Shown: positions 1 through 64,000 of the stretch, piece after piece
How the letters are laid out: the number at the start of each line of letters is the position of its first letter
Position numbering within the stretch: position 1 is the first letter of the stretch
Source of the DNA: an uncultured virus (IMG/VR IMGVR_UViG_3300016472_001133)
Taxonomy: Duplodnaviria; Heunggongvirae; Uroviricota; Caudoviricetes
Strand: one strand, 5' to 3'
DNA length: 64,000 bases
Virus record (IMG/VR): IMGVR_UViG_3300016472_001133
Translations under genes and position numbers: made by a program
The notes under the pieces: generated by a model
Seen by the model: only the letters and a program-made list of their open reading frames with translations
The model's database searches: none
Told to the model about the DNA's origin: nothing

Positions 1-233
1 TCTTGTTTGAGGTTGTTCACTAGTGAATCTGGGTTGGGTGATGGTAGGATGAGAAAGTTGGAGTTGATGATTTGCCCCATACCTGTTCCGCAGGAGATTC
101 CGAGTTTATCGATGAACAGTGAGATTCTATCACCATCCCCTAGAGGATCGAAGAAAACAGCACAGGGAATCCCCTTGAAGTGGGTTTCCATCCAGAGTTG
201 AACCAGATCGATTCGGGTTGGTGTGGTGTTCAT
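1..233 (-). CDS. Hypothetical protein, runs off left edge (MNTTPTRIDLVQLWMETHF...)
   Basis: ATG at 233 sits 6 nt after the -10 of the promoter at 240-269; frame open to the edge. Confidence 0.65.
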   Translation of the reverse strand, partial: MNTTPTRIDLVQLWMETHFKGIPCAVFFDPLGDGDRISLFIDKLGISCGTGMGQIINSNFLILPSPNPDSLVNNLKQ

Positions 234-239
234 ATTTTT

Positions 240-269
240 ATTCTATCATCCCCCCGCGGAATTTTGCAC
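240..269 (-). promoter_or_regulatory. Phage promoter, leaderless type
   Basis: GTGCAAA-N17-TAGAAT-N6-ATG. Confidence 0.75.
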
Positions 270-518
270 CCAAACATATAGGTTAACCACCCCATCCAGT
301 TCATATTTTCCGGTGCGGAACCCGATTTTCTCCATGGAAGTGAGCCATGAGCCGTGGGCATTCTTCTCATCCCACCGAGAATCGTGGGTATAACCACCGG
401 TACACAACCAATTACCACCAACCTCAGGTTTTCTAAAACCACGGTTCTTACCTGATTTAATTTGTGGAAGGGAGGAAATACCTCCGTTGGTATCCCTCCC
501 AAGTTGCTCGAGTTTCAC
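246..518 (-). CDS. Hypothetical protein
   Basis: GTG start overlaps stop of upstream gene (GTGA). Confidence 0.55.
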   Translation of the reverse strand: MKLEQLGRDTNGGISSLPQIKSGKNRGFRKPEVGGNWLCTGGYTHDSRWDEKNAHGSWLTSMEKIGFRTGKYELDGVVNLYVWVQNSAGG

Positions 519-742
519 TTTGGATCTACTTTCAATAATTCCATCATCAAAACAGTGTTTTGATTCATACCGGAACAACACGTATCCAGGATCAAATTAT
601 TTCCACTTGGAAATAGAAGGGTTAACCTCTCGGTGTTTCTAAACTCACCTTCACCTGGATTACCTTCCTCATCCAGATTTTCATAGGTGTAAAAAACAAT
701 ATCTCCCTTCTCCACCAAAAAATCAAGTGATTCGTTTTTCAC
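515..742 (-). CDS. Hypothetical protein
   Basis: ORF coupled by 4-bp overlaps. Confidence 0.65.
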   Translation of the reverse strand: MKNESLDFLVEKGDIVFYTYENLDEEGNPGEGEFRNTERLTLLFPSGNNLILDTCCSGMNQNTVLMMELLKVDPK

Positions 743-1170
743 TTTGGATCCTTTCCAATTCTTTCAAACACCCGAGTAAATCCACCTGCGCACCTCCTCC
801 AGGCGGAATGTGGATGATAACCTGATTCACGATCCAGTTTATCGATCAACTGGAATACCTGATCAAGGTTTACATTTCCCCCAAAAACTTCCTGAGGATC
901 TCCATCACAATCAACAATGAGAATGAAATCCCCGCTTGGAGGTGAAACAGGTTTTACCTTTGGAATTTCCTCCGAGGGAATCAATTTTGTGATCCACTCA
1001 TAATCCACCAGTAACCTACCAACCTCTCTTACACCACCTTCCTGAGTAAAAAGTGTTGCTCCACTTGGATCTGGAATCCATTCCTCATGATCCTTGAACC
1101 AATATCGGTTTTTGGTGTTGGAATCAAAGGGATCTTTGTATTTGATCAGGTATTTTTGATCGGGATTCAT
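739..1170 (-). CDS. Hypothetical protein
   Basis: 143-aa ORF, 4-bp overlaps on both sides. Confidence 0.75.
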   Translation of the reverse strand: MNPDQKYLIKYKDPFDSNTKNRYWFKDHEEWIPDPSGATLFTQEGGVREVGRLLVDYEWITKLIPSEEIPKVKPVSPPSGDFILIVDCDGDPQEVFGGNVNLDQVFQLIDKLDRESGYHPHSAWRRCAGGFTRVFERIGKDPK

Positions 1171-1454
1171 AGTTCATCCTTTGGAATAACCTTGAAGGAA
1201 TCTGTGTGGTACCCAAACTTCACTAGGCCATCCTTACCCACAAAAACACCGTGGCCTGGCATACCAATCACTTCACCGAGGAATAGAACTGGTTCACCGT
1301 TCTTCCAGGGGTACTGGTTCTTCTCATCCCATTCCTTGGGGAGATGAGGTGTTACCATCCGGTTGGTGATTGGAACGGGGCCATACATCCTTTTCACAAG
1401 ATCATCAAGATCTTCCCAGGTTTCAACTTGTTCGTAATCATTATATAGAATCAC
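1167..1454 (-). CDS. Hypothetical protein
   Basis: Coupled ORF. Confidence 0.7.
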   Translation of the reverse strand: MILYNDYEQVETWEDLDDLVKRMYGPVPITNRMVTPHLPKEWDEKNQYPWKNGEPVLFLGEVIGMPGHGVFVGKDGLVKFGYHTDSFKVIPKDEL

Positions 1455-1630
1455 TTTTCATCCTCCTCGAATTGATGGTAACCAACCAGATCACAAATTT
1501 CACGAATGAAATCCGGTGAATTTAGGATGATCCTATCCGATTGGTAGATGGATTCGGAACAACCTATCTCATTATCTCGTATGAATTTTTGGCAGAGAAG
1601 AAGAAGTTTTTCTCGGGTTTCATGATTCAA
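1451..1630 (-). CDS. Small hypothetical protein (59 aa, TTG start; below ORF-track cutoff)
   Basis: Fills the gap exactly, with TTGA and GTGA overlaps. Confidence 0.55.
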   Translation of the reverse strand: MNHETREKLLLLCQKFIRDNEIGCSESIYQSDRIILNSPDFIREICDLVGYHQFEEDEK

Positions 1631-1815
1631 TCGTAATCGTTTTGGAACTCAAGGGTGAGTAGATCACCTTCCAACTTCGTTTCAAACCTACCGAACTTCA
1701 TAACTTCCTTCAGGAATGTTTCGGTATCATTTGGAAAATTATGGATTGAATCAAATGAACCAAACCTGGATTGGAGTTCAGAATCCCAGTATCGAGCAGT
1801 AACTTTGGCTTTCAT
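1627..1815 (-). CDS. Hypothetical protein
   Basis: ORF in the minus-strand run. Confidence 0.65.
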   Translation of the reverse strand: MKAKVTARYWDSELQSRFGSFDSIHNFPNDTETFLKEVMKFGRFETKLEGDLLTLEFQNDYD

Positions 1816-1818
1816 GAT

Positions 1819-2076
1819 TCAATCCTCTGTGTTTGGTTTTGGGAAACTCCGTTCATCATCAATCAACCCTTCATGTTGAAAGAAGATGTTCTCGGCTTCT
1901 TTGAATAGAGAACGGAGATCCTCATAACCCATCTCAATTGAATTAGTTCTTTCTCCGTGCCCATCGGTGATGGATACCGAAAATTGCTTGTATTCAGGTG
2001 AGTAGTGGATCGAGATGTTGTTCTCTTCCGAATCTTGAAAGTTGGTTGAGTAAAATCCCATCTTCTTCTTCCTCAT
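1819..2076 (-). CDS. Hypothetical protein
   Basis: ORF in the minus-strand run. Confidence 0.65.
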   Translation of the reverse strand: MRKKKMGFYSTNFQDSEENNISIHYSPEYKQFSVSITDGHGERTNSIEMGYEDLRSLFKEAENIFFQHEGLIDDERSFPKPNTED

Positions 2077-2079
2077 GGT

Positions 2080-2445
2080 TCACCATCGATCTCGATCAAC
2101 GGAATCCCTGAACACCCTTCGGATGGAATCCATTTGATCCTCTAGTTTTTCCAGGCGATCCTCTAGCCCAACCACCTTGGTTCGAAGAACCGTGATACAT
2201 TCACGAGGATCCTCATGTTGTTCATGAAGTTCACCGCAGTAATCACACATGGAATCCTTGATGTATTGTTTCAGTTCTTCCTCACTGGGTTCAACCTTTT
2301 GGTTCTTCCCACAGGAACACCTGTATTCAACCTCGAAATCCCAGGTTTGGTAGTTATCCTTTGGGCTCTTTGGGCCTTTTACCCAGGAATGAAACTCCCA
2401 GAAGTGTTTGTGTTTTGGTTTCTTAGGGGTTTTCTTGGTTTCCAT
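2080..2445 (-). CDS. Hypothetical Cys/His (possible Zn-binding) protein with coiled-coil tail
   Basis: HxH, CxCG and CxxCG motifs; leaderless start. Confidence 0.7.
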   Translation of the reverse strand: METKKTPKKPKHKHFWEFHSWVKGPKSPKDNYQTWDFEVEYRCSCGKNQKVEPSEEELKQYIKDSMCDYCGELHEQHEDPRECITVLRTKVVGLEDRLEKLEDQMDSIRRVFRDSVDRDRW

Positions 2446-2451
2446 GGTTCT

Positions 2452-2481
2452 AGTATATCATCACCCCGCGGAACTTTACAC
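2452..2481 (-). promoter_or_regulatory. Phage promoter, leaderless type
   Basis: GTGTAAA-N17-TATACT-N6-ATG(2445). Confidence 0.8.
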
Positions 2482-2670
2482 TTAACCCACGAGATGCCGA
2501 TCCGATTTAAACTCTTTGATGAAGATCCAGATGAGGTTCCACAGTGAAGTTCCGATGTACAGATAAGCACCGTGGGAACAACACCAACACCTACCTTCAC
2601 TAATTTCACCGGGTTTTGAACGGAAGAACCTGGGGAATCGGGGTGGAGAATATAGAGGGATTGGGTTCAA
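2482..2670 (-). CDS. Hypothetical protein
   Basis: Coupled ORF. Confidence 0.5.
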   Translation of the reverse strand: MNPIPLYSPPRFPRFFRSKPGEISEGRCWCCSHGAYLYIGTSLWNLIWIFIKEFKSDRHLVG

Positions 2671-2918
2671 TGTGTAACTCCAACATTCTGGGAAGAAATC
2701 GGTTTCATGGTTAAGATCATGTTCACTTTCTCGATAACATCCCTGCTCATCTGGAGGATCTCCTTTGCTTTTCCTTCATCAAAGTTTTCTGGATATTCCC
2801 CAGTTTCCAGGGCATGGCCCCAGAATGAGATCGAGTGGTGAAGTGATGCCCGGATCACCATGAAATCCTGTTGGGTTACAGGAACCGAAACTGTTTCTGG
2901 TTGATTATCTCCGCTCAT
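2667..2918 (-). CDS. Hypothetical protein
   Basis: Coupled ORF. Confidence 0.65.
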   Translation of the reverse strand: MSGDNQPETVSVPVTQQDFMVIRASLHHSISFWGHALETGEYPENFDEGKAKEILQMSRDVIEKVNMILTMKPISSQNVGVTH

Positions 2919-3307
2919 GGTTTCTCCCTCAATTCCTTGGTGATTCTCACATCGGTGATTCCATTATCCCTCAACACTGTTGCTCCGGTGAAACCAAGTT
3001 CCACATCAGGAACAACACTAATGGAATCATTTGGGATTTTAACATCCATTTGGTGTGCATAGTGGTTCATCACATGGATGATCCGAGGAACCATATCCCA
3101 ATTGTGGGTAAGAATGGTGAACTTTAATTCAGGATTCTCCACAACCTTCTGGATTGTTTCAATAATCATCCGAGTTGTTCTCCCGGTTTGGCGGAGCCCA
3201 AAACACTCGGTGTTTCCTTCCTTCATGTTCTCATCATATCTCTTTACAAAAAATTCCTTTGGATCAAGAAATTCCCTCAATCCATCATTCACCAAGATCT
3301 TCTTCAT
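2915..3307 (-). CDS. Hypothetical protein with degenerate P-loop-like RQTGRTT
   Basis: GLRQTGRTTRMI motif; coupled ORF. Confidence 0.6.
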   Translation of the reverse strand: MKKILVNDGLREFLDPKEFFVKRYDENMKEGNTECFGLRQTGRTTRMIIETIQKVVENPELKFTILTHNWDMVPRIIHVMNHYAHQMDVKIPNDSISVVPDVELGFTGATVLRDNGITDVRITKELREKP

Positions 3308-3615
3308 GGTTCCTCCTCCACTTTTAGATTCTCCACCGCGTTCCGGAGATTATCGATCTTTTCCAGGAGGATATCCTTATTGAAACCCACGAAACCTGGA
3401 AGTGTATCGATCACCCTCACAACCTCCACCGGAAGGTGGGAAAGGCTCTGGTACCTGATCACCTCACCACCGTTAACGGTTACCAACAATCTCTTTGGAA
3501 CATCCTTCTCCTGGATCGGTTCCGTAACCTGGATCATGGTAACCAAACGAGGAAGAACGTTATCCTCCTGTGGTTTTACACCATCAAACACACCGCTTAG
3601 ATCAATGTTATTCAT
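3304..3615 (-). CDS. Hypothetical protein
   Basis: Coupled ORF; start refined to MNNIDL. Confidence 0.6.
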   Translation of the reverse strand: MNNIDLSGVFDGVKPQEDNVLPRLVTMIQVTEPIQEKDVPKRLLVTVNGGEVIRYQSLSHLPVEVVRVIDTLPGFVGFNKDILLEKIDNLRNAVENLKVEEEP

Positions 3616-3829
3616 TAGTTTCTCCCACCTTCGTTTCAATGGTTAGAATAGGTTTTCCATTAGAATCCAGTTTGATATTCTTCAGGTTGATCTCAATTGG
3701 TTCAATTGCATCAGGAACCAATCCTCCCAATCTTGCCATCTGATTATGGTGTTTCAATGCAATACCAAGATCAGATTCATTTTCAATCCTGTGATCAGTT
3801 TGGATGCTCTCAACCTTAAGTTTCTTCAT
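3608..3829 (-). CDS. Hypothetical protein
   Basis: Coupled ORF. Confidence 0.6.
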   Translation of the reverse strand: MKKLKVESIQTDHRIENESDLGIALKHHNQMARLGGLVPDAIEPIEINLKNIKLDSNGKPILTIETKVGETNE

Positions 3830-4101
3830 GGTTCCTCAGGGATTGGTTCGTAGCAGTAATTAATAATCGTGAAATCTGGTGAAACAACTGTGATGCTCAC
3901 CGAATCTGGTGAACTGGAACTTCCTACTTCCCTATAAAACCTACCATCGGTACTAATGGTATGTTTCTTATCTGAACTACCTTCCTCATCCTCATAATGA
4001 ATGAATGCGGAATTACCGATCCAATAGATGGTTTCACACCCTTCATTCTCAACCTTTTGAACAATTCTAGGTGATCTTTTGATCTTTGTTACTTTCTTCA
4101 T
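3826..4101 (-). CDS. Hypothetical protein
   Basis: Coupled ORF. Confidence 0.65.
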   Translation of the reverse strand: MKKVTKIKRSPRIVQKVENEGCETIYWIGNSAFIHYEDEEGSSDKKHTISTDGRFYREVGSSSSPDSVSITVVSPDFTIINYCYEPIPEEP

Positions 4102-4172
4102 GGTTCATCCTCCTCATCAATTTCCACCCCAACATGTTGTAGAAACTCGGAGAAGAATTCTAAATGTTTCAT
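4098..4172 (-). CDS. 24-aa mini-ORF MKHLEFFSEFLQHVGVEIDEEDEP
   Basis: Follows TGTAAA-N17-TATGGT; its stop overlaps the ATG of the next gene. Confidence 0.45.
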   Translation of the reverse strand: MKHLEFFSEFLQHVGVEIDEEDEP

Positions 4173-4242
4173 ATTTCTAACCATATCAAAGGTTCTATTA
4201 AATTTACAAAAAGAATCTTTTTTCTTATCTTTACTTATATTT

Positions 4243-5214
4243 ATGGTAATGGAGATAAGAGGAATGTTTTACGTTTATGTGGATTATCGTGAAGATGATG
4301 GAAAACCTTTTTATGTAGGAAAAGGAACTAAATCGAGAATTAAAGATCTAAATCGAAATCAACTTCATGAAAGAATAAAAAACAAGCATGGGATAATCAG
4401 AAAAATTGATTCTGAACATGTTGATGAAAATGAAGCTTTTAAAAGAGAAATTGAGCTTATCCAAGAGCTTGAAACACATGTTGATTTTGGAAAAGGTGGA
4501 TCAAATTTTACCTTTGGTGGAGAAGGTTGTGTTGGGATAAGTGAAGAAAGCAAAGAAAAAATAAGAAACTCCGTAAAATCAATATGGGAAGATGAAGAAT
4601 ACAAGAGAAAAACTAGTGAATCAATTAAAAAATCAATGCAAGAGATTTGGAATGATTCTGATTCGAGAGAAAAACTTGGAACGAAGTTTTCTGATTTAAC
4701 AAAAAAAGCATGGGAAAATTATGAATTTAGAGAGAAACAAATAGAAGCAAGAAAAGATGAAGAGTACAGAAAAAACATAAGTGAAAAAACAAAAGAGATT
4801 TGGGAAGATCCTGAGCATAAATCATCTCGAAAAGCTTCTATGAAAAAGGCGTGGGAAGATCCTGAGCTTAGAAAAACGTTGAGTGATTCTTTGAAGAAAA
4901 CCTGGGAAAATCCTGAGCTCAGAGAAAAGATGAGTGAGTTAAATAAGAAAAGATGGGAAGATCCTGATTACAAAGAAAAAACTAGAGAATCAATAAAGAA
5001 AGCAGTAAACAAACCTGAATATAAAAAAAGATCCAAACAGATCGCAAAAAAACAGTGGGAAGATCCTGATATAAGAGATTTAAGAATCAAAAAAATGAAA
5101 GAAGCTCATAGCAAAAGAACCCCTGAACAAAAGAAAGAACACCTTAAAAAGTGTTGGGAAACAAGAAGATTAAACAAGCTTAAAAAAGAAGCTGAGGGAA
5201 AAGATTCTAATTGA
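4243..5214 (+). mobile_element. Free-standing GIY-YIG homing endonuclease with WEDPE helical (NUMOD3-like) repeats
   Basis: FYVYVD...PFYVGKG..R...E motif; repeated KKxWEDPE; AT-rich and opposite strand to its neighbours. Confidence 0.8.
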
Positions 5215-5234
5215 TCTTTTAGATCTCTGTTCTT

Positions 5235-5738
5235 TTATTTCTTCTCATCCAACTTTCTCATGTTCCAAATCTTTTTGGGATCATATTCCAAGGAATATCG
5301 AACGGATCCACCTTCACTATTTTCTGGAATCTGGGATTCAATATCCTGGATAAGTTGTGAGTGATAATCAGGATCCAATTCGATCTCCCATGGGATTCCT
5401 TCCTCATCCTTCACCACAACCTTCACACCAACCCTTGGAGATGGTTGAGGAATATTTTCTTCATCCTCATCAGGTTCAACCCCAACAAATTCAATGAATT
5501 TTTGGAACCATTCCAGGATTTCAACATCATCATGGTAATTGATTGAGAGAAAAGAAGAATCCCATTCGTTGGATCTCCAGTGCCAAAAATCGATCACCTC
5601 GGATTCACTAACAAAAACACCAAGGTTTCTCTGTAGAACCTCTTGGATAAACTTCACATCACCTGGATCATGGTACAACCCAGAGGTTCCATTCCTACAC
5701 TGGAAGGTTTTGGTTACAAGATCTTGATTGATTTTCAT
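5235..5738 (-). CDS. Hypothetical protein
   Basis: 167-aa ORF with no Ala. Confidence 0.75.
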   Translation of the reverse strand: MKINQDLVTKTFQCRNGTSGLYHDPGDVKFIQEVLQRNLGVFVSESEVIDFWHWRSNEWDSSFLSINYHDDVEILEWFQKFIEFVGVEPDEDEENIPQPSPRVGVKVVVKDEEGIPWEIELDPDYHSQLIQDIESQIPENSEGGSVRYSLEYDPKKIWNMRKLDEKK

Positions 5739-5926
5739 GGGATATCGTTGGTGATCGAATTGATCTCGATCAACTTTCTCCTGAGGGTTTCAACCGTAAC
5801 CTTTAGGTTTCCGATGCAGGTTACCTTATCATCGTGAAAGTATGAACCTTTGAACTCGATGAATTCCTTTCCTTCAGGAATCAGATCACCGCAATTGGAA
5901 CAAAACTTTGATTTTGATTTCTTCAC
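5735..5926 (-). CDS. Small Zn-ribbon-like protein
   Basis: CSNCG...HxxxxxC. Confidence 0.6.
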   Translation of the reverse strand: MKKSKSKFCSNCGDLIPEGKEFIEFKGSYFHDDKVTCIGNLKVTVETLRRKLIEINSITNDIP

Positions 5927-6114
5927 GGTTTATCCTCCTCCCAAGGAACCGATTGGATCTGAAATGAACTAAAATCTTCCTTGTACATCTTTTCGTTATC
6001 GTTCAACCAAACCTCTGCCTTCTTCTTTGAACTATGAGCACTAAGGCACTTAATCCTACCACACTCATAATCAGGATCCGGAGTTGATTGAACTACGATC
6101 CAAATCTTCTTCAT
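5923..6114 (-). CDS. Hypothetical protein
   Basis: Coupled ORF, start MKKIWIV. Confidence 0.6.
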   Translation of the reverse strand: MKKIWIVVQSTPDPDYECGRIKCLSAHSSKKKAEVWLNDNEKMYKEDFSSFQIQSVPWEEDKP

Positions 6115-6386
6115 TGTTTCTCCTCCACCTTCATTGATCCCCAATCCACACGAAGTGATTCAGGATCGATTCCCAACTCTACGCACTTCTCCTTGAGGAT
6201 GTTCTCGTACAGGTTCCTTATGTATTCCCGATCACTATTAAACTGTTTCTCAAGGATCTCACGGGATTGATTCTCACCGATGTGTTGGGTTCCTAGGGCT
6301 TCTCTGATCTTCCTGGAGATGTAATCGATTTCATCGTGAACCCCAAGATCGATTTCCTTGCACGGATTTTTATCGGAATTGCTCAC
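6111..6386 (-). CDS. Hypothetical protein
   Basis: Coupled ORF. Confidence 0.65.
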   Translation of the reverse strand: MSNSDKNPCKEIDLGVHDEIDYISRKIREALGTQHIGENQSREILEKQFNSDREYIRNLYENILKEKCVELGIDPESLRVDWGSMKVEEKQ

Positions 6387-6604
6387 TTGCTCTCCTCCAC
6401 CTTCATCTCATCATTCACCAGAATTTCAAGATCATCAAGTTCCTGGAACTGGGTGTTGAGGATAGAAAGAACCCTTAAGATCCTCTTGGATGTGGTTCCC
6501 TTTGCGGTGCTCTTGATCCAGTGTTCATCATGAATTTTTTGAAGATCCATGATCAACACATCGAGATCATGAATCACATCATTGATGTTCTTGGGGTTGC
6601 TCAT
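6383..6604 (-). CDS. Hypothetical protein
   Basis: Leaderless start after promoter 6611-6640. Confidence 0.7.
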   Translation of the reverse strand: MSNPKNINDVIHDLDVLIMDLQKIHDEHWIKSTAKGTTSKRILRVLSILNTQFQELDDLEILVNDEMKVEESK

Positions 6605-6610
6605 GGTTCC

Positions 6611-6640
6611 ACCTTATCATCCTCCCGCGGAACTTTGCAC
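6611..6640 (-). promoter_or_regulatory. Phage promoter, leaderless type
   Basis: GTGCAAA-N17-TAAGGT-N6-ATG(6604). Confidence 0.7.
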
Positions 6641-6943
6641 ATCCTCACCAACCTTTAGGATCTTCATGACTTCCTTTAGATCCTCTGGAAACTCACCGCA
6701 CCGGTTTCGGTTCATTTCCTCCAGGAGCTCCACAATCATTTCCCGGTAGGAATCCGGGTGGTACTTGGAATCGGTGAAGTTAACCACCATTCTATCCTGA
6801 ACATCAGGTAGTTTTAGAAACCATTCCCCAATGTGAGGTGGTGCGAGGAAGAACAATTCCAATAACTGGTGGTTTTCCTTGGTGATTCCTTGTTCCGGTG
6901 CGAGTGGTGGATCAAGATGAATTTCATAACGGGATTTATTCAC
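6617..6943 (-). CDS. Hypothetical protein
   Basis: Coupled ORF. Confidence 0.65.
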   Translation of the reverse strand: MNKSRYEIHLDPPLAPEQGITKENHQLLELFFLAPPHIGEWFLKLPDVQDRMVVNFTDSKYHPDSYREMIVELLEEMNRNRCGEFPEDLKEVMKILKVGEDVQSSAGG

Positions 6944-7212
6944 TTCGAATCTCCTGGGGGTGGTGCATGTAACCCGGCCTCCAACTTTCCGTAATCATGG
7001 AGGATCCTCTCGAGGTGTTCCTGGAGAAGTTCCGTTAGAAACTCACCCGTGTAACCAAGGTGGGCCACCATCAACTCTACCCGGCTCGGGGCAGGAGAAC
7101 CACCTAGAGGGGAATCTTTAAAATGTAGGTGTTCATCACTATCCAACCCACGCCTGATTAACTCGGAAAACAAACAACTCAACCACTTCTCGGTATCGAT
7201 TTCTTTGCTCAT
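6940..7212 (-). CDS. Hypothetical protein
   Basis: ORF with purine-rich RBS-like leader. Confidence 0.65.
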   Translation of the reverse strand: MSKEIDTEKWLSCLFSELIRRGLDSDEHLHFKDSPLGGSPAPSRVELMVAHLGYTGEFLTELLQEHLERILHDYGKLEAGLHAPPPGDSK

Positions 7213-7255
7213 CCTTCTTCTCCTTGATCAAGGTACCACATGAGGTGGAGGAATT

Positions 7256-7582
7256 TCACTCATCACCCTTCATTCTTTTTTCCACCATATCCAGGTAGAA
7301 AGGAATTGCACCTTGAGGAAGAGGTTCCACGGTGAATAAATTCCTTGCAACCTGATCGTAGTTAATCCTACCTCCGGGCCTCCCCAATGTATCGTGGAAG
7401 GGATTGTAAAAATCACCCCATAAAACCTCCACCTGATTATCGGAGGTTTTTCTCACAATGGTTCCGGTGGAACTGGAGTAAAGGAAACGAACCATATCTC
7501 CAATTTTCCAATCAACCTCATCGAGTAGTTTTCCATCGAGGGTGAGGAGGGAGGTGATGAATACCGTGTTTATTTCACTCAT
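7256..7582 (-). CDS. KOW/SH3-like protein with C-terminal capsid-like peptide
   Basis: WKIGDMVRF motif; tail ARNLFTVEPLPQGAIPFY. Confidence 0.55.
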   Translation of the reverse strand: MSEINTVFITSLLTLDGKLLDEVDWKIGDMVRFLYSSSTGTIVRKTSDNQVEVLWGDFYNPFHDTLGRPGGRINYDQVARNLFTVEPLPQGAIPFYLDMVEKRMKGDE

Positions 7583-7763
7583 GATATTTTTGAAACTCCT
7601 CGGGGAGGATGATTTGTTCCGGGCGGAAATAAACCTGTTTCCCATCAGGGAGGAGGGTTAGGTAGGATACAATCCCATAGGAATTCCACCCAACTCTCAG
7701 GATTATCCCCGCTCGGTGTGGTTCACCAAAGAAATTGGTAAAACACAAATCACCAACATCCAT
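7575..7763 (-). CDS. Small KOW/SH3-like protein
   Basis: MDVGDLCF start, leaderless. Confidence 0.65.
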   Translation of the reverse strand: MDVGDLCFTNFFGEPHRAGIILRVGWNSYGIVSYLTLLPDGKQVYFRPEQIILPEEFQKYHE

Positions 7764-7769
7764 AACCAC

Positions 7770-7799
7770 ATCCTATCATGGCTCCTCGGGGTTTTGCAC
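7770..7799 (-). promoter_or_regulatory. Phage promoter, leaderless type
   Basis: GTGCAAA-N17-TAGGAT-N6-ATG(7763). Confidence 0.75.
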
Positions 7800-9416
7800 T
7801 TCCTCGGGTTCCACCATATCATCCGTGAAATTAGGAATACGGCCATCCTCGGCCAAACGTTTCATCAAACCTTCCACGTGTTTCAAACTAGAATCGGTTG
7901 GAGGTTGTGTTCTACTAGGCCGAGGTAGGATACTGGCCAACCAAAATGCCTCGGTTGGTACCAATTCACCAGGGCCCTTGTGGAACCAATACATGGAACC
8001 GTTTCCAACTCCATACTGATTAGGGCCAAATTCAACAACGTTTAGGTACAACTCCATGATCTCATCCTTGGAATAACAAGATTCCAGGGCCTGAGATAAG
8101 AAGAATTCCTGAACCTTTCTACCCAAGGTTTTTTCTCGGGTCAACCAGAGGTTCTTGGCCAACTGCATTGTGATGGTACTTCCACCTCGGAGAAAACGGC
8201 CTTGTTTTAGGTTATCCAGGAAACTGTTGCTGAAGGCCTGAACAATGAATCCACGGTGATGTTCGAAACCAGGATCCTCCATGGTGGTTACGGCCAGGGG
8301 CATATCTCCGGTCATCAACAATGAAACCCAGCTTCTGGTACCTCGGCCGGTCTCCCTCTCGAATGGTTTTCCTTTGGGATCATAGGCCGTGTAGCGGAAT
8401 GGCTTCCGTAGGTTTGGAAGTGAATCACACCGGGCCCTGCAATCGGACCTGAGGTTGAAGGTAGGTTTGGGACGGAACCCGATGGAAAAACTGGATTTAC
8501 CTGTCATCTTCACCCCTGAAAGTGGGCCGATCTTCAGGTTGGGCGGAAGTGAATCGATCCAGGTTCCGCATTCCTCCTCCCCTGAAATCGTAAGTGATTT
8601 TGGTTCAACCCCGATGTGGGAACCCCCAACGGTGAGGCTCCACCTGTCTCCGTGGCCAACACTCACCTTTCCTAGTTCCAACCAATCCCCGGCCAACCAT
8701 GGATGTTTTACCTTTAGTGATTCAACCTTGATGGTATCGGGTTTTCTGGATGCCATCACACCGTGAGAATCGATGAGGAATTCTTGGCCTTCGAAGGTTA
8801 CCTGAACCCCTACCTTATCCACCTGGGCCACCTTGGTTTTGGTGTTGAAGGTGATGTTCTCTGCGGTGAGGTTCTTTACCTCAGCACCTCTGAACTTCAT
8901 CAACTTCATTTCTGCCCGGCCCACGGTGAAACTATCATCTTCCCGGTTGAAACAACCGTTCCCGGTGGTGATGTTTGGAACCTCCAACCTGGCCGAGGAG
9001 AAACACACCTTGGGGCCATCGGTTCGAACACCTTCCATGGTGATGTTGTGCCCCGTGTGGGATACCTTCACACCAAGGTTTCTTAGTTGAATATCCCTCT
9101 TTTGAACGGTAAACCCATCCGGTTTATCATCCCCTTCTGGTTTATCATCCAGGTTCACGGTCAGGTTTCCACCCCTCAGAACAACATGTTCACCGCGGAA
9201 ATCAGAGGTTATACTTTCCAGATCACCGGAGATCCACCCACGGTTGAAGGTAACCCCTGATAGGGTGAGCACGAAAGGTAACAACTCTAGATTTACATCC
9301 GTGAATTCAACTCCTGGTAACCTTTTCTCTACCTGCCACCGGAGGATCTTCGGGTAAGAAAGGAATGCCCCTGAAACCAGGGTACATATGATCAAAAAAA
9401 TTTTGCTGGTTTTCAT
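7776..9416 (-). CDS. Membrane-anchored monofunctional peptidoglycan transglycosylase (GT51, MtgA-like)
   Basis: EDPGFEHHRG, GGSTITMQLAKNL, RKVQE, KDEIMELYLNVVEFG motifs; N-terminal hydrophobic helix; no transpeptidase domain seen. Confidence 0.88.
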   Translation of the reverse strand: MKTSKIFLIICTLVSGAFLSYPKILRWQVEKRLPGVEFTDVNLELLPFVLTLSGVTFNRGWISGDLESITSDFRGEHVVLRGGNLTVNLDDKPEGDDKPDGFTVQKRDIQLRNLGVKVSHTGHNITMEGVRTDGPKVCFSSARLEVPNITTGNGCFNREDDSFTVGRAEMKLMKFRGAEVKNLTAENITFNTKTKVAQVDKVGVQVTFEGQEFLIDSHGVMASRKPDTIKVESLKVKHPWLAGDWLELGKVSVGHGDRWSLTVGGSHIGVEPKSLTISGEEECGTWIDSLPPNLKIGPLSGVKMTGKSSFSIGFRPKPTFNLRSDCRARCDSLPNLRKPFRYTAYDPKGKPFERETGRGTRSWVSLLMTGDMPLAVTTMEDPGFEHHRGFIVQAFSNSFLDNLKQGRFLRGGSTITMQLAKNLWLTREKTLGRKVQEFFLSQALESCYSKDEIMELYLNVVEFGPNQYGVGNGSMYWFHKGPGELVPTEAFWLASILPRPSRTQPPTDSSLKHVEGLMKRLAEDGRIPNFTDDMVEPEEVQNPEEP

Positions 9417-9546
9417 TTTTCTCCGAACAAACTATAACTTCTCAATCTTATAATTTTCTACTCTATGATCCCTTAAATTTACATAAAACCTATCAAAAAC
9501 CATTGTTTTTGTTATCTTTTTAGGTACTTAGAGTATATTTATTGAT

Positions 9547-10440
9547 ATGGAAATTGAGAAGAAATTCTTCGTGTATGTTGATTTCAGAGGTGATGATAGA
9601 AAGCCCTTCTACGTTGGGAAAGGTGATGAAAGTAGAGTTAAAGATCTAGAAAGAAATCATCTTCACACAAGAATCAAAAACAAGCATGGGATCATCAGAG
9701 AAATTGTTTTTGAAACTCGCAGTGAGCAAGAATCATTTGAGAAAGAGATTCAACTCATTGGGGAACTTCAAACATATGTTCATCATGGAAAAGGTGGAGC
9801 GAATTTTACCCTTGGTGGAGATGGTGTTTCAGGATACAAGTACACTGAAGAAGTTAAAAAAAAGATGAGTGAATCACATAAAAAAAGGCTCGAAGATCCT
9901 GAACAAAGAAAAAAACATCAGGAAAAAAGTAAGAAGATGTGGGAAGATCCCATGTTCAAAAAAAAGATGCGTGAATCACATAAAAAAAGGTGTGAAGATC
10001 CTGAACAAAGAAAAAAGATGAGCGAAACTCAAAAGAAAATGTGGGAGGATCCTGAGCACAAGGAAAAGATGAGTAAATCTAGAAAGAAGGTGTGGGAGGG
10101 TCCTGAACGCAGGGGAAAATTAAGCGAATCAGTAAAGAAACAGTGGGAAAATCCTGAATATAGAGAAAAGATGAGAGAATCACATAAAAAAAAGTGGGAG
10201 GATCCTGAGTATAGAGAAAAGATTTCTGAATCCAGCAAGAAAAAGTGGGAGGATCCTGAGTATAAAGAAAAGATTTCTGAATCGAGTAAGAAAATGTGGG
10301 AGGATCCTGAGCACAGGAAAAAGATGAGTGAAATAAGAAAGAAACAGTGGGAAAATCCTGAATATAGAGCAATGGTGAAGGAAAAACAGAGATTAGGGCG
10401 GGAAAAGAAAAGGTTAGAAAAACTTCAACGGGAAGGTTGA
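9547..10440 (+). mobile_element. Free-standing GIY-YIG homing endonuclease, paralog of 4243-5214, with ten 17-aa repeats
   Basis: FVYVDF...PFYVGKG; KKxWEDPEYREKMSES repeats. Confidence 0.8.
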
Positions 10441-10456
10441 AAAAGTTTTCCTAGAT

Positions 10457-10720
10457 TCACTCTGCCTCCCCAACTAATTTGTTCTCACTCACCCATCCGA
10501 AAACCTCACCACCGAAAAACAGAACCTTACACTGTTCCTCTTTTATCTCCACCACGATTCCAATTGAACCACCCGGAACCTTACCGATGAAACTCCGAGG
10601 AACTATGGATTCTCCAGCCCAGCGGATCTTCTCCGGGAAATCGTAAATTCGATGTTGATCCGTTGGGTGATTTGGATCAGATCTGATCCGAACCGAATCA
10701 CCGGGGTTAAATTTACTCAC
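10457..10720 (-). CDS. KOW/SH3-like array member
   Basis: FNPGDSVRI. Confidence 0.7.
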   Translation of the reverse strand: MSKFNPGDSVRIRSDPNHPTDQHRIYDFPEKIRWAGESIVPRSFIGKVPGGSIGIVVEIKEEQCKVLFFGGEVFGWVSENKLVGEAE

Positions 10721-10917
10721 CCAAACACCTCAATCTCATACTTCTTCCCGATACTGTTCACTGGAACATAAATCATCCGCCCGGTTCCAAGTTCCAGAAC
10801 ATCATAGAAATCAGAACCGAATTCATTGGATTTCCCAACAACAATCCCACCGTTCCGTAACTCATCTCGGTGTGGTAGGAGATAGATTCTGATTAGATTT
10901 CCAGGAGATAATTTCAA
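10717..10917 (-). CDS. KOW/SH3-like array member
   Basis: LSPGNLIRI. Confidence 0.65.
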   Translation of the reverse strand: MKLSPGNLIRIYLLPHRDELRNGGIVVGKSNEFGSDFYDVLELGTGRMIYVPVNSIGKKYEIEVFG

Positions 10918-11123
10918 GATATCCTCTCCACAAAATTATCCCGGAATAGTTCCGATGTTTTTCCACCCCAGAACACGGTGTAATAATCTCCGTATTCATC
11001 GCGGTTCTCATGGATTTTCACCACCAAACCCGGCCCGGATAGGCGGAAAGTTGCAACCTTGTTTCCAACGGTTACCCTAACGGTATCACTCACCATCCAC
11101 AACTCACCGAGGTTCGGTTTCAT
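10914..11123 (-). CDS. KOW/SH3-like array member
   Basis: MKPNLGELWMV. Confidence 0.6.
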   Translation of the reverse strand: MKPNLGELWMVSDTVRVTVGNKVATFRLSGPGLVVKIHENRDEYGDYYTVFWGGKTSELFRDNFVERIS

Positions 11124-11331
11124 TGATCCTCTCCACCGCCCAACGGTTACTCCACAACCAAACCAACCCATCCGGGCCGAGAACATTATATTCGGATGGA
11201 TTCCATTCATTCCTTCTACTCCCCATCCACATCCCCACAAACGGTGGAGAATCCACTTCAGGATTGTTTTCCCATTTGAAAGGGGTACAAATAACTGGAT
11301 CACCTAGAGATAAAAGTGTTCTATTTTTCAT
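11104..11331 (-). CDS. KOW/SH3-like array member
   Basis: LSLGDPVI. Confidence 0.6.
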   Translation of the reverse strand: MKNRTLLSLGDPVICTPFKWENNPEVDSPPFVGMWMGSRRNEWNPSEYNVLGPDGLVWLWSNRWAVERINETEPR

Positions 11332-11525
11332 CTCACCAACTCCAGTGAATCCGGGCAGAGGTACCTAAAAACAGGAACCCCGGAAATCATGAGGAAAACC
11401 TTGGTGTAACACATCCTCCCGGAACGGAGGTTCTCATCCACATGCTCGATAACGGTGGCAAGTTTTCCATCAATATCACCATCGGTTTTGGAGGAGATTC
11501 GAACCATATCACCTGGTTTTCTCAC
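11328..11525 (-). CDS. KOW/SH3-like array member
   Basis: MRKPGDMVRI. Confidence 0.7.
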   Translation of the reverse strand: MRKPGDMVRISSKTDGDIDGKLATVIEHVDENLRSGRMCYTKVFLMISGVPVFRYLCPDSLELVR

Positions 11526-11728
11526 CCCAACACCTCAATCCCATCCTCCGGAACCAGAATAAAATCCTGAATTTCCCCGTTGGTTTCCAACATCCGAATA
11601 TTGAAAGATTTTTTATGGGTATCCTTGATTGGTTCCACGGGGCAAAAATGTAGTAGAACACCGGTGGTGGTGTTGATCTTCCAATCCTTGAAGAACCGAG
11701 TGATTCGAATAAGATTTCCGATCTTCAT
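11522..11728 (-). CDS. KOW/SH3-like array member
   Basis: MKIGNLIRI. Confidence 0.7.
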   Translation of the reverse strand: MKIGNLIRITRFFKDWKINTTTGVLLHFCPVEPIKDTHKKSFNIRMLETNGEIQDFILVPEDGIEVLG

Positions 11729-11994
11729 CTCACCAACTCCAGATCACATCTTTTAATCCAACCGATTCCTGAGGAACATAGAACCTTGATCCAGGTGGTT
11801 TGAACGTGAAGAGGTAGGTTATCATCGGAAACATATCTTTGTTCAAGAACCATTCCAACCTCGGTGTAACGGAACCTCCCGGTGTGGTTCTTCCTGTAGA
11901 TTGAAGTGAAATCCGGTGGATCATCCCAGAGGATCTTGTAATCCTCGTTACCTTCCAACTCAGGAATTAAACGAACTTGTGATCCAGGTTTCAC
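11725..11994 (-). CDS. KOW/SH3-like array member
   Basis: VKPGSQVRL...GIGWI. Confidence 0.7.
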   Translation of the reverse strand: MKPGSQVRLIPELEGNEDYKILWDDPPDFTSIYRKNHTGRFRYTEVGMVLEQRYVSDDNLPLHVQTTWIKVLCSSGIGWIKRCDLELVR

Positions 11995-12239
11995 AGTAGA
12001 ACCTCCACCCAATTCTCATTTGCCCAACCGATTCCCCGAGGGGTGAGAATCTTGAGGAAGGTTGCGTAAGGGTACATCCCAGTGTTCACATGGGATTCCA
12101 ATATCAAACCGGTATCTGAGAATCCAAACCGAATATCGGTGGGGATGAGGTTAATGGTAATTGGGGATTCAGGATGGTATAACCAGTAGGTGTTACCTTT
12201 ATCACCATCCTTCACACTAACCATATCACCAGGTTTCAT
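11991..12239 (-). CDS. KOW/SH3-like array member
   Basis: MKPGDMVSV. Confidence 0.7.
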   Translation of the reverse strand: MKPGDMVSVKDGDKGNTYWLYHPESPITINLIPTDIRFGFSDTGLILESHVNTGMYPYATFLKILTPRGIGWANENWVEVLL

Positions 12240-12429
12240 TGTGGTTCAATACCTCGGTTCCATGGGAACGAATCCATTTAATTCTACCACTGGAATCCAG
12301 AATTTTGCACTTATCTCCCCCATCAAAATCATCGAGGAATATCTCAAGTATCAATCCTGTATCCCAGGTGATATCCCTGGTGATTAGTTTCCTCCCGGTT
12401 CGGAAACGAACTAGATCTCCAACTCTCAC
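12226..12429 (-). CDS. KOW/SH3-like array member
   Basis: MRVGDLVRF. Confidence 0.7.
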   Translation of the reverse strand: MRVGDLVRFRTGRKLITRDITWDTGLILEIFLDDFDGGDKCKILDSSGRIKWIRSHGTEVLNHNETW

Positions 12430-12617
12430 CGGATCACCTCAAAACTCCAACGATCCACCGGGTAACAAACAATGGTTCCGTTGGAATTGATCATCTGGAT
12501 TCCATGATAAGAACCATAGTGATTGAAACACCTGATTACCTCCGGTTTGTAACACACCACCACCTCACCCTCTCCTGTTTTTTGATGGGTGATTTTTACC
12601 AGATCACCCCGTTTCAT
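12426..12617 (-). CDS. KOW/SH3-like array member
   Basis: MKRGDLVKI. Confidence 0.7.
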   Translation of the reverse strand: MKRGDLVKITHQKTGEGEVVVCYKPEVIRCFNHYGSYHGIQMINSNGTIVCYPVDRWSFEVIR

Positions 12618-12817
12618 GGTACCTCCGAGAGGAGTGTTAGGTTTTCCCATATGAAAGGAATGAAATCTTCGTTCCAGAAAACGATACAATCACACTCACC
12701 TGCAACCTGATCTCCCCATTCATCCAGTGGAACCTTATCACTCCAGAATATCCCCACACGGGGTTCATGTGGTTCCAGAAAATCCGCGGAGATTAAAACC
12801 AAATCTCCGGGTTTCAT
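12614..12817 (-). CDS. KOW/SH3-like array member
   Basis: MKPGDLVLI. Confidence 0.7.
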   Translation of the reverse strand: MKPGDLVLISADFLEPHEPRVGIFWSDKVPLDEWGDQVAGECDCIVFWNEDFIPFIWENLTLLSEVP

Positions 12818-13041
12818 CTCACCAACTCCAGGTGGAAGTTATGGATCCACCCCATTGCCCCGCGGGGAGTTAAAACCTTGAAGTGGATGTATTCCCCGTT
12901 CCCTTGGCTCTCCAGAACCAATCCTATATCATTCCGGTAGAACCTTTCACCGTTCTCTATTCGGTTCAGATCATCCTCCTCATACATGTTAACGTAACTC
13001 TTGTGGGAGGGGCTGAGTTGAACCATATCACCGATTCTCAC
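12814..13041 (-). CDS. KOW/SH3-like array member
   Basis: MRIGDMVQL. Confidence 0.7.
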   Translation of the reverse strand: MRIGDMVQLSPSHKSYVNMYEEDDLNRIENGERFYRNDIGLVLESQGNGEYIHFKVLTPRGAMGWIHNFHLELVR

Positions 13042-13223
13042 TGGAGATTCCTATAGGTACTTCTGAATCCATTCATCTCCCACTTCACGGTGGAGTTTCC
13101 AAGTAGAACCTCAACCATGTTCCAGGAAACGCGGAGAACCACACCGATCTCAGGGGTGTAACGGTGGATAACCAGGGATCCAGGTACCACCTGATTGATA
13201 CTGGGGATATCATTGTTTCTCAC
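13038..13223 (-). CDS. KOW/SH3-like array member
   Basis: VVPGSLVIH. Confidence 0.65.
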   Translation of the reverse strand: MRNNDIPSINQVVPGSLVIHRYTPEIGVVLRVSWNMVEVLLGNSTVKWEMNGFRSTYRNLQ

Positions 13224-13393
13224 CCCACAACCTCCAACATCTCCTTGGAATACCGGAAAACCTTATAGAGATCAGGTTGGCCGAGCAACCAAACCCGGTA
13301 CAAACCAGTTCCACCTTGAATATCGATAATCAACCCGAGTGAATCTGTTCTGTAGCCTTTCACTTTTACCAAATCACCTGGAGATGGAATCAT
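13220..13393 (-). CDS. KOW/SH3-like array member (57 aa, not in ORF track)
   Basis: Translated by hand: MIPSPGDLVKVKG...MLEVVG; overlaps both neighbours by 4 bp. Confidence 0.7.
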   Translation of the reverse strand: MIPSPGDLVKVKGYRTDSLGLIIDIQGGTGLYRVWLLGQPDLYKVFRYSKEMLEVVG

Positions 13394-13590
13394 TCCACCA
13401 CCTGGAAATGATATGAATCCTGAGGATAGTGGTTTATCTTCCCGTCGGAATCGATAACCTTTATGGTTTCACCACTGAACTTAATGTTTTTGTGCTCCAG
13501 GTAGATCCCAAACTTCCACCCGGATTCACGGTAAATCGGATCCATTAGATCAACAATATGGATGAATTTGAGAAGATCCCCAGGTTTCAT
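13390..13590 (-). CDS. KOW/SH3-like array member
   Basis: MKPGDLLKF. Confidence 0.7.
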   Translation of the reverse strand: MKPGDLLKFIHIVDLMDPIYRESGWKFGIYLEHKNIKFSGETIKVIDSDGKINHYPQDSYHFQVVE

Positions 13591-13820
13591 GTTTCATTCT
13601 CCAGGAAAATAAGATTAACCCAACCGATCTTCCCACCGGATACCATGATCCGTGCCCCGTTTCCACCTCGAGGTTGGGTTGTTTCAAGAACAACACCGAT
13701 CTCACCTGGTTGAATGGTTCCAATGGGTTTATCACCACCTTCCTTGTTTCCCCAGGTGGAAAAAAGTGGTGTGGAACTATAAACTTTCTTCATCCTCACC
13801 AAATCACCAATGCTAAACAT
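13587..13820 (-). CDS. KOW/SH3-like array member
   Basis: MFSIGDLVRM. Confidence 0.7.
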   Translation of the reverse strand: MFSIGDLVRMKKVYSSTPLFSTWGNKEGGDKPIGTIQPGEIGVVLETTQPRGGNGARIMVSGGKIGWVNLIFLENET

Positions 13821-14004
13821 CCCAACTCAACCTCTCAAAGTATTCACTGGAAACTAGTTTAACTCCACACTGGGTTAAAACATCATAAAATCCACGGTGA
13901 TTCCTACCTTCTCTATCCACAATCGGTTTCTCACCGAGGAGAATCCCCAAACCCCAATCAGAATAGATGGAAACGTTGAATCGAACCAAGGTTCCCCTTT
14001 TCAT
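13813..14004 (-). CDS. KOW/SH3-like array member
   Basis: MKRGTLVRF. Confidence 0.7.
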   Translation of the reverse strand: MKRGTLVRFNVSIYSDWGLGILLGEKPIVDREGRNHRGFYDVLTQCGVKLVSSEYFERLSWDV

Positions 14005-14225
14005 TCCACCACCTCCACATCCAACCGGTAAACCCAACGGATTCCCCAGGGAAATAGAACCTTACAAACATCCTGGCCCCACTGATTCTTGTGTTCCTCC
14101 AATAGAAGGAATGTTTCACCCTTTATCGTGTGTGTTTCCCATGAATCACATTGGGGCTCCCTGTAGATCCGAACCACACCAACCTGGATTTTACTCTTTG
14201 CCTGGAGAAGATCACCTAGAATCAT
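14001..14225 (-). CDS. KOW/SH3-like array member
   Basis: MILGDLLQA. Confidence 0.7.
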   Translation of the reverse strand: MILGDLLQAKSKIQVGVVRIYREPQCDSWETHTIKGETFLLLEEHKNQWGQDVCKVLFPWGIRWVYRLDVEVVE

Positions 14226-14418
14226 TGGTGATCCTCACGTAGGATTTCAAAAGGTTACTCACCAATTCCTGGGTGATCTTACCATCATACCAGGCCACAT
14301 ACACGGTACGGAAACCTGGATCAGGATCAGATAAAACAATCCCCTGGGAATATCTTCCACCCGGTGGAACATATGAACCCGGTGCCACGAGGAGTAAATC
14401 ACCAACACAAAAACTCAC
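14212..14418 (-). CDS. KOW/SH3-like array member (close paralog of 16480-16677)
   Basis: VGDLLLV..PPGGRYSQG. Confidence 0.7.
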   Translation of the reverse strand: MSFCVGDLLLVAPGSYVPPGGRYSQGIVLSDPDPGFRTVYVAWYDGKITQELVSNLLKSYVRITNDSR

Positions 14419-14603
14419 AGAGGATCCTCCGAAAGATCGTGTTTCTGGTAAGTAAACTTTTCACCGGTGTTTGGATCCACAACCACGAAGTAGGGATACG
14501 AAGAAAGCCCTACCTTGTAGATATCAATGATGATTAACGGTTTTGTTGGAGGAACAAAGAGAGAATCCCTCACGAAAACCATATCACCGAGAGATAGTTT
14601 CAC
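14415..14603 (-). CDS. KOW/SH3-like array member
   Basis: LSLGDMVFV. Confidence 0.65.
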   Translation of the reverse strand: MKLSLGDMVFVRDSLFVPPTKPLIIIDIYKVGLSSYPYFVVVDPNTGEKFTYQKHDLSEDPL

Positions 14604-14791
14604 TTCATCACCTCGAAGTTCCAAACCAAATGGTTTCCGAAATCAACATCTTTAATGATTCCGGTGTTCAACACGAACCTCCCCTCATAAGGTTGTCTCT
14701 TCTCATCAAATCTATTGGATGGGCCGAGATAAACACCAATGAAAGGTATCTCATCGAAACGAGTTAACCTAACCAGATCACCTGGTTTCAC
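14600..14791 (-). CDS. KOW/SH3-like array member
   Basis: MKPGDLVRL. Confidence 0.7.
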   Translation of the reverse strand: MKPGDLVRLTRFDEIPFIGVYLGPSNRFDEKRQPYEGRFVLNTGIIKDVDFGNHLVWNFEVMK

Positions 14792-15015
14792 TGGATCACC
14801 TCAAGCCACAGGGTCCAGTTAACCCAGCCGATCTTACCATCACACAGAACCTTGATCCAGGTTCCGTTAGGCGGGGTGAGAACAGTACTGATGGAATCCA
14901 TAGGAATTCCTTCCTTCGGAATTCCACGGTTAACACTTTCCGCGGTGAGATAAAAATGCATATAGCAACGGTTTCTAACCAGAACACCTGGAACCATACC
15001 GGAACTGGGCTTCAT
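14788..15015 (-). CDS. KOW/SH3-like array member
   Basis: MVPGVLVRN...KIGWV. Confidence 0.7.
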   Translation of the reverse strand: MKPSSGMVPGVLVRNRCYMHFYLTAESVNRGIPKEGIPMDSISTVLTPPNGTWIKVLCDGKIGWVNWTLWLEVIQ

Positions 15016-15224
15016 TCCATCACCTCGTTGAATCGATCGGAGGAGAAAACCATCATTTTATTGTGGGAAAACTTACTGGAAATTACTTCCACATAGTGAA
15101 CATCCTGAGATACTCCATCGATGGGGTTTCCAACCACCATGAAGATCTCATCTTGATCACCCATGTACTCATTCCAACGGTACAGTTTTCCAACCTGAAG
15201 TTCATGTACCCGGATGATCTCCAT
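15012..15224 (-). CDS. KOW/SH3-like array member
   Basis: LQVGKLYRW; leaderless start. Confidence 0.7.
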   Translation of the reverse strand: MEIIRVHELQVGKLYRWNEYMGDQDEIFMVVGNPIDGVSQDVHYVEVISSKFSHNKMMVFSSDRFNEVME

Positions 15225-15230
15225 GTTACC

Positions 15231-15260
15231 AGTATATCATCCCCTCACGGTGTTTTGCAC
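15231..15260 (-). promoter_or_regulatory. Phage promoter, leaderless type
   Basis: GTGCAAA-N17-TATACT-N6-ATG(15224). Confidence 0.8.
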
Positions 15261-15626
15261 TCAACTAAATTCCCCAATGATAAGATCATATGATTCATTT
15301 CCATGCCCAACACAGTGATCCCCATCATGTCTCTGTGGATCCATTCCCTCAGGTGACCATTTTCCAGGGCCACGAGTGGTGATGATCTTCAACATGTCCT
15401 CGGGCCGGACAACCTCATCATATTCATTGAGGATCTTGGTGTCAGGTTTATCCCAGGCCAACTTCCAATCATCCAAGGAATTGATACCTTCCTCAGGAAT
15501 GATGTGAAGGGAGAAACACCAACCATAGGAGGATTTTCCTATGTGTAACACCTTGGCACCGGGGTCATGCCCACAGTGTTCACACATCGAGGTTGATTTT
15601 TGGTGGAGATAATAGTTTGTACCCAC
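15261..15626 (-). CDS. Hypothetical phage protein (MGTNYY..CxxC..LHIGKSSxGW)
   Basis: 121-aa ORF, not a member of the array family. Confidence 0.75.
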   Translation of the reverse strand: MGTNYYLHQKSTSMCEHCGHDPGAKVLHIGKSSYGWCFSLHIIPEEGINSLDDWKLAWDKPDTKILNEYDEVVRPEDMLKIITTRGPGKWSPEGMDPQRHDGDHCVGHGNESYDLIIGEFS

Positions 15627-15629
15627 GGT

Positions 15630-15881
15630 TCACTTTCCTCCCAGAATCTCTTCCACCAGTAGCTCAGGTTCCCCTCTTCTCTCCGTTGCTCTCCAAGGTA
15701 AGGAACCCCTCTCTGCCCTTCGGAGTTGATCCACGGAATTCAATTCCTCAATCCGATACACCTCGGATCCACAGTTCCTAACCTCGGATTCTAGGTTTCT
15801 ATCCCCAATCCTCTCGGCCTCACGTTCATCACGGGCATCGATGAGGATTTCTGTATGGAATGTTACTCTATAGAGCGGCAT
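15630..15881 (-). CDS. Hypothetical protein
   Basis: ORF in the minus-strand run. Confidence 0.65.
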   Translation of the reverse strand: MPLYRVTFHTEILIDARDEREAERIGDRNLESEVRNCGSEVYRIEELNSVDQLRRAERGSLPWRATERRGEPELLVEEILGGK

Positions 15882-15884
15882 TGT

Positions 15885-16100
15885 TCAATATTCCTTGATG
15901 ATCTTTTTTGAGGTTTTGAAACCATCCCAATCCACGGTAACCTTCTCTATGATGATTGGATCACCTGGATCATAATGGGGAGATTCTCGAATCCATGTTT
16001 CGGAGAACTTCTCCACATCACCTTTCTCCCCGCTTTGGGCAAGAATCTTTCCTGATTTGGTGGAGGAAATGAAGTAGTGATGCCCTCTTTTGTTCTTCAT
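15885..16100 (-). CDS. Hypothetical protein
   Basis: ORF in the minus-strand run. Confidence 0.6.
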   Translation of the reverse strand: MKNKRGHHYFISSTKSGKILAQSGEKGDVEKFSETWIRESPHYDPGDPIIIEKVTVDWDGFKTSKKIIKEY

Positions 16101-16119
16101 GATGTTATCCTAAATCATC

Positions 16120-16308
16120 CTACGGTGGATTTTCACCGGGGAGGGAGAGGTAGTGATCAGAGATGATTTGTTTCCTACCATTGTGGAGTAGAACGGAGAA
16201 GAAACGGTGATCGATTGAGATGTTGTGGTGTTCCTCGGTGATTATCCCGAGTGTGGGGGAGATCATCCTCTGGGGATTGGTGTAGAGAACGAGATCACCA
16301 ACTCTCAC
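16120..16308 (-). CDS. KOW/SH3-like array member
   Basis: MRVGDLVLY. Confidence 0.7.
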   Translation of the reverse strand: MRVGDLVLYTNPQRMISPTLGIITEEHHNISIDHRFFSVLLHNGRKQIISDHYLSLPGENPP

Positions 16309-16493
16309 TCAACCTCCTGGAGATCCGATTCTCGGCAGTGAAGAACTCCGCGTTCCGGAAACAATACCTTCCAGTGGGGGAACGGATCATTTCCACGGGA
16401 TTCATGGGGGATGTGTTCCAGGATGATCCCAATATCACCAGGAAGATCCATTTGAAATCTAGCTCTCCACACAACGAGTTTACCGGGTTTCAC
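16305..16493 (-). CDS. KOW/SH3-like array member
   Basis: MKPGKLVVW. Confidence 0.7.
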   Translation of the reverse strand: MKPGKLVVWRARFQMDLPGDIGIILEHIPHESRGNDPFPHWKVLFPERGVLHCRESDLQEVE

Positions 16494-16677
16494 TGTTGAT
16501 CACCGTGTAGTACTTGGAAACATTACCCAAAAATTCCCTTGTGATCTTACCATCCCGCCACGCGATGGTGAGAAAACCCAGAGAGGTAGGGTTTGTTAGA
16601 ACAACACCCTGGGAATATCGGCCACCAGGCGGAACATGAGTTCCAGGATTCACCAGGAGAAGGTCACCGAGCTTCAT
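16480..16677 (-). CDS. KOW/SH3-like array member
   Basis: MKLGDLLLV; leaderless start. Confidence 0.7.
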   Translation of the reverse strand: MKLGDLLLVNPGTHVPPGGRYSQGVVLTNPTSLGFLTIAWRDGKITREFLGNVSKYYTVINSETR

Positions 16678-16683
16678 GGTTCT

Positions 16684-16713
16684 ATAATATCATCATCCCC
16701 CGGTGTTTTGCAC
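16684..16713 (-). promoter_or_regulatory. Phage promoter, leaderless type
   Basis: GTGCAAA-N17-TATTAT-N6-ATG(16677). Confidence 0.8.
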
Positions 16714-16974
16714 CGGGATAAAATCCCAAGTGTTTCCCCAACCTATCAAACCTGACTTGGTGATAATCCGAGTCATGAAGGTTTCATCATCGATCTGGAG
16801 AACAACACCGACATCACCCTTGAAAAACCGTCCCACGATCTTGGGAATCAAACCATCACGGTTCATCTCCATCGCAAAAACATCACCGCTGATGTCCACG
16901 AGGACCGTCAATCCCAAGGGTTTCTTGACCACATTGAGTCGGACCAGGTCACCGACCTTGTACTCAGGCTCCAA
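16693..16974 (-). CDS. KOW/SH3-like array member
   Basis: YKVGDLVRL. Confidence 0.7.
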   Translation of the reverse strand: MEPEYKVGDLVRLNVVKKPLGLTVLVDISGDVFAMEMNRDGLIPKIVGRFFKGDVGVVLQIDDETFMTRIITKSGLIGWGNTWDFIPVQNTGG

Positions 16975-17179
16975 TTAGCACCTTCGTGACATCACGATTG
17001 TCCACAAATATTTCCCTTAATTCCCCTGTTGTTTCCAGTATCTTAATTATGAAAGATCTTTTAAAGGAATCGAAGGGCATCAATGGGCAACGTTCCACCA
17101 GGAGACCGGTTATAGGTGGGTCATCCATGCGGAAACCATTGTGATAACGAGTCACAGAAACGTAATCACCCGGCTTCAC
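16964..17179 (-). CDS. KOW/SH3-like array member (similar to 11522-11728)
   Basis: MKPGDYVSV. Confidence 0.7.
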   Translation of the reverse strand: MKPGDYVSVTRYHNGFRMDDPPITGLLVERCPLMPFDSFKRSFIIKILETTGELREIFVDNRDVTKVLIGA

Positions 17180-17382
17180 AACGGCTTCACCTCACGGAAC
17201 CAAATCCACCCAGATCTACCATCGTTCATCATCACATGGTACCACTCGAGTTTGTTCTCGATCAGGACTCCCAAGGTGGGCTGTTTACCAGTGTTAAAAT
17301 GCCTCTTGGCCGAACCCCAATCCACGTTGCAACTGGCATGCGGTTCCACCTGAACAAGGTCACCTGCCTGAAGAGTTTTCAT
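17176..17382 (-). CDS. KOW/SH3-like array member
   Basis: LQAGDLVQV. Confidence 0.7.
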   Translation of the reverse strand: MKTLQAGDLVQVEPHASCNVDWGSAKRHFNTGKQPTLGVLIENKLEWYHVMMNDGRSGWIWFREVKPL

Positions 17383-17566
17383 CGACGACCTCCATCAGTG
17401 ATTCAATCTCGTCCACAACCACACCTCCCTCACACAGGACCGTCCACCATTGGTGCCTGTCATCTCCCCAGGTGTTGCTACGGTCAGATTCCTTGATGAT
17501 GATACCAACCAGAGGGGTGCCCTTCCAGAAGCCTTGCTTCCCACGAATGAGATCACCCGGCTTCAC
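17360..17566 (-). CDS. KOW/SH3-like array member
   Basis: VKPGDLIRG. Confidence 0.7.
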   Translation of the reverse strand: MKPGDLIRGKQGFWKGTPLVGIIIKESDRSNTWGDDRHQWWTVLCEGGVVVDEIESLMEVVDENSSGR

Positions 17567-17756
17567 TGAGGACCTCCGGTTGGTCACCACCCCGAAAAAC
17601 ATCATAAACGAACTTACGGCCGTCGGGCTCTAAGATCTCTATCGTGTAATCAATTCCACTGTGATAATTGGGCGGTGGATGGATGGATAGAACAACACCC
17701 ATGGCCGTCTGGTGATGAGCCCAAGTAAATCGAATCAGATCGCCCGGTTTGATCAC
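17553..17756 (-). CDS. KOW/SH3-like array member
   Basis: MIKPGDLIRF. Confidence 0.7.
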   Translation of the reverse strand: MIKPGDLIRFTWAHHQTAMGVVLSIHPPPNYHSGIDYTIEILEPDGRKFVYDVFRGGDQPEVLSEAG

Positions 17757-17962
17757 CCAATGACCTCCAAGTACGAGATGTGAAACCTAGCGAAGAGGGT
17801 CGATTCAGATCCCAGGCGAAGAACACGGTAGGAGTTCAACTGGTAGGCGGTGTACTTCGTAAATTTCCTACGAGAATTCGGGTCCACTGCGAGTCCCAAC
17901 ACCACACCCACCCAATCGCGGTTGATCTTGTGCCGAACCAGGTCACCGGGCTTCAGATCCAT
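17753..17962 (-). CDS. KOW/SH3-like array member
   Basis: MDLKPGDLVRH; leaderless start. Confidence 0.7.
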   Translation of the reverse strand: MDLKPGDLVRHKINRDWVGVVLGLAVDPNSRRKFTKYTAYQLNSYRVLRLGSESTLFARFHISYLEVIG

Positions 17963-17968
17963 AGGGTC

Positions 17969-17998
17969 AGTATACCACAGGAAAGACGGGTTTTGCAC
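17969..17998 (-). promoter_or_regulatory. Phage promoter, leaderless type
   Basis: GTGCAAA-N17-TATACT-N6-ATG(17962). Confidence 0.8.
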
Positions 17999-18217
17999 TC
18001 ATTGCTTTTCCATCCTGAAAATGGTGGCCGTGTTTAACTTCTGCAAACCGTCCTGAGTTAAGACTCGAATCCATCTTACGTTTCCGCGGTGAGGAAGGGG
18101 TGGAAGAACATCGATGAATGTACCCATGTAGTTCCAAACACCAGAAACCAGCTGGTAACGGATTAGGTCACCAGGATTAAGTTCTATGGTGTTGTGCCCG
18201 TGGTAAGTGATTTCCAT
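17999..18217 (-). CDS. KOW/SH3-like array member
   Basis: LNPGDLIRY. Confidence 0.7.
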   Translation of the reverse strand: MEITYHGHNTIELNPGDLIRYQLVSGVWNYMGTFIDVLPPLPHRGNVRWIRVLTQDGLQKLNTATIFRMEKQ

Positions 18218-18220
18218 GTT

Positions 18221-18424
18221 TCACCTGACTGAAACCCTGCGGAGGGTACCCATCTCGTGTTCCTTGATAATACCATCGTTCCATGCCACTTTATAAATCC
18301 ACGGAACTCCAAAGGGGCTCTTCAACAACTTTTTATCGATCTTCACCTCGAGAAGAATCCCTAACAACCGGGGATTCAACTCACCGTTCCAATCGATTTT
18401 TCTAACGAGGTCACCGGGGTTCAT
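18221..18424 (-). CDS. KOW/SH3-like array member
   Basis: MNPGDLVRK. Confidence 0.7.
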   Translation of the reverse strand: MNPGDLVRKIDWNGELNPRLLGILLEVKIDKKLLKSPFGVPWIYKVAWNDGIIKEHEMGTLRRVSVR

Positions 18425-18663
18425 CTTACCTTCTGAGCCTCCGATAGGTAACACCATCCGGCACCGTTGGGGGTGAGGACCTCGATTAACCTAGTTCTTC
18501 CTTGGGTATCGTTGAGGGTCTTCATACCGATGACGAGAGCCACGTGTTCAGGTTTCCAGTGGATCGTGTAGCCAAGTTCGGCATTTTCATCGAAGAGAAG
18601 AATGTCCCAAGTACCGATTGGAACCACAAGATCACCAACGTTTTTTCTACGAGACGACGACAT
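18421..18663 (-). CDS. KOW/SH3-like array member
   Basis: NVGDLVVP. Confidence 0.65.
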   Translation of the reverse strand: MSSSRRKNVGDLVVPIGTWDILLFDENAELGYTIHWKPEHVALVIGMKTLNDTQGRTRLIEVLTPNGAGWCYLSEAQKVR

Positions 18664-18679
18664 ACCACCACCGGAGATC

Positions 18680-18916
18680 CTATAGCTTTTTCACCTTGTC
18701 CATGTTCATCCAAACTTCTCTAGAGTCGAAGGCTATCCTGTAGTAATCATTCCGTTTTTCTAGTATGATTCCGATCGTGTCTGGTACTACGTAGATTGAC
18801 TTATGAAACCCACGGACTCTTGGATATGAAGAATACCCTCGCCGACCGTGTTGGGATTTTTCCCATTCGTGAGAAATAACGATGATAAGATCACCGGTCT
18901 TCATCATTTTGATCAA
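18680..18916 (-). CDS. KOW/SH3-like array member
   Basis: MKTGDLIIV. Confidence 0.7.
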   Translation of the reverse strand: MIKMMKTGDLIIVISHEWEKSQHGRRGYSSYPRVRGFHKSIYVVPDTIGIILEKRNDYYRIAFDSREVWMNMDKVKKL

Positions 18917-19150
18917 TCATAATTCATTTTTTAATAAAGTTTCTACAATATCATTTTGATCGATCCAAGAATCCCATATTTCTCCATCAATTTTCAAAAC
19001 TTTCAAATTAAAAATCGGTCCAGGACGACTTTGCTGAGAATCATACCTTGGAATGTGGGGAGACTCCAGAGAAATTGATAATAATATTCCTATAAACTTA
19101 TCGGAACATACTCCTCTTAATGTAATTTGTACTAAATCCCCAGGCGACAT
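18917..19150 (-). CDS. KOW/SH3-like array member
   Basis: MSPGDLVQI. Confidence 0.7.
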   Translation of the reverse strand: MSPGDLVQITLRGVCSDKFIGILLSISLESPHIPRYDSQQSRPGPIFNLKVLKIDGEIWDSWIDQNDIVETLLKNEL

Positions 19151-19151
19151 A

Positions 19152-19418
19152 TTAACTCAACGACTTTAACCACTCAAAAGGGACCCACCCTCTTCCTTGT
19201 GGAACTAAAATCATCGCGAATCCAGACGTATAAAATAAGTCTGGTACATCTAACGTTTCAACGATAAGACCTATGTCTCCACAGTAGAATCGAGTATTAT
19301 TTGGAATGGTTTTCTCTAGAGGTACTCTACAATACGTTAACCTGTAATCACCTTCAAAATTTGTAGTGATCAACTGTCCGCATTTAAATATTTTCTCTAA
19401 AGAAGAGCTTGATTGCAT
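19152..19418 (-). CDS. KOW/SH3-like array member
   Basis: FKCGQLIT...GRGWV. Confidence 0.7.
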   Translation of the reverse strand: MQSSSSLEKIFKCGQLITTNFEGDYRLTYCRVPLEKTIPNNTRFYCGDIGLIVETLDVPDLFYTSGFAMILVPQGRGWVPFEWLKSLS

Positions 19419-19427
19419 CTCCCATAA

Positions 19428-19817
19428 TTAACACGTAATTTTAGGAGCGCAAGCACAATTTATCGATTTGCAAAAATCAGGTCCATTTAGATCAACTCCG
19501 CAAGTTGGACAGTGCGTAATCGTTTTTGTGTAATCGCTTTCGTCCAACTTTTTCTGTTTCTTTTGCTTTTTCATATTTTTTACATTTTTCAACATAAAAT
19601 CCAAAATCCTAAATTTGTTTCCGTTTTCTAATAAAACGCTATAAATGTTTTTTTCTGAATCATACTCTACGATGAGACCCATTCTGTCAATGAGACCCTC
19701 ACCGATCACAAAACTATTTGGATCTTCAACTATCTTTACCAAATCTCCTACTTTAAATCTTTGAACATCTTTCGAGATAGCTTTGGTCTTTTTCTTTCCA
19801 ATGACATTACGCATCAT
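19428..19817 (-). CDS. KOW/SH3-like protein with Cys-rich tail
   Basis: FKVGDLVKI; CPTCG...C...CAC. Confidence 0.7.
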   Translation of the reverse strand: MMRNVIGKKKTKAISKDVQRFKVGDLVKIVEDPNSFVIGEGLIDRMGLIVEYDSEKNIYSVLLENGNKFRILDFMLKNVKNMKKQKKQKKLDESDYTKTITHCPTCGVDLNGPDFCKSINCACAPKITC

Positions 19818-20754
19818 TCTCCTTGCTCTTTTCAGAAATTAACCCTAATAGATCAAGTTGATCATAAGAATCTAAAATAAGAGATGCCAATAGAATATTG
19901 CTTGCATCCCATCTCCAAATTAATTCTTTAACCTTTCCACGTAAATGTTTCATGTCGACCGGTCGATTCCACATCACAGGACCATCTCCTAATTGAATCT
20001 TTTCAGCAAGATTGACGGCTGCATGTGATAGAATCTTTTGAGAATCGCTGGTTACTCTTAAGTTGTGTCGTACGGCCCATTTTGAGACTCTCCATAATAG
20101 GTTGTCCTTATCGCCCCTAAAAATCTCTAGCTCGCCCCTCTTTTCGCAATCTAACCAACGATTTGTGTAGTAAAATCCACTCTTGTCTAGATAACACTGC
20201 GCATTGACAATGTCAAAAGATTCAAGTATTTGACACGGATCACCTGTAATTTTCGTGATTGCTTGTACGAGGGCATTACCAAAATAATATTCTCGTCCCC
20301 ATCCAGCCAAAGTCGGAGCATCACCTGACGGATACAAGTTGGAGACTTTATACCTCTTCACTTCCATGTTGAGGAATTGGATGACATCAGATGCATCTGA
20401 ATCATTTTTAAAATAAAAGTCAATATCTCCAGCCCCTGATTTCCAAAAACGATTTTTAAGCCTATCTTCTGCATCCTTCGGGATTCTAAAAGATGGCAAA
20501 ATGAGGTATTCCTCTACACGGTTTTGAGGATCATCATTTTTAAATCTTGGACCTTCTTCTGGCAAAGTACCATAACTCAATTCAGAAAACAACCATCTGC
20601 CAACGATCGCAGCAGATCCTCCTGACACATAGCCGCCTCTTGAGAAGACGCCTTCCAACGTTTCGATGACACGTGGTATAAAGACGCGAGATTTTGCAAA
20701 TTTTTGCTTAATTAATCGCAAAGGATCACAGGAAAGTGCCTCAAACGATAACAT
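19807..20754 (-). CDS. Putative nucleotidyltransferase-fold protein
   Basis: GYVSGGSA...GDIDFYF; ILESFDI motif. Confidence 0.55.
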   Translation of the reverse strand: MLSFEALSCDPLRLIKQKFAKSRVFIPRVIETLEGVFSRGGYVSGGSAAIVGRWLFSELSYGTLPEEGPRFKNDDPQNRVEEYLILPSFRIPKDAEDRLKNRFWKSGAGDIDFYFKNDSDASDVIQFLNMEVKRYKVSNLYPSGDAPTLAGWGREYYFGNALVQAITKITGDPCQILESFDIVNAQCYLDKSGFYYTNRWLDCEKRGELEIFRGDKDNLLWRVSKWAVRHNLRVTSDSQKILSHAAVNLAEKIQLGDGPVMWNRPVDMKHLRGKVKELIWRWDASNILLASLILDSYDQLDLLGLISEKSKENDA

Positions 20755-20786
20755 AGATCCATACTACATCAAAGTTATGAGCTTTT

Positions 20787-21107
20787 TCACTGCTTCGATT
20801 TTTTTGATATTTTCATCCAAACTCCCCAAAGAACCGGGACTGCGATCCAATGAAGACACAGCATCCATGATATCGGCATTCCTGCATAAAATACAGGATG
20901 AACAAATTTTCCTAACGTCCAAAACGCGGCTGGAAACAGAACATCTTCTATTATTTCCCATCCAATGAATATGATGAGAAGAGGAACTCCTCCCTTTATG
21001 AACACATCTTTTAGTTCTGAAATAGAAAAATGTTCTAGTTTGTGCTTTAAACGATGCTTTAAAGCAAATGAAATTGATCTAAATAAATTTAATCCTCTTT
21101 GGAACAT
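20787..21107 (-). CDS. Small membrane protein
   Basis: Hydrophobic segments. Confidence 0.6.
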   Translation of the reverse strand: MFQRGLNLFRSISFALKHRLKHKLEHFSISELKDVFIKGGVPLLIIFIGWEIIEDVLFPAAFWTLGKFVHPVFYAGMPISWMLCLHWIAVPVLWGVWMKISKKSKQ

Positions 21108-21112
21108 CGCTG

Positions 21113-21122
21113 AATAATTATT
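21113..21122. promoter_or_regulatory. Palindromic AATAATTATT between divergent genes; candidate bidirectional late promoter
   Basis: ATAATTA lies 4 and 7 nt upstream of the ATGs at 21125 and 21107. Confidence 0.4.
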
Positions 21123-21124
21123 TC

Positions 21125-21760
21125 ATGCTTGAGACAGAACAAAAATTATACGAAATAATCTTAGAAGAAATTGAATCAATTTTAGGAGAAGAAGAGAAAA
21201 AAAGCAAGGTTAATCCTTCTTATCTAAAAGGTTCTCCTGAAAAGGAAAAGAGAGCAAAAGAAATAAGAGCGCGCGCAAAGAAAGACACTGATGATCCATC
21301 AGCTTATCGACCTTTTGCCACAGACAAAGACCCAAAGACTGGTGAGCCAATAAAAACAAAACCTTCCAAATGGAACAAGAAAGTTAAAGACATGTTCGGA
21401 GAATCATTAATCGAAAATGAAGACTTGTTAGAAGAAGATCTAGATTTGGCGGTCGACTTAGACGTCCTAAAAGAATTTATCGCGGAGGCCGTCCTCGAAG
21501 AGAAGAAAAAAGGAAACAACGTCACAAAAGCTCTGAAAAACAAGGCAGAAAAGTCTGGCGCGCCGATGAGCGCCTTGCGAGCAATCTATAATAAAGGTCT
21601 AGCAGCATGGAGAACGGGACATAGACCCGGGGCTTCTCAACATGCGTGGGCAATGGCCAGAGTCAATAGCGTGCTTGCAGGCGGTCCCGCAAGAAAAGTC
21701 GACGCCGCTCAATGGAATCAAATCAAAAAAGCACGTGGCAAAAAGAAGAAAAAGAAATGA
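21125..21760 (+). CDS. Conserved phage protein (AWRTGHRPGASQHAWAMARVNS domain)
   Basis: 211-aa ORF, basic C-terminal domain. Confidence 0.75.
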   Translation: MLETEQKLYEIILEEIESILGEEEKKSKVNPSYLKGSPEKEKRAKEIRARAKKDTDDPSAYRPFATDKDPKTGEPIKTKPSKWNKKVKDMFGESLIENEDLLEEDLDLAVDLDVLKEFIAEAVLEEKKKGNNVTKALKNKAEKSGAPMSALRAIYNKGLAAWRTGHRPGASQHAWAMARVNSVLAGGPARKVDAAQWNQIKKARGKKKKKK

Positions 21761-22134
21761 AAAAACCGTCTAGAATAAATGAGCTTGGCGCAGCAAAAAC
21801 TCACGTGGCTCTTGCCAAAATAAAAAAACAGTTAGATGAACCTGTCGTTGGCATCGGTAAAGTTATTAGCGCAATTCAAAAGAGCCAAAACGCTGACGTA
21901 ACTGGTGATGGTCAAGTCGATGATCAAGACAAGAAGGTTCTCGACGATTTAATAGCTCAACTCAATAATGTGGTCGCATACGTGGGTGGAGCTGGGATGG
22001 ACATATTTAATTTGAATTCTAGCTTGAGAAAAAACAAATACGTCGTATCTGCTATTGATGCCAACCTCGAAGAAAAAGTTCTTCGAGGCGTTCTTCGCGA
22101 GTTAATCAAAGAAGAACTTAAGCGTTCTCGATGA
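21757..22134 (+). CDS. Hypothetical protein with EF-hand/dockerin-like DVTGDGQVD loop
   Basis: ATGA overlap with upstream gene. Confidence 0.65.
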   Translation: MKKPSRINELGAAKTHVALAKIKKQLDEPVVGIGKVISAIQKSQNADVTGDGQVDDQDKKVLDDLIAQLNNVVAYVGGAGMDIFNLNSSLRKNKYVVSAIDANLEEKVLRGVLRELIKEELKRSR

Positions 22135-24453
22135 TCACTGTTCCTCCTTACAGGAATAGCTGATCTCCCATTTTTCTAGAACCGGTGTGTTCTTCTTGTT
22201 AGCGTCGACCTTGATACTGACCTCCAACTCCAGGAACTTCTTCTGAGCTTGAATCTTTCCAAGCACGTTGTAGAGGTCAACCGGACATGGTGACGGTCCG
22301 CTGGCCAAACAATCAGGAGATGCATTCGTCGATTTGGTCGACACAGAATACCAAGTTGCAGAAGAAAGATCTGCTTTCGTTCCCGCTGTCCTCACGCGGA
22401 ATGAAACTTCTGTGCCAGGCGGTGTTGTTGAATCCCAAGACAAGAAACCCCAGACTGGTGTCTCGCCAGATTCACAAGTAGTTTCATAAGATTCCACTTT
22501 GGTGGTATCTAGATAACCCCCTGGACATTTTGGTGGATATCCACAGGCCGCATTATAGAAGAATCCCCAGTTGTCACCCTTGAAGCACTCAGCCTTGTTG
22601 TAGCTGGCGTTCGTGGACGGGTTGACCATGACCTCGTCTCCGTCGACCACATTACAGCTCTTCACGTTGCGACACTCACCGGCCGGAATAGCTTCATCGG
22701 TGTAGCAGTACTTCGCACCCGGAAGCGATGTTGGTTCTGTTCCAAAATAACCTGAACCCTTCGGCATGATTGCGATCGGAATACCTTTCGGTGCTTCTTT
22801 GGACCCAGTGTTGCAGATTGGGACGATCGGCGTGTTACCTGATTGACAGGTGAGGCCAACCCCGAGTTCAAAGTCTCCACACTTGTCATCGAAGTTTGGA
22901 GCCTCCCATTCTACACAATCACCGGCTCCCTTCTTGACTCCATCGCAATAGTTGTGACATGTATCGTGGACCGCATTGATACAGGTGGCATCCCAATCTC
23001 CCTTCCAACTCATGGGACAAGCTCCAGGATTATAAACCTTGTATTGATCTACGCACTTTTGGGTCCACTCACCCTCGTAACTCTTCTCGCAGGAATAATA
23101 GATCCAACCGTACTCAGGCTCATCCCAACACTTTTGTGTCAGTTCCCACCAGCACTCGTAACGCTCTTCCCACCAACATTCATACACGTATTGCTGCTCC
23201 CACCAGCACTCATAAACATAGATCTGTTCCCACCAACACTCGTACACATATCGAAGCTCCCACCAGCATTCATATACGTAGATCTGTTCCCACCAACACT
23301 CATAGACATATACTTGTTCCCACCAGCACTCGTACCGGTAATCCCACCAGCAAGTGTAGCACCATTCGCACCAGAAGAAGTTACAACAATAATTCCACCC
23401 GCAAACATAGGTCTGTCGCCAGCCACAGACGTATACTTCTCTCCATCTCCATCCGCAAACGTATATTTCTCTCCACCGCCACCCGCAGACGTAGAACTCA
23501 CGCCATCTCCAGCCACATTTATAAATTTCTCTCCAACGCCAACCACATGTGTATACTTCTCTCCATCTCCATCCGCAGAAATAGTAATTACGCCAGCCAC
23601 ACTTGTAAGTTTCGATCCATTCGCAAACCTGTTTATATCCAATGATTCCCCAATAACTACAGGTTTCGATCTGAGTATAAGGGCAACACGTCTTGTCCCA
23701 ATCACAGGTCTTCTTGACATTTGGATCGCAATCTTTAGTTAACCCCTTTTGATAGGTCAAGCAAGGTTCGACTTCACAAGTACCTGTATACTTCTTCTCG
23801 CAGCACTGAGGCTTCTCGTCACAGATCTTGTCAACACACTTGGTCTCACAACCCTTGATTAAACCTGCACCTTTGGTGCAGATGTCATGAGAGCAACTTC
23901 CTTGAGCTGGATCTTGACACTTCTGGTTCTGGTGGCATTGCGAACCATGTGTGCAAGGTTCTTTGGCTGCGCCTCCCTTGTTCGCCTTATCGATACTATC
24001 CGCTGGAGTGCTAGACCAATTCCACGGCCATTTGCAGATAGAACCGTCTGCCTTCCACTTCCCATCTTCTACCCACTTACTGCAACGAGGATCGCAGGGA
24101 TTATCAGTGCAAACTTTTTCAGAGGTTAGCGATAAAGGTTTGCCATCATCATTTGGAATTTTTTTGACATCTTCGCCGTCTGAACAGTCAGACCATTCAC
24201 CATCTACACAAGTTTGAACTCCAACGAAGCAACTAAGAACACCTTCATGTTCACCAAGCGCAACATGACAAGTTCGTTTTTCTTCTTCTTTGCAGGATTC
24301 AGGTTCTTTAGGTTCGTTGCCCCCCTGCGAAGAATCGCTTATGTCATCAGAAAAAACTACATCAGTAGTTGTCTCTTTTGTTTCGCTTACGCATGAAATT
24401 ATTGCGCAAATGGCTAAAGCAAAAAATTTTTTTAAATGCGAAGATGAATTCAT
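22135..24453 (-). CDS. Exported Cys-rich (lipo)protein with mirror-symmetric Cys/Trp repeats
   Basis: Signal peptide ending IISC; CGWRWRExY and YECWWEQxY repeats. Confidence 0.85.
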   Translation of the reverse strand: MNSSSHLKKFFALAICAIISCVSETKETTTDVVFSDDISDSSQGGNEPKEPESCKEEEKRTCHVALGEHEGVLSCFVGVQTCVDGEWSDCSDGEDVKKIPNDDGKPLSLTSEKVCTDNPCDPRCSKWVEDGKWKADGSICKWPWNWSSTPADSIDKANKGGAAKEPCTHGSQCHQNQKCQDPAQGSCSHDICTKGAGLIKGCETKCVDKICDEKPQCCEKKYTGTCEVEPCLTYQKGLTKDCDPNVKKTCDWDKTCCPYTQIETCSYWGIIGYKQVCEWIETYKCGWRNYYFCGWRWREVYTCGWRWREIYKCGWRWREFYVCGWRWREIYVCGWRWREVYVCGWRQTYVCGWNYCCNFFWCEWCYTCWWDYRYECWWEQVYVYECWWEQIYVYECWWELRYVYECWWEQIYVYECWWEQQYVYECWWEERYECWWELTQKCWDEPEYGWIYYSCEKSYEGEWTQKCVDQYKVYNPGACPMSWKGDWDATCINAVHDTCHNYCDGVKKGAGDCVEWEAPNFDDKCGDFELGVGLTCQSGNTPIVPICNTGSKEAPKGIPIAIMPKGSGYFGTEPTSLPGAKYCYTDEAIPAGECRNVKSCNVVDGDEVMVNPSTNASYNKAECFKGDNWGFFYNAACGYPPKCPGGYLDTTKVESYETTCESGETPVWGFLSWDSTTPPGTEVSFRVRTAGTKADLSSATWYSVSTKSTNASPDCLASGPSPCPVDLYNVLGKIQAQKKFLELEVSIKVDANKKNTPVLEKWEISYSCKEEQ

Positions 24454-24491
24454 TAGTTATTGATAATATACTACAAACAACAAAAAATGAA

Positions 24492-24836
24492 CTAAACTCT
24501 TCCGTAACTGTCTTCTAGCCTGATAACATCATCAAGTTCAGAAGTTGAAACTTCAATCACGTCAACATCTCCGTCATACGCGGACATTCTATGAATAATA
24601 GTAGGTTTAATTCTTATCGAATCTCCAGAATTCATTTTAAAGATTTTCCTAGACTCGCCTTCTCTTATTTCCATCGTTAAAATACCTGATTGAACCAATA
24701 TCGTTTCATCTTTTACGTTATGATATTGTAGCGATAGACAAAACCCATTTGAAATATGGAGAATTTTCCCAACATATTTTTCAGTTTCCGCCCAAATCAG
24801 TTCATGCCCCCACGGTTTGTCAACTTTTCTAGCCAT
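24492..24836 (-). CDS. Cupin, mannose-6-phosphate-isomerase C-terminal-like
   Basis: KPWG, LSLQYH..KDET, HRM, EVST..DDVIRLEDSYGR. Confidence 0.8.
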   Translation of the reverse strand: MARKVDKPWGHELIWAETEKYVGKILHISNGFCLSLQYHNVKDETILVQSGILTMEIREGESRKIFKMNSGDSIRIKPTIIHRMSAYDGDVDVIEVSTSELDDVIRLEDSYGRV

Positions 24837-24853
24837 TTTTTTCCCCTTGAAAA

Positions 24854-25846
24854 TCATATGGCTTCTGGATTATCACTCCAATGTATAATAACATCTTTTC
24901 CAACTTGAGTCGTGATAAAATCTTTGATTGCCCACTCAGAAGAGAAAGAAAGTTTTCTTCCTTTATAATACATGTTCCATGCTCGGATTTCTCTTAAAAT
25001 ATCCATCTTCGATATAACAAGATCTGTCACACCATTGACTTTTACTGCTTTAACTAGATTATCAATATTCAACCAATTACACTGCCGCGGCCTATTGGTG
25101 GTTGCACCAAACTCATTACCTAGTTGCCTAATCTTTTCAAAAACTGGATCTTTCGGTTCAAACTTCTTTGAACCAACATAAGTCTCATAAATTTTTGCTG
25201 CTCCATAAATTCTTCTAATCTTTTGTGGTGGAACTCCATTCATAACTGCAGATCCAACCGTACAATGAGAAGAAGTCACATAGGGATAATCACCCCAGTC
25301 TATGTCTAAATAAAATCCTTGCGCTCCTTCAAAGAGGATGCTGCATTCTTGTTTTTCATGAAATTCTTCATAAACATCAATTAAATAAGGTTGTAATTCA
25401 TGAAAATCTTCAGCACGTTTTCCTTTTCTTGCGTACTTGTCTCTATATGCAGGTCCGTTGCCTCGTTTTGTTGTTCCGATTGAAACGTCTTGTTGATCTT
25501 CTTCAAGATGCTTATTAGTAATGATATGAGTATTTTTTGAAATAAAAACTAAATCATCCGGATCAATTCCTTTATCATAAAGCATATCCATTTCATCAAA
25601 GAAATGATCTATATTAAGAACGCAACCAGGGCCAATGATGCTTTTTACACCATGAAGAACGCCGGCAGGAATGCTATGCGTAACAATTTTTTTGCCTTCA
25701 ACATAAACCGTATGCCCAGCATTATTAGATCCGTTGTATCTAACTGAATGTGTATATTCGCCAGTCTGAACCAATGCGTTCGAAATTTTTCCTTTTCCGC
25801 TATCACCTTGTTGTAGGTCTAAAATTACATCTGCAAACTTAATCAT
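24854..25846 (-). CDS. purA: Adenylosuccinate synthetase (short form)
   Basis: QGDSGKGK, NNAGHT, IGTTKRGNGPAYRDK, EGAQG, EFGATTNRPR. Confidence 0.88.
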   Translation of the reverse strand: MIKFADVILDLQQGDSGKGKISNALVQTGEYTHSVRYNGSNNAGHTVYVEGKKIVTHSIPAGVLHGVKSIIGPGCVLNIDHFFDEMDMLYDKGIDPDDLVFISKNTHIITNKHLEEDQQDVSIGTTKRGNGPAYRDKYARKGKRAEDFHELQPYLIDVYEEFHEKQECSILFEGAQGFYLDIDWGDYPYVTSSHCTVGSAVMNGVPPQKIRRIYGAAKIYETYVGSKKFEPKDPVFEKIRQLGNEFGATTNRPRQCNWLNIDNLVKAVKVNGVTDLVISKMDILREIRAWNMYYKGRKLSFSSEWAIKDFITTQVGKDVIIHWSDNPEAI

Positions 25847-26193
25847 AGCATTTTTCCTTTTTTAATCAAAAAATTTTCAAGGGCCATTCTACGTTCTTCA
25901 AGATCTTTAATTTCTTGTTCTAAAGTCGATTTTACTCTTATAAATGAGTTAAGCTTTGCATTCTCTTCGTCTTCTTTGGAAAACTTCTTTTTATCTTTCG
26001 CCGTTTGAAACAATGCGCATCCTATGGATCCAAAAATAGAAATTATTGCAAAGAAAAGAAGATATCCTCCGATTGTATGCGTTTTTGATCCCATGAATCC
26101 CATGCTAACGCCAATTAATCCAAAGATTTTTGCAATTATAAAAAGAGTAATCGCGACTTTATTTAAGGGTTCTACTTTCATAAATGTATTCAC
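25843..26193 (-). CDS. Membrane protein, 2 TM plus coiled coil
   Basis: Hydrophobic segments. Confidence 0.65.
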   Translation of the reverse strand: MNTFMKVEPLNKVAITLFIIAKIFGLIGVSMGFMGSKTHTIGGYLLFFAIISIFGSIGCALFQTAKDKKKFSKEDEENAKLNSFIRVKSTLEQEIKDLEERRMALENFLIKKGKML

Positions 26194-26196
26194 AAC

Positions 26197-26460
26197 TTAC
26201 AATATCTCTTTTATTTCATCAAAGAAGCACAACCCAACACCATCAGGAATTAAAACCTTAATTCCTATTTGACCTTCTTCTGGGGGTAGAACAATTCCGA
26301 TTTCTCCTTTTTTCCATTCTGGCCAAGATAAAAAATTTTCTTGCTCGAAAACTGATATAGGAGTTAAATAAAAAGATTCTCTTTGGTTAAACGAAGTAGG
26401 AACAACTAATGACCCTACTTTCACAGAAATAGAATACAACGATTCTTTTCTTTTTTTCAC
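26197..26460 (-). CDS. Dispersed KOW/SH3-like protein
   Basis: VKVGSLVVP...GEIGIVL; start uncertain. Confidence 0.55.
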   Translation of the reverse strand: MKKRKESLYSISVKVGSLVVPTSFNQRESFYLTPISVFEQENFLSWPEWKKGEIGIVLPPEEGQIGIKVLIPDGVGLCFFDEIKEIL

Positions 26461-26481
26461 AATTTTATTCTTTGCTGAAAC

Positions 26482-26506
26482 AAAAACGCCCTCCGTTAAG
26501 AGGGCG
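26482..26506 (-). terminator. Intrinsic terminator
   Basis: CGCCCTC/GAGGGCG stem followed by T5 on the minus strand. Confidence 0.6.
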
Positions 26507-26529
26507 ACCAAAATGGTTTTTATTTCTTG

Positions 26530-27174
26530 CTACTTATAAGAAGATACTTTAACAAATGACTTATGCAGTTGCTCTTGTTTTTCTTTTGCCGCAGAAAGAT
26601 CTTCTGGCGATTTTTCCATCAACTTTTTATAAAAAGATAATCGATGTTTTACACCAGACCAGTTGCAAGATTTAACTCCGCCGTAAATTGACATTGCACC
26701 CATGATTGTGTGACATTGTCTCATTCCGATCGACAAATATCGAACAGCGACATTCGCAGAAACCGTCGTGCTCTCTTGAGATGAAGAATTCATTTTTGAA
26801 TATTCTTCCTTCGAGACAAGCCCAGTTCTCTGAATTTGCCAAGGTGATCTTGCCTTGTGAATAAGGTGACCGTCTTTTCGGTACGAATCACATTCGTATG
26901 GTCTGCATTTTCCTTCATGAACGTTTTTTGCAAACTTAGATTCCCAATATCCCTTAGTGACCAAGAGAATTGCTAAGCTTTTTTTATCTTGTGGCCAAGT
27001 TGCTACGCAACCTTCTACGTTGTACTTGTCAGAGCATGTTGCTCTAGATGAAGCATCATCAATCGCTTCAGCGATGATTGTCATCCTATCAGTGCGTTCC
27101 TGCCAGGTCTCGTTATCGCCATAGGCGGGTTGAAGTCCTAGCAAAATTGTTGTAATGTATGCTATGAAACTCAT
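26530..27174 (-). CDS. Putative exported protein, possibly lysozyme-like
   Basis: Hydrophobic N-terminus; WESKF...PWQI pattern. Confidence 0.5.
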   Translation of the reverse strand: MSFIAYITTILLGLQPAYGDNETWQERTDRMTIIAEAIDDASSRATCSDKYNVEGCVATWPQDKKSLAILLVTKGYWESKFAKNVHEGKCRPYECDSYRKDGHLIHKARSPWQIQRTGLVSKEEYSKMNSSSQESTTVSANVAVRYLSIGMRQCHTIMGAMSIYGGVKSCNWSGVKHRLSFYKKLMEKSPEDLSAAKEKQEQLHKSFVKVSSYK

Positions 27175-27290
27175 GGCAATTTATATATTACATTTGATCA
27201 CATTGTTCACAAAAAAATTTTTTATTTTTTCAAATTCGCGTATGAATTTGAAACGTGTAAAGAAAAAAAACAAACGTTACTATTCAAAAA

Positions 27291-27713
27291 ATGAACCGAA
27301 TACCTCCAAGAAGCGGATTTGGATTGATTCAAGAAGACGTATGGCCTGATGAATGGAAAATGTTTACTTCATGCATCATGCTGAATTGTACTTCTAGAAA
27401 ACAAGCAGAAAAAGTTCTTTCTATTTTTTTCACAAAATGGCCATCTGCAAAAGATTTAATTTCAGCAAATGAAGCTGACGTTATTGAAACAATTGCTTCT
27501 TTGGGGTTTAAAAATAGAAGAGCAAAAAATTTACTCAATATGTCAAAAGCTTATTTAAGCAAAAAATGGAAAGACCCTAGAGATCTACCTGGGGTAGGCG
27601 AATACGCAGCTAGATCTTGGGAAATATTTTTTAAAAATAAACTAGGAGATACTCCACCAAATGATGGGGTTCTTGCTTCATATTGGATTTGGAGGAAAAA
27701 ACATGACAATTGA
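27291..27713 (+). CDS. MBD4-like HhH DNA glycosylase
   Basis: PPRSxFxLIQE, IMLNCTS, LGFKNRRA, LPGVGEYA, PND..L..YW match the MBD4 catalytic domain as recalled. Confidence 0.8.
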   Translation: MNRIPPRSGFGLIQEDVWPDEWKMFTSCIMLNCTSRKQAEKVLSIFFTKWPSAKDLISANEADVIETIASLGFKNRRAKNLLNMSKAYLSKKWKDPRDLPGVGEYAARSWEIFFKNKLGDTPPNDGVLASYWIWRKKHDN

Positions 27714-28026
27714 AAGAAAACAATTCGTAGAAAAAATTCAAAAAAAGAAAGTAGAAAAGGTAGATTCTAAAAAAGTAAAAAGAGGATTCAAGCCTGATTC
27801 TCTACAAGATGCTATCGTCGATGGAAAGTTTGTCGGTCAAGTAGGAAATGAAATCATTGTTGATCGATTTAGGAATGGAAAACAAGCATTTCATGTTTGT
27901 ACGGTAAAAGAGCTTGAAGAAAATGGTCTCATTCACACATGGGATGAAACCATTCACCAATGGTTTGTATTCTCAACCAACGAAGCTCCAAAAGTTGTTA
28001 AGCTACTTTCTTCAGGAAAAAAATGA
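27703..28026 (+). CDS. Hypothetical protein
   Basis: GGAGG RBS. Confidence 0.7.
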   Translation: MTIERKQFVEKIQKKKVEKVDSKKVKRGFKPDSLQDAIVDGKFVGQVGNEIIVDRFRNGKQAFHVCTVKELEENGLIHTWDETIHQWFVFSTNEAPKVVKLLSSGKK

Positions 28027-29046
28027 AAAAATCTTTTTGAAAAGAGCCACAATCGGATTAGGAGCCGGTGGCGGCTGAGAAGGTTTAGTCATTATAATTT
28101 GATTTAACTCCTTCAACAATTCTTCATTTATCGTTTGTTGCGAATTACCTATGGCGTTTTTACTTGAAGGAGGAGGCGTCGTTTTTGGATCCCAAAGTTT
28201 TAACTCTTCTGCATTTTGTGGAAGATCAACATCAAATAATTTTTCTATAACAGGTCTTAAAGCATTATATCTTGTTGGATAAATTTTAATGTTTGATCCA
28301 AAAGTTAATTTTTTTATTAAACACAAACACCACTCTTCAGACCATTTTTCACCAACAAATTTTGTTGAAGAAAACATTTCTCCTGTCACGCGGGGAAGAT
28401 TAATTGCAAAAGTTAAATAAATTGCTCTTAATGCATTTGACCATTGCGTTTGAGTTTTATCATCAAATAATTCTTTTTTTGCGGTCGGGGTAACGAATCC
28501 CATTAATCTATCAAGCGTGAATTTCTTTTGCAATTCGCGTGTTCGTGGATCTTCTAAGATTGAAGCTATGCAAGCAGCCCAAAGTTTTGCACATTTTTTA
28601 CTTTCTTCTGATTTCCAACTACCTTTTTTACCATCACATCCCCAAAAAAGTTTTTGTTGCGCTGCTAGGTTATTAACCTCTGACGTTCCTATAAAAAATC
28701 TCCAAATTCCCTTTTGGTTTTTCTTAAATGAAGAACCAGATACATCTAAAGCAGGTTTCAAACATCCTTGAACTATTGTTTCAAATCCAGAATCACAAAA
28801 AAAACCCAACATCTTTGATACTGAAAAAACGTTGGCTTCTCCCCACTGTATTAATCCGGCAGAAACAATCATCCTATCATACATGTTGATTGCATCATAA
28901 TGACCGCTTTCAATCGCGACGATTGTAGCTAAAAACTTATCATTAATCGATGGATTTTTAGGAAGCTCAAATTTTATTTTTCCTTTATAAAAAGGACCTT
29001 CAAATTCTTGATAAGAACCCCATGTAACATCTTCGACTCTTGCCAT
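28012..29046 (-). CDS. Hypothetical protein, possible lysozyme-fold hydrolase
   Basis: AIESG.YDAINMYD...SAGLIQW; GGAGG RBS. Confidence 0.5.
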   Translation of the reverse strand: MARVEDVTWGSYQEFEGPFYKGKIKFELPKNPSINDKFLATIVAIESGHYDAINMYDRMIVSAGLIQWGEANVFSVSKMLGFFCDSGFETIVQGCLKPALDVSGSSFKKNQKGIWRFFIGTSEVNNLAAQQKLFWGCDGKKGSWKSEESKKCAKLWAACIASILEDPRTRELQKKFTLDRLMGFVTPTAKKELFDDKTQTQWSNALRAIYLTFAINLPRVTGEMFSSTKFVGEKWSEEWCLCLIKKLTFGSNIKIYPTRYNALRPVIEKLFDVDLPQNAEELKLWDPKTTPPPSSKNAIGNSQQTINEELLKELNQIIMTKPSQPPPAPNPIVALFKKIFSFFS

Positions 29047-29077
29047 GATGTAGCCTCCTGCAAGAAAAAACGCAATA

Positions 29078-29803
29078 TTATATAGCACCTTCTTTCATAA
29101 GAAACTTAACAATCGTGTTTTTATGAATGAAATAAGTTAAAAAAGGTCCTGAAGTAGAAATATATGAACATAATCCTACAAGATGTCCATTCAAATCGAA
29201 CGCACCACCGCCAGAATTTCCTAGCCAAGCTGGTGATGATATTTGAATAACTTTTTCCGTGGGAAATAAATCCGGAGTTTTTAAGTTATTTCTTATTGAT
29301 GAGACATATCCTTTAGAAAAAGTCCATCCTAACCCGACTGTGTGGCCCATGATGTTAACTTCTTCACCAGGCTCAACAATTTCGTCAGTTATTTCGACGA
29401 CATCATGAGGCGGTTCTGAACTCGGGTCAACTAAAAGAAGCGCCAAATCGTTAATTTCATCGTTCGATTTTACTATAGCTAAATGGAATGAGCTTTCATT
29501 AAGCTCATCATAAGTTATATACGTTATCAATTCATCTTTATTAACGCAATGATTTGCAGTTAACAACATTCCGCGATTAATCCAAATGGCAGCACAATGG
29601 ATCATTTGATCTGAAGTGTCTAAACTAGTAAGTGCGACTGTCAATCTTTTTATTTTCTTTACGTTTTCTATCTGAGAAGATCTTTGCATTTCATGTTCGT
29701 TTAAAACATTACTCACTTTAGGAGTTTGAACATGCGAAGATGAACAACAACCTACCAGGAAGAAGAACGACCCCAAGATTAGCGAGCTCATGAAATTTTT
29801 CAC
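29078..29803 (-). CDS. Trypsin-like serine protease, lipoprotein-like signal
   Basis: LTANHC, DLALL, GNSGG catalytic triad. Confidence 0.85.
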   Translation of the reverse strand: MKNFMSSLILGSFFFLVGCCSSSHVQTPKVSNVLNEHEMQRSSQIENVKKIKRLTVALTSLDTSDQMIHCAAIWINRGMLLTANHCVNKDELITYITYDELNESSFHLAIVKSNDEINDLALLLVDPSSEPPHDVVEITDEIVEPGEEVNIMGHTVGLGWTFSKGYVSSIRNNLKTPDLFPTEKVIQISSPAWLGNSGGGAFDLNGHLVGLCSYISTSGPFLTYFIHKNTIVKFLMKEGAI

Positions 29804-29923
29804 TAGAGACTCCTCGCTGGCGGTTGAAAATCCAGCTTAATTATAGTTATAGTATTTCACTCGAGATTCTCTTTTTGTTCTTGAGATTTATAGATTTTTG
29901 TAATCAAATGTAATATTTGATTC

Positions 29924-30154
29924 ATGCCTTTATCGGAAGAAAATATTAAGGTTATTAGAACAGCGGCAAAAGATGCTGGAGATCATCTTAAGGGTAAATT
30001 ACCTCCCTGCAAGTTTCTCAAAGAGCGTAATTCTTATGCCCACATATGGGAGAGACTAAAATCTCGTCTGGGTAAGTCATACAAGGATTGTGACGATCAC
30101 CAAGTTCCAGAGATTCTACGAATGATAGAATGGTATAAGAATAATCCGTGCTGA
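29924..30154 (+). CDS. Hypothetical protein
   Basis: ORF. Confidence 0.65.
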   Translation: MPLSEENIKVIRTAAKDAGDHLKGKLPPCKFLKERNSYAHIWERLKSRLGKSYKDCDDHQVPEILRMIEWYKNNPC

Positions 30155-30168
30155 GAAAAACATGATGT

Positions 30169-30200
30169 AAAAAAAAGCAGAGAGGGTATCCTCTCTGCTT
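30169..30200 (-). terminator. Intrinsic terminator
   Basis: 11-bp stem AAGCAGAGAGG/CCTCTCTGCTT with T-tract on the minus strand. Confidence 0.75.
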
Positions 30201-30221
30201 CATAATGTTTTTTAATTTAAT

Positions 30222-30761
30222 TTACTTAGATGACTTTACTTTTTCTATTGCTGCATCATACCAAGCCTCGATGGACTTCCTGAAAGGCCACATCCAAAAA
30301 TATTGTGCCGTGGTGAAATGAGCAATCATATTTTCTTTTAAAGCCGGTGTGAAAGCCTTTTCTCCATGATATTCGTAAATAGCGCGGAGGCTTTCTTCAT
30401 AAGCTTCTTGTTCAAACTTTTTGCGCCATCGTGCAAACACCAATGGAAATGGAACTAAAAGGTACGCAACTGAGAACAAGAATCTTCCGTGCCTCTTGGC
30501 TTGACGCATGTGAACTCTTTCGTGCCTGATAATCTCGGCCTTGCTAGTTATTGTAGCGTTTTCCCAGCTGCTCGGAACATAAACTTTATTTCCCATCGTG
30601 GTGATAAAACCCGTCATAAAGAGTTTCATCTGTCCAAAAGTTATGATCTTCAATGCCGCATCGATGAACTTCATCAACACGGATTTTTCTTTCTCGATGA
30701 TTTCAAAGTCTGGAAATTCTTGCTTGGTTTCTGCAAGAATTTTATTGTATTCTTCTTTCAT
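30222..30761 (-). CDS. Putative HExxH metallopeptidase
   Basis: IRHERVHMRQ...FEQEAY. Confidence 0.65.
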   Translation of the reverse strand: MKEEYNKILAETKQEFPDFEIIEKEKSVLMKFIDAALKIITFGQMKLFMTGFITTMGNKVYVPSSWENATITSKAEIIRHERVHMRQAKRHGRFLFSVAYLLVPFPLVFARWRKKFEQEAYEESLRAIYEYHGEKAFTPALKENMIAHFTTAQYFWMWPFRKSIEAWYDAAIEKVKSSK

Positions 30762-30826
30762 GGAAATCTCCTCTTACTATAAATATCTAAAACATTTCGT
30801 TAAATGATTGATATAAAATCTATATA

Positions 30827-31108
30827 ATGTCTAGAAAGCTTCTAAAACCTGGCACTCTTGCAATATGCAAGCCAGATTGTGATGGTTTGATTATTTGGTC
30901 TTCATACGCTTGTGAAGTCGATGACGATATTGATAAAATATATTCTGACGACGTCCTTGTGATCATAGAGGCAAGAAAGCCTACAGATAAAGAAATTCAA
31001 GACAAATACCTAACGCCTGAATGGCAAAATGGAGCCTATCGGGTTTTAACTTCAAATGGTACTAGCGGATGGACAGGCGAAGGATGGTTAATTCCTATCA
31101 CCACCTAA
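30827..31108 (+). CDS. Dispersed KOW/SH3-like protein
   Basis: LKPGTLAI...VLTSNGTSGW. Confidence 0.6.
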   Translation: MSRKLLKPGTLAICKPDCDGLIIWSSYACEVDDDIDKIYSDDVLVIIEARKPTDKEIQDKYLTPEWQNGAYRVLTSNGTSGWTGEGWLIPITT

Positions 31109-31373
31109 CTCTTACTCTACCTTCACATCCCGATGGAATTATAGGAACTGGAACGTCGTCTGGCGTTGTAAGCAAAGCCCTAATCCTAATCTCAATTGGC
31201 GAGCGATACCCTGTTCCTGATTTTTTCTTCTCTACTTTAAGAGGTATCGCAAGTTCAATCGAACTATCTTTAAACCCACCAAATTTAATTGGTAGAGGTT
31301 CTATCGTCGTCGCTTGAGATCCCCACACGGTTCCACAACCTGAGCAAAATAGAAGAAAAAATAATGATTTCAT
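31098..31373 (-). CDS. Putative small lipoprotein
   Basis: LLFCSGC signal. Confidence 0.5.
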   Translation of the reverse strand: MKSLFFLLFCSGCGTVWGSQATTIEPLPIKFGGFKDSSIELAIPLKVEKKKSGTGYRSPIEIRIRALLTTPDDVPVPIIPSGCEGRVRVRW

Positions 31374-31386
31374 TAATCATTAATTA

Positions 31387-32217
31387 TTAAGAACCCCAAA
31401 GCGAGGAAAAAGATCCAATAAACTTATTCCAAGCTTCTTCTTTAACGATAGATTTAAATCCGTAAACGTCAAAGGCAACTTTCACTGCATCCCAATTACA
31501 AATCGGAGATGAAGAAGTCATTTCCATCCGCTCACCCTCGGTCCACTCCTTGAACGAAATAAGTTCATAGTTGCGTTGAAACTGTGCCGCATTGTTGGGG
31601 TCAGAAAGAAACCTTGCTAACTTGTCAGGGTCGGTAGCCAAATCAGCTGCGGTCTTGTCGCCGATGCCGGGGATGCCAGGGATGTTGTCTGATCCATCAC
31701 CACGTAGGGACTTCCAGGTGATGTAATCGTAATCCTCAGGTGCCTCCAGATATTCTTTCTTAATTGGATTCCATACTTTTACATGAGAATATTTCTGAAT
31801 TAACTGGGTAAAATCTGAGTCATTGGAGACTACAGTCCATGGCACCGCTGTGGTGGAACGATCGATGAGATTGTAGATAGTATCGTCACACTCAGATGTA
31901 GGGTGCCGAACGACTGAGACAGGGAAGTGCTTGGTCAGGAGATCGACGATATGATCCTTTTGCTTGAAGAACTTTTGAAGCTCTGCATACTTGGGGTCGT
32001 CCTCCTCAACTCGACGTGTGGCCTTGTACTCGGGCAGAAGTTCGTAGCGCTTAACCGGTCGGCCCTCGAGGACCACATAAACTCGATTCGGTTTGAATTG
32101 ATCAACGAGAGACTTGAACTGCCTGAAAAAGTTGAAGACGACAGGGGCAGGCCCGACCTGGAATCCGGATCGAGCACGATGACATTGATTCATGAAATCG
32201 ATACAAAGGATTGACAT
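31387..32217 (-). CDS. 5'-3' exonuclease / flap endonuclease (T4 RNase H/PolI N-terminal type)
   Basis: IDFMN, YKATR, ECDD, SNDSDF, GDGSDNIPGIPGIGDKTA; leaderless start at 32217. Confidence 0.9.
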   Translation of the reverse strand: MSILCIDFMNQCHRARSGFQVGPAPVVFNFFRQFKSLVDQFKPNRVYVVLEGRPVKRYELLPEYKATRRVEEDDPKYAELQKFFKQKDHIVDLLTKHFPVSVVRHPTSECDDTIYNLIDRSTTAVPWTVVSNDSDFTQLIQKYSHVKVWNPIKKEYLEAPEDYDYITWKSLRGDGSDNIPGIPGIGDKTAADLATDPDKLARFLSDPNNAAQFQRNYELISFKEWTEGERMEMTSSSPICNWDAVKVAFDVYGFKSIVKEEAWNKFIGSFSSLWGS

Positions 32218-32223
32218 GTTTAG

Positions 32224-32253
32224 ATTATACCTTAGCGTACTTCTTAATTGCAC
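32224..32253 (-). promoter_or_regulatory. Phage promoter, leaderless type
   Basis: GTGCAAT-N17-TATAAT-N6-ATG(32217). Confidence 0.75.
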
Positions 32254-32806
32254 CTTTGGACATACGTTCCTGAGGAGGAACGAAATCCATTTCGAGAAGA
32301 TCGAAGAAATCCTGTTCTTCGGCGACAAGGAGTTGGGTGCCATCCGTTGTAGTTGGCATACAATCTGTCATACGACCGCCACCGGACATCTTCTTCCATC
32401 GACCAAAGATTCCTGGGATAAATCCATGAAATGGATTACCGTCTGGTCCAGCTCCGCTACCAGTTCGCATCATGTACAGACCACCCCAGTTATCAGGAGT
32501 CGCCAGGAAGACATCGAGGTTCATCCCCTCCGCCAATCGAACACGAAGGTACTTGGCAGAGACCTTAGGAGTCCATGGAATGGCACCTGGAACACCGGGC
32601 TTGATGTGTTGACCGACGTCACTGAGGAGGGAGATGAGGCGTTCACGATCACCAGGGATGCCACAGATCTCAATGTCACCGACAATTTCTTTTCGTCGGC
32701 GAATTGAACCAGCTACTTCGACGCGGTCCATTGCCGGGAAGATGTGCTGTCGAACTTTATTTGCGATGGATTCTGCCTCGTGGAGGTCAATCTTTCCAAT
32801 ACCCAT
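32225..32806 (-). CDS. Minimal DNA polymerase X family protein
   Basis: AGSIRR..EIVGDIE, LDVF, RTGS, EQDFF..L...FVPPQER. Confidence 0.8.
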   Translation of the reverse strand: MGIGKIDLHEAESIANKVRQHIFPAMDRVEVAGSIRRRKEIVGDIEICGIPGDRERLISLLSDVGQHIKPGVPGAIPWTPKVSAKYLRVRLAEGMNLDVFLATPDNWGGLYMMRTGSGAGPDGNPFHGFIPGIFGRWKKMSGGGRMTDCMPTTTDGTQLLVAEEQDFFDLLEMDFVPPQERMSKGAIKKYAKV

Positions 32807-32812
32807 GGTCTT

Positions 32813-32842
32813 ATACTACCATTTTGGTGGTGAACTTTGCAC
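32813..32842 (-). promoter_or_regulatory. Phage promoter, leaderless type
   Basis: GTGCAAA-N17-TAGTAT-N6-ATG(32806). Confidence 0.75.
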
Positions 32843-33556
32843 TCAATCAACCTTAAAAATTTTCACATAAGAATCGCCATTGAAAGCCAAGGAAACGTTA
32901 AAAACATACCTCGAATGACTCGTTGGTCTTCCGCGGCGATCACGTTTGTTAATATGTGTATATCGATACGTTCCTGCTTCTGGCATGTTTTCGTGGACGT
33001 TTAGATATGAATCTGGGATCCTACAAATTCGGCCTTTTCCGCCCGTTCGGAGGTTTTTAAAGCTTGAACTACCAAGCTCATGGTAGATTTGAAACCCTAC
33101 GTTCTGTTCGTGTTCTTTCCTTTTACGGTTTGTTACCTCTTCGGGCGTCTCAACTGTCAAGGTAATCTTTTGAGGGATGCAAGATTCAATCATCTCCGCA
33201 ACCATCAGCAGCGAATTGATAAAATTCTCTCTTTCTTTTACCTGTTCCAAAGAGAATTCTGAGTTTCCGTAACGGATCGAAATCCTTCGAAAATAATCTC
33301 GATAGAACCCTCCGGCTACGAGAACGTTTTCTCCCGACTCATAACCTACATTTAAGCAACAAACAAAATTTCCATTGCTCCAGCCTGAACGCTTTGGATC
33401 TAGCAAAAATTCATATTGATTATGATCATGGTATTCACTTTCGTCATATCTTAACAGGCTTTCTTTATAATGTTCCGTCATGTGATTCGTAATGCCATGA
33501 GTCATTACGATATTTCTTGCGAGCTTTAGGGCTTTTTTTAGCTCAGAGCGGTCCAT
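32843..33556 (-). CDS. Hypothetical protein
   Basis: 237-aa ORF, leaderless start. Confidence 0.75.
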   Translation of the reverse strand: MDRSELKKALKLARNIVMTHGITNHMTEHYKESLLRYDESEYHDHNQYEFLLDPKRSGWSNGNFVCCLNVGYESGENVLVAGGFYRDYFRRISIRYGNSEFSLEQVKERENFINSLLMVAEMIESCIPQKITLTVETPEEVTNRKRKEHEQNVGFQIYHELGSSSFKNLRTGGKGRICRIPDSYLNVHENMPEAGTYRYTHINKRDRRGRPTSHSRYVFNVSLAFNGDSYVKIFKVD

Positions 33557-33562
33557 GGATTT

Positions 33563-33592
33563 ACATTATAACTAAAAGAAGCAAGTTTGCAC
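33563..33592 (-). promoter_or_regulatory. Phage promoter, leaderless type
   Basis: GTGCAAA-N17-TAATGT-N6-ATG(33556). Confidence 0.7.
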
Positions 33593-33639
33593 AAAGCTAT
33601 TCGCGCATTTCAAAAGCGATTTTTTTTAATAAACGATTT

Positions 33640-33882
33640 TTATTGATCGATATTTTCGATATTCCTGATGGAAGGAGGAGGAGAATCCTTCAAGCTTTCA
33701 AGAACTCCATTCGTTTGTTCGAGTAAAAAATCAATATGATCTTTGACATATGGCATCCATGACCATTCTTGGTCTATATGAATTTGTGACAAATCCATAA
33801 ATGACATCTCAGTCAACTTTTTCTTAATTTCATTTAATGATTGATAAACGTGTTTATAAACATCGCTGGATTGTTCTGTCAT
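33640..33882 (-). CDS. Hypothetical protein
   Basis: ORF. Confidence 0.6.
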   Translation of the reverse strand: MTEQSSDVYKHVYQSLNEIKKKLTEMSFMDLSQIHIDQEWSWMPYVKDHIDFLLEQTNGVLESLKDSPPPSIRNIENIDQ

Positions 33883-33893
33883 AAATTTATCCC

Positions 33894-34298
33894 TTAAATT
33901 GCCATTTTTATTTTCGCTTTTGTTCCATCTGGCAAAATAACCACCGCATCATCCTGCTGAATTTCTATAGCTTTTTCAATTGGCTCACTTATGATGGAAT
34001 CAACATCATCAATTTGATACCATTCTTTTGCTCTTTTCTCAGAATTTTCTACGACAGAATCAACCATCTTTATGATTTTTTCATGAAGAGTTTGCCTCAA
34101 AACAATAATAGAATCAAATATTTCTCCGTCGATGTCTGACAATGACGTTGCTTCTCCTTTTGATCCTACTCTTACGATATAGTTAGTTGATTCTCCATTT
34201 AAGCTTTTTTTTGTAATTTCTTCAATTACCTGAACGGGTAATATCTTCGTTTCACGATTCATTAGAATATACAAAATTTGGCCTATCGAGTATTTCAT
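33894..34298 (-). CDS. Hypothetical protein
   Basis: Coupled ORF. Confidence 0.7.
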   Translation of the reverse strand: MKYSIGQILYILMNRETKILPVQVIEEITKKSLNGESTNYIVRVGSKGEATSLSDIDGEIFDSIIVLRQTLHEKIIKMVDSVVENSEKRAKEWYQIDDVDSIISEPIEKAIEIQQDDAVVILPDGTKAKIKMAI

Positions 34299-34675
34299 TC
34301 ATCCTCCGCAGCTTCAGCTAATAGCTGTTGACCGATAGCAGCAGCAATTTCTTCTTCTTCAGAGATAAGTTCAAAAACGCCAAGCTGCGGAGTCGAAGAA
34401 ATTGTTACGATAAAATCTGGGGCTTCATCTCCTAGAGGAATTTCTGCTTCATTACACAAGCTGATGATCTTGTTCCAAAGCTTTGATTCTATGAGCTGTC
34501 TGTCTTGACTAGATGCAAGAGCTTGACTGATGGTAGACTTCATGTCTGCTGGCAATAAAACGCCGAATAAGTCTCGTAGATGAACAAGCTCTTTTCTTGA
34601 AAGTTTTAAAGAAAAGTTCTTCTTAGGCTTTAAGCCTTCATCTTGTTCTTTTTCATTTTTATTCATTTTAGTCAT
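34295..34675 (-). CDS. Hypothetical protein
   Basis: Coupled ORF. Confidence 0.7.
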   Translation of the reverse strand: MTKMNKNEKEQDEGLKPKKNFSLKLSRKELVHLRDLFGVLLPADMKSTISQALASSQDRQLIESKLWNKIISLCNEAEIPLGDEAPDFIVTISSTPQLGVFELISEEEEIAAAIGQQLLAEAAEDE

Positions 34676-34977
34676 GATTCACTCGCTGAATCAGATCCTG
34701 GTTCTGGATCTAAAACTTCTAAGAAAAGATCAAACGTGTCTTTATGAGCAACGCCTTGCTTGATCTTAACAACTCTCATTGCGGCTTGAAGTACTTTCAA
34801 GTCAAGCTTTGTAGAATACTCTTCAATGAGTTCTTTTCTATCGCTTTTTAAAAGTTCAATTTCGTTGTCGACATTTTCAATTCTAGACACAAATTCCTTG
34901 ACAAGCTTCTTGAGCTCTCCAAGTTCATCTGGTTGCATGATGTCCACGTTATAATTTTTTTGTTGTCGTTTCGGCAT
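34672..34977 (-). CDS. GapR/DUF2312- or T4 DsbA-like DNA-binding protein
   Basis: FVSRIENVDNEIELLKSDRKELIEE...LDLKVL pattern. Confidence 0.6.
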   Translation of the reverse strand: MPKRQQKNYNVDIMQPDELGELKKLVKEFVSRIENVDNEIELLKSDRKELIEEYSTKLDLKVLQAAMRVVKIKQGVAHKDTFDLFLEVLDPEPGSDSASES

Positions 34978-35019
34978 ACTGTAAACTATACAGGATGCGC
35001 TCGATATGTTTAGAAAATT

Positions 35020-35934
35020 TCATGCCGCTGCAGATTTTAATGCTGCATTAATTTCATTGATGAGCTTATCATAAATTTTTATGTAACTTTTGCTATCATA
35101 AATTATCTTATCTGATAATCCTGCTTTCTTAGCATCATCGATAACTCTTTGTTTATCTTGCTTTACAGAAGAAAGAATTGAATTCAACGCCATACCTTTG
35201 CTGGCTTTTAGGACAATTTGTTTATTCTTTTCATCTGTTTGCAATTTTTTTACTAGTTCAGCTGGTAAACCTAAATCTTCGATCTTAGAAGCAGATAAAA
35301 CCTTGTTAATTTGCTCTTTTATTTGTTGGTAATAGCTTTCTGACGCCTTCAACACGTCAGCTTTCGCGTCTTTCACCCATTGCTCATTTGTGATTTCTGT
35401 TGCACCAGCGGCTTCTTTTTCACCATAAGCCATTTTATCAATTGCTTTTTCAGCTTTATCTATGACTTCTTTTCCTTTTTCAGCAGCTTTTTTTATTCCA
35501 GTTCCTGCAACGGAAGCAGCAGCTCCTGCTGCAATGAAAGCCAACGGGTTAACTGCAAAAAACGCAAGAGCAGTCGCTCCAAAACCGGCTTTTGTTGCTG
35601 CTTTTAAAGGTGCTAGTGCAATATCGACGTTCCCTCTAGCCTCACGAATAGCATCGCCATATTTGAAGTCGATTTCTTGAAGGTTTTTTTGGTAATTTTC
35701 TTTTACTTTATCGTAGTTAGCCTTGAATAAACCCAAAGATCCAACTTCCTTGACCGCTTCAAATGTTATTCCAGCAAGCTGTTTTACCGCAGCAAAGACA
35801 TTTTTAAATTCTCCCACTGCAACATCTTTAAGTTTTCCAACCGCAGCGCCCATGCTGCGACGAAAAGAAGCACCATCCTCAACCAAAAGAGACTCTCTAA
35901 TAAATTCTCTTATAATTTCTTGTTCATCTTTCAT
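35020..35934 (-). CDS. Ala-rich helical protein, possible virion component
   Basis: IIREFIRESLLVE N-terminus; hydrophobic Ala/Gly segment. Confidence 0.65.
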   Translation of the reverse strand: MKDEQEIIREFIRESLLVEDGASFRRSMGAAVGKLKDVAVGEFKNVFAAVKQLAGITFEAVKEVGSLGLFKANYDKVKENYQKNLQEIDFKYGDAIREARGNVDIALAPLKAATKAGFGATALAFFAVNPLAFIAAGAAASVAGTGIKKAAEKGKEVIDKAEKAIDKMAYGEKEAAGATEITNEQWVKDAKADVLKASESYYQQIKEQINKVLSASKIEDLGLPAELVKKLQTDEKNKQIVLKASKGMALNSILSSVKQDKQRVIDDAKKAGLSDKIIYDSKSYIKIYDKLINEINAALKSAAA

Positions 35935-36175
35935 TACGGTCAATAAGTATGGGGTATATTCCTGTCTTGTCGCGCCATTTTTCTGCAACGATTTTTTCAA
36001 AAGTATTCATCGTTTGCTTCTTCGTGACTGGATCTCTTGTAGAAAAATACATTCTATCTTGTGGAGATAGAGTTTTTAATAATTCCTTTTTTATAATCAT
36101 CCAATTATTAGTCGGGCCCACATAAGATGAAACAATGGATATAGCTTCATCTAAAATGAATTTATCCATTGACAT
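35924..36175 (-). CDS. Hypothetical protein
   Basis: ORF. Confidence 0.6.
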   Translation of the reverse strand: MSMDKFILDEAISIVSSYVGPTNNWMIIKKELLKTLSPQDRMYFSTRDPVTKKQTMNTFEKIVAEKWRDKTGIYPILIDRNER

Positions 36176-36596
36176 ATCCTCCTAAGATGAGCATTGCAGC
36201 ATCAATAATTGGTTTTTGATAAGGGTATATTTGAGGTAAAAATTCTGCATCAAACCATTTAACGTCGACCACTTCGCTCATTTTATGATCGCATCTAGGA
36301 ACTGAATCATCAATTTGAATAGCTAAATAAGGAACAACGATTTTTTTATAATTTTTTCTTGTCAAAGTAGCATGAGGCAAACGAGTTAAAATTTTAATAT
36401 CGATTCCTGCTTCTTCTTTTACTTCTCTAATTGCTGTTTTTGAATAAGTTTCTCCAGGCTCCATATGGCCTTTTGGGATCCCCCAGCCTAGCGTATGTCC
36501 AGATTGCTTTACAAGAAGAACAAAAGTTTTTCCTTGTTCTTTCTTATAAACAACTGCTCCGCATGATATAGCTGGTTTAATAAACATAATCATCAA
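36162..36596 (-). CDS. NUDIX hydrolase (Ap4A-hydrolase-like)
   Basis: PKGHMEPGETYSKTAIREVKEEAG Nudix box. Confidence 0.9.
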   Translation of the reverse strand: MMIMFIKPAISCGAVVYKKEQGKTFVLLVKQSGHTLGWGIPKGHMEPGETYSKTAIREVKEEAGIDIKILTRLPHATLTRKNYKKIVVPYLAIQIDDSVPRCDHKMSEVVDVKWFDAEFLPQIYPYQKPIIDAAMLILGGYVNG

Positions 36597-36628
36597 ATTT
36601 ATTACTATTGCTACATAAATATAGGTCT

Positions 36629-37225
36629 ATGAAGATTGGTTTAGTTCCTATGTCTGCAAAACCTTATCATGCTGGGCATGATGGTCTTGTTAGAATTGCG
36701 TCAAATGAAAATGACATCGTTAAACTTTTTGTATCTACATCTGACAGGACCAGATCAGGGGAATTAAAGGTTAGCGGCGATACCATGCAAACGATTTGGT
36801 GGGATTACATAGAACCAACGTTACCTGAAAACGTAACGCCAGATTATGGTGGCATACCAGTCAGCAAAGTTTATCTAGAATTAGAAAAAGCAGAAGCAGA
36901 AGGATCAACCGACATTTATACAATTTATTCTGATGAAGAAGACATCTTAAAGTACACCGATGAAAGCTTGATAAAAGCTGCTCCAACATTATTCACGAAC
37001 GGACAAATCGTCCGGCGAGGGATTAGCAGATCTGAAACTGTGCAAGTCAGTGGAACGGAAATGCGAGAATTCCTCGAAGACGGAGATCTTGTGGGGTTTG
37101 TCGCCTTATTGCCCCAAGCGATTCAGCAGCATGGAAAAGAGATATTCGAACTGTTGCAAGACGAAATAGTCGGAGAAAACTTACTAAGAAAATACGTAAA
37201 GACAATTTTAGAAAACAAAATTTAA
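36629..37225 (+). CDS. Cytidylyltransferase-like (HxGH) nucleotidyltransferase
   Basis: KPYHAGH and VSGTEMR. Confidence 0.75.
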   Translation: MKIGLVPMSAKPYHAGHDGLVRIASNENDIVKLFVSTSDRTRSGELKVSGDTMQTIWWDYIEPTLPENVTPDYGGIPVSKVYLELEKAEAEGSTDIYTIYSDEEDILKYTDESLIKAAPTLFTNGQIVRRGISRSETVQVSGTEMREFLEDGDLVGFVALLPQAIQQHGKEIFELLQDEIVGENLLRKYVKTILENKI

Positions 37226-37277
37226 AAAGTTTTATAAATTTATAAACTAAACTATAAATTAACCTCATTGCTTTTGG

Positions 37278-38531
37278 ATGATGATTATGAAAGATAGATT
37301 TGCAAACATTAAAAGACTTTATAACGAAACTGATGTCGAAAAGCTTCGTGGAAAGACTAGGGTCGAACATACGTTAGCCCGACTCGGCGCAGAAAGATTC
37401 TGGAAATTGATCAATGAAAAACCATACATCAATGCGCTTGGGGCATCGACTGGTGCAATGGCTGTTCAACAGGTAAAAGCCGGTCTTGAAGCAATTTATC
37501 TTTCAGGTTGGCAGGTCGCAGCAGATGCAAATTTATCAGGGAACACATATCCAGATCAGAGCCTGTATCCCGTAAACAGCGTACCTACCATCGTCAAAAG
37601 AATTAATCAAGCTCTTTTGCGTGCTGAACAGATTGAGCATGCAGAGAATCCTGATAACAATAAACATTGGATGGTTCCCATCGTCGCAGACGCAGAAGCA
37701 GGATTTGGAGGACCTCTTAATGCATATGAATTGATGAAGGCAATGATTGAGGCAGGAGCAGCGGCAGTGCATTGGGAAGACCAACTTGCTTCTGAAAAGA
37801 AGTGCGGTCATCTTGGAGGAAAAGTTCTTGTTCCAACATCACAATTTATTCGTACATTAACAGCTGCTCGTTTAGCAGCAGATGTTTGTGACGTTCCAAC
37901 AGTTATCATTGCTAGGACGGATGCAGAGTCTGCAAATCTTATTACAAGCGACGCTGATCCGTATGACCATGCTTATATCGAACCCAACAAAAGAACCCCT
38001 GAAGGATTCCATTACCTTAGCGGAACAGGAATGGAACGTTGCATCGCCCGCGGATTAGCATATGCACCTTACGCGGACATGATCTGGATGGAAACTTCAA
38101 CTCCTGATCTCGAAGAAGCAAAAACATTTGCGGAAGGAATTCATGCAAAATTCCCAGGCAAGCCATTGGCGTACAATTGTTCACCATCGTTTAACTGGAA
38201 GAAGAAGCTCGACGATGCTACCATTGCAAAGTTTCAACGTGAACTTGGAGCAATGGGTTACAAATTCCAATTCGTCACACTCGCCGGATTCCATTCATTG
38301 AATTATGGAATGTTCGAACTTTCTCGTGCTTACAAGGACAGAGGAATGGCCGCATATTCTGAACTGCAACAAGCAGAGTTTGCTTCAGAACAATTTGGAT
38401 ATACGGCTACAAAACACCAACGAGAAGTTGGGACAGGATACTTCGATGAAGTATCTAAAGTCATCACAGGTGGTACTTCATCAACATTGGCTCTAGAGCA
38501 TTCCACAGAAACCCAACAATTTTCAAAATGA
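37278..38531 (+). CDS. aceA: Isocitrate lyase
   Basis: [53 protein letters not shown]. Confidence 0.96.
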
Positions 38532-38797
38532 ACTCAATTAAATTTATTTGTTATTCAACGTATATTTTTGCATTTTGCACTTCCATTTTGCCAAATGACC
38601 CTTTGACAAAAAATTCATCATATGATGAACCAATGATTCACCAAGAATCACAATCTGCTAATGTCGTAGAGTTTCAAGAAGCAATGCAAGATCAAAAAGA
38701 AGATTTTCTTTGTGAAAAACCCCTTTATGAACGTGAAAACCTTGAGTTAAACGATTTAGATTCTTATGATGAGAATGTTAAAGGTGATGAACCTTGA
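38528..38797 (+). CDS. Hypothetical protein
   Basis: ATGA overlap with aceA. Confidence 0.5.
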
Positions 38798-38924
38798 TCA
38801 ATCGAGGTAAAGAAAAGAAATTGCCTTTGATACAACCCCAAGAGACAAAAATAACTTCCCTAAAAATTCTAAAAAGTTTTTCAATAAAAATAAAAAAACT
38901 TCCATTAAATAATTTATTCATTTA

Positions 38925-39158
38925 ATGAACATTTTTTCTATAGGACAACTAGTTAAGCCTACTTTTTCTGGTAAAAGGCAATTTTATAAAATAACAGATG
39001 ATGATTTATTCATTTTGGATACTGAGTTCTCTTGTAAAGAAACAGCAATTGTCATCGGGCTTTTCAAAGAAAAAGGTCAAAAAATTAATTGGTATAAAAT
39101 TTTAACGAACTCTGGATTAACAGGATACGTTCCGAGAATATGGATTTCTAGTTTTTGA
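38925..39158 (+). CDS. Dispersed KOW/SH3-like protein
   Basis: FSIGQLVKP...KILTNSGLTGYV. Confidence 0.65.
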   Translation: MNIFSIGQLVKPTFSGKRQFYKITDDDLFILDTEFSCKETAIVIGLFKEKGQKINWYKILTNSGLTGYVPRIWISSF

Positions 39159-39197
39159 CGTTCGTCAGTAATACTTACAATCAGCGTAGGTGACGTT

Positions 39198-39359
39198 ATG
39201 ACGAGCAAACGCGAGTCTCTTTTACAAGAGATAACGGAATTAAATGAACTCATTCAAGAACTTAGAAGTCTTGGAAAAGATTTTTCTAAAGAAATAAAAC
39301 AACTAACAGATTTAATCGTCGAATTGGATGGATTAGATCAAGATAAGGAATTTAAATAA
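39198..39359 (+). CDS. Small coiled-coil protein (53 aa)
   Basis: AGGTG RBS and ATACTTA upstream. Confidence 0.5.
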   Translation: MTSKRESLLQEITELNELIQELRSLGKDFSKEIKQLTDLIVELDGLDQDKEFK

Positions 39360-39405
39360 AATAAAATTCTATCAAAAAAAATGTGCAGTTCCATGTCCAG
39401 GAGAT

Positions 39406-39654
39406 TTGGTCGTGTTACATAACATTGGCCTAATGGATTCTTTGACTCTTTGGGAGACATGGGATGACTACGATGAATCAGTTTTAGTTTTTTGGCCAAA
39501 CATAGTCGGTATTTTCAACAAAAAAGAAACAGCTATTGTTATTGAACTTTGTAACTCTAAAGACGGACACAAGGGAACAATAGGCGCAAAAGTTTGCACA
39601 GAAAAAAATATTGTTGGATGGGTTAACGTGAATTACCTTAAGAAAATAACTTAA
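39406..39654 (+). CDS. Dispersed KOW/SH3-like protein
   Basis: KETAIVIE...VGWVN; start uncertain. Confidence 0.55.
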   Translation: MVVLHNIGLMDSLTLWETWDDYDESVLVFWPNIVGIFNKKETAIVIELCNSKDGHKGTIGAKVCTEKNIVGWVNVNYLKKIT

Positions 39655-39691
39655 TATACATTTTTTTTTAATAATATACGTTTAACACATT

Positions 39692-40255
39692 ATGCCCGAA
39701 CTAGAAAGACCAGCACACAGAAATTTGTTTTTATCGCATCAAGTCGATCAAGAATCAATGAATTCTTTATCAAAAGCGATCATCGATATTAGAGAACACG
39801 ACGAATTTCTGAAAAAGCTTTATCCTCTATTTGGTTTATCATACGAACCTAAACCAATCGTAATTCATATTGATTCATACGGCGGTGCAGTGTATCAATG
39901 CTTTGGATTGCTTTCTATTATGAAAGATAAAGGAACACCGGTTGACACTATCGTGACTGGATGCGCTATGTCATGCGGGTTTATGATCGCAATTCACGGT
40001 CGTCATAGAAAAATCCATAAACATGGAACAATGATGTATCATCAAGTTAGCACGGGTACTCATGGTAAAGTCGCTGAAGTGGAAGAGGACGTCATTGAAG
40101 CGAAGCGTTTACAACAGAAAATCGAAGACATGACGCTTGAAAACACAAAGATCACAAAAGAAAGACTTGAAAAAGTTTACAAGAAAAAGCAAGACTGGTA
40201 TCTCGACGCAAAAGATTCTCTTAAATGGGGATGCGTCGATGAGTTGATCACGTGA
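39692..40255 (+). CDS. clpP: ClpP-family protease
   Basis: IDSYGGAV, AMSCG (catalytic Ser), MMYHQ (His), DWYL....WGCVD. Confidence 0.85.
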   Translation: MPELERPAHRNLFLSHQVDQESMNSLSKAIIDIREHDEFLKKLYPLFGLSYEPKPIVIHIDSYGGAVYQCFGLLSIMKDKGTPVDTIVTGCAMSCGFMIAIHGRHRKIHKHGTMMYHQVSTGTHGKVAEVEEDVIEAKRLQQKIEDMTLENTKITKERLEKVYKKKQDWYLDAKDSLKWGCVDELIT

Positions 40256-40494
40256 GTTTTCAAATAGGCGACTTAGTCACAATAGGATATAGAAGAAAAT
40301 TTCCTGTTGTGTTAAGATCAGGTCCAGGATATTCTTACTATAGAACTGACGTTCTTGAACCAGGTCAACTTGCAATTATCATAAAACAAAAAACGAAGCT
40401 AAACGATCAAAATTGGTTATGCGTATTCAACACAAGCTTAAACGCAGGATGGATTCTAGAATCAATGGTCGATCATATAGAATTTTTTGAATAA
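40252..40494 (+). CDS. Dispersed KOW/SH3-like protein
   Basis: FQIGDLVTI...AGWI. Confidence 0.65.
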   Translation: MSFQIGDLVTIGYRRKFPVVLRSGPGYSYYRTDVLEPGQLAIIIKQKTKLNDQNWLCVFNTSLNAGWILESMVDHIEFFE

Positions 40495-40514
40495 TTCATT
40501 ACATAAATCATCAT

Positions 40515-41402
40515 ATGAATTTTAAAATCATTTTTTCGCAAATTCTATCATTACAAGTTTGTGATGAATATTGCCAACATATCGGTTCTCCAACCAACGA
40601 GTGGGACTTCATCGACAAAAAATACTGGATCGTAGCAAATGACCCGGGCCTATCCCCCAAGGGGTCCATCAATTGTCCGGGTGGAGACATGATAGAGGTC
40701 AACGGCAAGATGCGTGTAAACTCTAATCCAAACCCATACGCGTTCAACACCATCGAAACCCTACAAAAAGTTACTTGTACCAGATGGATAGAAAGAAACT
40801 TTCCTGAACGGTGCGCGGCTTTTGATCAACAGAGGTGGGAAAAGAGCAGAGATGAATTTCCACAGAAAGACATGAGCTTTTGCATCGACCCATACGAATG
40901 GCCCAATAAAGGCGGAGCCGCACCTTGGATCATGGTAACGTGGGATGAATCACAAAAGTTATGCGAGTCTAGAGGCAAAAGATTGTGCACAGAAGATGAA
41001 TGGACTTTTGCTTGCGAAGGAGAAGAAGCGCTTCCCTTTCCGAATGGTTACATAAGAGATCCTCAAAAATGTAACATAGACAGACAGTGGTTCGAATACG
41101 ACACCCGCCGCATGTTTCCGAGGGGGACAAGGGACAGTGGAGAGGAACTACAAAAATTATGGCAAGGTCATCTATCAGGATCTGACCCGCAGTGTATGAG
41201 TCCATTCGGGGTCCATGACATGATTGGTAATGTTGATGAATGGACAGTGGCAACAAGGCCCGGTAAGTATCCTTCAATTCTCAAAGGAGGATATTGGGGT
41301 CCTGTTCGAACTCGATGTCGTCCTGCGACCCGTAACCATGGCCCAGGTCATGCATTCTACCAACAAGGGTTTAGATGTTGTGCTGATACAATCAAAGACT
41401 AA
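40515..41402 (+). CDS. FGE-sulfatase / SUMF1-like domain protein
   Basis: FCIDPYE, RLCTEDEWTFAC, SPFGVHDMIGNVDEW, KGGYW, GFRCC. Confidence 0.88.
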   Translation: MNFKIIFSQILSLQVCDEYCQHIGSPTNEWDFIDKKYWIVANDPGLSPKGSINCPGGDMIEVNGKMRVNSNPNPYAFNTIETLQKVTCTRWIERNFPERCAAFDQQRWEKSRDEFPQKDMSFCIDPYEWPNKGGAAPWIMVTWDESQKLCESRGKRLCTEDEWTFACEGEEALPFPNGYIRDPQKCNIDRQWFEYDTRRMFPRGTRDSGEELQKLWQGHLSGSDPQCMSPFGVHDMIGNVDEWTVATRPGKYPSILKGGYWGPVRTRCRPATRNHGPGHAFYQQGFRCCADTIKD

Positions 41403-41417
41403 ATTTAGCTATGCTTT

Positions 41418-41457
41418 TCCTCTTAGATCCTCTTAGATCCTCTTAGATCCTCTTAGA
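41418..41457. repeat. 10-bp tandem repeat (TCCTCTTAGA)x4
   Basis: Read directly; overlaps the stop of 41433-42419. Confidence 0.9.
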
Positions 41458-42419
41458 GGAACTTTAAATTTTGGCTTGCCTTGTGATATTCTAGAGATTT
41501 TAATCTTGTCTCCATAAGGATAACGAAGGACCATAAATCCTTTTTCGTTAACAAGAATAACTCCTGTAACATCAAAAACGTTATCTGGGCTTATTCCGTT
41601 CCATTTAGAATCTAACAATGATGGATCAGCAAAAACAGGACTGTTTAAAACAGATAGCGCTTCAGCGATGGCGGAGATATCTCCCAAGTTAGAAGAAGAT
41701 TCATCTTGTTCCATCCCAAGCAGCTTAGATATCTTTAACATGTTTGTAGGAGTAACTTGATACTTCTTTTTGTTAACAACGATTGTTAAAAGATTTCCTT
41801 GCGTTTTTTTGATCAGTTTAGAAGCTGCTTCTACGGCTTTCTTCGCTGAAATGAATCTTTCAGAATTTATTTCTCCGCTTTGAATAAGCTCGTAGTTTGT
41901 TTTTCCTTTTTCGTCTTTCTTAAAGTTTATGAATGATTCAATCTCATCATAAAGACCTTTTGATTCGCTGTTCTTGGTTATCTCTTTGACGCCAGGAAAA
42001 TTTACAAACTCATAGAGCTCATCACACGCGGTCACTAAAATTTTCATAAGTGGTGCTACGGCAGATGTACCTTCAGTACCAGGTCGAATATTTCCTTCCG
42101 CGTCTGGAGCTTTTACCTCCCAGACTCCCGCAAGGGGTCCAGATGAAAACTCTAAATCGAATGACACGTTCTGCCCCTGAACTTCTCCACCAAATATGTC
42201 AGCTAGCCTGTCTTCTCCCGGGCCGACGCCGGACCGGCCAACAAGAGGAACTTTACTAGGAAAATCTTGCCAAAGATTTAAATTATCAAAGCTGACCTTT
42301 GAAACTTTTTTTATAGCGGCCGAAGGGCTGGATGTAACTTTCTTTGTAGAGTCTTTTTCCATGAGCACACCAGGAGCCTCTATGAGGATTTTAATATATC
42401 TTTTTAGAAGATTTTCCAT
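41433..42419 (-). CDS. Putative PD-(D/E)xK nuclease-like protein
   Basis: GPGE...SFDL...WEVK. Confidence 0.5.
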   Translation of the reverse strand: MENLLKRYIKILIEAPGVLMEKDSTKKVTSSPSAAIKKVSKVSFDNLNLWQDFPSKVPLVGRSGVGPGEDRLADIFGGEVQGQNVSFDLEFSSGPLAGVWEVKAPDAEGNIRPGTEGTSAVAPLMKILVTACDELYEFVNFPGVKEITKNSESKGLYDEIESFINFKKDEKGKTNYELIQSGEINSERFISAKKAVEAASKLIKKTQGNLLTIVVNKKKYQVTPTNMLKISKLLGMEQDESSSNLGDISAIAEALSVLNSPVFADPSLLDSKWNGISPDNVFDVTGVILVNEKGFMVLRYPYGDKIKISRISQGKPKFKVPLRGSKRI

Positions 42420-42422
42420 TTT

Positions 42423-43625
42423 TTACCTACGATATCTAAATATTCCCAAGATTTGATTTGCTGCGCTAAAGCTTCCGGTAAATTTATAAGCATTTCCCTT
42501 ATAAATAAACACGACTCCTTCAACTGGGGATGTTATATCGCTGACCGAACCAAGCTTCTCTAGTTGCTTGTTGAGAATAGTCATAGCGTTTTCATCTCCT
42601 GATGACTGGATCATGGCGACGGCTTTTTCTACCTCTGACCTGAGCCTCATCACTTCTGCATCCGTGTCATCTATCAAAGTAGACTTGAGACCTTTCAACA
42701 ATTCAACCGCAAAATCATTGATTGCAAGTTCGACCGGTCGTACATAGTCCTTCAACCTTGTAGGACATTCTTTTACAAAATCGTTGATGGTTTCATGATC
42801 TGATTTATCTGCATTTTTTCTGATTTGGACCAGGGTCGGAGAACCAGGCTCTGCAAGACAACGTTGCACAAGCATGTCGACTACGTTGGATGGCAGTCCG
42901 AGCGATTCAGCATCTGCTTGAATGTTTTCTTTAATAAAATCTCTCATGGTTGCCGAACCGTCTAGTCCAACGGCGTCCAACGCTGCTTTGATCTTCAACA
43001 AGGTTGATTGCAGTATCGAACCATCGGAAAGTTTTTTCATCCGCACAAGGGCAGGGCCCCTTACCTTCCAATCATTGGAAGAAACAGCCTTTTGCATCCT
43101 ATCAATATTGTTTGTTAAAATGTCAACGCCACCGGCATCATCTTCAGTCATTTGAACATCACCGTTTTCTTCGACCTTGAAGACCGGCCATCCGTGAAAC
43201 ACTATACTGTTTGAATCATAGTTGACGACGTTTGGGTTCTTCGTGTAAATGATCTCCATTGAATACCAGTGGTTTGCGTTGGGTCCAAACACCTTCTCTT
43301 TGACCCTGTCTGGAAGCGTCGACAACGCGCCATTCAAAACTTTAAAAGCAGAATTAAAAGCGTCTGTCAAATTACCTCTACCGGCAAACTTTGAAGCCAA
43401 AGATTCAGAATCCATTCCTCCACGTTTAATGTCTCCCCCAGATCGGGCAACCTTTAAGATGCCCCCAGAAACGTCCCAAGAAAAAACGAGGTTAAGACCA
43501 TCTAACTTTTCTGAAACTTTTTTTAGATTTCCTGAAGCAGCGGCCGTGAGAATGTCCTCAATCTCATTGAATGTGAGATCACGATTGTCATACAAATGTT
43601 GCAGATGTCCAACGGCACCTCCCAT
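42423..43625 (-). CDS. Ligase-like covalent nucleotidyltransferase-fold protein
   Basis: SEKLDG (KxDG), EGVVF, YKFTG. Confidence 0.55.
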   Translation of the reverse strand: MGGAVGHLQHLYDNRDLTFNEIEDILTAAASGNLKKVSEKLDGLNLVFSWDVSGGILKVARSGGDIKRGGMDSESLASKFAGRGNLTDAFNSAFKVLNGALSTLPDRVKEKVFGPNANHWYSMEIIYTKNPNVVNYDSNSIVFHGWPVFKVEENGDVQMTEDDAGGVDILTNNIDRMQKAVSSNDWKVRGPALVRMKKLSDGSILQSTLLKIKAALDAVGLDGSATMRDFIKENIQADAESLGLPSNVVDMLVQRCLAEPGSPTLVQIRKNADKSDHETINDFVKECPTRLKDYVRPVELAINDFAVELLKGLKSTLIDDTDAEVMRLRSEVEKAVAMIQSSGDENAMTILNKQLEKLGSVSDITSPVEGVVFIYKGNAYKFTGSFSAANQILGIFRYRR

Positions 43626-43626
43626 G

Positions 43627-43929
43627 TCAAGCCTCTTCTTTTTCGTTCAACGCTTTTACTTGAGCTTTTCTTTTTGCAGATTTTAATTCAGCTCTAAGCC
43701 TGGATTCAACTTTTGCCCATTCAGCTCGTCGAGCAGAACCTTTGCTTTCTCTAGATTTTCTTCTAGAAATTTCTTCAATCTGTTCTTCTAAATCTTTGAT
43801 GTGATCATCAGATCCCCATTCAGAAATTCTGCCTCCTGACAAGTATGCTTGTTTGGCACGACTCTCATTGAGAATTGTAAGTTTTATAAATTCATACAAA
43901 GCAGGAGTTATCATGGCATCTTTCCTCAT
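43627..43929 (-). CDS. Hypothetical protein
   Basis: Coupled ORF. Confidence 0.65.
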   Translation of the reverse strand: MRKDAMITPALYEFIKLTILNESRAKQAYLSGGRISEWGSDDHIKDLEEQIEEISRRKSRESKGSARRAEWAKVESRLRAELKSAKRKAQVKALNEKEEA

Positions 43930-44117
43930 TGTCTATCTAGTGCACCTTTAAATGCACCATAAATATACATTCTGATGTGATCATCATCAACGTCAGAAGC
44001 TGATGTCAAATTAAAATGATCTTTAACTTTTTCTAAAAACCCAGGAAAGATTGAAACTTCTAAAGTGTTTCCGTTTGGAAGCTTAATGAACTTAACGTCT
44101 TGTATATCCATACACAT
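43926..44117 (-). CDS. Hypothetical protein
   Basis: ORF. Confidence 0.6.
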   Translation of the reverse strand: MCMDIQDVKFIKLPNGNTLEVSIFPGFLEKVKDHFNLTSASDVDDDHIRMYIYGAFKGALDRQ

Positions 44118-44142
44118 GAATATACACCAAAAACATTAAAAT

Positions 44143-44643
44143 TTACTTTTTCTTTGGCTCAATTGGAACAGGAGGAGATGTGTCTTCTTTAGGTTTTTTG
44201 CCTGAAGGTCCTTCTGATTCTGGCTTTTTAATGACGACTGGTTTAACGGAAACCTTTTGTGAGGTAGGTTTCTTTTCCATTTTTACATTTCCAGGAAAAT
44301 CGCTGGGTTCAGTGGCTTTTTCGCCTTCAACTTCGCCTGTGACGACTTGCGCAATTCCCTTTAAAAACGCAAACAATGCTGTTTTTTCTGCATCATCTAA
44401 ATCATTTAGATAAGCTTGCATTGCTGCTTTTATTTCTTCACTCTTAAATGATTTTCCAGATCTTATTGTGTTAAGTTTATCAATGACTTCTTCGACAGAA
44501 ACATCGCCCGTTTTTAAAGCTTCTTTTTCTTCTTCTTGCTCATTGATTAATGATTTCTTTGAATTAAGAGATTCTTTGATTACGCTGTTTAAAAAATCTT
44601 TTAAATCAACTTTAGTAGTGATTACATCTCTCTTAAACATCAT
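44143..44643 (-). CDS. Hypothetical protein
   Basis: 166-aa ORF. Confidence 0.75.
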   Translation of the reverse strand: MMFKRDVITTKVDLKDFLNSVIKESLNSKKSLINEQEEEKEALKTGDVSVEEVIDKLNTIRSGKSFKSEEIKAAMQAYLNDLDDAEKTALFAFLKGIAQVVTGEVEGEKATEPSDFPGNVKMEKKPTSQKVSVKPVVIKKPESEGPSGKKPKEDTSPPVPIEPKKK

Positions 44644-44819
44644 GTCACCTTTACGTACTTAATGCGGTTAGCTGCTTTTTCGATATAACGCTTTACGTAT
44701 TCACGAGAAGGAGTTTCTTCAGCAAGAACAGGCTGTTGTTTGGATTCTTTGATTAGAATATCATCCATGAATTTATCGAACGTAAATGTAACATCATCAT
44801 TTTCATTATCTTGCGACAT
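44640..44819 (-). CDS. Small hypothetical protein (59 aa, MSQDNENDD...)
   Basis: AGGAG RBS; ATGA overlap with downstream gene. Confidence 0.6.
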   Translation of the reverse strand: MSQDNENDDVTFTFDKFMDDILIKESKQQPVLAEETPSREYVKRYIEKAANRIKYVKVT

Positions 44820-44865
44820 GATTAACTCCTTTTAATAAATAGGAAGCACGAGAAAAAAGATTACT

Positions 44866-45240
44866 TTAAGAATTTTTCATTAAATTTAAAGACAATAAGC
44901 AGGTTTTATCTTTCAAATTAACTATTTTTAACGCAGCTGTCGTAACTTTAAATGATCCTTCGAATGAAGAACTTGAATCTTGATAAATTAAATTAATTTC
45001 TTTAATTGAAATTTCATTATAATTTCTAATAATTTCTAAAGAATGCTCTAAATTTGCGATGCATTCAATAGAAAGATTTTCTCCTACAGATATTTGAGTT
45101 AGAGGAAAAACAAAAGCTAAATCAGCTTTTGATGTCTTATAAGAAATAAAAAATTTATCTTGTTGAAACTGATCATCAAAATCAGGAATTATGCCTAACA
45201 ATTCCTGACTCATCATTAATTTATTGTCGTCTTCAATCAT
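44866..45240 (-). CDS. Hypothetical protein
   Basis: ORF. Confidence 0.6.
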   Translation of the reverse strand: MIEDDNKLMMSQELLGIIPDFDDQFQQDKFFISYKTSKADLAFVFPLTQISVGENLSIECIANLEHSLEIIRNYNEISIKEINLIYQDSSSSFEGSFKVTTAALKIVNLKDKTCLLSLNLMKNS

Positions 45241-45604
45241 TAGTAGATTTATACACTAAATCTCTTCTGACTGTATCGGCATATTTTGCGTATTCTTTAT
45301 CAAGTTCTGTTACTTTTTCTACGTCTTTAGTTAATAAAGATATTTTAACTTCAAGTTCATCAATTTCAAAAGAACCATGATGGCCTAATTGAGTTTCATA
45401 TTCAAGCATCGATTTAATAAATCGATTTCTGTCATCATAAGATTCAAACATAAATTTTTTGCTAAGCTTATGTTCTTTGTTAACTTTCCATTTTTCTATT
45501 GCAATAATAGGCTTATCTGGATTTGAAACTTTTATAGGAATGCCTGAGACTATTGGTCTAATTGATCTTTCAATAAATTCTTTATTTAAATCGACTAATT
45601 TCAT
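45233..45604 (-). CDS. Pterin-4a-carbinolamine dehydratase-like protein
   Basis: LSKKFMF...GHHG...VTELD...AKYAD. Confidence 0.7.
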   Translation of the reverse strand: MKLVDLNKEFIERSIRPIVSGIPIKVSNPDKPIIAIEKWKVNKEHKLSKKFMFESYDDRNRFIKSMLEYETQLGHHGSFEIDELEVKISLLTKDVEKVTELDKEYAKYADTVRRDLVYKSTND

Positions 45605-46359
45605 AATAAAACGACTCCGCCAACGACGGCAGATTCCGTAAACGATGATCCATTTGACCAAACTTTACGATTCTTATCGATTATGCAAGATCCGCCCTTG
45701 AAAAACAAATCTCTTTCTTTTCCAACTCTATTAGAAACAATTACATTCGAACAAGTTTCTTCAGCAAGATCAACCCAATTGTTATCGGGATATCCGTAGT
45801 CCCCGCTCCAGTTTGTTAATAACGCTAAAGTATCGATAGATCCTTTCTTATAAAATCTATGATTTTCGTTATGGAACTTATAAGAATTTCTATAGTTATT
45901 CATTGCATCTCTACAAACAAGAGCGCCTAATCTTCCTGCTCGAGTAATAGCAATGGGACTCATTGAGTCTGCTGGCGTTGCCCACAAATAATCACTTCCC
46001 CATAAATTATGCTTTTGAGAATTTCCGACTAGTCCCGTCGGTCCAATTATTGCTGCAGAATTATATAAATTTCCTTCTTTTAATTCCACATACCCAAGAA
46101 CAATATGACAATTATAATTTTCAGCGATATTTTTGAACGCTTGCGTTTGATAACCATCTCGTTGTTGAGCACATTCCATTGCTTCTGAAGCATTTCTTAA
46201 AACGTAACCACTTATGCATAATTCAGGTAATACGATTACGCATGCACCTTTAGCAGCCGCTTCATGGACTAGCTGTACAGCTGTACCAAGATTTTCATGA
46301 ACCTTCAAAATTTTAGGTTCATATTGAATCGCGGCTACTATGGCTTTTGTTTGATTCAT
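45601..46359 (-). CDS. Carbon-nitrogen hydrolase (nitrilase superfamily)
   Basis: VLPEL, LYNSA, QKHNL, LVCRD (E-K-C triad). Confidence 0.88.
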   Translation of the reverse strand: MNQTKAIVAAIQYEPKILKVHENLGTAVQLVHEAAAKGACVIVLPELCISGYVLRNASEAMECAQQRDGYQTQAFKNIAENYNCHIVLGYVELKEGNLYNSAAIIGPTGLVGNSQKHNLWGSDYLWATPADSMSPIAITRAGRLGALVCRDAMNNYRNSYKFHNENHRFYKKGSIDTLALLTNWSGDYGYPDNNWVDLAEETCSNVIVSNRVGKERDLFFKGGSCIIDKNRKVWSNGSSFTESAVVGGVVLL

Positions 46360-46362
46360 GTT

Positions 46363-47217
46363 TCACTCTTCTGAAGCTTCTGATTCTTTTTCTTTACGAG
46401 CTTTTTTAAGAGCCTTATCCAAAAATTCTCTAAACCCGTCAAGTTCTCTTACAATATCTGGGTTGTCTTTTAATAATTTGACCTCTGAATCATCAATTTC
46501 GCCTGTGCTCTTCAAAACATCAATATAGTCATTCATGTTTTGAAGGACAAGAATCTCTAATTCATCTGGTTGGAACATGTCCATTTTCATGACAAACTTA
46601 GCTTTTGCCAAAGCCTTTTCCACAGCTTGTTTTGCACCAGATTCTGCTGCAAATCCTAATTCTTTCGCAATTTCCTTAAAAGACGCTCCGCCGACGTCAG
46701 ACATCATTACGTTTTTGCGAGAACGACCTTCTTCTGGTTCATCTGAGCTAACAAATTCTTCATCATCTCTCAAAGTAGAAAGAGTTTTTTGTAGTCCGCT
46801 CTTTGCTTTTTCAAATCTTTGCATGTATTCTGACCCATGAACTCCTGCTGGTATTTTTTTCACAGGAGGCATAGGAGCCTCTTCAAGATTAGTTTGTGCT
46901 TCTAATAATGTTTTTCTAACGATTGCGCGGATTGATTCTTCAACATTTGAGTTCTTCATTTCATCTTCCTTTTCTTTCATAGCGTCTTGAACAGTGACGT
47001 AGATGTCGGCTGCAATTTGATCATCGATTGAATTTACTAAAACCCTAAGAGCAGACATAAGTTCTGCCTTATTTGATGGCAAAAAATTTATATTTGAAGG
47101 ATCTGTTTCCGCAGCTGAAGGATCCACGACTGGATTTACATTAACTGGGGATTCTGAATCCATCATTTCTTTTAGTAATTCTCTTAATGATGATTCTGTT
47201 ATTAATACTTGACGCAT
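46363..47217 (-). CDS. Hypothetical protein with HTH-like segment
   Basis: ASFKEIAKELGF. Confidence 0.7.
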   Translation of the reverse strand: MRQVLITESSLRELLKEMMDSESPVNVNPVVDPSAAETDPSNINFLPSNKAELMSALRVLVNSIDDQIAADIYVTVQDAMKEKEDEMKNSNVEESIRAIVRKTLLEAQTNLEEAPMPPVKKIPAGVHGSEYMQRFEKAKSGLQKTLSTLRDDEEFVSSDEPEEGRSRKNVMMSDVGGASFKEIAKELGFAAESGAKQAVEKALAKAKFVMKMDMFQPDELEILVLQNMNDYIDVLKSTGEIDDSEVKLLKDNPDIVRELDGFREFLDKALKKARKEKESEASEE

Positions 47218-47238
47218 GTTGAATGTCGATAAGTATTA

Positions 47239-47637
47239 TTAAGCAATGTCATTTTTTTGAGAAACATTATACTTTGCATCAGTAAGCCTTCTACCGAAGT
47301 ATAATGATAATGCTGGAATGAAATACGCCATGGCTGCAGACACATCGAATGGGCGTAAAGCAACTGAGCCGATTTTCTCAAATGCTGATCCTAAATAAAT
47401 TACTGTCGTTACTAAAAATGATATTGAAGCAAATGTCACCGAAACAGATTGAGTGCCTTTATCATTTCTCATCCACCACCATGGAACTTTAGATCCGCGT
47501 TTAACATCTTTATCATGCTTTGCTTCAGAATGTTTGTGATCTTTAGCTTCTTCAACTTTTTTTACTTGTTCTGTTGCTTGTTCGACAGGTTGTTCTGTTG
47601 GTATAACTTTTTTGTTTTCTTGCGCTTTTCTTGGCAT
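47239..47637 (-). CDS. 2-TM membrane protein (holin-like)
   Basis: Two hydrophobic helices, YFGRR tail. Confidence 0.55.
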   Translation of the reverse strand: MPRKAQENKKVIPTEQPVEQATEQVKKVEEAKDHKHSEAKHDKDVKRGSKVPWWWMRNDKGTQSVSVTFASISFLVTTVIYLGSAFEKIGSVALRPFDVSAAMAYFIPALSLYFGRRLTDAKYNVSQKNDIA

Positions 47638-47668
47638 AATTCACCTTTATGATTGACAAGCTTATTTA

Positions 47669-48229
47669 TTAGTTAACGTTAGAAACAGCAGCAATTATGG
47701 CAGCAGTTAACGTTGACAAAACGACACCAGCTCCCAACCCTATTGATGCCCAAACTAAAGGATCAGGCCTGCTCTCTCTTTCTTTTTTTAATTGAGCATC
47801 TATTCTATCGATGTCTTTCCTTTGTTCTTCAATTCGTAATTTATCTATTTTAGAATCAGACTCTGATCTAATTCTCAAAATAGTCATTTCATGTTCATGA
47901 TTTAATTTAAGTCTAGAAGTCGCACGTTCAACTTCTAATCTTATCAATTCGTCTTTAGTTTCTAAATCAGTCATGACGGATGCTACAGCAGCAGGAGACA
48001 ACAACAATCCAGTGAATGGAGCAATTTGTCCTTTTCTCATTGGAGAGATTGCTTCACCAACATCTGGCTCTGATTTAGGAATTTCTGGTATAGGAGGGAA
48101 TATTGTGGTCGTTGTAATAGGACCTTCTAGGTCGTCTGGCTCTGGACTAATCGTTCGTTCACTTGCAAAAGTGATAGAAGATAACGTCATCGAGAATAAA
48201 GTAATTAATTGGATTAATTTATTTTTCAT
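47669..48229 (-). CDS. Exported/membrane coiled-coil protein (possible spanin-like)
   Basis: Signal peptide, coiled coil, C-terminal TM. Confidence 0.5.
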   Translation of the reverse strand: MKNKLIQLITLFSMTLSSITFASERTISPEPDDLEGPITTTTIFPPIPEIPKSEPDVGEAISPMRKGQIAPFTGLLLSPAAVASVMTDLETKDELIRLEVERATSRLKLNHEHEMTILRIRSESDSKIDKLRIEEQRKDIDRIDAQLKKERESRPDPLVWASIGLGAGVVLSTLTAAIIAAVSNVN

Positions 48230-48235
48230 AAACTC

Positions 48236-48625
48236 TCACTCATCTGGCATTATAATCTTGAATCCTGTTACCTCTGACAACTTTTTTGCTAGCCCTGTTG
48301 GATCATCTTTATATTTTTCAAGAACATTTTTTACTTCTTGCTTTTTCTTTTCGTCAAGTTCTTTTTTTTGTTCTTGGTATTGTTTTTCTACAATCTCTAA
48401 TCCTTCTTTTAGCTTTTTATCAGCATTATCATGCTCTTTTCTCTCTTCTTTTCTCACATCATCAATGACGTCTAATTGCTTATCCTTGTCTTTTCTTGAC
48501 TGAGTTTGATCATCAACAGGAGAATCTTTTTTTCTAAACAAAATAAACGTAAAAATTGCTCCAAAAAACAAAAGAATGTATTGCCAATATTTTTTTGCTA
48601 AATTTATAATTTTATTCCAGATCAT
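48236..48625 (-). CDS. N-anchored coiled-coil protein (possible i-spanin-like)
   Basis: N-terminal TM then charged helix. Confidence 0.5.
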   Translation of the reverse strand: MIWNKIINLAKKYWQYILLFFGAIFTFILFRKKDSPVDDQTQSRKDKDKQLDVIDDVRKEERKEHDNADKKLKEGLEIVEKQYQEQKKELDEKKKQEVKNVLEKYKDDPTGLAKKLSEVTGFKIIMPDE

Positions 48626-48626
48626 A

Positions 48627-48938
48627 TCAATTAGGTTTATCTTTTTTTGGATCTTTAGTTAAAGAAACTGAGAAACTATTTTCTAGTTTTTGTTCTTGCT
48701 TTTCTACATGTTCAGCTGCACTTTCAAGAACTTTACATATATCTTCTATAATGGCTTGGTGAGTTTGTAGAACTTTAGATAAAGTTAAAATCGTGTCTCT
48801 TAAAGAGCGAACGTCTTGAGATAATAAAATAAGTTCATTAACTATGTTTAAGATAGTTTTTGATGATTTAATCGATGACTCAAAAATATAGTCAAACAAT
48901 TTCATCTTAGGTTTGCTAGTTTCTTTTTCGTCAGTCAT
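48627..48938 (-). CDS. Hypothetical protein
   Basis: ORF. Confidence 0.65.
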   Translation of the reverse strand: MTDEKETSKPKMKLFDYIFESSIKSSKTILNIVNELILLSQDVRSLRDTILTLSKVLQTHQAIIEDICKVLESAAEHVEKQEQKLENSFSVSLTKDPKKDKPN

Positions 48939-49233
48939 CGTTGATCATATTATACAACGTATTATGATCTAGTTCATTTATGCTATCTCGATTATATGAA
49001 GTAGACTTTTTTATAGGTTTTTCAATTTGCTCACGAGCTCTTTTTAATGCAAGATCTTCTAAAACTTTAATTGCAGATTTTTCATCTTCAATTACAAGCC
49101 TTGCAAATTCGTCAAAGATAGATTGCATCGACAATTGATATTGAAATAACTTTTCTCTTAATTTTAAATGAACGTCTTTTGTCAATTTAATATGAATACA
49201 TTTTTTATCATGCAAAATATCAGTTCTAATCAA
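48931..49233 (-). CDS. Hypothetical protein (possible ribbon-helix-helix)
   Basis: CIHIKLTKDVHLKLR...SMQSIF. Confidence 0.6.
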   Translation of the reverse strand: MIRTDILHDKKCIHIKLTKDVHLKLREKLFQYQLSMQSIFDEFARLVIEDEKSAIKVLEDLALKRAREQIEKPIKKSTSYNRDSINELDHNTLYNMINDD

Positions 49234-49781
49234 GCACCACCTCCTGAACCTCCAGCTCTATCTGCAAGTGGTGCTTCAAATTTTTCATCTTCAATTTCTA
49301 TTTTTGATTTTCCAATTGTAATATCATAAGAATCTTCTAAAACGTTCTTAAATTCATTAACAACATCTTGCTCATAATTTTCAATCAAAAAATTAACAGC
49401 TCTTCTTGCCAACGTATTTCTAACTTCTAATAAAGAGTCGTAATTGTCTATCAACCTTGAAACGCTGCCAGCAAATTCCTCGACGTCGATATCTTCCATC
49501 TTCAATTTCTTTTTTTCTTCTTTTTCCTTATCAGATCCTTTATCTTCGTCTGCTTCAAGCAATTGTGTTGTTGAAGATGATAAAAACCTGCGGGTCATCA
49601 TCCTGAAATCTAACCCTTCATTTTTTTTAGTTTTTGCTTCTGATTCATAAGACATAAGAAGATCATCGACTTGTTGGTCTAAAGAATCTTTTAATTCTTT
49701 CTTGTCTCCTTCAACCAATAATTTTACTTGCTCACGAATAATCTTCTTTAATTGTGATACGTTTAATTTACGATTCATCAC
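49230..49781 (-). CDS. Hypothetical protein
   Basis: Coupled ORF, SQLKKIIREQV N-terminus. Confidence 0.75.
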   Translation of the reverse strand: MMNRKLNVSQLKKIIREQVKLLVEGDKKELKDSLDQQVDDLLMSYESEAKTKKNEGLDFRMMTRRFLSSSTTQLLEADEDKGSDKEKEEKKKLKMEDIDVEEFAGSVSRLIDNYDSLLEVRNTLARRAVNFLIENYEQDVVNEFKNVLEDSYDITIGKSKIEIEDEKFEAPLADRAGGSGGGA

Positions 49782-50542
49782 TTCACCTTTATGGCTTGAG
49801 AAATTAACTCAGCTTTCTTTACTCTTTCCTCAATCACATCCCAATCAAATTCTCTCATTCTTGCCACAAGATGACTCTTTTTGTCATTCAAGTAATCTCT
49901 ATAATAAGCATGTTCCCACATGTCAACAACGATAACTGGATATAAACCAAGCATGACGTCTCCGCTGTGGTGGCTAACTACAGTATTGACGTATCTTTGC
50001 AAAAAGATATGATATCCGCACACGGCCCATCCACTCCCTGAAGATAATGCGCAAGCCATGAAATCTTTTTGCCAATCTTCAAACGTTCCGAAATCTCTTT
50101 CAAGTCTCATATAGGATAATGAATCCATGGTGATTTCAGAGTGAGGATCAAATGCATTTGCAAAATATAGCTCATGAAGCCATGTCGCATTTAAATTATA
50201 AACTTCATCGAGTTTTAAAGAACGATATTGAGAATGTTTAGAATCAGCTGCATTTCGATCTGCAGAATCTAGCTCTGCGGAAATTTTGTTTAAAGATTCG
50301 ACATATCCTTTATATAAGGTGTCATGTGCGTCTTTTGTTTTTTGAGTAGAAAATTCAGAAACTTGCTTAAAAACCTTAGGCTCAGCAACATAAGCTTCAT
50401 CTAGTTTTTCAGCAGTAGGCAATTCTTTAGTTTGTGCTTTAATTGAATTTTTTACTGCATCCTTGAGGATATTATCTAAGTCTACGCCTAAAGATTTAAT
50501 GTTCATGATAGCATCATCACTTTCTTTGATATTCGTTCTCAA
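49778..50542 (-). CDS. sod: Fe/Mn superoxide dismutase with N-terminal extension
   Basis: HDTLYKGYV, LHELYF, GSGWA, DMWEHAYY; start may be 50506. Confidence 0.85.
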   Translation of the reverse strand: MRTNIKESDDAIMNIKSLGVDLDNILKDAVKNSIKAQTKELPTAEKLDEAYVAEPKVFKQVSEFSTQKTKDAHDTLYKGYVESLNKISAELDSADRNAADSKHSQYRSLKLDEVYNLNATWLHELYFANAFDPHSEITMDSLSYMRLERDFGTFEDWQKDFMACALSSGSGWAVCGYHIFLQRYVNTVVSHHSGDVMLGLYPVIVVDMWEHAYYRDYLNDKKSHLVARMREFDWDVIEERVKKAELISQAIKVK

Positions 50543-50888
50543 AAGCTTGTTTTGTTATAACTATTGTTTTCTCGCCGTTACCAGAATCTGGTCTGCTTAA
50601 AGTAATCGTTTTATCCTGATCGTTCACTGAAACTACAGTATAAACTAATCCAGAAGTGGGGTCACCTTTAACATTTATGCGTTTGTCATCTGGCATCTTT
50701 TTTTGTACCTTCAAACCAACATCAATCACGTTCTCTTTACTTCCATCTCCATCGACGTCGACTTGCATCTTTAACCCTCGTGGCTTTTTCTTTTGCGAGG
50801 GAGTTTCTGAGAGTAAAGAATTAACTTTTTTTTGCCATTCTTCTCTCATAAGATTGATAATGTAATTTCCTGTAAGCTTTTGCTTCAT
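50517..50888 (-). CDS. Hypothetical protein
   Basis: GGAG RBS. Confidence 0.7.
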   Translation of the reverse strand: MKQKLTGNYIINLMREEWQKKVNSLLSETPSQKKKPRGLKMQVDVDGDGSKENVIDVGLKVQKKMPDDKRINVKGDPTSGLVYTVVSVNDQDKTITLSRPDSGNGEKTIVITKQAFENEYQRK

Positions 50889-50916
50889 GTTATCTCCATG
50901 TCTAAGTAATTATCGA

Positions 50917-51393
50917 TCACGCTCGAATATTCATGATAGCAGCTGGGTTTTGCAAAATATCATCAAATTTAGTGCAAGAAGTTCCAGTAATCTCAAAAAT
51001 ATGATCGGTAGCGGCTTCTGCATCAGTATAATCAGCATAATACACAATATCCTTGATCCCACTATTAACAATCCTCCTTGCACACATCGAACATGGTTTA
51101 TGCGTGCATAACATTAAAAGATCATTTCTTAATTCATATGGTTTGCATAAATGAAACAATGCATTTTCTTCCGCATGAAGAAAACCAGATTTACCATGGT
51201 CTAAAGAAGATCTCTTATTAGGACCTCCCTTATATCCTCCGTTATACCCTATTGCACATACTTCTCTATAGTCTTTAGTGATTATGATTGAAGCAACTTT
51301 ATATTTGTCGTCGTATGACAATGAAGATAATTCATTACACATTTTCATGAAAACTGACAACTTTTTTACATGTCGATCCAAAGAATTTGACAT
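50917..51393 (-). CDS. dCMP deaminase
   Basis: GYNG, HAEENAL, PCSMC. Confidence 0.88.
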   Translation of the reverse strand: MSNSLDRHVKKLSVFMKMCNELSSLSYDDKYKVASIIITKDYREVCAIGYNGGYKGGPNKRSSLDHGKSGFLHAEENALFHLCKPYELRNDLLMLCTHKPCSMCARRIVNSGIKDIVYYADYTDAEAATDHIFEITGTSCTKFDDILQNPAAIMNIRA

Positions 51394-51395
51394 AA

Positions 51396-51974
51396 TCAAC
51401 CTCTTGTAGAATAAACTCCATCTCGATTTAAGATTGAAGGATGGCAACGAGAACATCTCGGCTCATATAGTTCATTTCCTCCAACTTCTATTTCATCTCC
51501 ACCTGTTTGTTTCTTATACGTGTAAAAAGCGTCTTTATTACATACTGTACAAACTGCGCTTAATTTTTCTACCTTCGTTGCCCAAGGCAACATTTTTTCA
51601 ACTTCTAAGAATGGTTTTCCAGTTGCAGATAAATCCAAGCTAGAAACCACAACTGAATACCCGCTTCTATATAACCAAACCAATACATCTGCTACTCCTG
51701 GTATCATAAAGGCTTCATCAACAGCAATTACTTGAGGATTTTCTTCCATATTAGCAAGATGCTCTAAGATATCAGTTCCTAACTTTACGCAAATTGCCGG
51801 CATTTTCCATCCCCCATGCGTAGAAACGTCAGATTCGCTATACCTGTCATCTAACTTCGGTTTAAAAACAGCAATCTTTTTACCTTGATACTTGAATCTA
51901 TCAAGAACAGATAATAAAGAAGTAGTTTTTGCAGAAAACATCGGCCCGCAAAATACAGTAAATGTTGTGGTCAT
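51396..51974 (-). CDS. tdk: Thymidine kinase (type II)
   Basis: GPMFSAKTT, VDEAF, AVCTVC, YEPRCSRC. Confidence 0.92.
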   Translation of the reverse strand: MTTTFTVFCGPMFSAKTTSLLSVLDRFKYQGKKIAVFKPKLDDRYSESDVSTHGGWKMPAICVKLGTDILEHLANMEENPQVIAVDEAFMIPGVADVLVWLYRSGYSVVVSSLDLSATGKPFLEVEKMLPWATKVEKLSAVCTVCNKDAFYTYKKQTGGDEIEVGGNELYEPRCSRCHPSILNRDGVYSTRG

Positions 51975-52972
51975 GGCTTCGTAAAATACCTATACCCTTC
52001 AAAAATTGTTGATGAAAGAAGATCATTTGACGTTTTTTGATCATCTAATTTCAATGCTTTGTGAGATGCCAAAACTTTACACCAATCTTTCCAATAATCA
52101 TTAGAAAAACCAAAATTCTCTACAGTTTTGATCAAAGAACTTGAAGTTTTAGATTTTCTTAGATCTTTTTCAACAGCCATTAGATCTTCAAGAGGAATAT
52201 CACTAGGCATCAGAGGCATCTCAGGAATGTTTCGATAATCTTGCTTCATATCTTCATTAAGTATTTTTTCGACCATTTTAAAGTGCCTCTCGTACACATG
52301 TAGAGATGCGCTAAGGTGCGTATAAGACCCTAATCCAATTGATCTTCCAAGCTCTTTTGTTAATTGTACAGCGAGCAATTCTTGGAAAATTGTGAAAGCT
52401 GGCACGTCGTATGCCAAGCCAAGGATGACATCTGAAGATCTCATAGAAACGACCATGTGTACTTTATCATTTCGCAAGAAAAATTGCAATGATAATGTGC
52501 ATGGAACATCGAGCTGTGCTAACAATGAATCTTGTGGGGAACGAATATGAATAACTGCACGTCTTGAATCAGGATCAGATTTTAGTTCATTGATAACATA
52601 ATCCCATTGCGTCCAATCTTGCTTGATTGTCGATGCAATTCTATCATGAGGTTTAAAAATTCTTGCACCATAAGCGCTATTAGCTGTGCTACCGTCATCA
52701 GAAATTTTAGACCAAAACGCAGAATAATTGCTAATCCATTCAGTGGAATTATTTCCACTCAAATACCATAAAAGTTCAGCAATCATGTAATGAACTGACA
52801 AATCTCTACCAGGAACATAAGGAATTCTGTTTCTAGGATTTAGAATTTTAAATTGATATCCTAAAATTTCTTTAACCTTCATACCTCTAGGCGATGAAGT
52901 AAATTCTGGATTAGAATAGACATCTTTTATGATGTCAACATAAGCTTCTGTGAAGTTATTATATGCTTTCAT
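51971..52972 (-). CDS. Thymidylate-synthase-family enzyme, probably dCMP hydroxymethylase/methylase
   Basis: DSRRA, DVPCT, MRSSDVILGLAYDV (Asp where dUMP-specific TS has Asn), SLHVYERH. Confidence 0.75.
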   Translation of the reverse strand: MKAYNNFTEAYVDIIKDVYSNPEFTSSPRGMKVKEILGYQFKILNPRNRIPYVPGRDLSVHYMIAELLWYLSGNNSTEWISNYSAFWSKISDDGSTANSAYGARIFKPHDRIASTIKQDWTQWDYVINELKSDPDSRRAVIHIRSPQDSLLAQLDVPCTLSLQFFLRNDKVHMVVSMRSSDVILGLAYDVPAFTIFQELLAVQLTKELGRSIGLGSYTHLSASLHVYERHFKMVEKILNEDMKQDYRNIPEMPLMPSDIPLEDLMAVEKDLRKSKTSSSLIKTVENFGFSNDYWKDWCKVLASHKALKLDDQKTSNDLLSSTIFEGYRYFTKP

Positions 52973-52973
52973 A

Positions 52974-53936
52974 TTATGCCTTAAGAATCAAAGTTTTAAT
53001 CATATCCCAATTTTCTTCATACCACTTTATGGTTAAATCTAGGCCTTCCCAAAATCTCACCAACGGTTTGTATCCTAGGATTTCCTCTGTTTTTGAAATG
53101 TCTGCAAGCGTGTGCATGACATCGCCTGGTCTCCATGGTGCATCATGGTACTTAGCATTTGGATATTTGGTCAAAAGGTATTGAAGAATTTCTTTATTTG
53201 TTGTCCTGTCTCCACATGCAATATTTAAACATTCTGCTTTCAAAGCATGATCAACTTGAATTCCTTTGATGCATGCATCAACTACGTTGTCTATGTAACA
53301 CATATCTCTAGACTGCGTTCCATCTCCGTCTGATCTCATTGAGGTTCCACTTTTGATTGCAGTGAGCCAAGATCCAACGACTGTTGCATAAGGAGAACCC
53401 CCAAGTTGATTTGGTCCAAAGACGTTAAAAAACCTAAGGCAAACTGAATCTAATCCGTATAAAGAGCTATACAATCTTAGATAATCTTCTATGATTGATT
53501 TTTGTAAAGCATATGGAGATTGAGGGTTTTTATTTTGCAAAATTGTTGTGGGAAGTACATCAGTATTTCCATAAACTGATGACGACGATGCAAAAACTAT
53601 TCTCTTTACATTATTCTTACAAGCTTCAATCAACCTTAAAGTCTTTGAAACGTTGATATCATTTGTCTTTATAGGATACTCTACAGAGTAACTTACTCTT
53701 GGAACAGCAGCGATGTGCATTACATAATCATACTCTTTATTGCGTATCTTTTCTAAGATTGCTTCGGAAGAAAAATCGTCAAGAATCAATTTTGATTTGA
53801 TATTTTCAGGCAAAAACTCAATAAATCCATTTGACAAATCATCCACAATATCAAAATCAAAATTTAATTCTTCCAATTTACGAGCAATATTGCTTCCTAT
53901 AAAACCTGCGCCGCCTGTTAATAAAACTTTTTTCAT
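52974..53936 (-). CDS. NAD-dependent nucleotide-sugar epimerase/dehydratase
   Basis: TGGAGFIG, ASSSSVYG, SPYALQK, RFFNVFGP. Confidence 0.92.
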   Translation of the reverse strand: MKKVLLTGGAGFIGSNIARKLEELNFDFDIVDDLSNGFIEFLPENIKSKLILDDFSSEAILEKIRNKEYDYVMHIAAVPRVSYSVEYPIKTNDINVSKTLRLIEACKNNVKRIVFASSSSVYGNTDVLPTTILQNKNPQSPYALQKSIIEDYLRLYSSLYGLDSVCLRFFNVFGPNQLGGSPYATVVGSWLTAIKSGTSMRSDGDGTQSRDMCYIDNVVDACIKGIQVDHALKAECLNIACGDRTTNKEILQYLLTKYPNAKYHDAPWRPGDVMHTLADISKTEEILGYKPLVRFWEGLDLTIKWYEENWDMIKTLILKA

Positions 53937-53991
53937 AAAAACTTCAATAAAATATTACTGCGCAAACATAAAAAGTTCATTAATTATGATA

Positions 53992-54711
53992 ATGAAAACA
54001 TTCAACGTAATAAACAAATCATCTAAGATATCAAAAGAAGATTTAGAACTAATGGTTGAAGCTTGCAGAGTTCAATTAAAAGATCATGCTGCTCCGCTTC
54101 TTGGAAGGATTGAATGGGAAATAAAAATTGATGGCAACGATGGATTTCCGATGGTCATAATGGATGATAGTGATCACGCTACTGCATTAGGTTATCATTC
54201 GCAAGATCCTGATGGGAAAGTTTGGGGTAGAGTGTTTGTAAATCCTATCTTAAATAACGGAGGAACGATATTAAATGGAACAAAATCTGTTTCTGTCGTT
54301 CTTTCTCATGAAATTCTTGAAACTTTTTATAATCCTTTTATAAATCTCTGGTCGCACAGAGGGGACGAAACTTTTGTTGCAGTTGAAGTTTGCGATCCAG
54401 TAGAAAATAGCTCTTATGAAATAAACATCAATGGAAAAAACGTTAGCGTTTCAAATTTTGTTCTAGACCCTTGGTTTGATAAAGAAATGATAAATGAAGC
54501 AAGATATGATTATCTATCTACAATAAAAGCGCCTCTTACACTTGCACATGGGGGATATAATATAATTTTAAATTGTGAAACCGGCGAAATTAAACCTACA
54601 TTTGAATCAAAACAAAATGAAGATGAGCATAACTTAATAAAGCCAAGTCATGTTGCAGCTAGAACAAGTAGGAACATCGCAAAAAAACAACCTTCTATTC
54701 AGAAGAAATAG
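53992..54711 (+). CDS. Putative zinc metallopeptidase
   Basis: ALGYHS...SHEILET...EVCDPVE. Confidence 0.55.
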   Translation: MKTFNVINKSSKISKEDLELMVEACRVQLKDHAAPLLGRIEWEIKIDGNDGFPMVIMDDSDHATALGYHSQDPDGKVWGRVFVNPILNNGGTILNGTKSVSVVLSHEILETFYNPFINLWSHRGDETFVAVEVCDPVENSSYEININGKNVSVSNFVLDPWFDKEMINEARYDYLSTIKAPLTLAHGGYNIILNCETGEIKPTFESKQNEDEHNLIKPSHVAARTSRNIAKKQPSIQKK

Positions 54712-54904
54712 AAGACTTATTTGAAGCGTAAAGATCTTTATACCAACCTCCACCTTTCAAAGTAAAACCTCCGCCGGCGGAAATTAAGCGTTTCATTGTC
54801 TCTGAATTACAATTGGGGCAAGTAGTCAAAGGATCATCTTTTATTGATTGAAAGGTTTCCAATAAATGTTTGCAAGCTTCACATTGATATTCGTAAGTCG
54901 GCAT
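54695..54904 (-). CDS. FmdB-family zinc-ribbon protein
   Basis: MPTYEYQCEAC...CPNC...GGGWY. Confidence 0.85.
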   Translation of the reverse strand: MPTYEYQCEACKHLLETFQSIKDDPLTTCPNCNSETMKRLISAGGGFTLKGGGWYKDLYASNKSSISSE

Positions 54905-54911
54905 GTTAACC

Positions 54912-55694
54912 TCAAGAAGTAATTACGACTGGAAATAAAACAATTTGTCCTGATACTTTTTGAACGCCAGGTTGTCTGACATTTTTTAAAACTCCATTAT
55001 GATTAATAAGATCACAAAAAGAAGGATTTTGAAGAACATCAGAGAATCTATATTCTACATCATCAATCCAACATTGTTGCGAAACAAGTTGACAAATCTG
55101 CGAATAATCACTATGCCTTGAATCATGGGCTACTGCATTAGGTTGAATAACTTTAACTTGCTTTCCATTTATGCTTTTAAATGTAGACGCACAAGGAAAT
55201 CCATTTATTCCTTGAAAATTTGATCCAGTAAAATGCCATCCATAATTGCAAGCACGATTAGGAGATTGATCTATCTTTTTGTCCAAAATCCAATGTTTTC
55301 CAACCGTTGAAACAATTCCTCCTGAATAGACGCCTAATTGTTTAGTGACTTTACTATCATGAGAAATCATGGAAGCAACAGTCGTTGAAATTGTTTGCGG
55401 AGATGGATTTAAAATATGACTTGCATTGATGTACATTAAATCAGCAACTTGTGCCGTTAACAACGATGCATCAAAAATGTCAGCTAGCTGTTGTTGCAAC
55501 GTAGCAGAAACGTTCACTCTAATGCCTCCGATCTTCAAGGCGTCAGACATTACATTTAATCTAACTTTTTTTCCTGAAACAGTGTATTCAAGCGATGACC
55601 AAGAAGCTTCAAAGTTTCCTGACATAACTTGATCAAAAATAAATTTTTCTCTATCAGGGATCTTTTCAGGAAATGTCAATGATGTCGTAGTCAT
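54912..55694 (-). CDS. Hypothetical conserved protein
   Basis: NYGWH...HDSRHSDYSQ. Confidence 0.75.
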   Translation of the reverse strand: MTTTSLTFPEKIPDREKFIFDQVMSGNFEASWSSLEYTVSGKKVRLNVMSDALKIGGIRVNVSATLQQQLADIFDASLLTAQVADLMYINASHILNPSPQTISTTVASMISHDSKVTKQLGVYSGGIVSTVGKHWILDKKIDQSPNRACNYGWHFTGSNFQGINGFPCASTFKSINGKQVKVIQPNAVAHDSRHSDYSQICQLVSQQCWIDDVEYRFSDVLQNPSFCDLINHNGVLKNVRQPGVQKVSGQIVLFPVVITS

Positions 55695-55697
55695 ATG

Positions 55698-56687
55698 TCA
55701 TTTCTTCCAGAATGAATACATGTTTTTCTCAATTTCATAATTCATCATTTTTGTTGGACGGTTCGGTTGTTCTAACGCCCATTTAAACATTTTCATAACA
55801 GTTTCTCGAAGATTTGTTTGGTCGTTAAACCCTAAGAGTTCATGAGCTTTCGCATGGTCGCAATAAGCTGTGTGAACCTCATTCCTCTTTTCTAGATGAA
55901 CTTTCGTTGCGTTAATTCCCAATTCTTTTGCTACATCGATTACTACATCTGCAGCTTCATTGATCGTATAATATTTGTCTGCACCAATATTAAAAATTTC
56001 TCCGTCATGAGACATCATAAGCTTCTCGAAAGGTTCCATATAAAACTTAATATCAGAGAATGCTCTAACTTGTGTTCCGTCACCAAAGATAGACAGAGGT
56101 TCATTGTTCATGGCTTTACGAATCCAAATGCCTATGACGTTTCTATATCGATCCCAAATGTTTTGATAAATGCCAACGACATTATGTGGTCGAACAATAC
56201 TGTATTTTAGACCAAACATTTCATGAGCAAGCTTCAAATCCATTTCAACTGCATACTTTGCAATTCCGTATGGGTCTTCTGGCGTTGGTAATTGATCTTC
56301 TGTAAATGGAGGCTTTCCTACGCCGTAGACGGCCATTGATGAAGTAAAAATAACTTTCTTAACATTGTTATTAACACACGCGTTAATAATATTTGCAGAA
56401 GAAAGAACATTATTCGTGTAATTGTAATTTCTAATAAATGGACTTAATCCTTCTGCTGCATATGCTGCAAAATGAAAAACATAATCGGGCTTTTCAGATG
56501 AAAAGATACTTTCTACTGCGTCTCTATCCCAAAGATCTTGTTCGTAAAACGTCACATCTTTATGAACTGAATCGACGTATCCTCCGCTGAGGTCGTCAAT
56601 TCCTACGACCTTGTATCCTTTTTCTAAAAGGTATCTAGAGAAATTGGCACCAAGAAGTCCTGCAACACCTGTAATTAATACTTTCAT
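55698..56687 (-). CDS. Second NAD-dependent nucleotide-sugar epimerase/dehydratase
   Basis: TGVAGLLG, TSSMAVYG, DPYGIAK. Confidence 0.92.
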   Translation of the reverse strand: MKVLITGVAGLLGANFSRYLLEKGYKVVGIDDLSGGYVDSVHKDVTFYEQDLWDRDAVESIFSSEKPDYVFHFAAYAAEGLSPFIRNYNYTNNVLSSANIINACVNNNVKKVIFTSSMAVYGVGKPPFTEDQLPTPEDPYGIAKYAVEMDLKLAHEMFGLKYSIVRPHNVVGIYQNIWDRYRNVIGIWIRKAMNNEPLSIFGDGTQVRAFSDIKFYMEPFEKLMMSHDGEIFNIGADKYYTINEAADVVIDVAKELGINATKVHLEKRNEVHTAYCDHAKAHELLGFNDQTNLRETVMKMFKWALEQPNRPTKMMNYEIEKNMYSFWKK

Positions 56688-56694
56688 CTTTTCC

Positions 56695-57720
56695 TCACTT
56701 AAGTGACTCTAGAAAATCTACAACACTGTTAATTGAAAATACACCGCTTGACTTTAAATTATTTTCTTGTTCTAAAATTAATTCGGTTCTATCTTCAAGA
56801 TTCATAGAAGAAATTAAACTAACCTTTTCCACAACGGACCCAGAACCATTTACTGTCCAACGGCTTCCTAATAATGAAGGAATTAAAAACTCTTCAGGAA
56901 CAAGCGCTGGAACGTTTGAAACTATATTTTCAACGTATCTAGGAGAAGCGAATCCTCTCTGAGCATACTCTGGTTTAGTTATGTGAGTCGTACAGATAAA
57001 AGAATTTAGCCTCTTCATTGAATCATAGAAATTTAATCTAGGAGCAAACGCAACATTTGGGTGCGATTGAATCAAAGACTTTGGCGATTCACGTTCTGGA
57101 GAAACTTCTAACCAATTACCATGAACAGTCGTTTGAATACCTAAGCTTCGCAATCCCGCTGAGGGTAAAGAATAATATCTCTCAAATGCCTGAGGCCTTT
57201 CATAATTGTTGCCAACATATCCGTATTCAAAAGAAGTCGAATTGACTGGCATTAGCTTCTTCCAGTTCGTCCAAAACATCAATCTTTCGCGTTTCCTCGT
57301 TAGATTCCTCGGTTCGAAAGCAGGATCTGCGATAATTGCTTCAGGCCACATCATTTCGTCAACATGAGAAACTTTATAATCGCAATCCCAAATCACGACA
57401 GGAATTTTCCCATGATATTTTGACAACAACGCAAATTGCCTGTCAAGATCTGGCTCAAATTTATCAGGTCCAGAATTTTTATACGTTTTCCAGCGCCATT
57501 CAACGAATAGGATATCTAAATCAGGAAATCCATCATCATATTTCAATCCTGGATATGGTGTTGCTTCTCGTTGTTGTTGGAGCGCATATACATCATGACC
57601 TCTATCAATCAAAGTATCGACCATGATGGGCCGACCATAACGATGACCATCCGGCGTTTTGGCCTCTTTTGATGATTCAAATGACTCACAAAATCCCCAA
57701 TAACTGATTCCTATTTTCAT
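56695..57720 (-). CDS. Putative DNA glycosyltransferase (T4 beta-glucosyltransferase-like, GT-B)
   Basis: MKIGI start, YGYVGNNYER, ASPRYVENIVSNVPALVPEEF resembles the BGT segment ITLRVWETMASDAVMLIDEEF as recalled. Confidence 0.6.
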   Translation of the reverse strand: MKIGISYWGFCESFESSKEAKTPDGHRYGRPIMVDTLIDRGHDVYALQQQREATPYPGLKYDDGFPDLDILFVEWRWKTYKNSGPDKFEPDLDRQFALLSKYHGKIPVVIWDCDYKVSHVDEMMWPEAIIADPAFEPRNLTRKRERLMFWTNWKKLMPVNSTSFEYGYVGNNYERPQAFERYYSLPSAGLRSLGIQTTVHGNWLEVSPERESPKSLIQSHPNVAFAPRLNFYDSMKRLNSFICTTHITKPEYAQRGFASPRYVENIVSNVPALVPEEFLIPSLLGSRWTVNGSGSVVEKVSLISSMNLEDRTELILEQENNLKSSGVFSINSVVDFLESLK

Positions 57721-57721
57721 A

Positions 57722-58246
57722 CTATCCTTTTTTGTTAATAAATTCTAGAATGGTTTTCATTTCCCAATCAAGGTCTTCAGAATCAACACATAGATGCAAA
57801 GTTTTGCATCTAGTCCATTTTATAAAATCTGCATATTTGTCAGAGATTATTTGCATTTGACGAGAATCAATGTCATGCATGTCGTCATGAAAACCCTCAT
57901 ATGAAGTTCTATAAGGAACAATGATTTTTACTCCAATTGATGCAGCCAAAGAATCAATGTAATTTAAAGCTTCAATATCAGTTTGACGACCATACACTTC
58001 AGAATAAACCCATTCAGATGGATAAGATCTATCTAAAATCGTTGAAGTCCCAGTCTTTTTTAGAAAATTATAAAAATACGGATCTCCATATCGTAAAGCA
58101 TTTTTAAAATATGAAGGATCATTTGAAAAAGCATTCCATTCAGATTCGTTCTTAAAGTAAGGAATGTTTAATCTTCGTGATAACTCTTTGGCCATTTCGG
58201 TCTTGCCGACCTTATCTGACCCATCAAATAAAATGACCATGCTCAT
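57722..58246 (-). CDS. dNMP (thymidylate-kinase-like) kinase
   Basis: DGSDKVGKT P-loop, ILDRSYPSEWVY. Confidence 0.8.
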   Translation of the reverse strand: MSMVILFDGSDKVGKTEMAKELSRRLNIPYFKNESEWNAFSNDPSYFKNALRYGDPYFYNFLKKTGTSTILDRSYPSEWVYSEVYGRQTDIEALNYIDSLAASIGVKIIVPYRTSYEGFHDDMHDIDSRQMQIISDKYADFIKWTRCKTLHLCVDSEDLDWEMKTILEFINKKG

Positions 58247-58255
58247 AATGGTACC

Positions 58256-61200
58256 TCATGAATCCAATACTTTAACCTTACTCATAAAAGTTTTATTACC
58301 GTATCCATCGACTGTGATTTCAGAAAGACAAACGCTGTACTTGGGAATTTCTCTAATACCATCCCACCCCCAACAGAACAATCTATGATTTTGACCTCCA
58401 ATACCCGTAATCGTTAAAAGCAAATAGTTTTTCCCTGTTTTTGTCTTTTTGGGTTTTGCGTCAGAAACAATAAACCAGTAAATGTCACTACCTGAAAGAT
58501 CATCAACTGATTTGACACCTCTGGATTCCAACTTCTTTAGGATATCATCAGGCATTAACATGGCTGCATTAAATGAACCAAGGTATTTAATGCTATTATC
58601 GACAATCTCACCGCGAGTCCACTCAGGTTCATCCTTAGATTCGATCAGGAGATTACGAAATGCTTCCATTCCAACGAGAGGGTTCTTTTTGGTATGCTTC
58701 TTGATTTCATTATTATGATCAATCAGGATTTGATACATTTGTCTATAGCTGCTAAACGTTCTATCTACGCCAACACAATCCAATGAGTCAAATGCCTTGA
58801 TTCCGATCAGGGCTTCAAGAGCTCGTTTGTTGAATTTAGAATGTTTCCACGTACCGTCCTCATTCCATAACATGTCCTCTATTGATTTGTATGGACGATT
58901 TTCCATGATCTCATCAACTGCAGCTTCCCCCACGCCCTTACATGAAAGGAAGCTTGGCATGAATCTTTTTCCTTCGAGGATAGTCCAGCTCTTCGTTGCA
59001 TAGTTGACGTCGATGTTTACGATCTTGTATCCAAGCGCTTTGACCTCTGAGAAAGCCTTAGCACGCTTCTCATCATTTCCTGACATCGATTCAAGATAAG
59101 CACAAAGCCATTCCTCCTCAAAGTAAGTGAGGAGCCATGCACAGTAGTAAGAATCAATTGCATAAGACACTGCGTGAGATGCGTTAAAACCGTATCCGGA
59201 GAAGAAGAGAATCTTTTCATAGAGTTCATCTGCCACTCTTTCAGGAACACCATTCTTCATCGCACCAGAAACGAAGTCTTCCTTGGCCTTCTTGGCGTCT
59301 GCTGCCGCGGCGTCTTTCTTTGAAGCAGAACGTTTCATAATGTTTCTGCGAATTGTATCCGTCTCTGCCTCAGGGAATCCTGCGACGACAGAGCAAAGTT
59401 TCATGGTTTGCTCCTGAAAAATGATGCATCCGTAAGTCGGTTCTAGCACCTTCTTGATAAGAGGATGTTGGTAATCGATCTTTTCAGGTTCGTTCTTAGC
59501 GCCAATGTAGATCTTGTCGACGTTTGCCGCAAGAGGACCTGGACGATAGATTGAAGTTAGAGTAGCAATGTCAATGATACTACGAGGCTTTGCTTTCGTA
59601 AATAGACGCTGTGCGCCAGGTTGCGTACATTGGAACACGCCGGCAAACCTTCCTTCGTGATAAACATATTCATAGACTTTTTGATCATTTAGATCAATAT
59701 TCTTCGGATCCATGTGTTTATCAAACCAAGCCTTAATGTCTTGGAACGTTGGATTTGCAATTCCTTCACGCCTTTGCAAAATTAGATAGATGCATCGTTC
59801 GATGATGCGCAAAGTTTCGAGGCCGAGTAGATCGAACTTAATCCATCCGAACTCTTCGAGATGCTTATAATGCATGCCTTCAACCCATGGAGTCTGAGGT
59901 TCACCCTTTGCGAGAATAAGAGGCATACGTTCAGCAATGTCTTCAGACACGATAACACCGCCGGCATGGCGGCCAAGAGAACGATTCTGCTTGAAAAGAA
60001 TCTCAATCGGTTCGGCGACTTCAGGATGCGATGCAACGAAGTCTTGCATCGACTTAGAATACTTCATCGCGTCTTCATAAGTCAACACAAAAAGGTTCTT
60101 GTCGACACCAGGTTTGAAGACTTCTTTCTTGACATCGTCTTCTACCGGAGCAAGAGCAGCATTGACTTCTTCGAATGGAATGTTATAAAATCTTGAAATG
60201 TCTTTGACAAGGCTCTTAAGCTTAAAGGTATTGTAGTTAGAGATTGGAATAACATTGTTATTACCAAAATTATCACGGAGAAGTTCGATCAGCTTATCGC
60301 GGTCTCCAATATCAGAATCGATATCAGGAGCGCCCTGGCGAGAGGGATTAAGGAACCGTTCAAATGAAAGGTCATACTCAATTGGGTCAAGGTTCGTGAC
60401 GCCGAGGACATAAGCAACTAGAGAACCTGCGGCCGAACCGCGCCCCGGACCAATCAGCATGTGTTCACGTGCAAGGTCCATGATTGCCTTCATCGTGAGG
60501 AAGTATCGAGAAAACTTCTTGTCTCGAATAATCTTCAGCTCATACTTGATTCGCTCGATATACCCAGGCTTGTCATCCAGACCTCGCCAGATTAATCCTT
60601 TCTTACAAGCTTCGACGAGGGCCTTGTCTTCCGTCGACCCTTCAGGAATCACATATGAAGGAAGCTTCATCTCCTTATTGGGATGAATGTCACCTAACTC
60701 ATTATGAACGATGTCATGAGTACGTTCGATGGCCTCGCGGATTAGGTCATCATCATAGAAATCCATGCCTTCGGTTGTGGACAGATATGAATCCCAGACC
60801 TGGGTTGCGTTCTTCGGGTACAGTTCACATTTGAGATCATCCTTAGACTTTGGAAGCATATTAGGATCGAAGTTCTGATAGTTGAGCCATCCGAGCTTCT
60901 TGTAGATCTCACGTTCTTTCCAGTTATCAGGACGAGAATAATGCGAATCGCAGGTGACGACTAGCCGATTCGACAAAGAGTTTCGTTTCGCAAATTCGAT
61001 CAGCGCGCGGTTGACAAGATGTTGCGCTGGAAGTTTATTGAACTGCAACTCCAAAGCAACGTTTTCGCGACCTACCGCATCTGCAAGCTTATCATAAGTG
61101 TTGCCCATCTCGAGCAAGACAGATTCAAATAGCGCAGCATCATCGAGCAACTGATGCTTCAGATCATCAAACTTGATCTTTTGCAATTTGGAAAAGACGT

Positions 61201-61342
61201 CATAACTCAACGTGCCACCGAGACAATTGTGAACCAACATCCCATTTGCAAAGAAGTTATGATTATCTTCTACGGTAATATCATAGACGTCTTCGACGTA
61301 ATCAAGTTCTTCGACCTCAACAACTTCTACAAAATTACTCAT
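58256..61342 (-). CDS. dnaE: DNA polymerase III alpha, C-terminal part, preceded by C-intein
   Basis: GPGRGSAAGS, FERFLNP, PDIDSD, HAGGV, KFDLLGL, YGFNASHA. Confidence 0.95.
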   Translation of the reverse strand: MSNFVEVVEVEELDYVEDVYDITVEDNHNFFANGMLVHNCLGGTLSYDVFSKLQKIKFDDLKHQLLDDAALFESVLLEMGNTYDKLADAVGRENVALELQFNKLPAQHLVNRALIEFAKRNSLSNRLVVTCDSHYSRPDNWKEREIYKKLGWLNYQNFDPNMLPKSKDDLKCELYPKNATQVWDSYLSTTEGMDFYDDDLIREAIERTHDIVHNELGDIHPNKEMKLPSYVIPEGSTEDKALVEACKKGLIWRGLDDKPGYIERIKYELKIIRDKKFSRYFLTMKAIMDLAREHMLIGPGRGSAAGSLVAYVLGVTNLDPIEYDLSFERFLNPSRQGAPDIDSDIGDRDKLIELLRDNFGNNNVIPISNYNTFKLKSLVKDISRFYNIPFEEVNAALAPVEDDVKKEVFKPGVDKNLFVLTYEDAMKYSKSMQDFVASHPEVAEPIEILFKQNRSLGRHAGGVIVSEDIAERMPLILAKGEPQTPWVEGMHYKHLEEFGWIKFDLLGLETLRIIERCIYLILQRREGIANPTFQDIKAWFDKHMDPKNIDLNDQKVYEYVYHEGRFAGVFQCTQPGAQRLFTKAKPRSIIDIATLTSIYRPGPLAANVDKIYIGAKNEPEKIDYQHPLIKKVLEPTYGCIIFQEQTMKLCSVVAGFPEAETDTIRRNIMKRSASKKDAAAADAKKAKEDFVSGAMKNGVPERVADELYEKILFFSGYGFNASHAVSYAIDSYYCAWLLTYFEEEWLCAYLESMSGNDEKRAKAFSEVKALGYKIVNIDVNYATKSWTILEGKRFMPSFLSCKGVGEAAVDEIMENRPYKSIEDMLWNEDGTWKHSKFNKRALEALIGIKAFDSLDCVGVDRTFSSYRQMYQILIDHNNEIKKHTKKNPLVGMEAFRNLLIESKDEPEWTRGEIVDNSIKYLGSFNAAMLMPDDILKKLESRGVKSVDDLSGSDIYWFIVSDAKPKKTKTGKNYLLLTITGIGGQNHRLFCWGWDGIREIPKYSVCLSEITVDGYGNKTFMSKVKVLDS
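61226..61342 (-). mobile_element. Split intein, C-fragment (39 aa)
   Basis: VYDITVEDNHNFFANGMLVHN followed by extein Cys (CLGG). Confidence 0.93.
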
Positions 61343-62319
61343 GTTTTGAAAAACCTTCTAATAGATTCTATCACTTCATTTGGAGATTTGCAATAGTCAA
61401 GTTCCCAAATGACCAGAACATCCCATCCCTTAGATTTTGCATAAGATATTTTTTGTTCATCTTTTTCTCTAATCTGCTGAACTGTTCCATGAATGAGATT
61501 TTGCTGCAAATCTTGATAAACCCTTTGGTCTGCGTGCCAATACGTTCCATTGATTTCTACGATCTTCTTTGTTTCTTTTTTGTAAATGTCATATGCATAT
61601 TTGCCCAAAAAAAGCTGTTGACAAACAGAATCATCATTTATGAGCTCATAAATTCTTTTTTCTAATTTCGAAGCATTTTTTCCATTGAGATTTTTCAAAA
61701 CCTTAATGGCACCAGGTCGACATGTATCGCCTATTCTTTTTTTTGCCTCATTTATGTCATATCCTTTTTTTATCCAAAACTCAATGCACCTTGGACTAAT
61801 TTCTCGTTTATATTTTTCAATTGATTTTTCAGGATCATCGGATTTCTCTTTCCAATAATCAATTGTGTAAATTGGATTATAAGCACCTGACTTTTTTCTT
61901 TTTTCGCATGTACTTTTTTGCCAATCTAGAAGCTGAACTTTTGCAAGTTCTTTAACTTCATCTTCACTTTTATCAAGGTGTGAAAATTTTATTTTCCACC
62001 ATTGCGGTTTTGAAAGATGAATATCATGAAACTCTTTTGAGTAGGGTATTATAGATGTTAGTCTTTTTGCAAAGATGTTTGTTGTAATAGTCGGAAAAAC
62101 TAAAAAGCTTCTTGGTTTTTTACCGTGAAAAGTAGATTGTTGCTCACGGAGCTCGTCAAATCCAACTTCATATTCAAACAACTTGGCAAGTTGAGAAGGA
62201 GAATAACCTTCTCTATACATCTCGAGTATTTGATCTTTTGTTTTCCACGTAACTAGAAAACTTTCAAATATTCTGCTTTTTTCCTCTCCTAAAAATTTAT
62301 TATACTTTTCTGCTCCCAT
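61339..62319 (-). mobile_element. Free-standing Vsr-like (DUF559/EDxHD-type) homing endonuclease between the intein halves
   Basis: SKLE...YDIY...VEINGTYWH...DEQK...GWDVLVIWE. Confidence 0.8.
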
Positions 62320-62329
62320 TGTTTGTGAA

Positions 62330-62361
62330 CCTCCAAGACATAATTATGTTTGTCTTGGAGG
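62330..62361 (-). promoter_or_regulatory. RBS-sequestering hairpin upstream of the endonuclease, with ATAATTA in the loop
   Basis: 11-bp stem CCTCCAAGACA/TGTCTTGGAGG containing the GGAGG of the gene starting at 62319. Confidence 0.75.
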
Positions 62362-62370
62362 ACCTAAAGC

Positions 62371-62676
62371 TTACAAAGTAAGAATTTGAATTCCTTCATG
62401 CTTTTTTAAATCTTGAGCTTCCATCCATCCCAGATTAGTAAAGACTTTGTGGTCTGGTGTCAGCGTAACACTCTTTCCATCCTTCAGTTTAATTCTCAAT
62501 AATTTCGCGTTTTTTCTAGTCATTGCTGCCCAAGAAACTTTCTTGAATTCCTTAGACCCTGTTTTTTCGTCATATGAAAGAACCAAGACATCATCACCCA
62601 TATTGAATCTTTCAACGACAGACAACAGGTTTTCTAGGCCTCTATTCGTTATGAGTTCTACATCTCCAGTTAAACA
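62371..62676 (-). mobile_element. Split intein, N-fragment (101 aa)
   Basis: CLTGDVELIT (block A), LTPDHKVFT (block B). Confidence 0.93.
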
Positions 62677-63342
62677 TGCGGTTGACACCATCAAGTGACC
62701 ACCTTGCGCAGCCTCCTTCAGCATCCTGTAATCAATTCGGGGGAACCTGTAGAAGCCCTCCAAATAACCCCGAGAAACCAGATGGAATAACCTCTGCAGA
62801 CCAACTGAAGTTTTTGGTAGGACAACCAGATGATGCCGACGTTTAACTGGGTCGTTATACTTACCTGACTTCGTCTCATCTTCATTTTCGATCGTCAGAG
62901 AAGCTTCATCAGTTCCAAGATCCGTCGTCTCATCGTTTCCATCAACAACAGCCGTGATAGGCGTGATGATAGATTCATCCTTGACCGGTTTCTCTTTCGA
63001 TTTTTCGATATCGATCTGCCACTGTTTCAGATCGGGATGGACATACATCTCGCATCCAGGAATGAACTTGAAGTTCTTGCCTGATTTCCTCATTTTTTCA
63101 GCGTGAAGATATGCATGGCAGAATCCGTTCATGTGGCCATGGTCGGTTAATGCCCACGCATCCATGCCATTTTCTAAGACGTAATCGATGTGCTCTTGTG
63201 GATAATCAAGCCCATCAAATGTTGAGAATCCTGATATTATTCCGCCCGGAAAATAAATTCCGGGCGGAAATTACGAATGCGCGTGGAGGCCGACAAAACG
63301 ATTTGGCCTCCGATCGCGCATTTCCTTCTTGCTGTTTGACAT
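62371..63342 (-). CDS. dnaE: DNA polymerase III alpha N-terminal part (PHP domain) plus N-intein, interrupted by in-frame TAA at 63271-63273
   Basis: MSNSKK...FVGLHAHS*[insert]GFSTFDG...ALTDHGHM...PGCEMY...HHLVVL...MVSTA|CLTGD; all in one frame. Confidence 0.85.
63232..63273 (-). other. 42-nt coding gap (TAA, 12-bp hairpin, Ser codon); candidate translational bypass element
   Basis: TCG|TAA T TTCCGCCCGGAA TTTATT TTCCGGGCGGAA TAATA TCA|GGA. Confidence 0.65.
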
Positions 63343-63348
63343 ACCATG

Positions 63349-63379
63349 ATTATACCATGCGAGGTTGTAAGTTTTGCAC
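63349..63379 (-). promoter_or_regulatory. Phage promoter of dnaE, leaderless type
   Basis: GTGCAAA-N18-TATAAT (with TG extension)-N6-ATG(63342). Confidence 0.8.
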
Positions 63380-63397
63380 AGCAAAGATTCTAAAATG

Positions 63398-63424
63398 AAA
63401 AAGCTCCCGTTTCCGAGAGCTTTT
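63398..63424 (-). terminator. Intrinsic terminator
   Basis: GCTCTCG-GAAA-CGGGAGC then T5 on the minus strand. Confidence 0.7.
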
Positions 63425-63445
63425 AGGATTAATCAACTTCGAAAG

Positions 63446-64000
63446 TCACATAATTTGTGCTGCGATTAAACACCCACGGGCAACTGCATGAAGAGGATCT
63501 GCTGCGTGACGAACTTCCTTGACTGGAAGAGGGAAACCGTTCTCTTCGAGCTTCTTTGCAAATAGATCGACAAATCCCTTGGCCTTTGATGTTCCACCGG
63601 CAACAACTACAGGTAATGCATCCTTGAACTTTGGAAGAGATTTGTGTCCGTCCATGGCTGAAGCAAGTTGTTTAGTCGTATAATCGATGAGACGATCATA
63701 GTAGGTTGAAACAGCAGCAAGAACTTGATTATCGTTTGGTTGACCGACAGTGAAATCGCCTTGTTCCTTCTCTGCTTGAACGACTGAATCTGTCTCGCCT
63801 GTAGCAACGGCTGCCATACGATCAACCCAATCACCAGACTTCGTGGTTGAGAATGTGACGATAGGTTCGCCATTTAGCATAACGCAAACGTTGACCATGC
63901 CAGCTCCCCATGATAGTGTGACTCCGGTATAATCATCCTTTTCTAGTTCTGAGTAACAAAGTGCTTCGGCTTCGTTAATTGCTCTAGCTGAATACCCTAC
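63446..64000 (-). CDS. Actin-fold ATPase (MreB/ParM-like), N-terminus beyond right edge
   Basis: INEAEAL, SWGAGMVN, VAGGTS, DPLHAVARG; frame open to 64000. Confidence 0.7.
   Translation of the reverse strand, partial: VGYSARAINEAEALCYSELEKDDYTGVTLSWGAGMVNVCVMLNGEPIVTFSTTKSGDWVDRMAAVATGETDSVVQAEKEQGDFTVGQPNDNQVLAAVSTYYDRLIDYTTKQLASAMDGHKSLPKFKDALPVVVAGGTSKAKGFVDLFAKKLEENGFPLPVKEVRHAADPLHAVARGCLIAAQIM

What the first reader, a model, noticed from the sequence alone, without database searches (positions are those of the whole stretch)
1..16700. A ~16-kb domain purged of GC and GAC/GTC, strongly enough to strip alanine from its proteins
Seen: in a hand-counted sample (10441-10740) CG occurs 14 times, GC 3 times and GAC/GTC never. 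Asp is almost always GAT. ORFs 2080-2445 (121 aa) and 5235-5738 (167 aa) contain no Ala, and the embedded endonuclease segments I checked also avoid GAC. The bias is weaker in the transglycosylase gene and fades near 16.7 kb, in the middle of the same paralog array, so it tracks position rather than gene family. Inference: this is the first-injected or first-transcribed DNA. It may be selected to lack host restriction targets, or to lack the contexts (GC, GWC) modified by the phage's own cytosine-modification cluster at 51-58 kb so that host RNA polymerase can read it.
Basis: partly seen in the sequence, partly recalled or inferred. Interest (0 to 1): 0.72.

Follow-up and report, generated by a model that had tools for sequence, protein, structure and literature searches.

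The report
Phage gene module avoiding paired cytosines
A 20-kb block of small genes in a group of large uncultured phages avoids precisely spaced pairs of cytosines on opposite DNA strands, which looks like the footprint of bacterial enzymes, not yet identified, that attack the phages' chemically modified DNA.

Summary
The domain runs from about -4,100 (left of the window) to 16,650. It holds 30 GAC/GTC in 20.4 kb, 1.5/kb against 23.4/kb elsewhere. The loss is at synonymous and codon-boundary positions. New here: two gapped palindromes, D-C-N7-G-H and G-H-N4-D-C, are also avoided (o/e 0.35 and 0.30 over 151.5 kb of 26 related domains), but not when either C follows another C. GC, GWC and both gapped words are thus pairs of non-CC cytosines on opposite strands at offsets -1, -2, -7 and +8. 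The domain is a shuffled array of small-gene cassettes, 7-21 kb long, found in 5 of 10 related jumbo-phage records. Inserted genes are purged in place. The main early-promoter cluster is not purged, and a complete relative lacking this glycosyltransferase keeps the pattern; both facts argue against the RNA-polymerase idea. Best reading (0.45): selection against host enzymes that read two modified cytosines, acting on DNA exposed first. Host, enzymes and genome ends are unknown, and the module's map position is not fixed.

The parts
1..16650 (.). Purged domain, window part; it continues to about -4,100 (G000:C1 about 124,050-144,800). Avoids GWC, GC, D-C-N7-G-H, G-H-N4-D-C and, more weakly, RCGY
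16650..19400 (.). Shoulder: same gene array, GC still low (o/e 0.61 against a synonymous null), GWC and dyads near normal (0.8-0.9)
10457..19418 (-). Tandem array of 55-95 aa genes with overlapping stop/start codons. One member models as an all-beta SH3-like barrel (pLDDT 78.5; SH3 domains top the list but none reaches E 0.001). Cassettes recur in shuffled order in relatives at 70-100% DNA identity
246..7769 (-). Small genes of unknown function, no Pfam hit among those scanned; includes the Ala-free ORFs 2080-2445 and 5235-5738
7776..9416 (-). Transglycosylase (PF00912), partly purged: 8 GWC against 33 in an unpurged homolog (322 of 513 aligned residues identical)
4243..5214 (+). Homing-endonuclease-like gene (phrog_314), 0 GWC
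9547..10440 (+). Homing-endonuclease-like paralog, 1 GWC; a third copy at -1648..-668 still has 6
240..270 (-). Promoter-like site GTGCAA-N17-TAGAAT; further copies near 12309, 15259 and 17997 (consensus matches only)
51971..52972 (-). dCMP-type thymidylate-synthase homolog (hydroxymethylase or hydroxylase): best PDB hit is CMP 5-hydroxymethylase, E 8.5e-44; Asp at both diagnostic positions; a separate ThyX lies elsewhere in the genome
56695..57720 (-). GT-B-fold glycosyltransferase; T4 beta-glucosyltransferase 1qkj is rank 6, TM 0.64; DNA as substrate is inferred from its neighbours
52974..53936 (-). NDP-sugar epimerase/dehydratase (a second copy at 55698-56687)
57722..58246 (-). dNMP-kinase-like gene of the modification cluster

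Best explanation
Shown: a 7-21 kb module of small shuffled genes is held nearly free of four double-stranded words, each a pair of cytosines on opposite strands, neither preceded by C, at offsets -1 (GC), -2 (GWC), -7 and +8. The constraint acts on whatever gene sits in the module. Inferred: the phages replace C with a 5-hydroxy(methyl) derivative and decorate it. Host dimeric modification-dependent enzymes (type IIM/IV-like nucleases or glycosylases, probably several) cut where two such bases stand at fixed spacing. The module is the DNA that meets those enzymes unprotected, most simply because it enters the cell first, and its small proteins disarm the defence before the rest is exposed. Step odds: selection by a dsDNA dyad reader about 0.85; host and modification-dependent about 0.6; first-entering DNA about 0.55.
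For: Exact spacing: D-C-N7-G-H 0.35 with neighbouring spacings at 1.36 and 1.14; G-H-N4-D-C 0.30 with neighbours at 1.34 and 1.28; 26 non-redundant cores, 151.5 kb. CC-type partner not avoided (0.95 and 1.2), and a 3' C does not lift the avoidance. At synonymous Asn/His/Tyr/Phe/Ile sites C is used 65% of the time normally, 30% and 27% when it would complete a dyad, 64% and 78% when the partner is CC-type, and 0.5% for Asp; outside the domain 38%, 41%, 34% and 30%. Both strands are equally affected. Purging in place: TnpA/TnpB insert unpurged, one endonuclease gene and the transglycosylase partly purged, others fully. All 5 domain-bearing records whose modification region is assembled carry the dCMP-type enzyme. 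Precedents read: PvuRts1I family needs two Cs on opposite strands; T4 alpha-GT modifies only one of two adjacent hmC; RM sites matter only in first-injected DNA of T5-like and Autographiviridae phages.
Against: No terminus was mapped, and 56 purged contig ends show no common break point. Terminase, portal and capsid are T4-like, and random headful packaging would give no fixed leading DNA. The module lies 0.85 kb, 12-18 kb or about 70 kb from a conserved non-coding tract, on either side of it. No enzyme I read about has these spacings; PvuRts1I-type 20-23 nt spacings are at 0.87-1.01. No unmodified relative carrying the module was found as a control. G006 (91% complete) has a cytosine cluster but neither module nor depletion. 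The host is unidentified. No module protein has a known anti-defence family.
Confidence: 0.45

Rival explanations
1. T5-like self-sparing: a phage nuclease made from first-step DNA shreds the host chromosome at these words, and the module avoids them to survive its own attack.
For: Endonuclease-like genes sit in the module: 3 copies in G000, and the 3 closest homologs among 11 loci examined all lie in purged DNA. How T5-like phages spare their own DNA is stated to be unclear.
Against: The complete 7.5-kb module of L243 and the G007 module show no such gene. Modified C would be expected to protect the phage's DNA without purging (inference). One nuclease is unlikely to read four spacings.
Confidence: 0.15
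2. Donor pool: the cassettes circulate through an unseen element (satellite, plasmid or other phage) that is purged genome-wide, and the jumbo phages inherit the composition.
For: Cassettes are mosaic and up to 100% identical between records. Core G+C is 38-50% while flanks range from about 35% to 68%, and edges in L243 fall at gene borders. The position varies.
Against: 0 of 80 capsid-gene loci are purged (lowest GWC o/e 0.69). No replication or integration gene among 21 families of larger ORFs in the cores. Asp and Val C/T sites differ in 1 of 515 and 0 of 364 aligned codons while Asn/His/Tyr/Phe/Ile sites differ by about 13%. Graded purging of inserts. It moves the question rather than answering it.
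Confidence: 0.15
3. The reader is a host short-motif nuclease that ignores modification, for example an infection-triggered effector, and the module survives it.
For: Dyad symmetry and fixed spacing fit any dimeric nuclease. G007 has different predicted chemistry yet the same words.
Against: A host could hardly protect every GC and GWC of its own genome (inference). Every avoided word reduces to a pair of C:G base pairs with the same 5' rule, as expected for a base-modification sensor.
Confidence: 0.1
4. One reading: the words are the contexts that the phage's own enzymes modify, and are avoided so that host RNA polymerase can read early DNA.
For: The module holds promoter-like sites. Phage glucosyltransferases can be context-dependent.
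Against: 11 promoter copies at -70.2 to -66 kb lie in DNA with GWC o/e 0.95, and likewise in G003, G004 and G007. G007 lacks the glycosyltransferase and has a carbamoyltransferase, a family reported to have no NCN preference, although it carries other glycosyltransferases elsewhere. A transferase needing a partner C 7-8 bp away on the other strand has no precedent known to me.
Confidence: 0.07
5. Local mutational erosion (C to T in these contexts) rather than selection.
For: The enriched trinucleotides ATC, AAC, ACC and CAC are the transition products of the lost words. GAC is replaced by GAT in 7 of 7 aligned Asp codons.
Against: In the same gene C is gained elsewhere (AAT to AAC 8 of 9, ATT to ATC 7 of 7, TTT to TTC 11 of 15). 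C-ending codons are favoured in the module. A mutagen keyed to a second C at exactly -7 or +8, and confined to one module, is hard to picture.
Confidence: 0.06

Closest known systems
First-step-transfer region of T5/BF23 (PMC10644984, passages read)
   Same: A block of roughly 10 kb of small unknown genes in which defence targets matter while they are tolerated elsewhere.
   Different: T5 DNA is not hypermodified and the targets are 5-8 bp RM sites. Here the words have 2-4 informative bases and shift codon use. No terminal repeat or two-step injection is shown.
Early-injected region of Murciavirus/Autographiviridae against type I RM (PMC12455610, abstract and Discussion read)
   Same: Selection at sub-genome scale on a variable, gene-swapping region.
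   Different: One long type I motif and a T7-like fixed end. Here several degenerate C-pair dyads in T4-like-head jumbo phages.
PvuRts1I/AbaSI family (PMC3627594, passages read)
   Same: Dimeric enzymes needing two cytosines on opposite strands at a fixed distance, acting on (glucosyl-)hmC.
   Different: Their spacing of 21-22 nt is not avoided here; the spacings here are -1, -2, -7 and +8.
BisI-family methyl-directed type IIM enzymes (PMC8281217, passages read)
   Same: Short palindromes whose cleavage depends on modified Cs on both strands (GCNGC, RYNRY, RYNNRY).
   Different: None of the sites I read matches GWC, D-C-N7-G-H or G-H-N4-D-C.
Leading region of conjugative plasmids (PMC13478746, abstract read)
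   Same: First-entering, GC-richer DNA with anti-defence genes.
   Different: Reported as not consistently depleted in short palindromes; here the depletion is about 16-fold for a trinucleotide.

Membership tests
First-injected (FST-like) region with target avoidance | Defence-like target words depleted in one sub-genomic block only | tested here: met
   1.47 against 23.41 GWC/kb; one block per genome in G000, G003, G004 and G007
First-injected (FST-like) region with target avoidance | Lies at a fixed physical genome end or in a long terminal repeat | tested here: inconclusive
   Assemblies run through both edges (G000, G007); 56 purged contig ends share no break point; no read data examined
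First-injected (FST-like) region with target avoidance | Constant position relative to the genome backbone | tested here: not met
   The module lies on opposite sides of the early cluster and conserved tract in G004 and G007, and 0.85 kb from the tract in L242
First-injected (FST-like) region with target avoidance | Dense small early-type genes with host-type promoters | tested here: met
   (consensus matches only; a plain sigma-70 scan gave 29 against 32.9 expected)
First-injected (FST-like) region with target avoidance | Stepwise injection and anti-defence activity of the encoded proteins | not testable with these tools
   no cultured relative
Cytosine-hypermodifying phage | dCMP-specific thymidylate-synthase homolog (Asp at N177 and L143 equivalents) plus a separate dTMP synthase | tested here: met
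Cytosine-hypermodifying phage | Adjacent glycosyltransferase, sugar-nucleotide enzymes and dNMP kinase | tested here: met
Cytosine-hypermodifying phage | Modified base detected in virion DNA | not testable with these tools
   needs LC-MS or nanopore data
PvuRts1I-type target avoidance | C pairs 21-22 nt apart on opposite strands are depleted | tested here: not met
   gaps of 20-23 nt at 0.87, 1.00, 0.90 and 1.01
Type II RM site avoidance | Depletion concentrated in defined 4-8 bp palindromes | tested here: not met
   GAC is lost in all 16 flanking contexts (o/e 0-0.12), while CCGG is enriched and GGCC is the least affected GC word

The most novel reading that the evidence does not exclude
A clade of cytosine-modifying jumbo phages carries a movable module, possibly one that brings the genome end with it, kept invisible to still-undescribed host enzymes that read two modified cytosines at -1, -2, -7 or +8 stagger. 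The phage sequence thus spells out the specificities of unknown anti-modified-DNA defences, and the dozens of shuffled SH3-like cassettes in it are their antidotes.
Probability: 0.35. Interest if true: 0.9.

Novelty: new variant of a known kind. Interest (0 to 1): 0.8.

Why it matters
Site avoidance in leading DNA is known for ordinary RM targets in unmodified phages. Here it appears in phages that seem to modify C, against words so short that avoidance rewrites codon use, and it yields exact, testable recognition geometries for enzymes I could not match to any described one. The same conditional-codon test could be run on any modified phage to find leading regions and to predict the defences they face. 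It also challenges the assumption that phages with T4-like heads have no fixed first-exposed DNA.

Tried and rejected
Amino-acid composition as the cause: rejected. RNA-level cutters: rejected, both strands are equal. Hairpin effects: rejected by inference, since GG-N4-CC is spared (0.87) while GA-N4-TC is lost (0.12). A 3'-neighbour effect of C: not found. PvuRts1I-type spacing: not depleted. Terminus from contig ends: no common point. A conserved G/C- and A/T-tract element as the terminus next to the domain: distance not conserved and its flanks unpurged. Host from a PrkA homolog search: top hits in mixed MAGs (Bdellovibrionota, Halobacteriovorax, Luteolibacter), possibly binned phage DNA, uninformative. 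Cultured relatives: portal at best 40% identical; no hit for the glycosyltransferase or one cassette. Same-ortholog inside/outside test: only 3 of 62 families in both states, inconclusive. G006 as a negative control: it lacks the array altogether and is 91% complete, so it cannot serve. Atlas, Pfam and PHROG searches gave no function for cassettes. Four look-ups of earlier scan findings returned nothing. Passages of PMC12191111, PMC6765204, PMC6212794, PMC12707154, PMC11078745 and PMC11014532 gave no matching specificity.
Full report
1. The observation. In window 1-16000 GAC/GTC stands at 0.04 of expectation, GC at 0.29 and CG at 0.61, against near 1 in 20001-64000. The window lies in a 211-kb linear virus record, G000. 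The domain is unique in it and extends past the window's left end: change points for GWC are -4,100 and 16,650, for the two gapped words -3,550/-3,800 and 16,550/16,450, and for GC -3,250 and 19,400. In 54 domain ORFs (my choice) the loss survives nulls that keep the protein and the codon usage: codon-boundary GC 59 against 198, out-of-frame GAC 8 against 75, out-of-frame GTC 4 against 94. In 21 outside ORFs all ratios were 0.93-1.09. Alanine is 1.6% inside, 2.1% in 13 shoulder ORFs and 6.6% outside, so part of the scarcity belongs to the protein family. A pentapeptide-repeat gene in a related domain keeps 17 Ala with 0 GWC.

2. The real motif. A gapped-pair scan of four genomes showed C-N7-G and G-N6-C depleted in each. 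The loss needs both cytosines, one on each strand, to be preceded by A, G or T. With a CC-type partner the ratio is 0.95 and 1.2, and a 3' C does not lift it. GWC and GC obey the same rule at offsets -2 and -1; RCGY is also low (0.06-0.51 across cores). Over 26 non-redundant cores (26 of 33 kept, 151.5 kb, chosen on GWC density only, so GWC itself is circular there) the ratios are 0.35 and 0.30, with neighbouring spacings at 1.14-1.36. Strength varies between lineages and the two gapped words co-vary (rho 0.88, n 20). In 463 heuristically called ORFs a synonymous C is chosen 65% of the time when it makes no word, 30% or 27% when it completes a dyad, 64-78% when the partner is CC-type, and 0.5% for Asp. 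Outside the G000 domain there is no such effect.

3. Anatomy and spread. G000 has a T4-like terminase, portal, capsid and sheath, a DnaE-type polymerase and ThyX; no cultured phage is close. The domain is a one-strand array of small genes, many predicted to be SH3-like (weak fold match), with a transglycosylase and three endonuclease-like genes. I read 9 related records almost whole. The domain is in G003, G004, G007 (complete) and at the start of G008. It is absent from G001, G002, G005, G006 and G009, which are linear, 45-91% complete and also lack the array. G010 was not read. Of 32 metagenome loci carrying a homolog of 11725-12012 (some redundant), 31 have GWC o/e at or below 0.19 around the match; the other straddles an edge. 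In L243 the whole domain is about 7.5 kb, with edges at gene borders and 57-68% G+C flanks. Cassettes recur in different order at up to 100% identity.

4. Place, not gene. SH3-like genes carry 0.5 GWC/kb inside (n 212) and 23.8 outside (n 49); only 3 of 62 families occurred in both states, so the ortholog-level test is weak. A TnpA/TnpB insert in the G007 domain is unpurged (19 GWC/kb) and one G000 endonuclease gene partly purged (6/kb). The transglycosylase has 8 GWC against 33 in a homolog from unpurged DNA, and differs from it by GAT for GAC but AAC, ATC and TTC for AAT, ATT and TTT. Of 16 endonuclease-homolog loci I examined 11 (5 weak or duplicate left out): the 3 closest are purged in purged surroundings, the 8 distant ones are not. 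0 of 80 capsid loci are purged.

5. The modification cluster. 51971-52972 is closest to CMP 5-hydroxymethylase and has Asp at both positions that mark dCMP use; homologs of this type can also be hydroxylases. 56695-57720 models as a GT-B glycosyltransferase. G003, G004 and the record behind L014/L192 share both genes. G007 has the dCMP enzyme with a carbamoyltransferase and no homolog of this transferase, yet the same words; it has other glycosyltransferases elsewhere.

6. Where it sits. The densest promoter-like cluster (11 copies) is about 66 kb from the domain in GC-rich, unpurged DNA, also in three relatives. It points to a conserved non-coding tract found in G001, G003, G004, G007 and L242. 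The domain's distance and side relative to that tract differ. Contig ends give no terminus, and no read data were examined. 'First-injected' is therefore an inference from precedent; it needs the end-defining signal to travel with the module.

7. Mechanism. Palindromic, exactly spaced, strand-symmetric avoidance points to dimeric DNA readers. Restriction to C pairs in phages that appear to modify C points to modification-dependent enzymes. Restriction to one module of small variable genes points to unprotected early exposure. Odds: this reading 0.45; own nuclease 0.15; donor pool 0.15; modification-blind host nuclease 0.10; own-modification/RNAP 0.07; mutation 0.06.

8. Literature. Seen: PMC12455610 abstract and Discussion; PMC13326640 passages and one section; PMC13478746 abstract; passages only of PMC10644984, PMC3627594, PMC8281217, PMC8670742, PMC13160076, PMC6212794, PMC6765204, PMC12707154, PMC12191111, PMC11078745 and PMC11014532. 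Ten searches showed no listing that describes this clade's domain or these spacings; the library lacks most subscription papers, and no supplements or REBASE tables were read, where such specificities could stand. Which C of a CC pair T4 alpha-GT skips was not found. The likeness of the MKIT..QLR.II.EE N-termini to T4 capsid-targeting sequences is recalled, not tested.

9. Verdict. A real, strong and clade-wide feature with a sharper rule than first reported. It works like leading-region target avoidance but fails the fixed-position test, and its agent is unidentified. New variant of a known kind; interest 0.8.

Noticed in passing
G001:C1 ~350; G003:C1 ~206,400; G004:C1 ~76,400; G007:C1 ~87,850; L242:6620-6850: Conserved non-coding tract of alternating G/C runs and A/T runs at the border of the GC-rich early cluster; early promoters point toward it. 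Candidate origin or packaging site.
   Followed up: partly
G000:C1 ~206,600-210,900 (window -70,200 to -66,000): Eleven near-identical GTGCAAAG-N-TATACT promoter-like sites in 57% G+C DNA of a 40% G+C genome.
   Followed up: partly
window -3409..-26 and -44055..-43591: Four genes share an N-terminal MKI[ST]..QLR.II.EE motif, three of them at the domain's downstream end; it recalls capsid-targeting leaders of injected head proteins (recalled, untested).
   Followed up: no
G007:C1 180,600-184,600; G006:C1 63,600-69,400; G005:C1 80,500-90,400: The modification cluster is exchanged between relatives: carbamoyltransferase in G007; another putative transferase and a methyltransferase-like gene in G006; extra oxidoreductases in G005.
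   Followed up: partly
window 58256-63165: DnaE-type polymerase gene split around an intein-embedded endonuclease ORF (intein pieces on both flanking ORFs).
   Followed up: no
window 63446-63898; L006:8779-13217; window 37278-38531: Volactin-like actin, a PrkA/SpoVR/DUF444 trio and isocitrate lyase are carried by this phage.
   Followed up: no
window 22135-24453: 772-aa Cys-rich protein with an internal (C.W)-rich tandem repeat and no Pfam hit.
   Followed up: no
L225:913-1782 and L281:5293-5748: Module genes with an H-x-T/THE pattern that recalls ADP-ribosyltransferase folds (recalled; no Pfam hit).
   Followed up: no

Follow-up and report, generated by a model that had tools for sequence, protein, structure and literature searches.

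The window, a stretch of 64,000 nucleotides from an uncultured virus, contains the gene of a Cys-rich lipoprotein (P0001) that very probably carries a real giant hairpin under selection, in which two antiparallel strands are stapled to each other by a ladder of predicted disulfides. This pattern had been noticed in a preliminary description of the DNA; the observation was confirmed by our analysis, and its interpretation was partly supported. As a whole, we lean towards the explanation that P0001 is a lipid-anchored rod for cell-surface adhesion or recognition and that its gene came from Polyangiaceae, the function being a proposal.

By its sequence, the source genome is a T4-like jumbo phage. 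The virus record that holds the window comprises 211,097 bases and is 65% complete, with genes for a T4-like terminase, portal, prohead protease, and Gp23 capsid protein at 4-15 kb and tail-like genes, judged from ORF sequences, up to ~57 kb. The P0001 gene, at 116-118 kb, is surrounded by host-type genes (purA, for example) and lies ~60 kb away from the head and tail genes at 4-57 kb. The initially described segment, positions 23089-23661 on the minus strand, corresponds to residues 265-455 of the 772-residue ORF, and its higher GC content in comparison to the 2-kb flanks (47.1% versus 34.4% and 40.1%) was reproduced. Because synonymous differences far outnumber non-synonymous ones relative to the loci L029 (59 versus 5 codon differences over 500 scaffold codons) and L002 (51 versus 5), the phage gene is, as judged by its codons, under purifying selection. 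Three ORFs overlap the repeat (22843-23742 and 23136-23645 on the plus strand, 23139-23720 on the minus strand), and we read these opposite-strand or alternative-frame ORFs as shadows of the repeat. For P0001, Pfam and NCBIfam each returned zero families, and a promoter/terminator scan was uninformative (8 found versus 4.5 ± 2.4, and 2 versus 1.9, respectively). The features of the gene are compiled in Table 1.

Table 1. Features of the P0001 gene; positions refer to the window, residues to the protein.
Feature	Position	Strand	Basis or remark
Whole gene, Cys-rich lipoprotein P0001	22135..24453	-	772 aa, 70 Cys
Lipoprotein-type signal peptide, lipobox-like IIS-C21	24391..24453	-	sequence
Linker after signal peptide	24295-24390	-	low confidence; pLDDT <50 for residues 1-44
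Small Cys beta-hairpin domain, 54-93	24175..24294	-	strands 59-69 and 72-83 in both models
N-terminal strand(s), ~106-140, completing split jelly-roll with C-terminal domain	24034..24138	-	VIA-align
N-half of outer small Cys domain, 187-218, ends CC	23800..23895	-	alignment
N-half of inner small Cys domain, 226-257, ends CC	23683..23778	-	alignment
Outgoing stem, 258-276, C265 facing C455	23626..23682	-	model and register
Outgoing arm, 277-351, units CGWRWRExYx, 30-nt array	23401..23625	-	sequence
Tip, 352-367	23353..23400	-	turn at 358-361 in both models; register
Return arm, 368-442, units CWWExxYVYE, 30-nt array	23128..23352	-	sequence
Return stem, 443-462	23068..23127	-	model and register
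C-half of inner small Cys domain, W463...C479	23017..23067	-	helix 465-474 in model
C-half of outer small Cys domain, W487...C503	22945..22995	-	conserved residues
Ig-like/CARDB-like beta-sandwich, 514-636	22546..22914	-	structural alignment
C-terminal jelly-roll beta-sandwich, 650-772	22138..22506	-	model, structural alignment

The Cys spacings are 12, 8, 8, 10, 10, 10, 10, 10, and 8 on the outgoing arm, 5, 1, 5, 3, and 3 at the tip, and 8, 10, 10, 10, 10, 10, 8, 8, and 13 on the return arm, which is exactly the mirror that had been described, and the unit consensus and tip sequence also agreed with the earlier reading. In nine consecutive Cys pairs, from 277-442 to 351-368, and in the pair 357-362, the residue positions sum to 719; the pair 265-455 sums to 720. 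None of 20,000 shuffles of the Cys spacings produced a nine-rung ladder, whereas a much stricter null, in which only the return-arm spacings were reordered, gave 1 in 56. Because of this second value, the spacing order of P0001 by itself is modest evidence, and the comparison of relatives carries the weight. Every ladder spacing is even, and Pro is absent from residues 277-442. The arms are two separate 30-nt arrays, with matches of 71-72%. A DNA inverted repeat is not the source of the mirror, as the arms are 10% identical to the reverse complement.

In the 719 register, the Cys-bearing face is 72% aromatic, compared to 15% for the other face, and aromatic-aromatic combinations make up 20 of the 29 non-Cys pairs on the Cys face versus 1 of 37 on the other. 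This aromatic bias toward the Cys face was present in 13 of 13 hairpins examined. Cross-strand disulfides prefer the same hairpin positions as aromatic cross-strand pairs. As the aromatic pairs have the same parity as the Cys pairs, they would occupy non-hydrogen-bonded positions, with the two-faced geometry of hairpins taken from PMC3592999. Complementary charges of the arms had also been proposed. The net charges are indeed opposite (+7 for the outgoing and -12 for the return arm, -5 for the 166-residue hairpin), but pairing as a design did not hold up: Arg and Glu form only one direct opposite-charge pair in the 719 register, with nine on each diagonal, and the arms of relatives are like-charged or uncharged (P0008, +25/+8; P0010, -9/-9; P0009, 0/0). 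Across the compared sequences, the conserved hairpin feature is an aromatic zipper rather than charge pairing.

The structure prediction that had been suggested gave a strand-turn-strand arrangement with a turn at 358-361 in both AlphaFold models, at low to moderate confidence. Run 1, with a 44-sequence alignment (mean pLDDT 76), placed strands at 259-309/325-357 and 362-394/410-459, and these breaks are symmetric about 719 and flank a mid-arm gap of low confidence (pLDDT 39-50). Run 2, with 13 close sequences, was poor overall (mean pLDDT 46) and showed unbroken strands at 266-357 and 362-452 (pLDDT ~60-69); repeat alignments may by themselves favour a hairpin in such models. With the ladder, the aromatic register, and both models pointing the same way, we regard a giant two-stranded hairpin stapled by cross-strand disulfides as likely, as had been envisaged. 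The strand rise is ~0.33 nm per residue. A straight 75-residue ladder would thus be ~25 nm long, or ~30 nm with its stem, and twist would shorten it. At the tip, the 719 register and the models suggest that C357-C362 closes an aromatic NFFW turn, and C356 and C365 probably pair. The expected knob was not borne out, as the 16-residue tip was modelled as continuous strand plus a four-residue turn, and in several relatives it is only C-x4-C (P0005, P0007, L001, L058) or a short Trp/Gly turn.

The strongest test of the hairpin came from its relatives. Of 170 sequences scanned, 15 had perfect ladders of 7-17 rungs, among them distant proteins with a VWA domain and wholly different arm sequences. 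The mirror was kept in distant relatives with unrelated arms (P0008-P0010, P0012, P0022), and in P0007 an irregular pattern of 10/12 spacings is mirrored over 17 rungs. At the DNA level, 38 loci were examined, of which 32 contain a complete hairpin, five end inside it, and one ends before it, giving 24 distinct hairpins. Equal arms were found in 22 of these 24, in ten length classes of 46-194 residues. On permutation, 4.3 equal-armed hairpins were obtained on average and 12 at most, a comparison that overstates independence, as the hairpins are related. More telling than such counts, as far as sequences go, are the indels in close pairs: the copy in the window and L029, which are ~96% identical, differ by one 30-nt indel in each arm, and L037 and L045 differ by one 60-nt indel in each arm.

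Unequal arms were found at L036 (84/74) and L041 (64/54), and at the protein level in P0004 and P0006 (176/132). In one bacterial cluster, for which 15 of 18 members were listed (two of the 15 being fragments), 10 of the 13 full-length members had unequal arms; 10 of the 13 were identical outside the repeats, and in all 13 neither arm exceeded 18 units. The DNA of the 18/18 form contains an exact match of 107 nt with a period of 66 nt, compared to 25-42 nt in the window and three viral loci, and P0184 is an equal-armed twin of P0004 with identical flanks. In this cluster, the sequences make repeat collapse in assembly a likely source of the unequal arms, and real slippage may also be a source. 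A length change would require a separate event in each arm, or else a double crossover, so that forms with arms out of register should exist for a short time; L041 may be one such transient form. The claim that the two arms expand in register, with matched repeat counts in homologs, is therefore upheld by the 22 equal-armed hairpins and the paired indels as a strong tendency, but the exceptions show that it is not a rule. We consider selection for arms in register to be fairly likely.

Unequal-arm sequences and the low mid-arm pLDDT would also fit arms that fold separately into solenoids or amyloid-like repeats, each with local disulfides, or metal binding by the Cys residues, the mirror being incidental. 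We regard this as very improbable, as irregular spacings are mirrored rung for rung, indels come paired, the return unit lacks a Gly or Pro turn, and neither model contains within-arm turns apart from the one symmetric low-confidence gap. A further possibility is that hairpins pack into a beta-barrel tube, sheet, or fibre that serves as a channel, spacer, or matrix filament, with the tip entering a membrane. The stems of beta-pore toxins are built of long hairpins, both hairpin faces of P0001 carry hydrophobic residues, both edges are free, and all hairpin relatives shown have tips rich in Trp, Gly, and Phe. Foldseek listed two beta-pore toxins, with E values of only 6e-3 to 1e-2 and TM scores of 0.05-0.07. 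Cross-strand disulfides and aromatic pairs, on the other hand, stabilise monomeric hairpins, as known from the trpzip peptides (PMC12291216), and the four-fold variation in arm length (46-194) and the range of arm charges (+25 to -35) among relatives argue against a fixed pore, so that we judge such an oligomer to be unlikely.

Searches for a precedent of the stapled hairpin were negative within their scope. Foldseek against PDB and BFVD gave no convincing match (TM ≤0.12), the PDB sequence search with profile A1 reached a best E of 0.014 and hit only VWA and lectin regions of relatives, and ESM Atlas gave no usable match for the whole protein or for residues 258-462. A search with the hairpin alone returned nothing from proteins of 111-356 residues and, from longer ones, only the same seven members of the family. 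VIA-align with the whole model matched only the two beta-sandwich domains, which is a weak negative for the hairpin and the nested domains, as these were searched within the whole chain. A solved structure of such a build was not found, nor was a description of such a ladder or family in the openly licensed literature (CC-licensed PMC articles and bioRxiv, subscription papers excluded).

Some of the closest analogues are small. Theta-defensins and protegrin are likewise single antiparallel hairpins braced by cross-strand disulfides, with an Arg/Trp-rich strand, and tachyplesin is a further disulfide-braced beta-hairpin peptide. Beta-hairpin antimicrobial peptides are 11-25 residues long, cationic, and free, and theta-defensins are backbone-cyclic, with 18 residues and three disulfides (PMC13001179). 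In contrast, P0001 has a 166-residue hairpin with a net charge of -5, made of two repeat arrays inside a 772-residue lipoprotein, and it thus differs from antimicrobial hairpins in size, in net charge, and in not being a free peptide. In close relatives, 166-394 residues lie between the outer rungs, with up to ~19 rungs. The cross-strand ladder typical of theta-defensins is supported in P0001 by the mirror register, the paired indels, and the models, with the bonds themselves being predicted. In trpzip peptides, cross-strand aromatic pairs stabilise hairpins at non-hydrogen-bonded sites (PMC12291216), and the concentration of aromatic pairs on one face makes P0001 similar; unlike designed trpzips, it is natural, uses W-Y rather than W-W pairs, and has ~20 such pairs interleaved with disulfides. 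Ultralong bovine CDR H3 loops, with which the hairpin had been compared as a stalk with a knob, are similar in that a beta-ribbon extends out of a carrier domain. They are loops of 40-70 residues on the variable domain of an antibody heavy chain, with disulfides in a three-stranded knob (PMC5994613), whereas P0001 has an insert of ~205 residues in a small Cys domain with the disulfides along the stalk. The likeness thus fails where it had been drawn, and kinship is not supported, as P0001 has no antibody domain according to Pfam and NCBIfam and no knob.

The scaffold that holds the hairpin is, by sequence relationship, a Polyangiaceae lipoprotein family. It comprised 771 representatives at E values up to 0.001, was present in 176 of 201 genomes of the family of G001, and its 19 loci from the genome collection were mostly titled Polyangiaceae; relatives carry the precomputed label PF26780. 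The lipoprotein-like signal that had been noted was confirmed: residues 1-21 contain, as a sequence pattern, a basic n-region, a hydrophobic h-region, and the lipobox Cys, with C21 invariant in alignments A2 and A3 and nearly invariant in A1. The pattern was present in most of the 10 proteins checked, P0004 being without it. Also confirmed was the nesting of duplicated domains, with the outer small Cys domain (187-218/487-503) enclosing the inner one (226-257/463-479) and the two N-halves aligning with 14 of 35 identities (E 4e-4). W487, C491, V495, C499, and C503 are invariant in 44 sequences. Because residues ~106-140 pair with 650-772 in one split jelly-roll, the chain runs out and back at every level, i.e., jelly-roll, nested Cys domains, and hairpin. 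The best jelly-roll match in VIA-align was 8okh (Z 9.1, rmsd 3.0, 133 aligned), and the 514-636 sandwich matched 2l0d (Z 7.7, rmsd 3.3, 93 aligned) and 3idu (Z 7.5); with a background Z of 6.5-8, these jelly-roll and CARDB-like folds are common ones that imply no function.

In relatives, cargo sits in the CC/W loops of the Cys domains. Up to five copies of the small Cys domain are nested in one another, according to a rough estimate by regular expressions that were balanced in 55 of 102 proteins. Among 40 hand-picked long relatives, 22 contained Lectin_C and 19 a VWA domain. Lectin domains are mostly found in the CC/W loop of the outer copy and the hairpin in the inner loop, VWA domains are inserted after the CARDB-like sandwich, and other globular cargo, such as the GH115_C-like domain of P0075, occupies an innermost loop, as the hairpin does. 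Most family members have no hairpin, and P0001 has neither VWA nor lectin domains.

Several phage copies bear traces of exchange with bacteria. In the viral locus L001, the distal 7 + tip + 7 units are 89-100% identical at the DNA level to the Polyangiaceae gene L007, the proximal 4 + 4 units match L007 at 50-77%, and the return four are 79-92% like those of the window, with both mosaic junctions at mirror rungs. L047, with neighbours that match the phage genome of the window, and the GC-rich bacterial contig L050 have an identical 555-nt hairpin in a shared tract of ~1 kb, outside of which identity is 61-87%; taken by itself, L047 might be an assembly chimera. Third-position GC in the hairpin is host-like in L004 (0.89) and L048 (0.77) and phage-like outside (0.14-0.40). 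The copy in the window shows no such contrast (0.52 in the hairpin versus 0.49-0.50), and its identity with the closest bacterial genes is 69-73%; within positions 7700-27200, the P0001 gene was the only one that matched two candidate host genomes by DNA. In the scaffold tree, which is blurred by recombination and does not have L050 as a separate row, a 95/98 branch sets 13 phage rows and P0182 apart, adjacent to L007. These sequences suggest that Polyangiaceae would be the hosts of this jumbo phage group and that the phages appear to keep swapping the hairpin gene with myxobacteria; the host-identical tracts could also be neutral gene conversion.

That several phage copies have hairpin tracts identical or similar to those of the host would also be expected for exclusion or a decoy. 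The host protein or its ligand would then be the phage receptor, the phage lipoprotein would block superinfection or re-adsorption of progeny, and this would account for a phage gene that tracks the host allele. Receptor-blocking phage lipoproteins exist, for example Llp of T5 and Cor. To our knowledge, such blockers are small lipoproteins unrelated to any host gene, and P0001 is a near full-length host-type protein, so that this explanation appears improbable to us.

Adhesion or recognition at the cell surface is the likeliest role because relatives carry lectin, carbohydrate-binding, and VWA cargo, and by this analogy we assign it tentatively. According to our proposal, P0001 would be exported and lipid-anchored, with both ends meeting in the split jelly-roll base, the two small Cys domains nested between, and the very long antiparallel hairpin held in the innermost loop. 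Its register would be maintained by 9-11 disulfides between the strands, spaced 8-10 residues apart, together with the Trp/Tyr pairs on the same face. The ladder would be oxidised by the host; in L007, the host copy has a DsbA-like gene three genes upstream, and none was found in the phage genome G000, itself 65% complete. The rod would end in the aromatic tip and project from the cell surface as an adhesion or recognition probe. The phage lineage would have taken the gene from Polyangiaceae and would repeatedly recombine hairpin tracts with host copies, with arm lengths changing through double crossovers or through an indel in each arm separately, and with most of the out-of-register products being eliminated. 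Most likely, the protein is produced in the course of infection and shown on the outside of the infected cell, whose attachment to surfaces or neighbours would thereby be altered.

Display on the virion, which had been considered as well, was not supported by the lipoprotein signal and the remote gene position. A role as host-contacting fibre or appendage of the virion is hardly to be expected: weak jelly-roll matches include phage tail proteins (9nwi; Z 8.0, rmsd 3.1, 119 aligned), but Z values of such size can merely mean a common fold, the BFVD matches did not exceed a TM of 0.12, the lipoprotein signal is kept in the phage copies examined, and the gene lies at 116-118 kb, away from the structural genes at 4-57 kb. 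As a Cys-rich polymorphic surface protein of myxobacteria, TraA is a possible model for allele-specific recognition by the displayed rod. TraA combines a type I signal and a PA14-like variable domain with Cys repeats and MYXO-CTERM, and its gene is adjacent to traB (PMC6372800). P0001 is not a TraA, as Pfam and NCBIfam gave no PA14 or MYXO-CTERM family, a lipobox replaces the type I signal, and the C-terminus ends in a beta strand of the jelly-roll; traB families (beta-barrel, TSP3, OmpA) were absent among the neighbours in the window and in the host locus L007. A more far-reaching idea, which we put forward as speculative and rather doubtful, is that of a new class of repeat proteins, in which two different tandem arrays pair antiparallel and rung by rung to form one disulfide- and aromatic-zipped rod of adjustable length (~15-65 nm across relatives). 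The rod would act as an allele-specific recognition probe on myxobacterial cells and be copied by jumbo phages from their current host via cassette exchange; infected cells would then carry a probe that matches the host and would in this way bind kin or shield receptors.

The known examples of disulfide ladders and tryptophan zippers are peptides of at most ~25 residues. The building blocks of P0001 are thus known, and the novelty of the modelled protein would lie in its architecture. A natural version that is 7-15 times longer and tunable in ~3-nm steps would, if true, represent a new thin-rod architecture and a scaffold ready for protein design. It also poses a genetic question, namely how two separate repeat arrays are held at equal length, and the phage-host mosaics are natural experiments on the matching of arm lengths. 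For the biology of these phages, the sequences point to Polyangiaceae as hosts and to a putative route by which a phage may alter the surface of its host cell.

The hairpin of the window gene and that of its close phage relative L029 share about 90% DNA identity, versus about 96% in the remainder of the gene. This greater divergence of the hairpin consists for the most part of differences at silent sites and suggests that frequent conversion occurs among units or alleles in this region. At locus L052, the hairpin arms are equal, but an in-frame stop and odd substitutions are present, and at L036 the arms are unequal and the reading frame stops shortly past the return arm. These anomalies may reflect either an assembly error or decay.

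The relatives P0025, P0044, P0065, and P0139 contain three to five nested copies of the small Cys domain, in which every N-half comes first and is followed by every C-half. The nesting would generate an out-and-back stalk of domains in place of a hairpin.

Genes near the host copy of the gene, and features of the phage genome (G000), are compiled in the table.

Features near the host copy and in the phage genome
Feature	Location	Remark
DsbA-like thioredoxin	L007:1691-2632	upstream of host copy, flanked by two FG-GAP/ASPIC genes
DUF4215 protein	L007	directly downstream of host copy
Candidate counterpart ORF	L008:1594-2532	equals L007 DsbA-like gene in length and place
Low-GC ORF	window 4243-5214	three mutually similar ORFs
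Low-GC ORF	window 9547-10440	as above
Low-GC ORF	G000:C1:141366-142346	as above
Presumed DnaE-type polymerase region	window 58256-63898	
Three genes of host-derived look	G000:C1:16993-21070 (L025, L026)	directly after capsid region
Isocitrate lyase	window 37278-38531	host-type
Adenylosuccinate synthetase	window 24854-25846	host-type
Transglycosylase	window 7776-9416	host-type
FGE-sulfatase-like	window 40515-41402	host-type
Carbon-nitrogen hydrolase	window 45601-46359	host-type
Trypsin-like protease	window 29078-29791	host-type

The three low-GC ORFs, which have what we take to be a GIY-YIG-like start, are probably mobile endonucleases. The apparent polymerase gene is presumably split over several ORFs, with what we regard as intein-like ends and an intervening ORF within it. 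Two of the three genes behind the capsid region have lipoprotein-like starts, one of these two with a weak DUF1585 match, and the remaining gene has a twin-arginine-like start; all three look to be of host origin.
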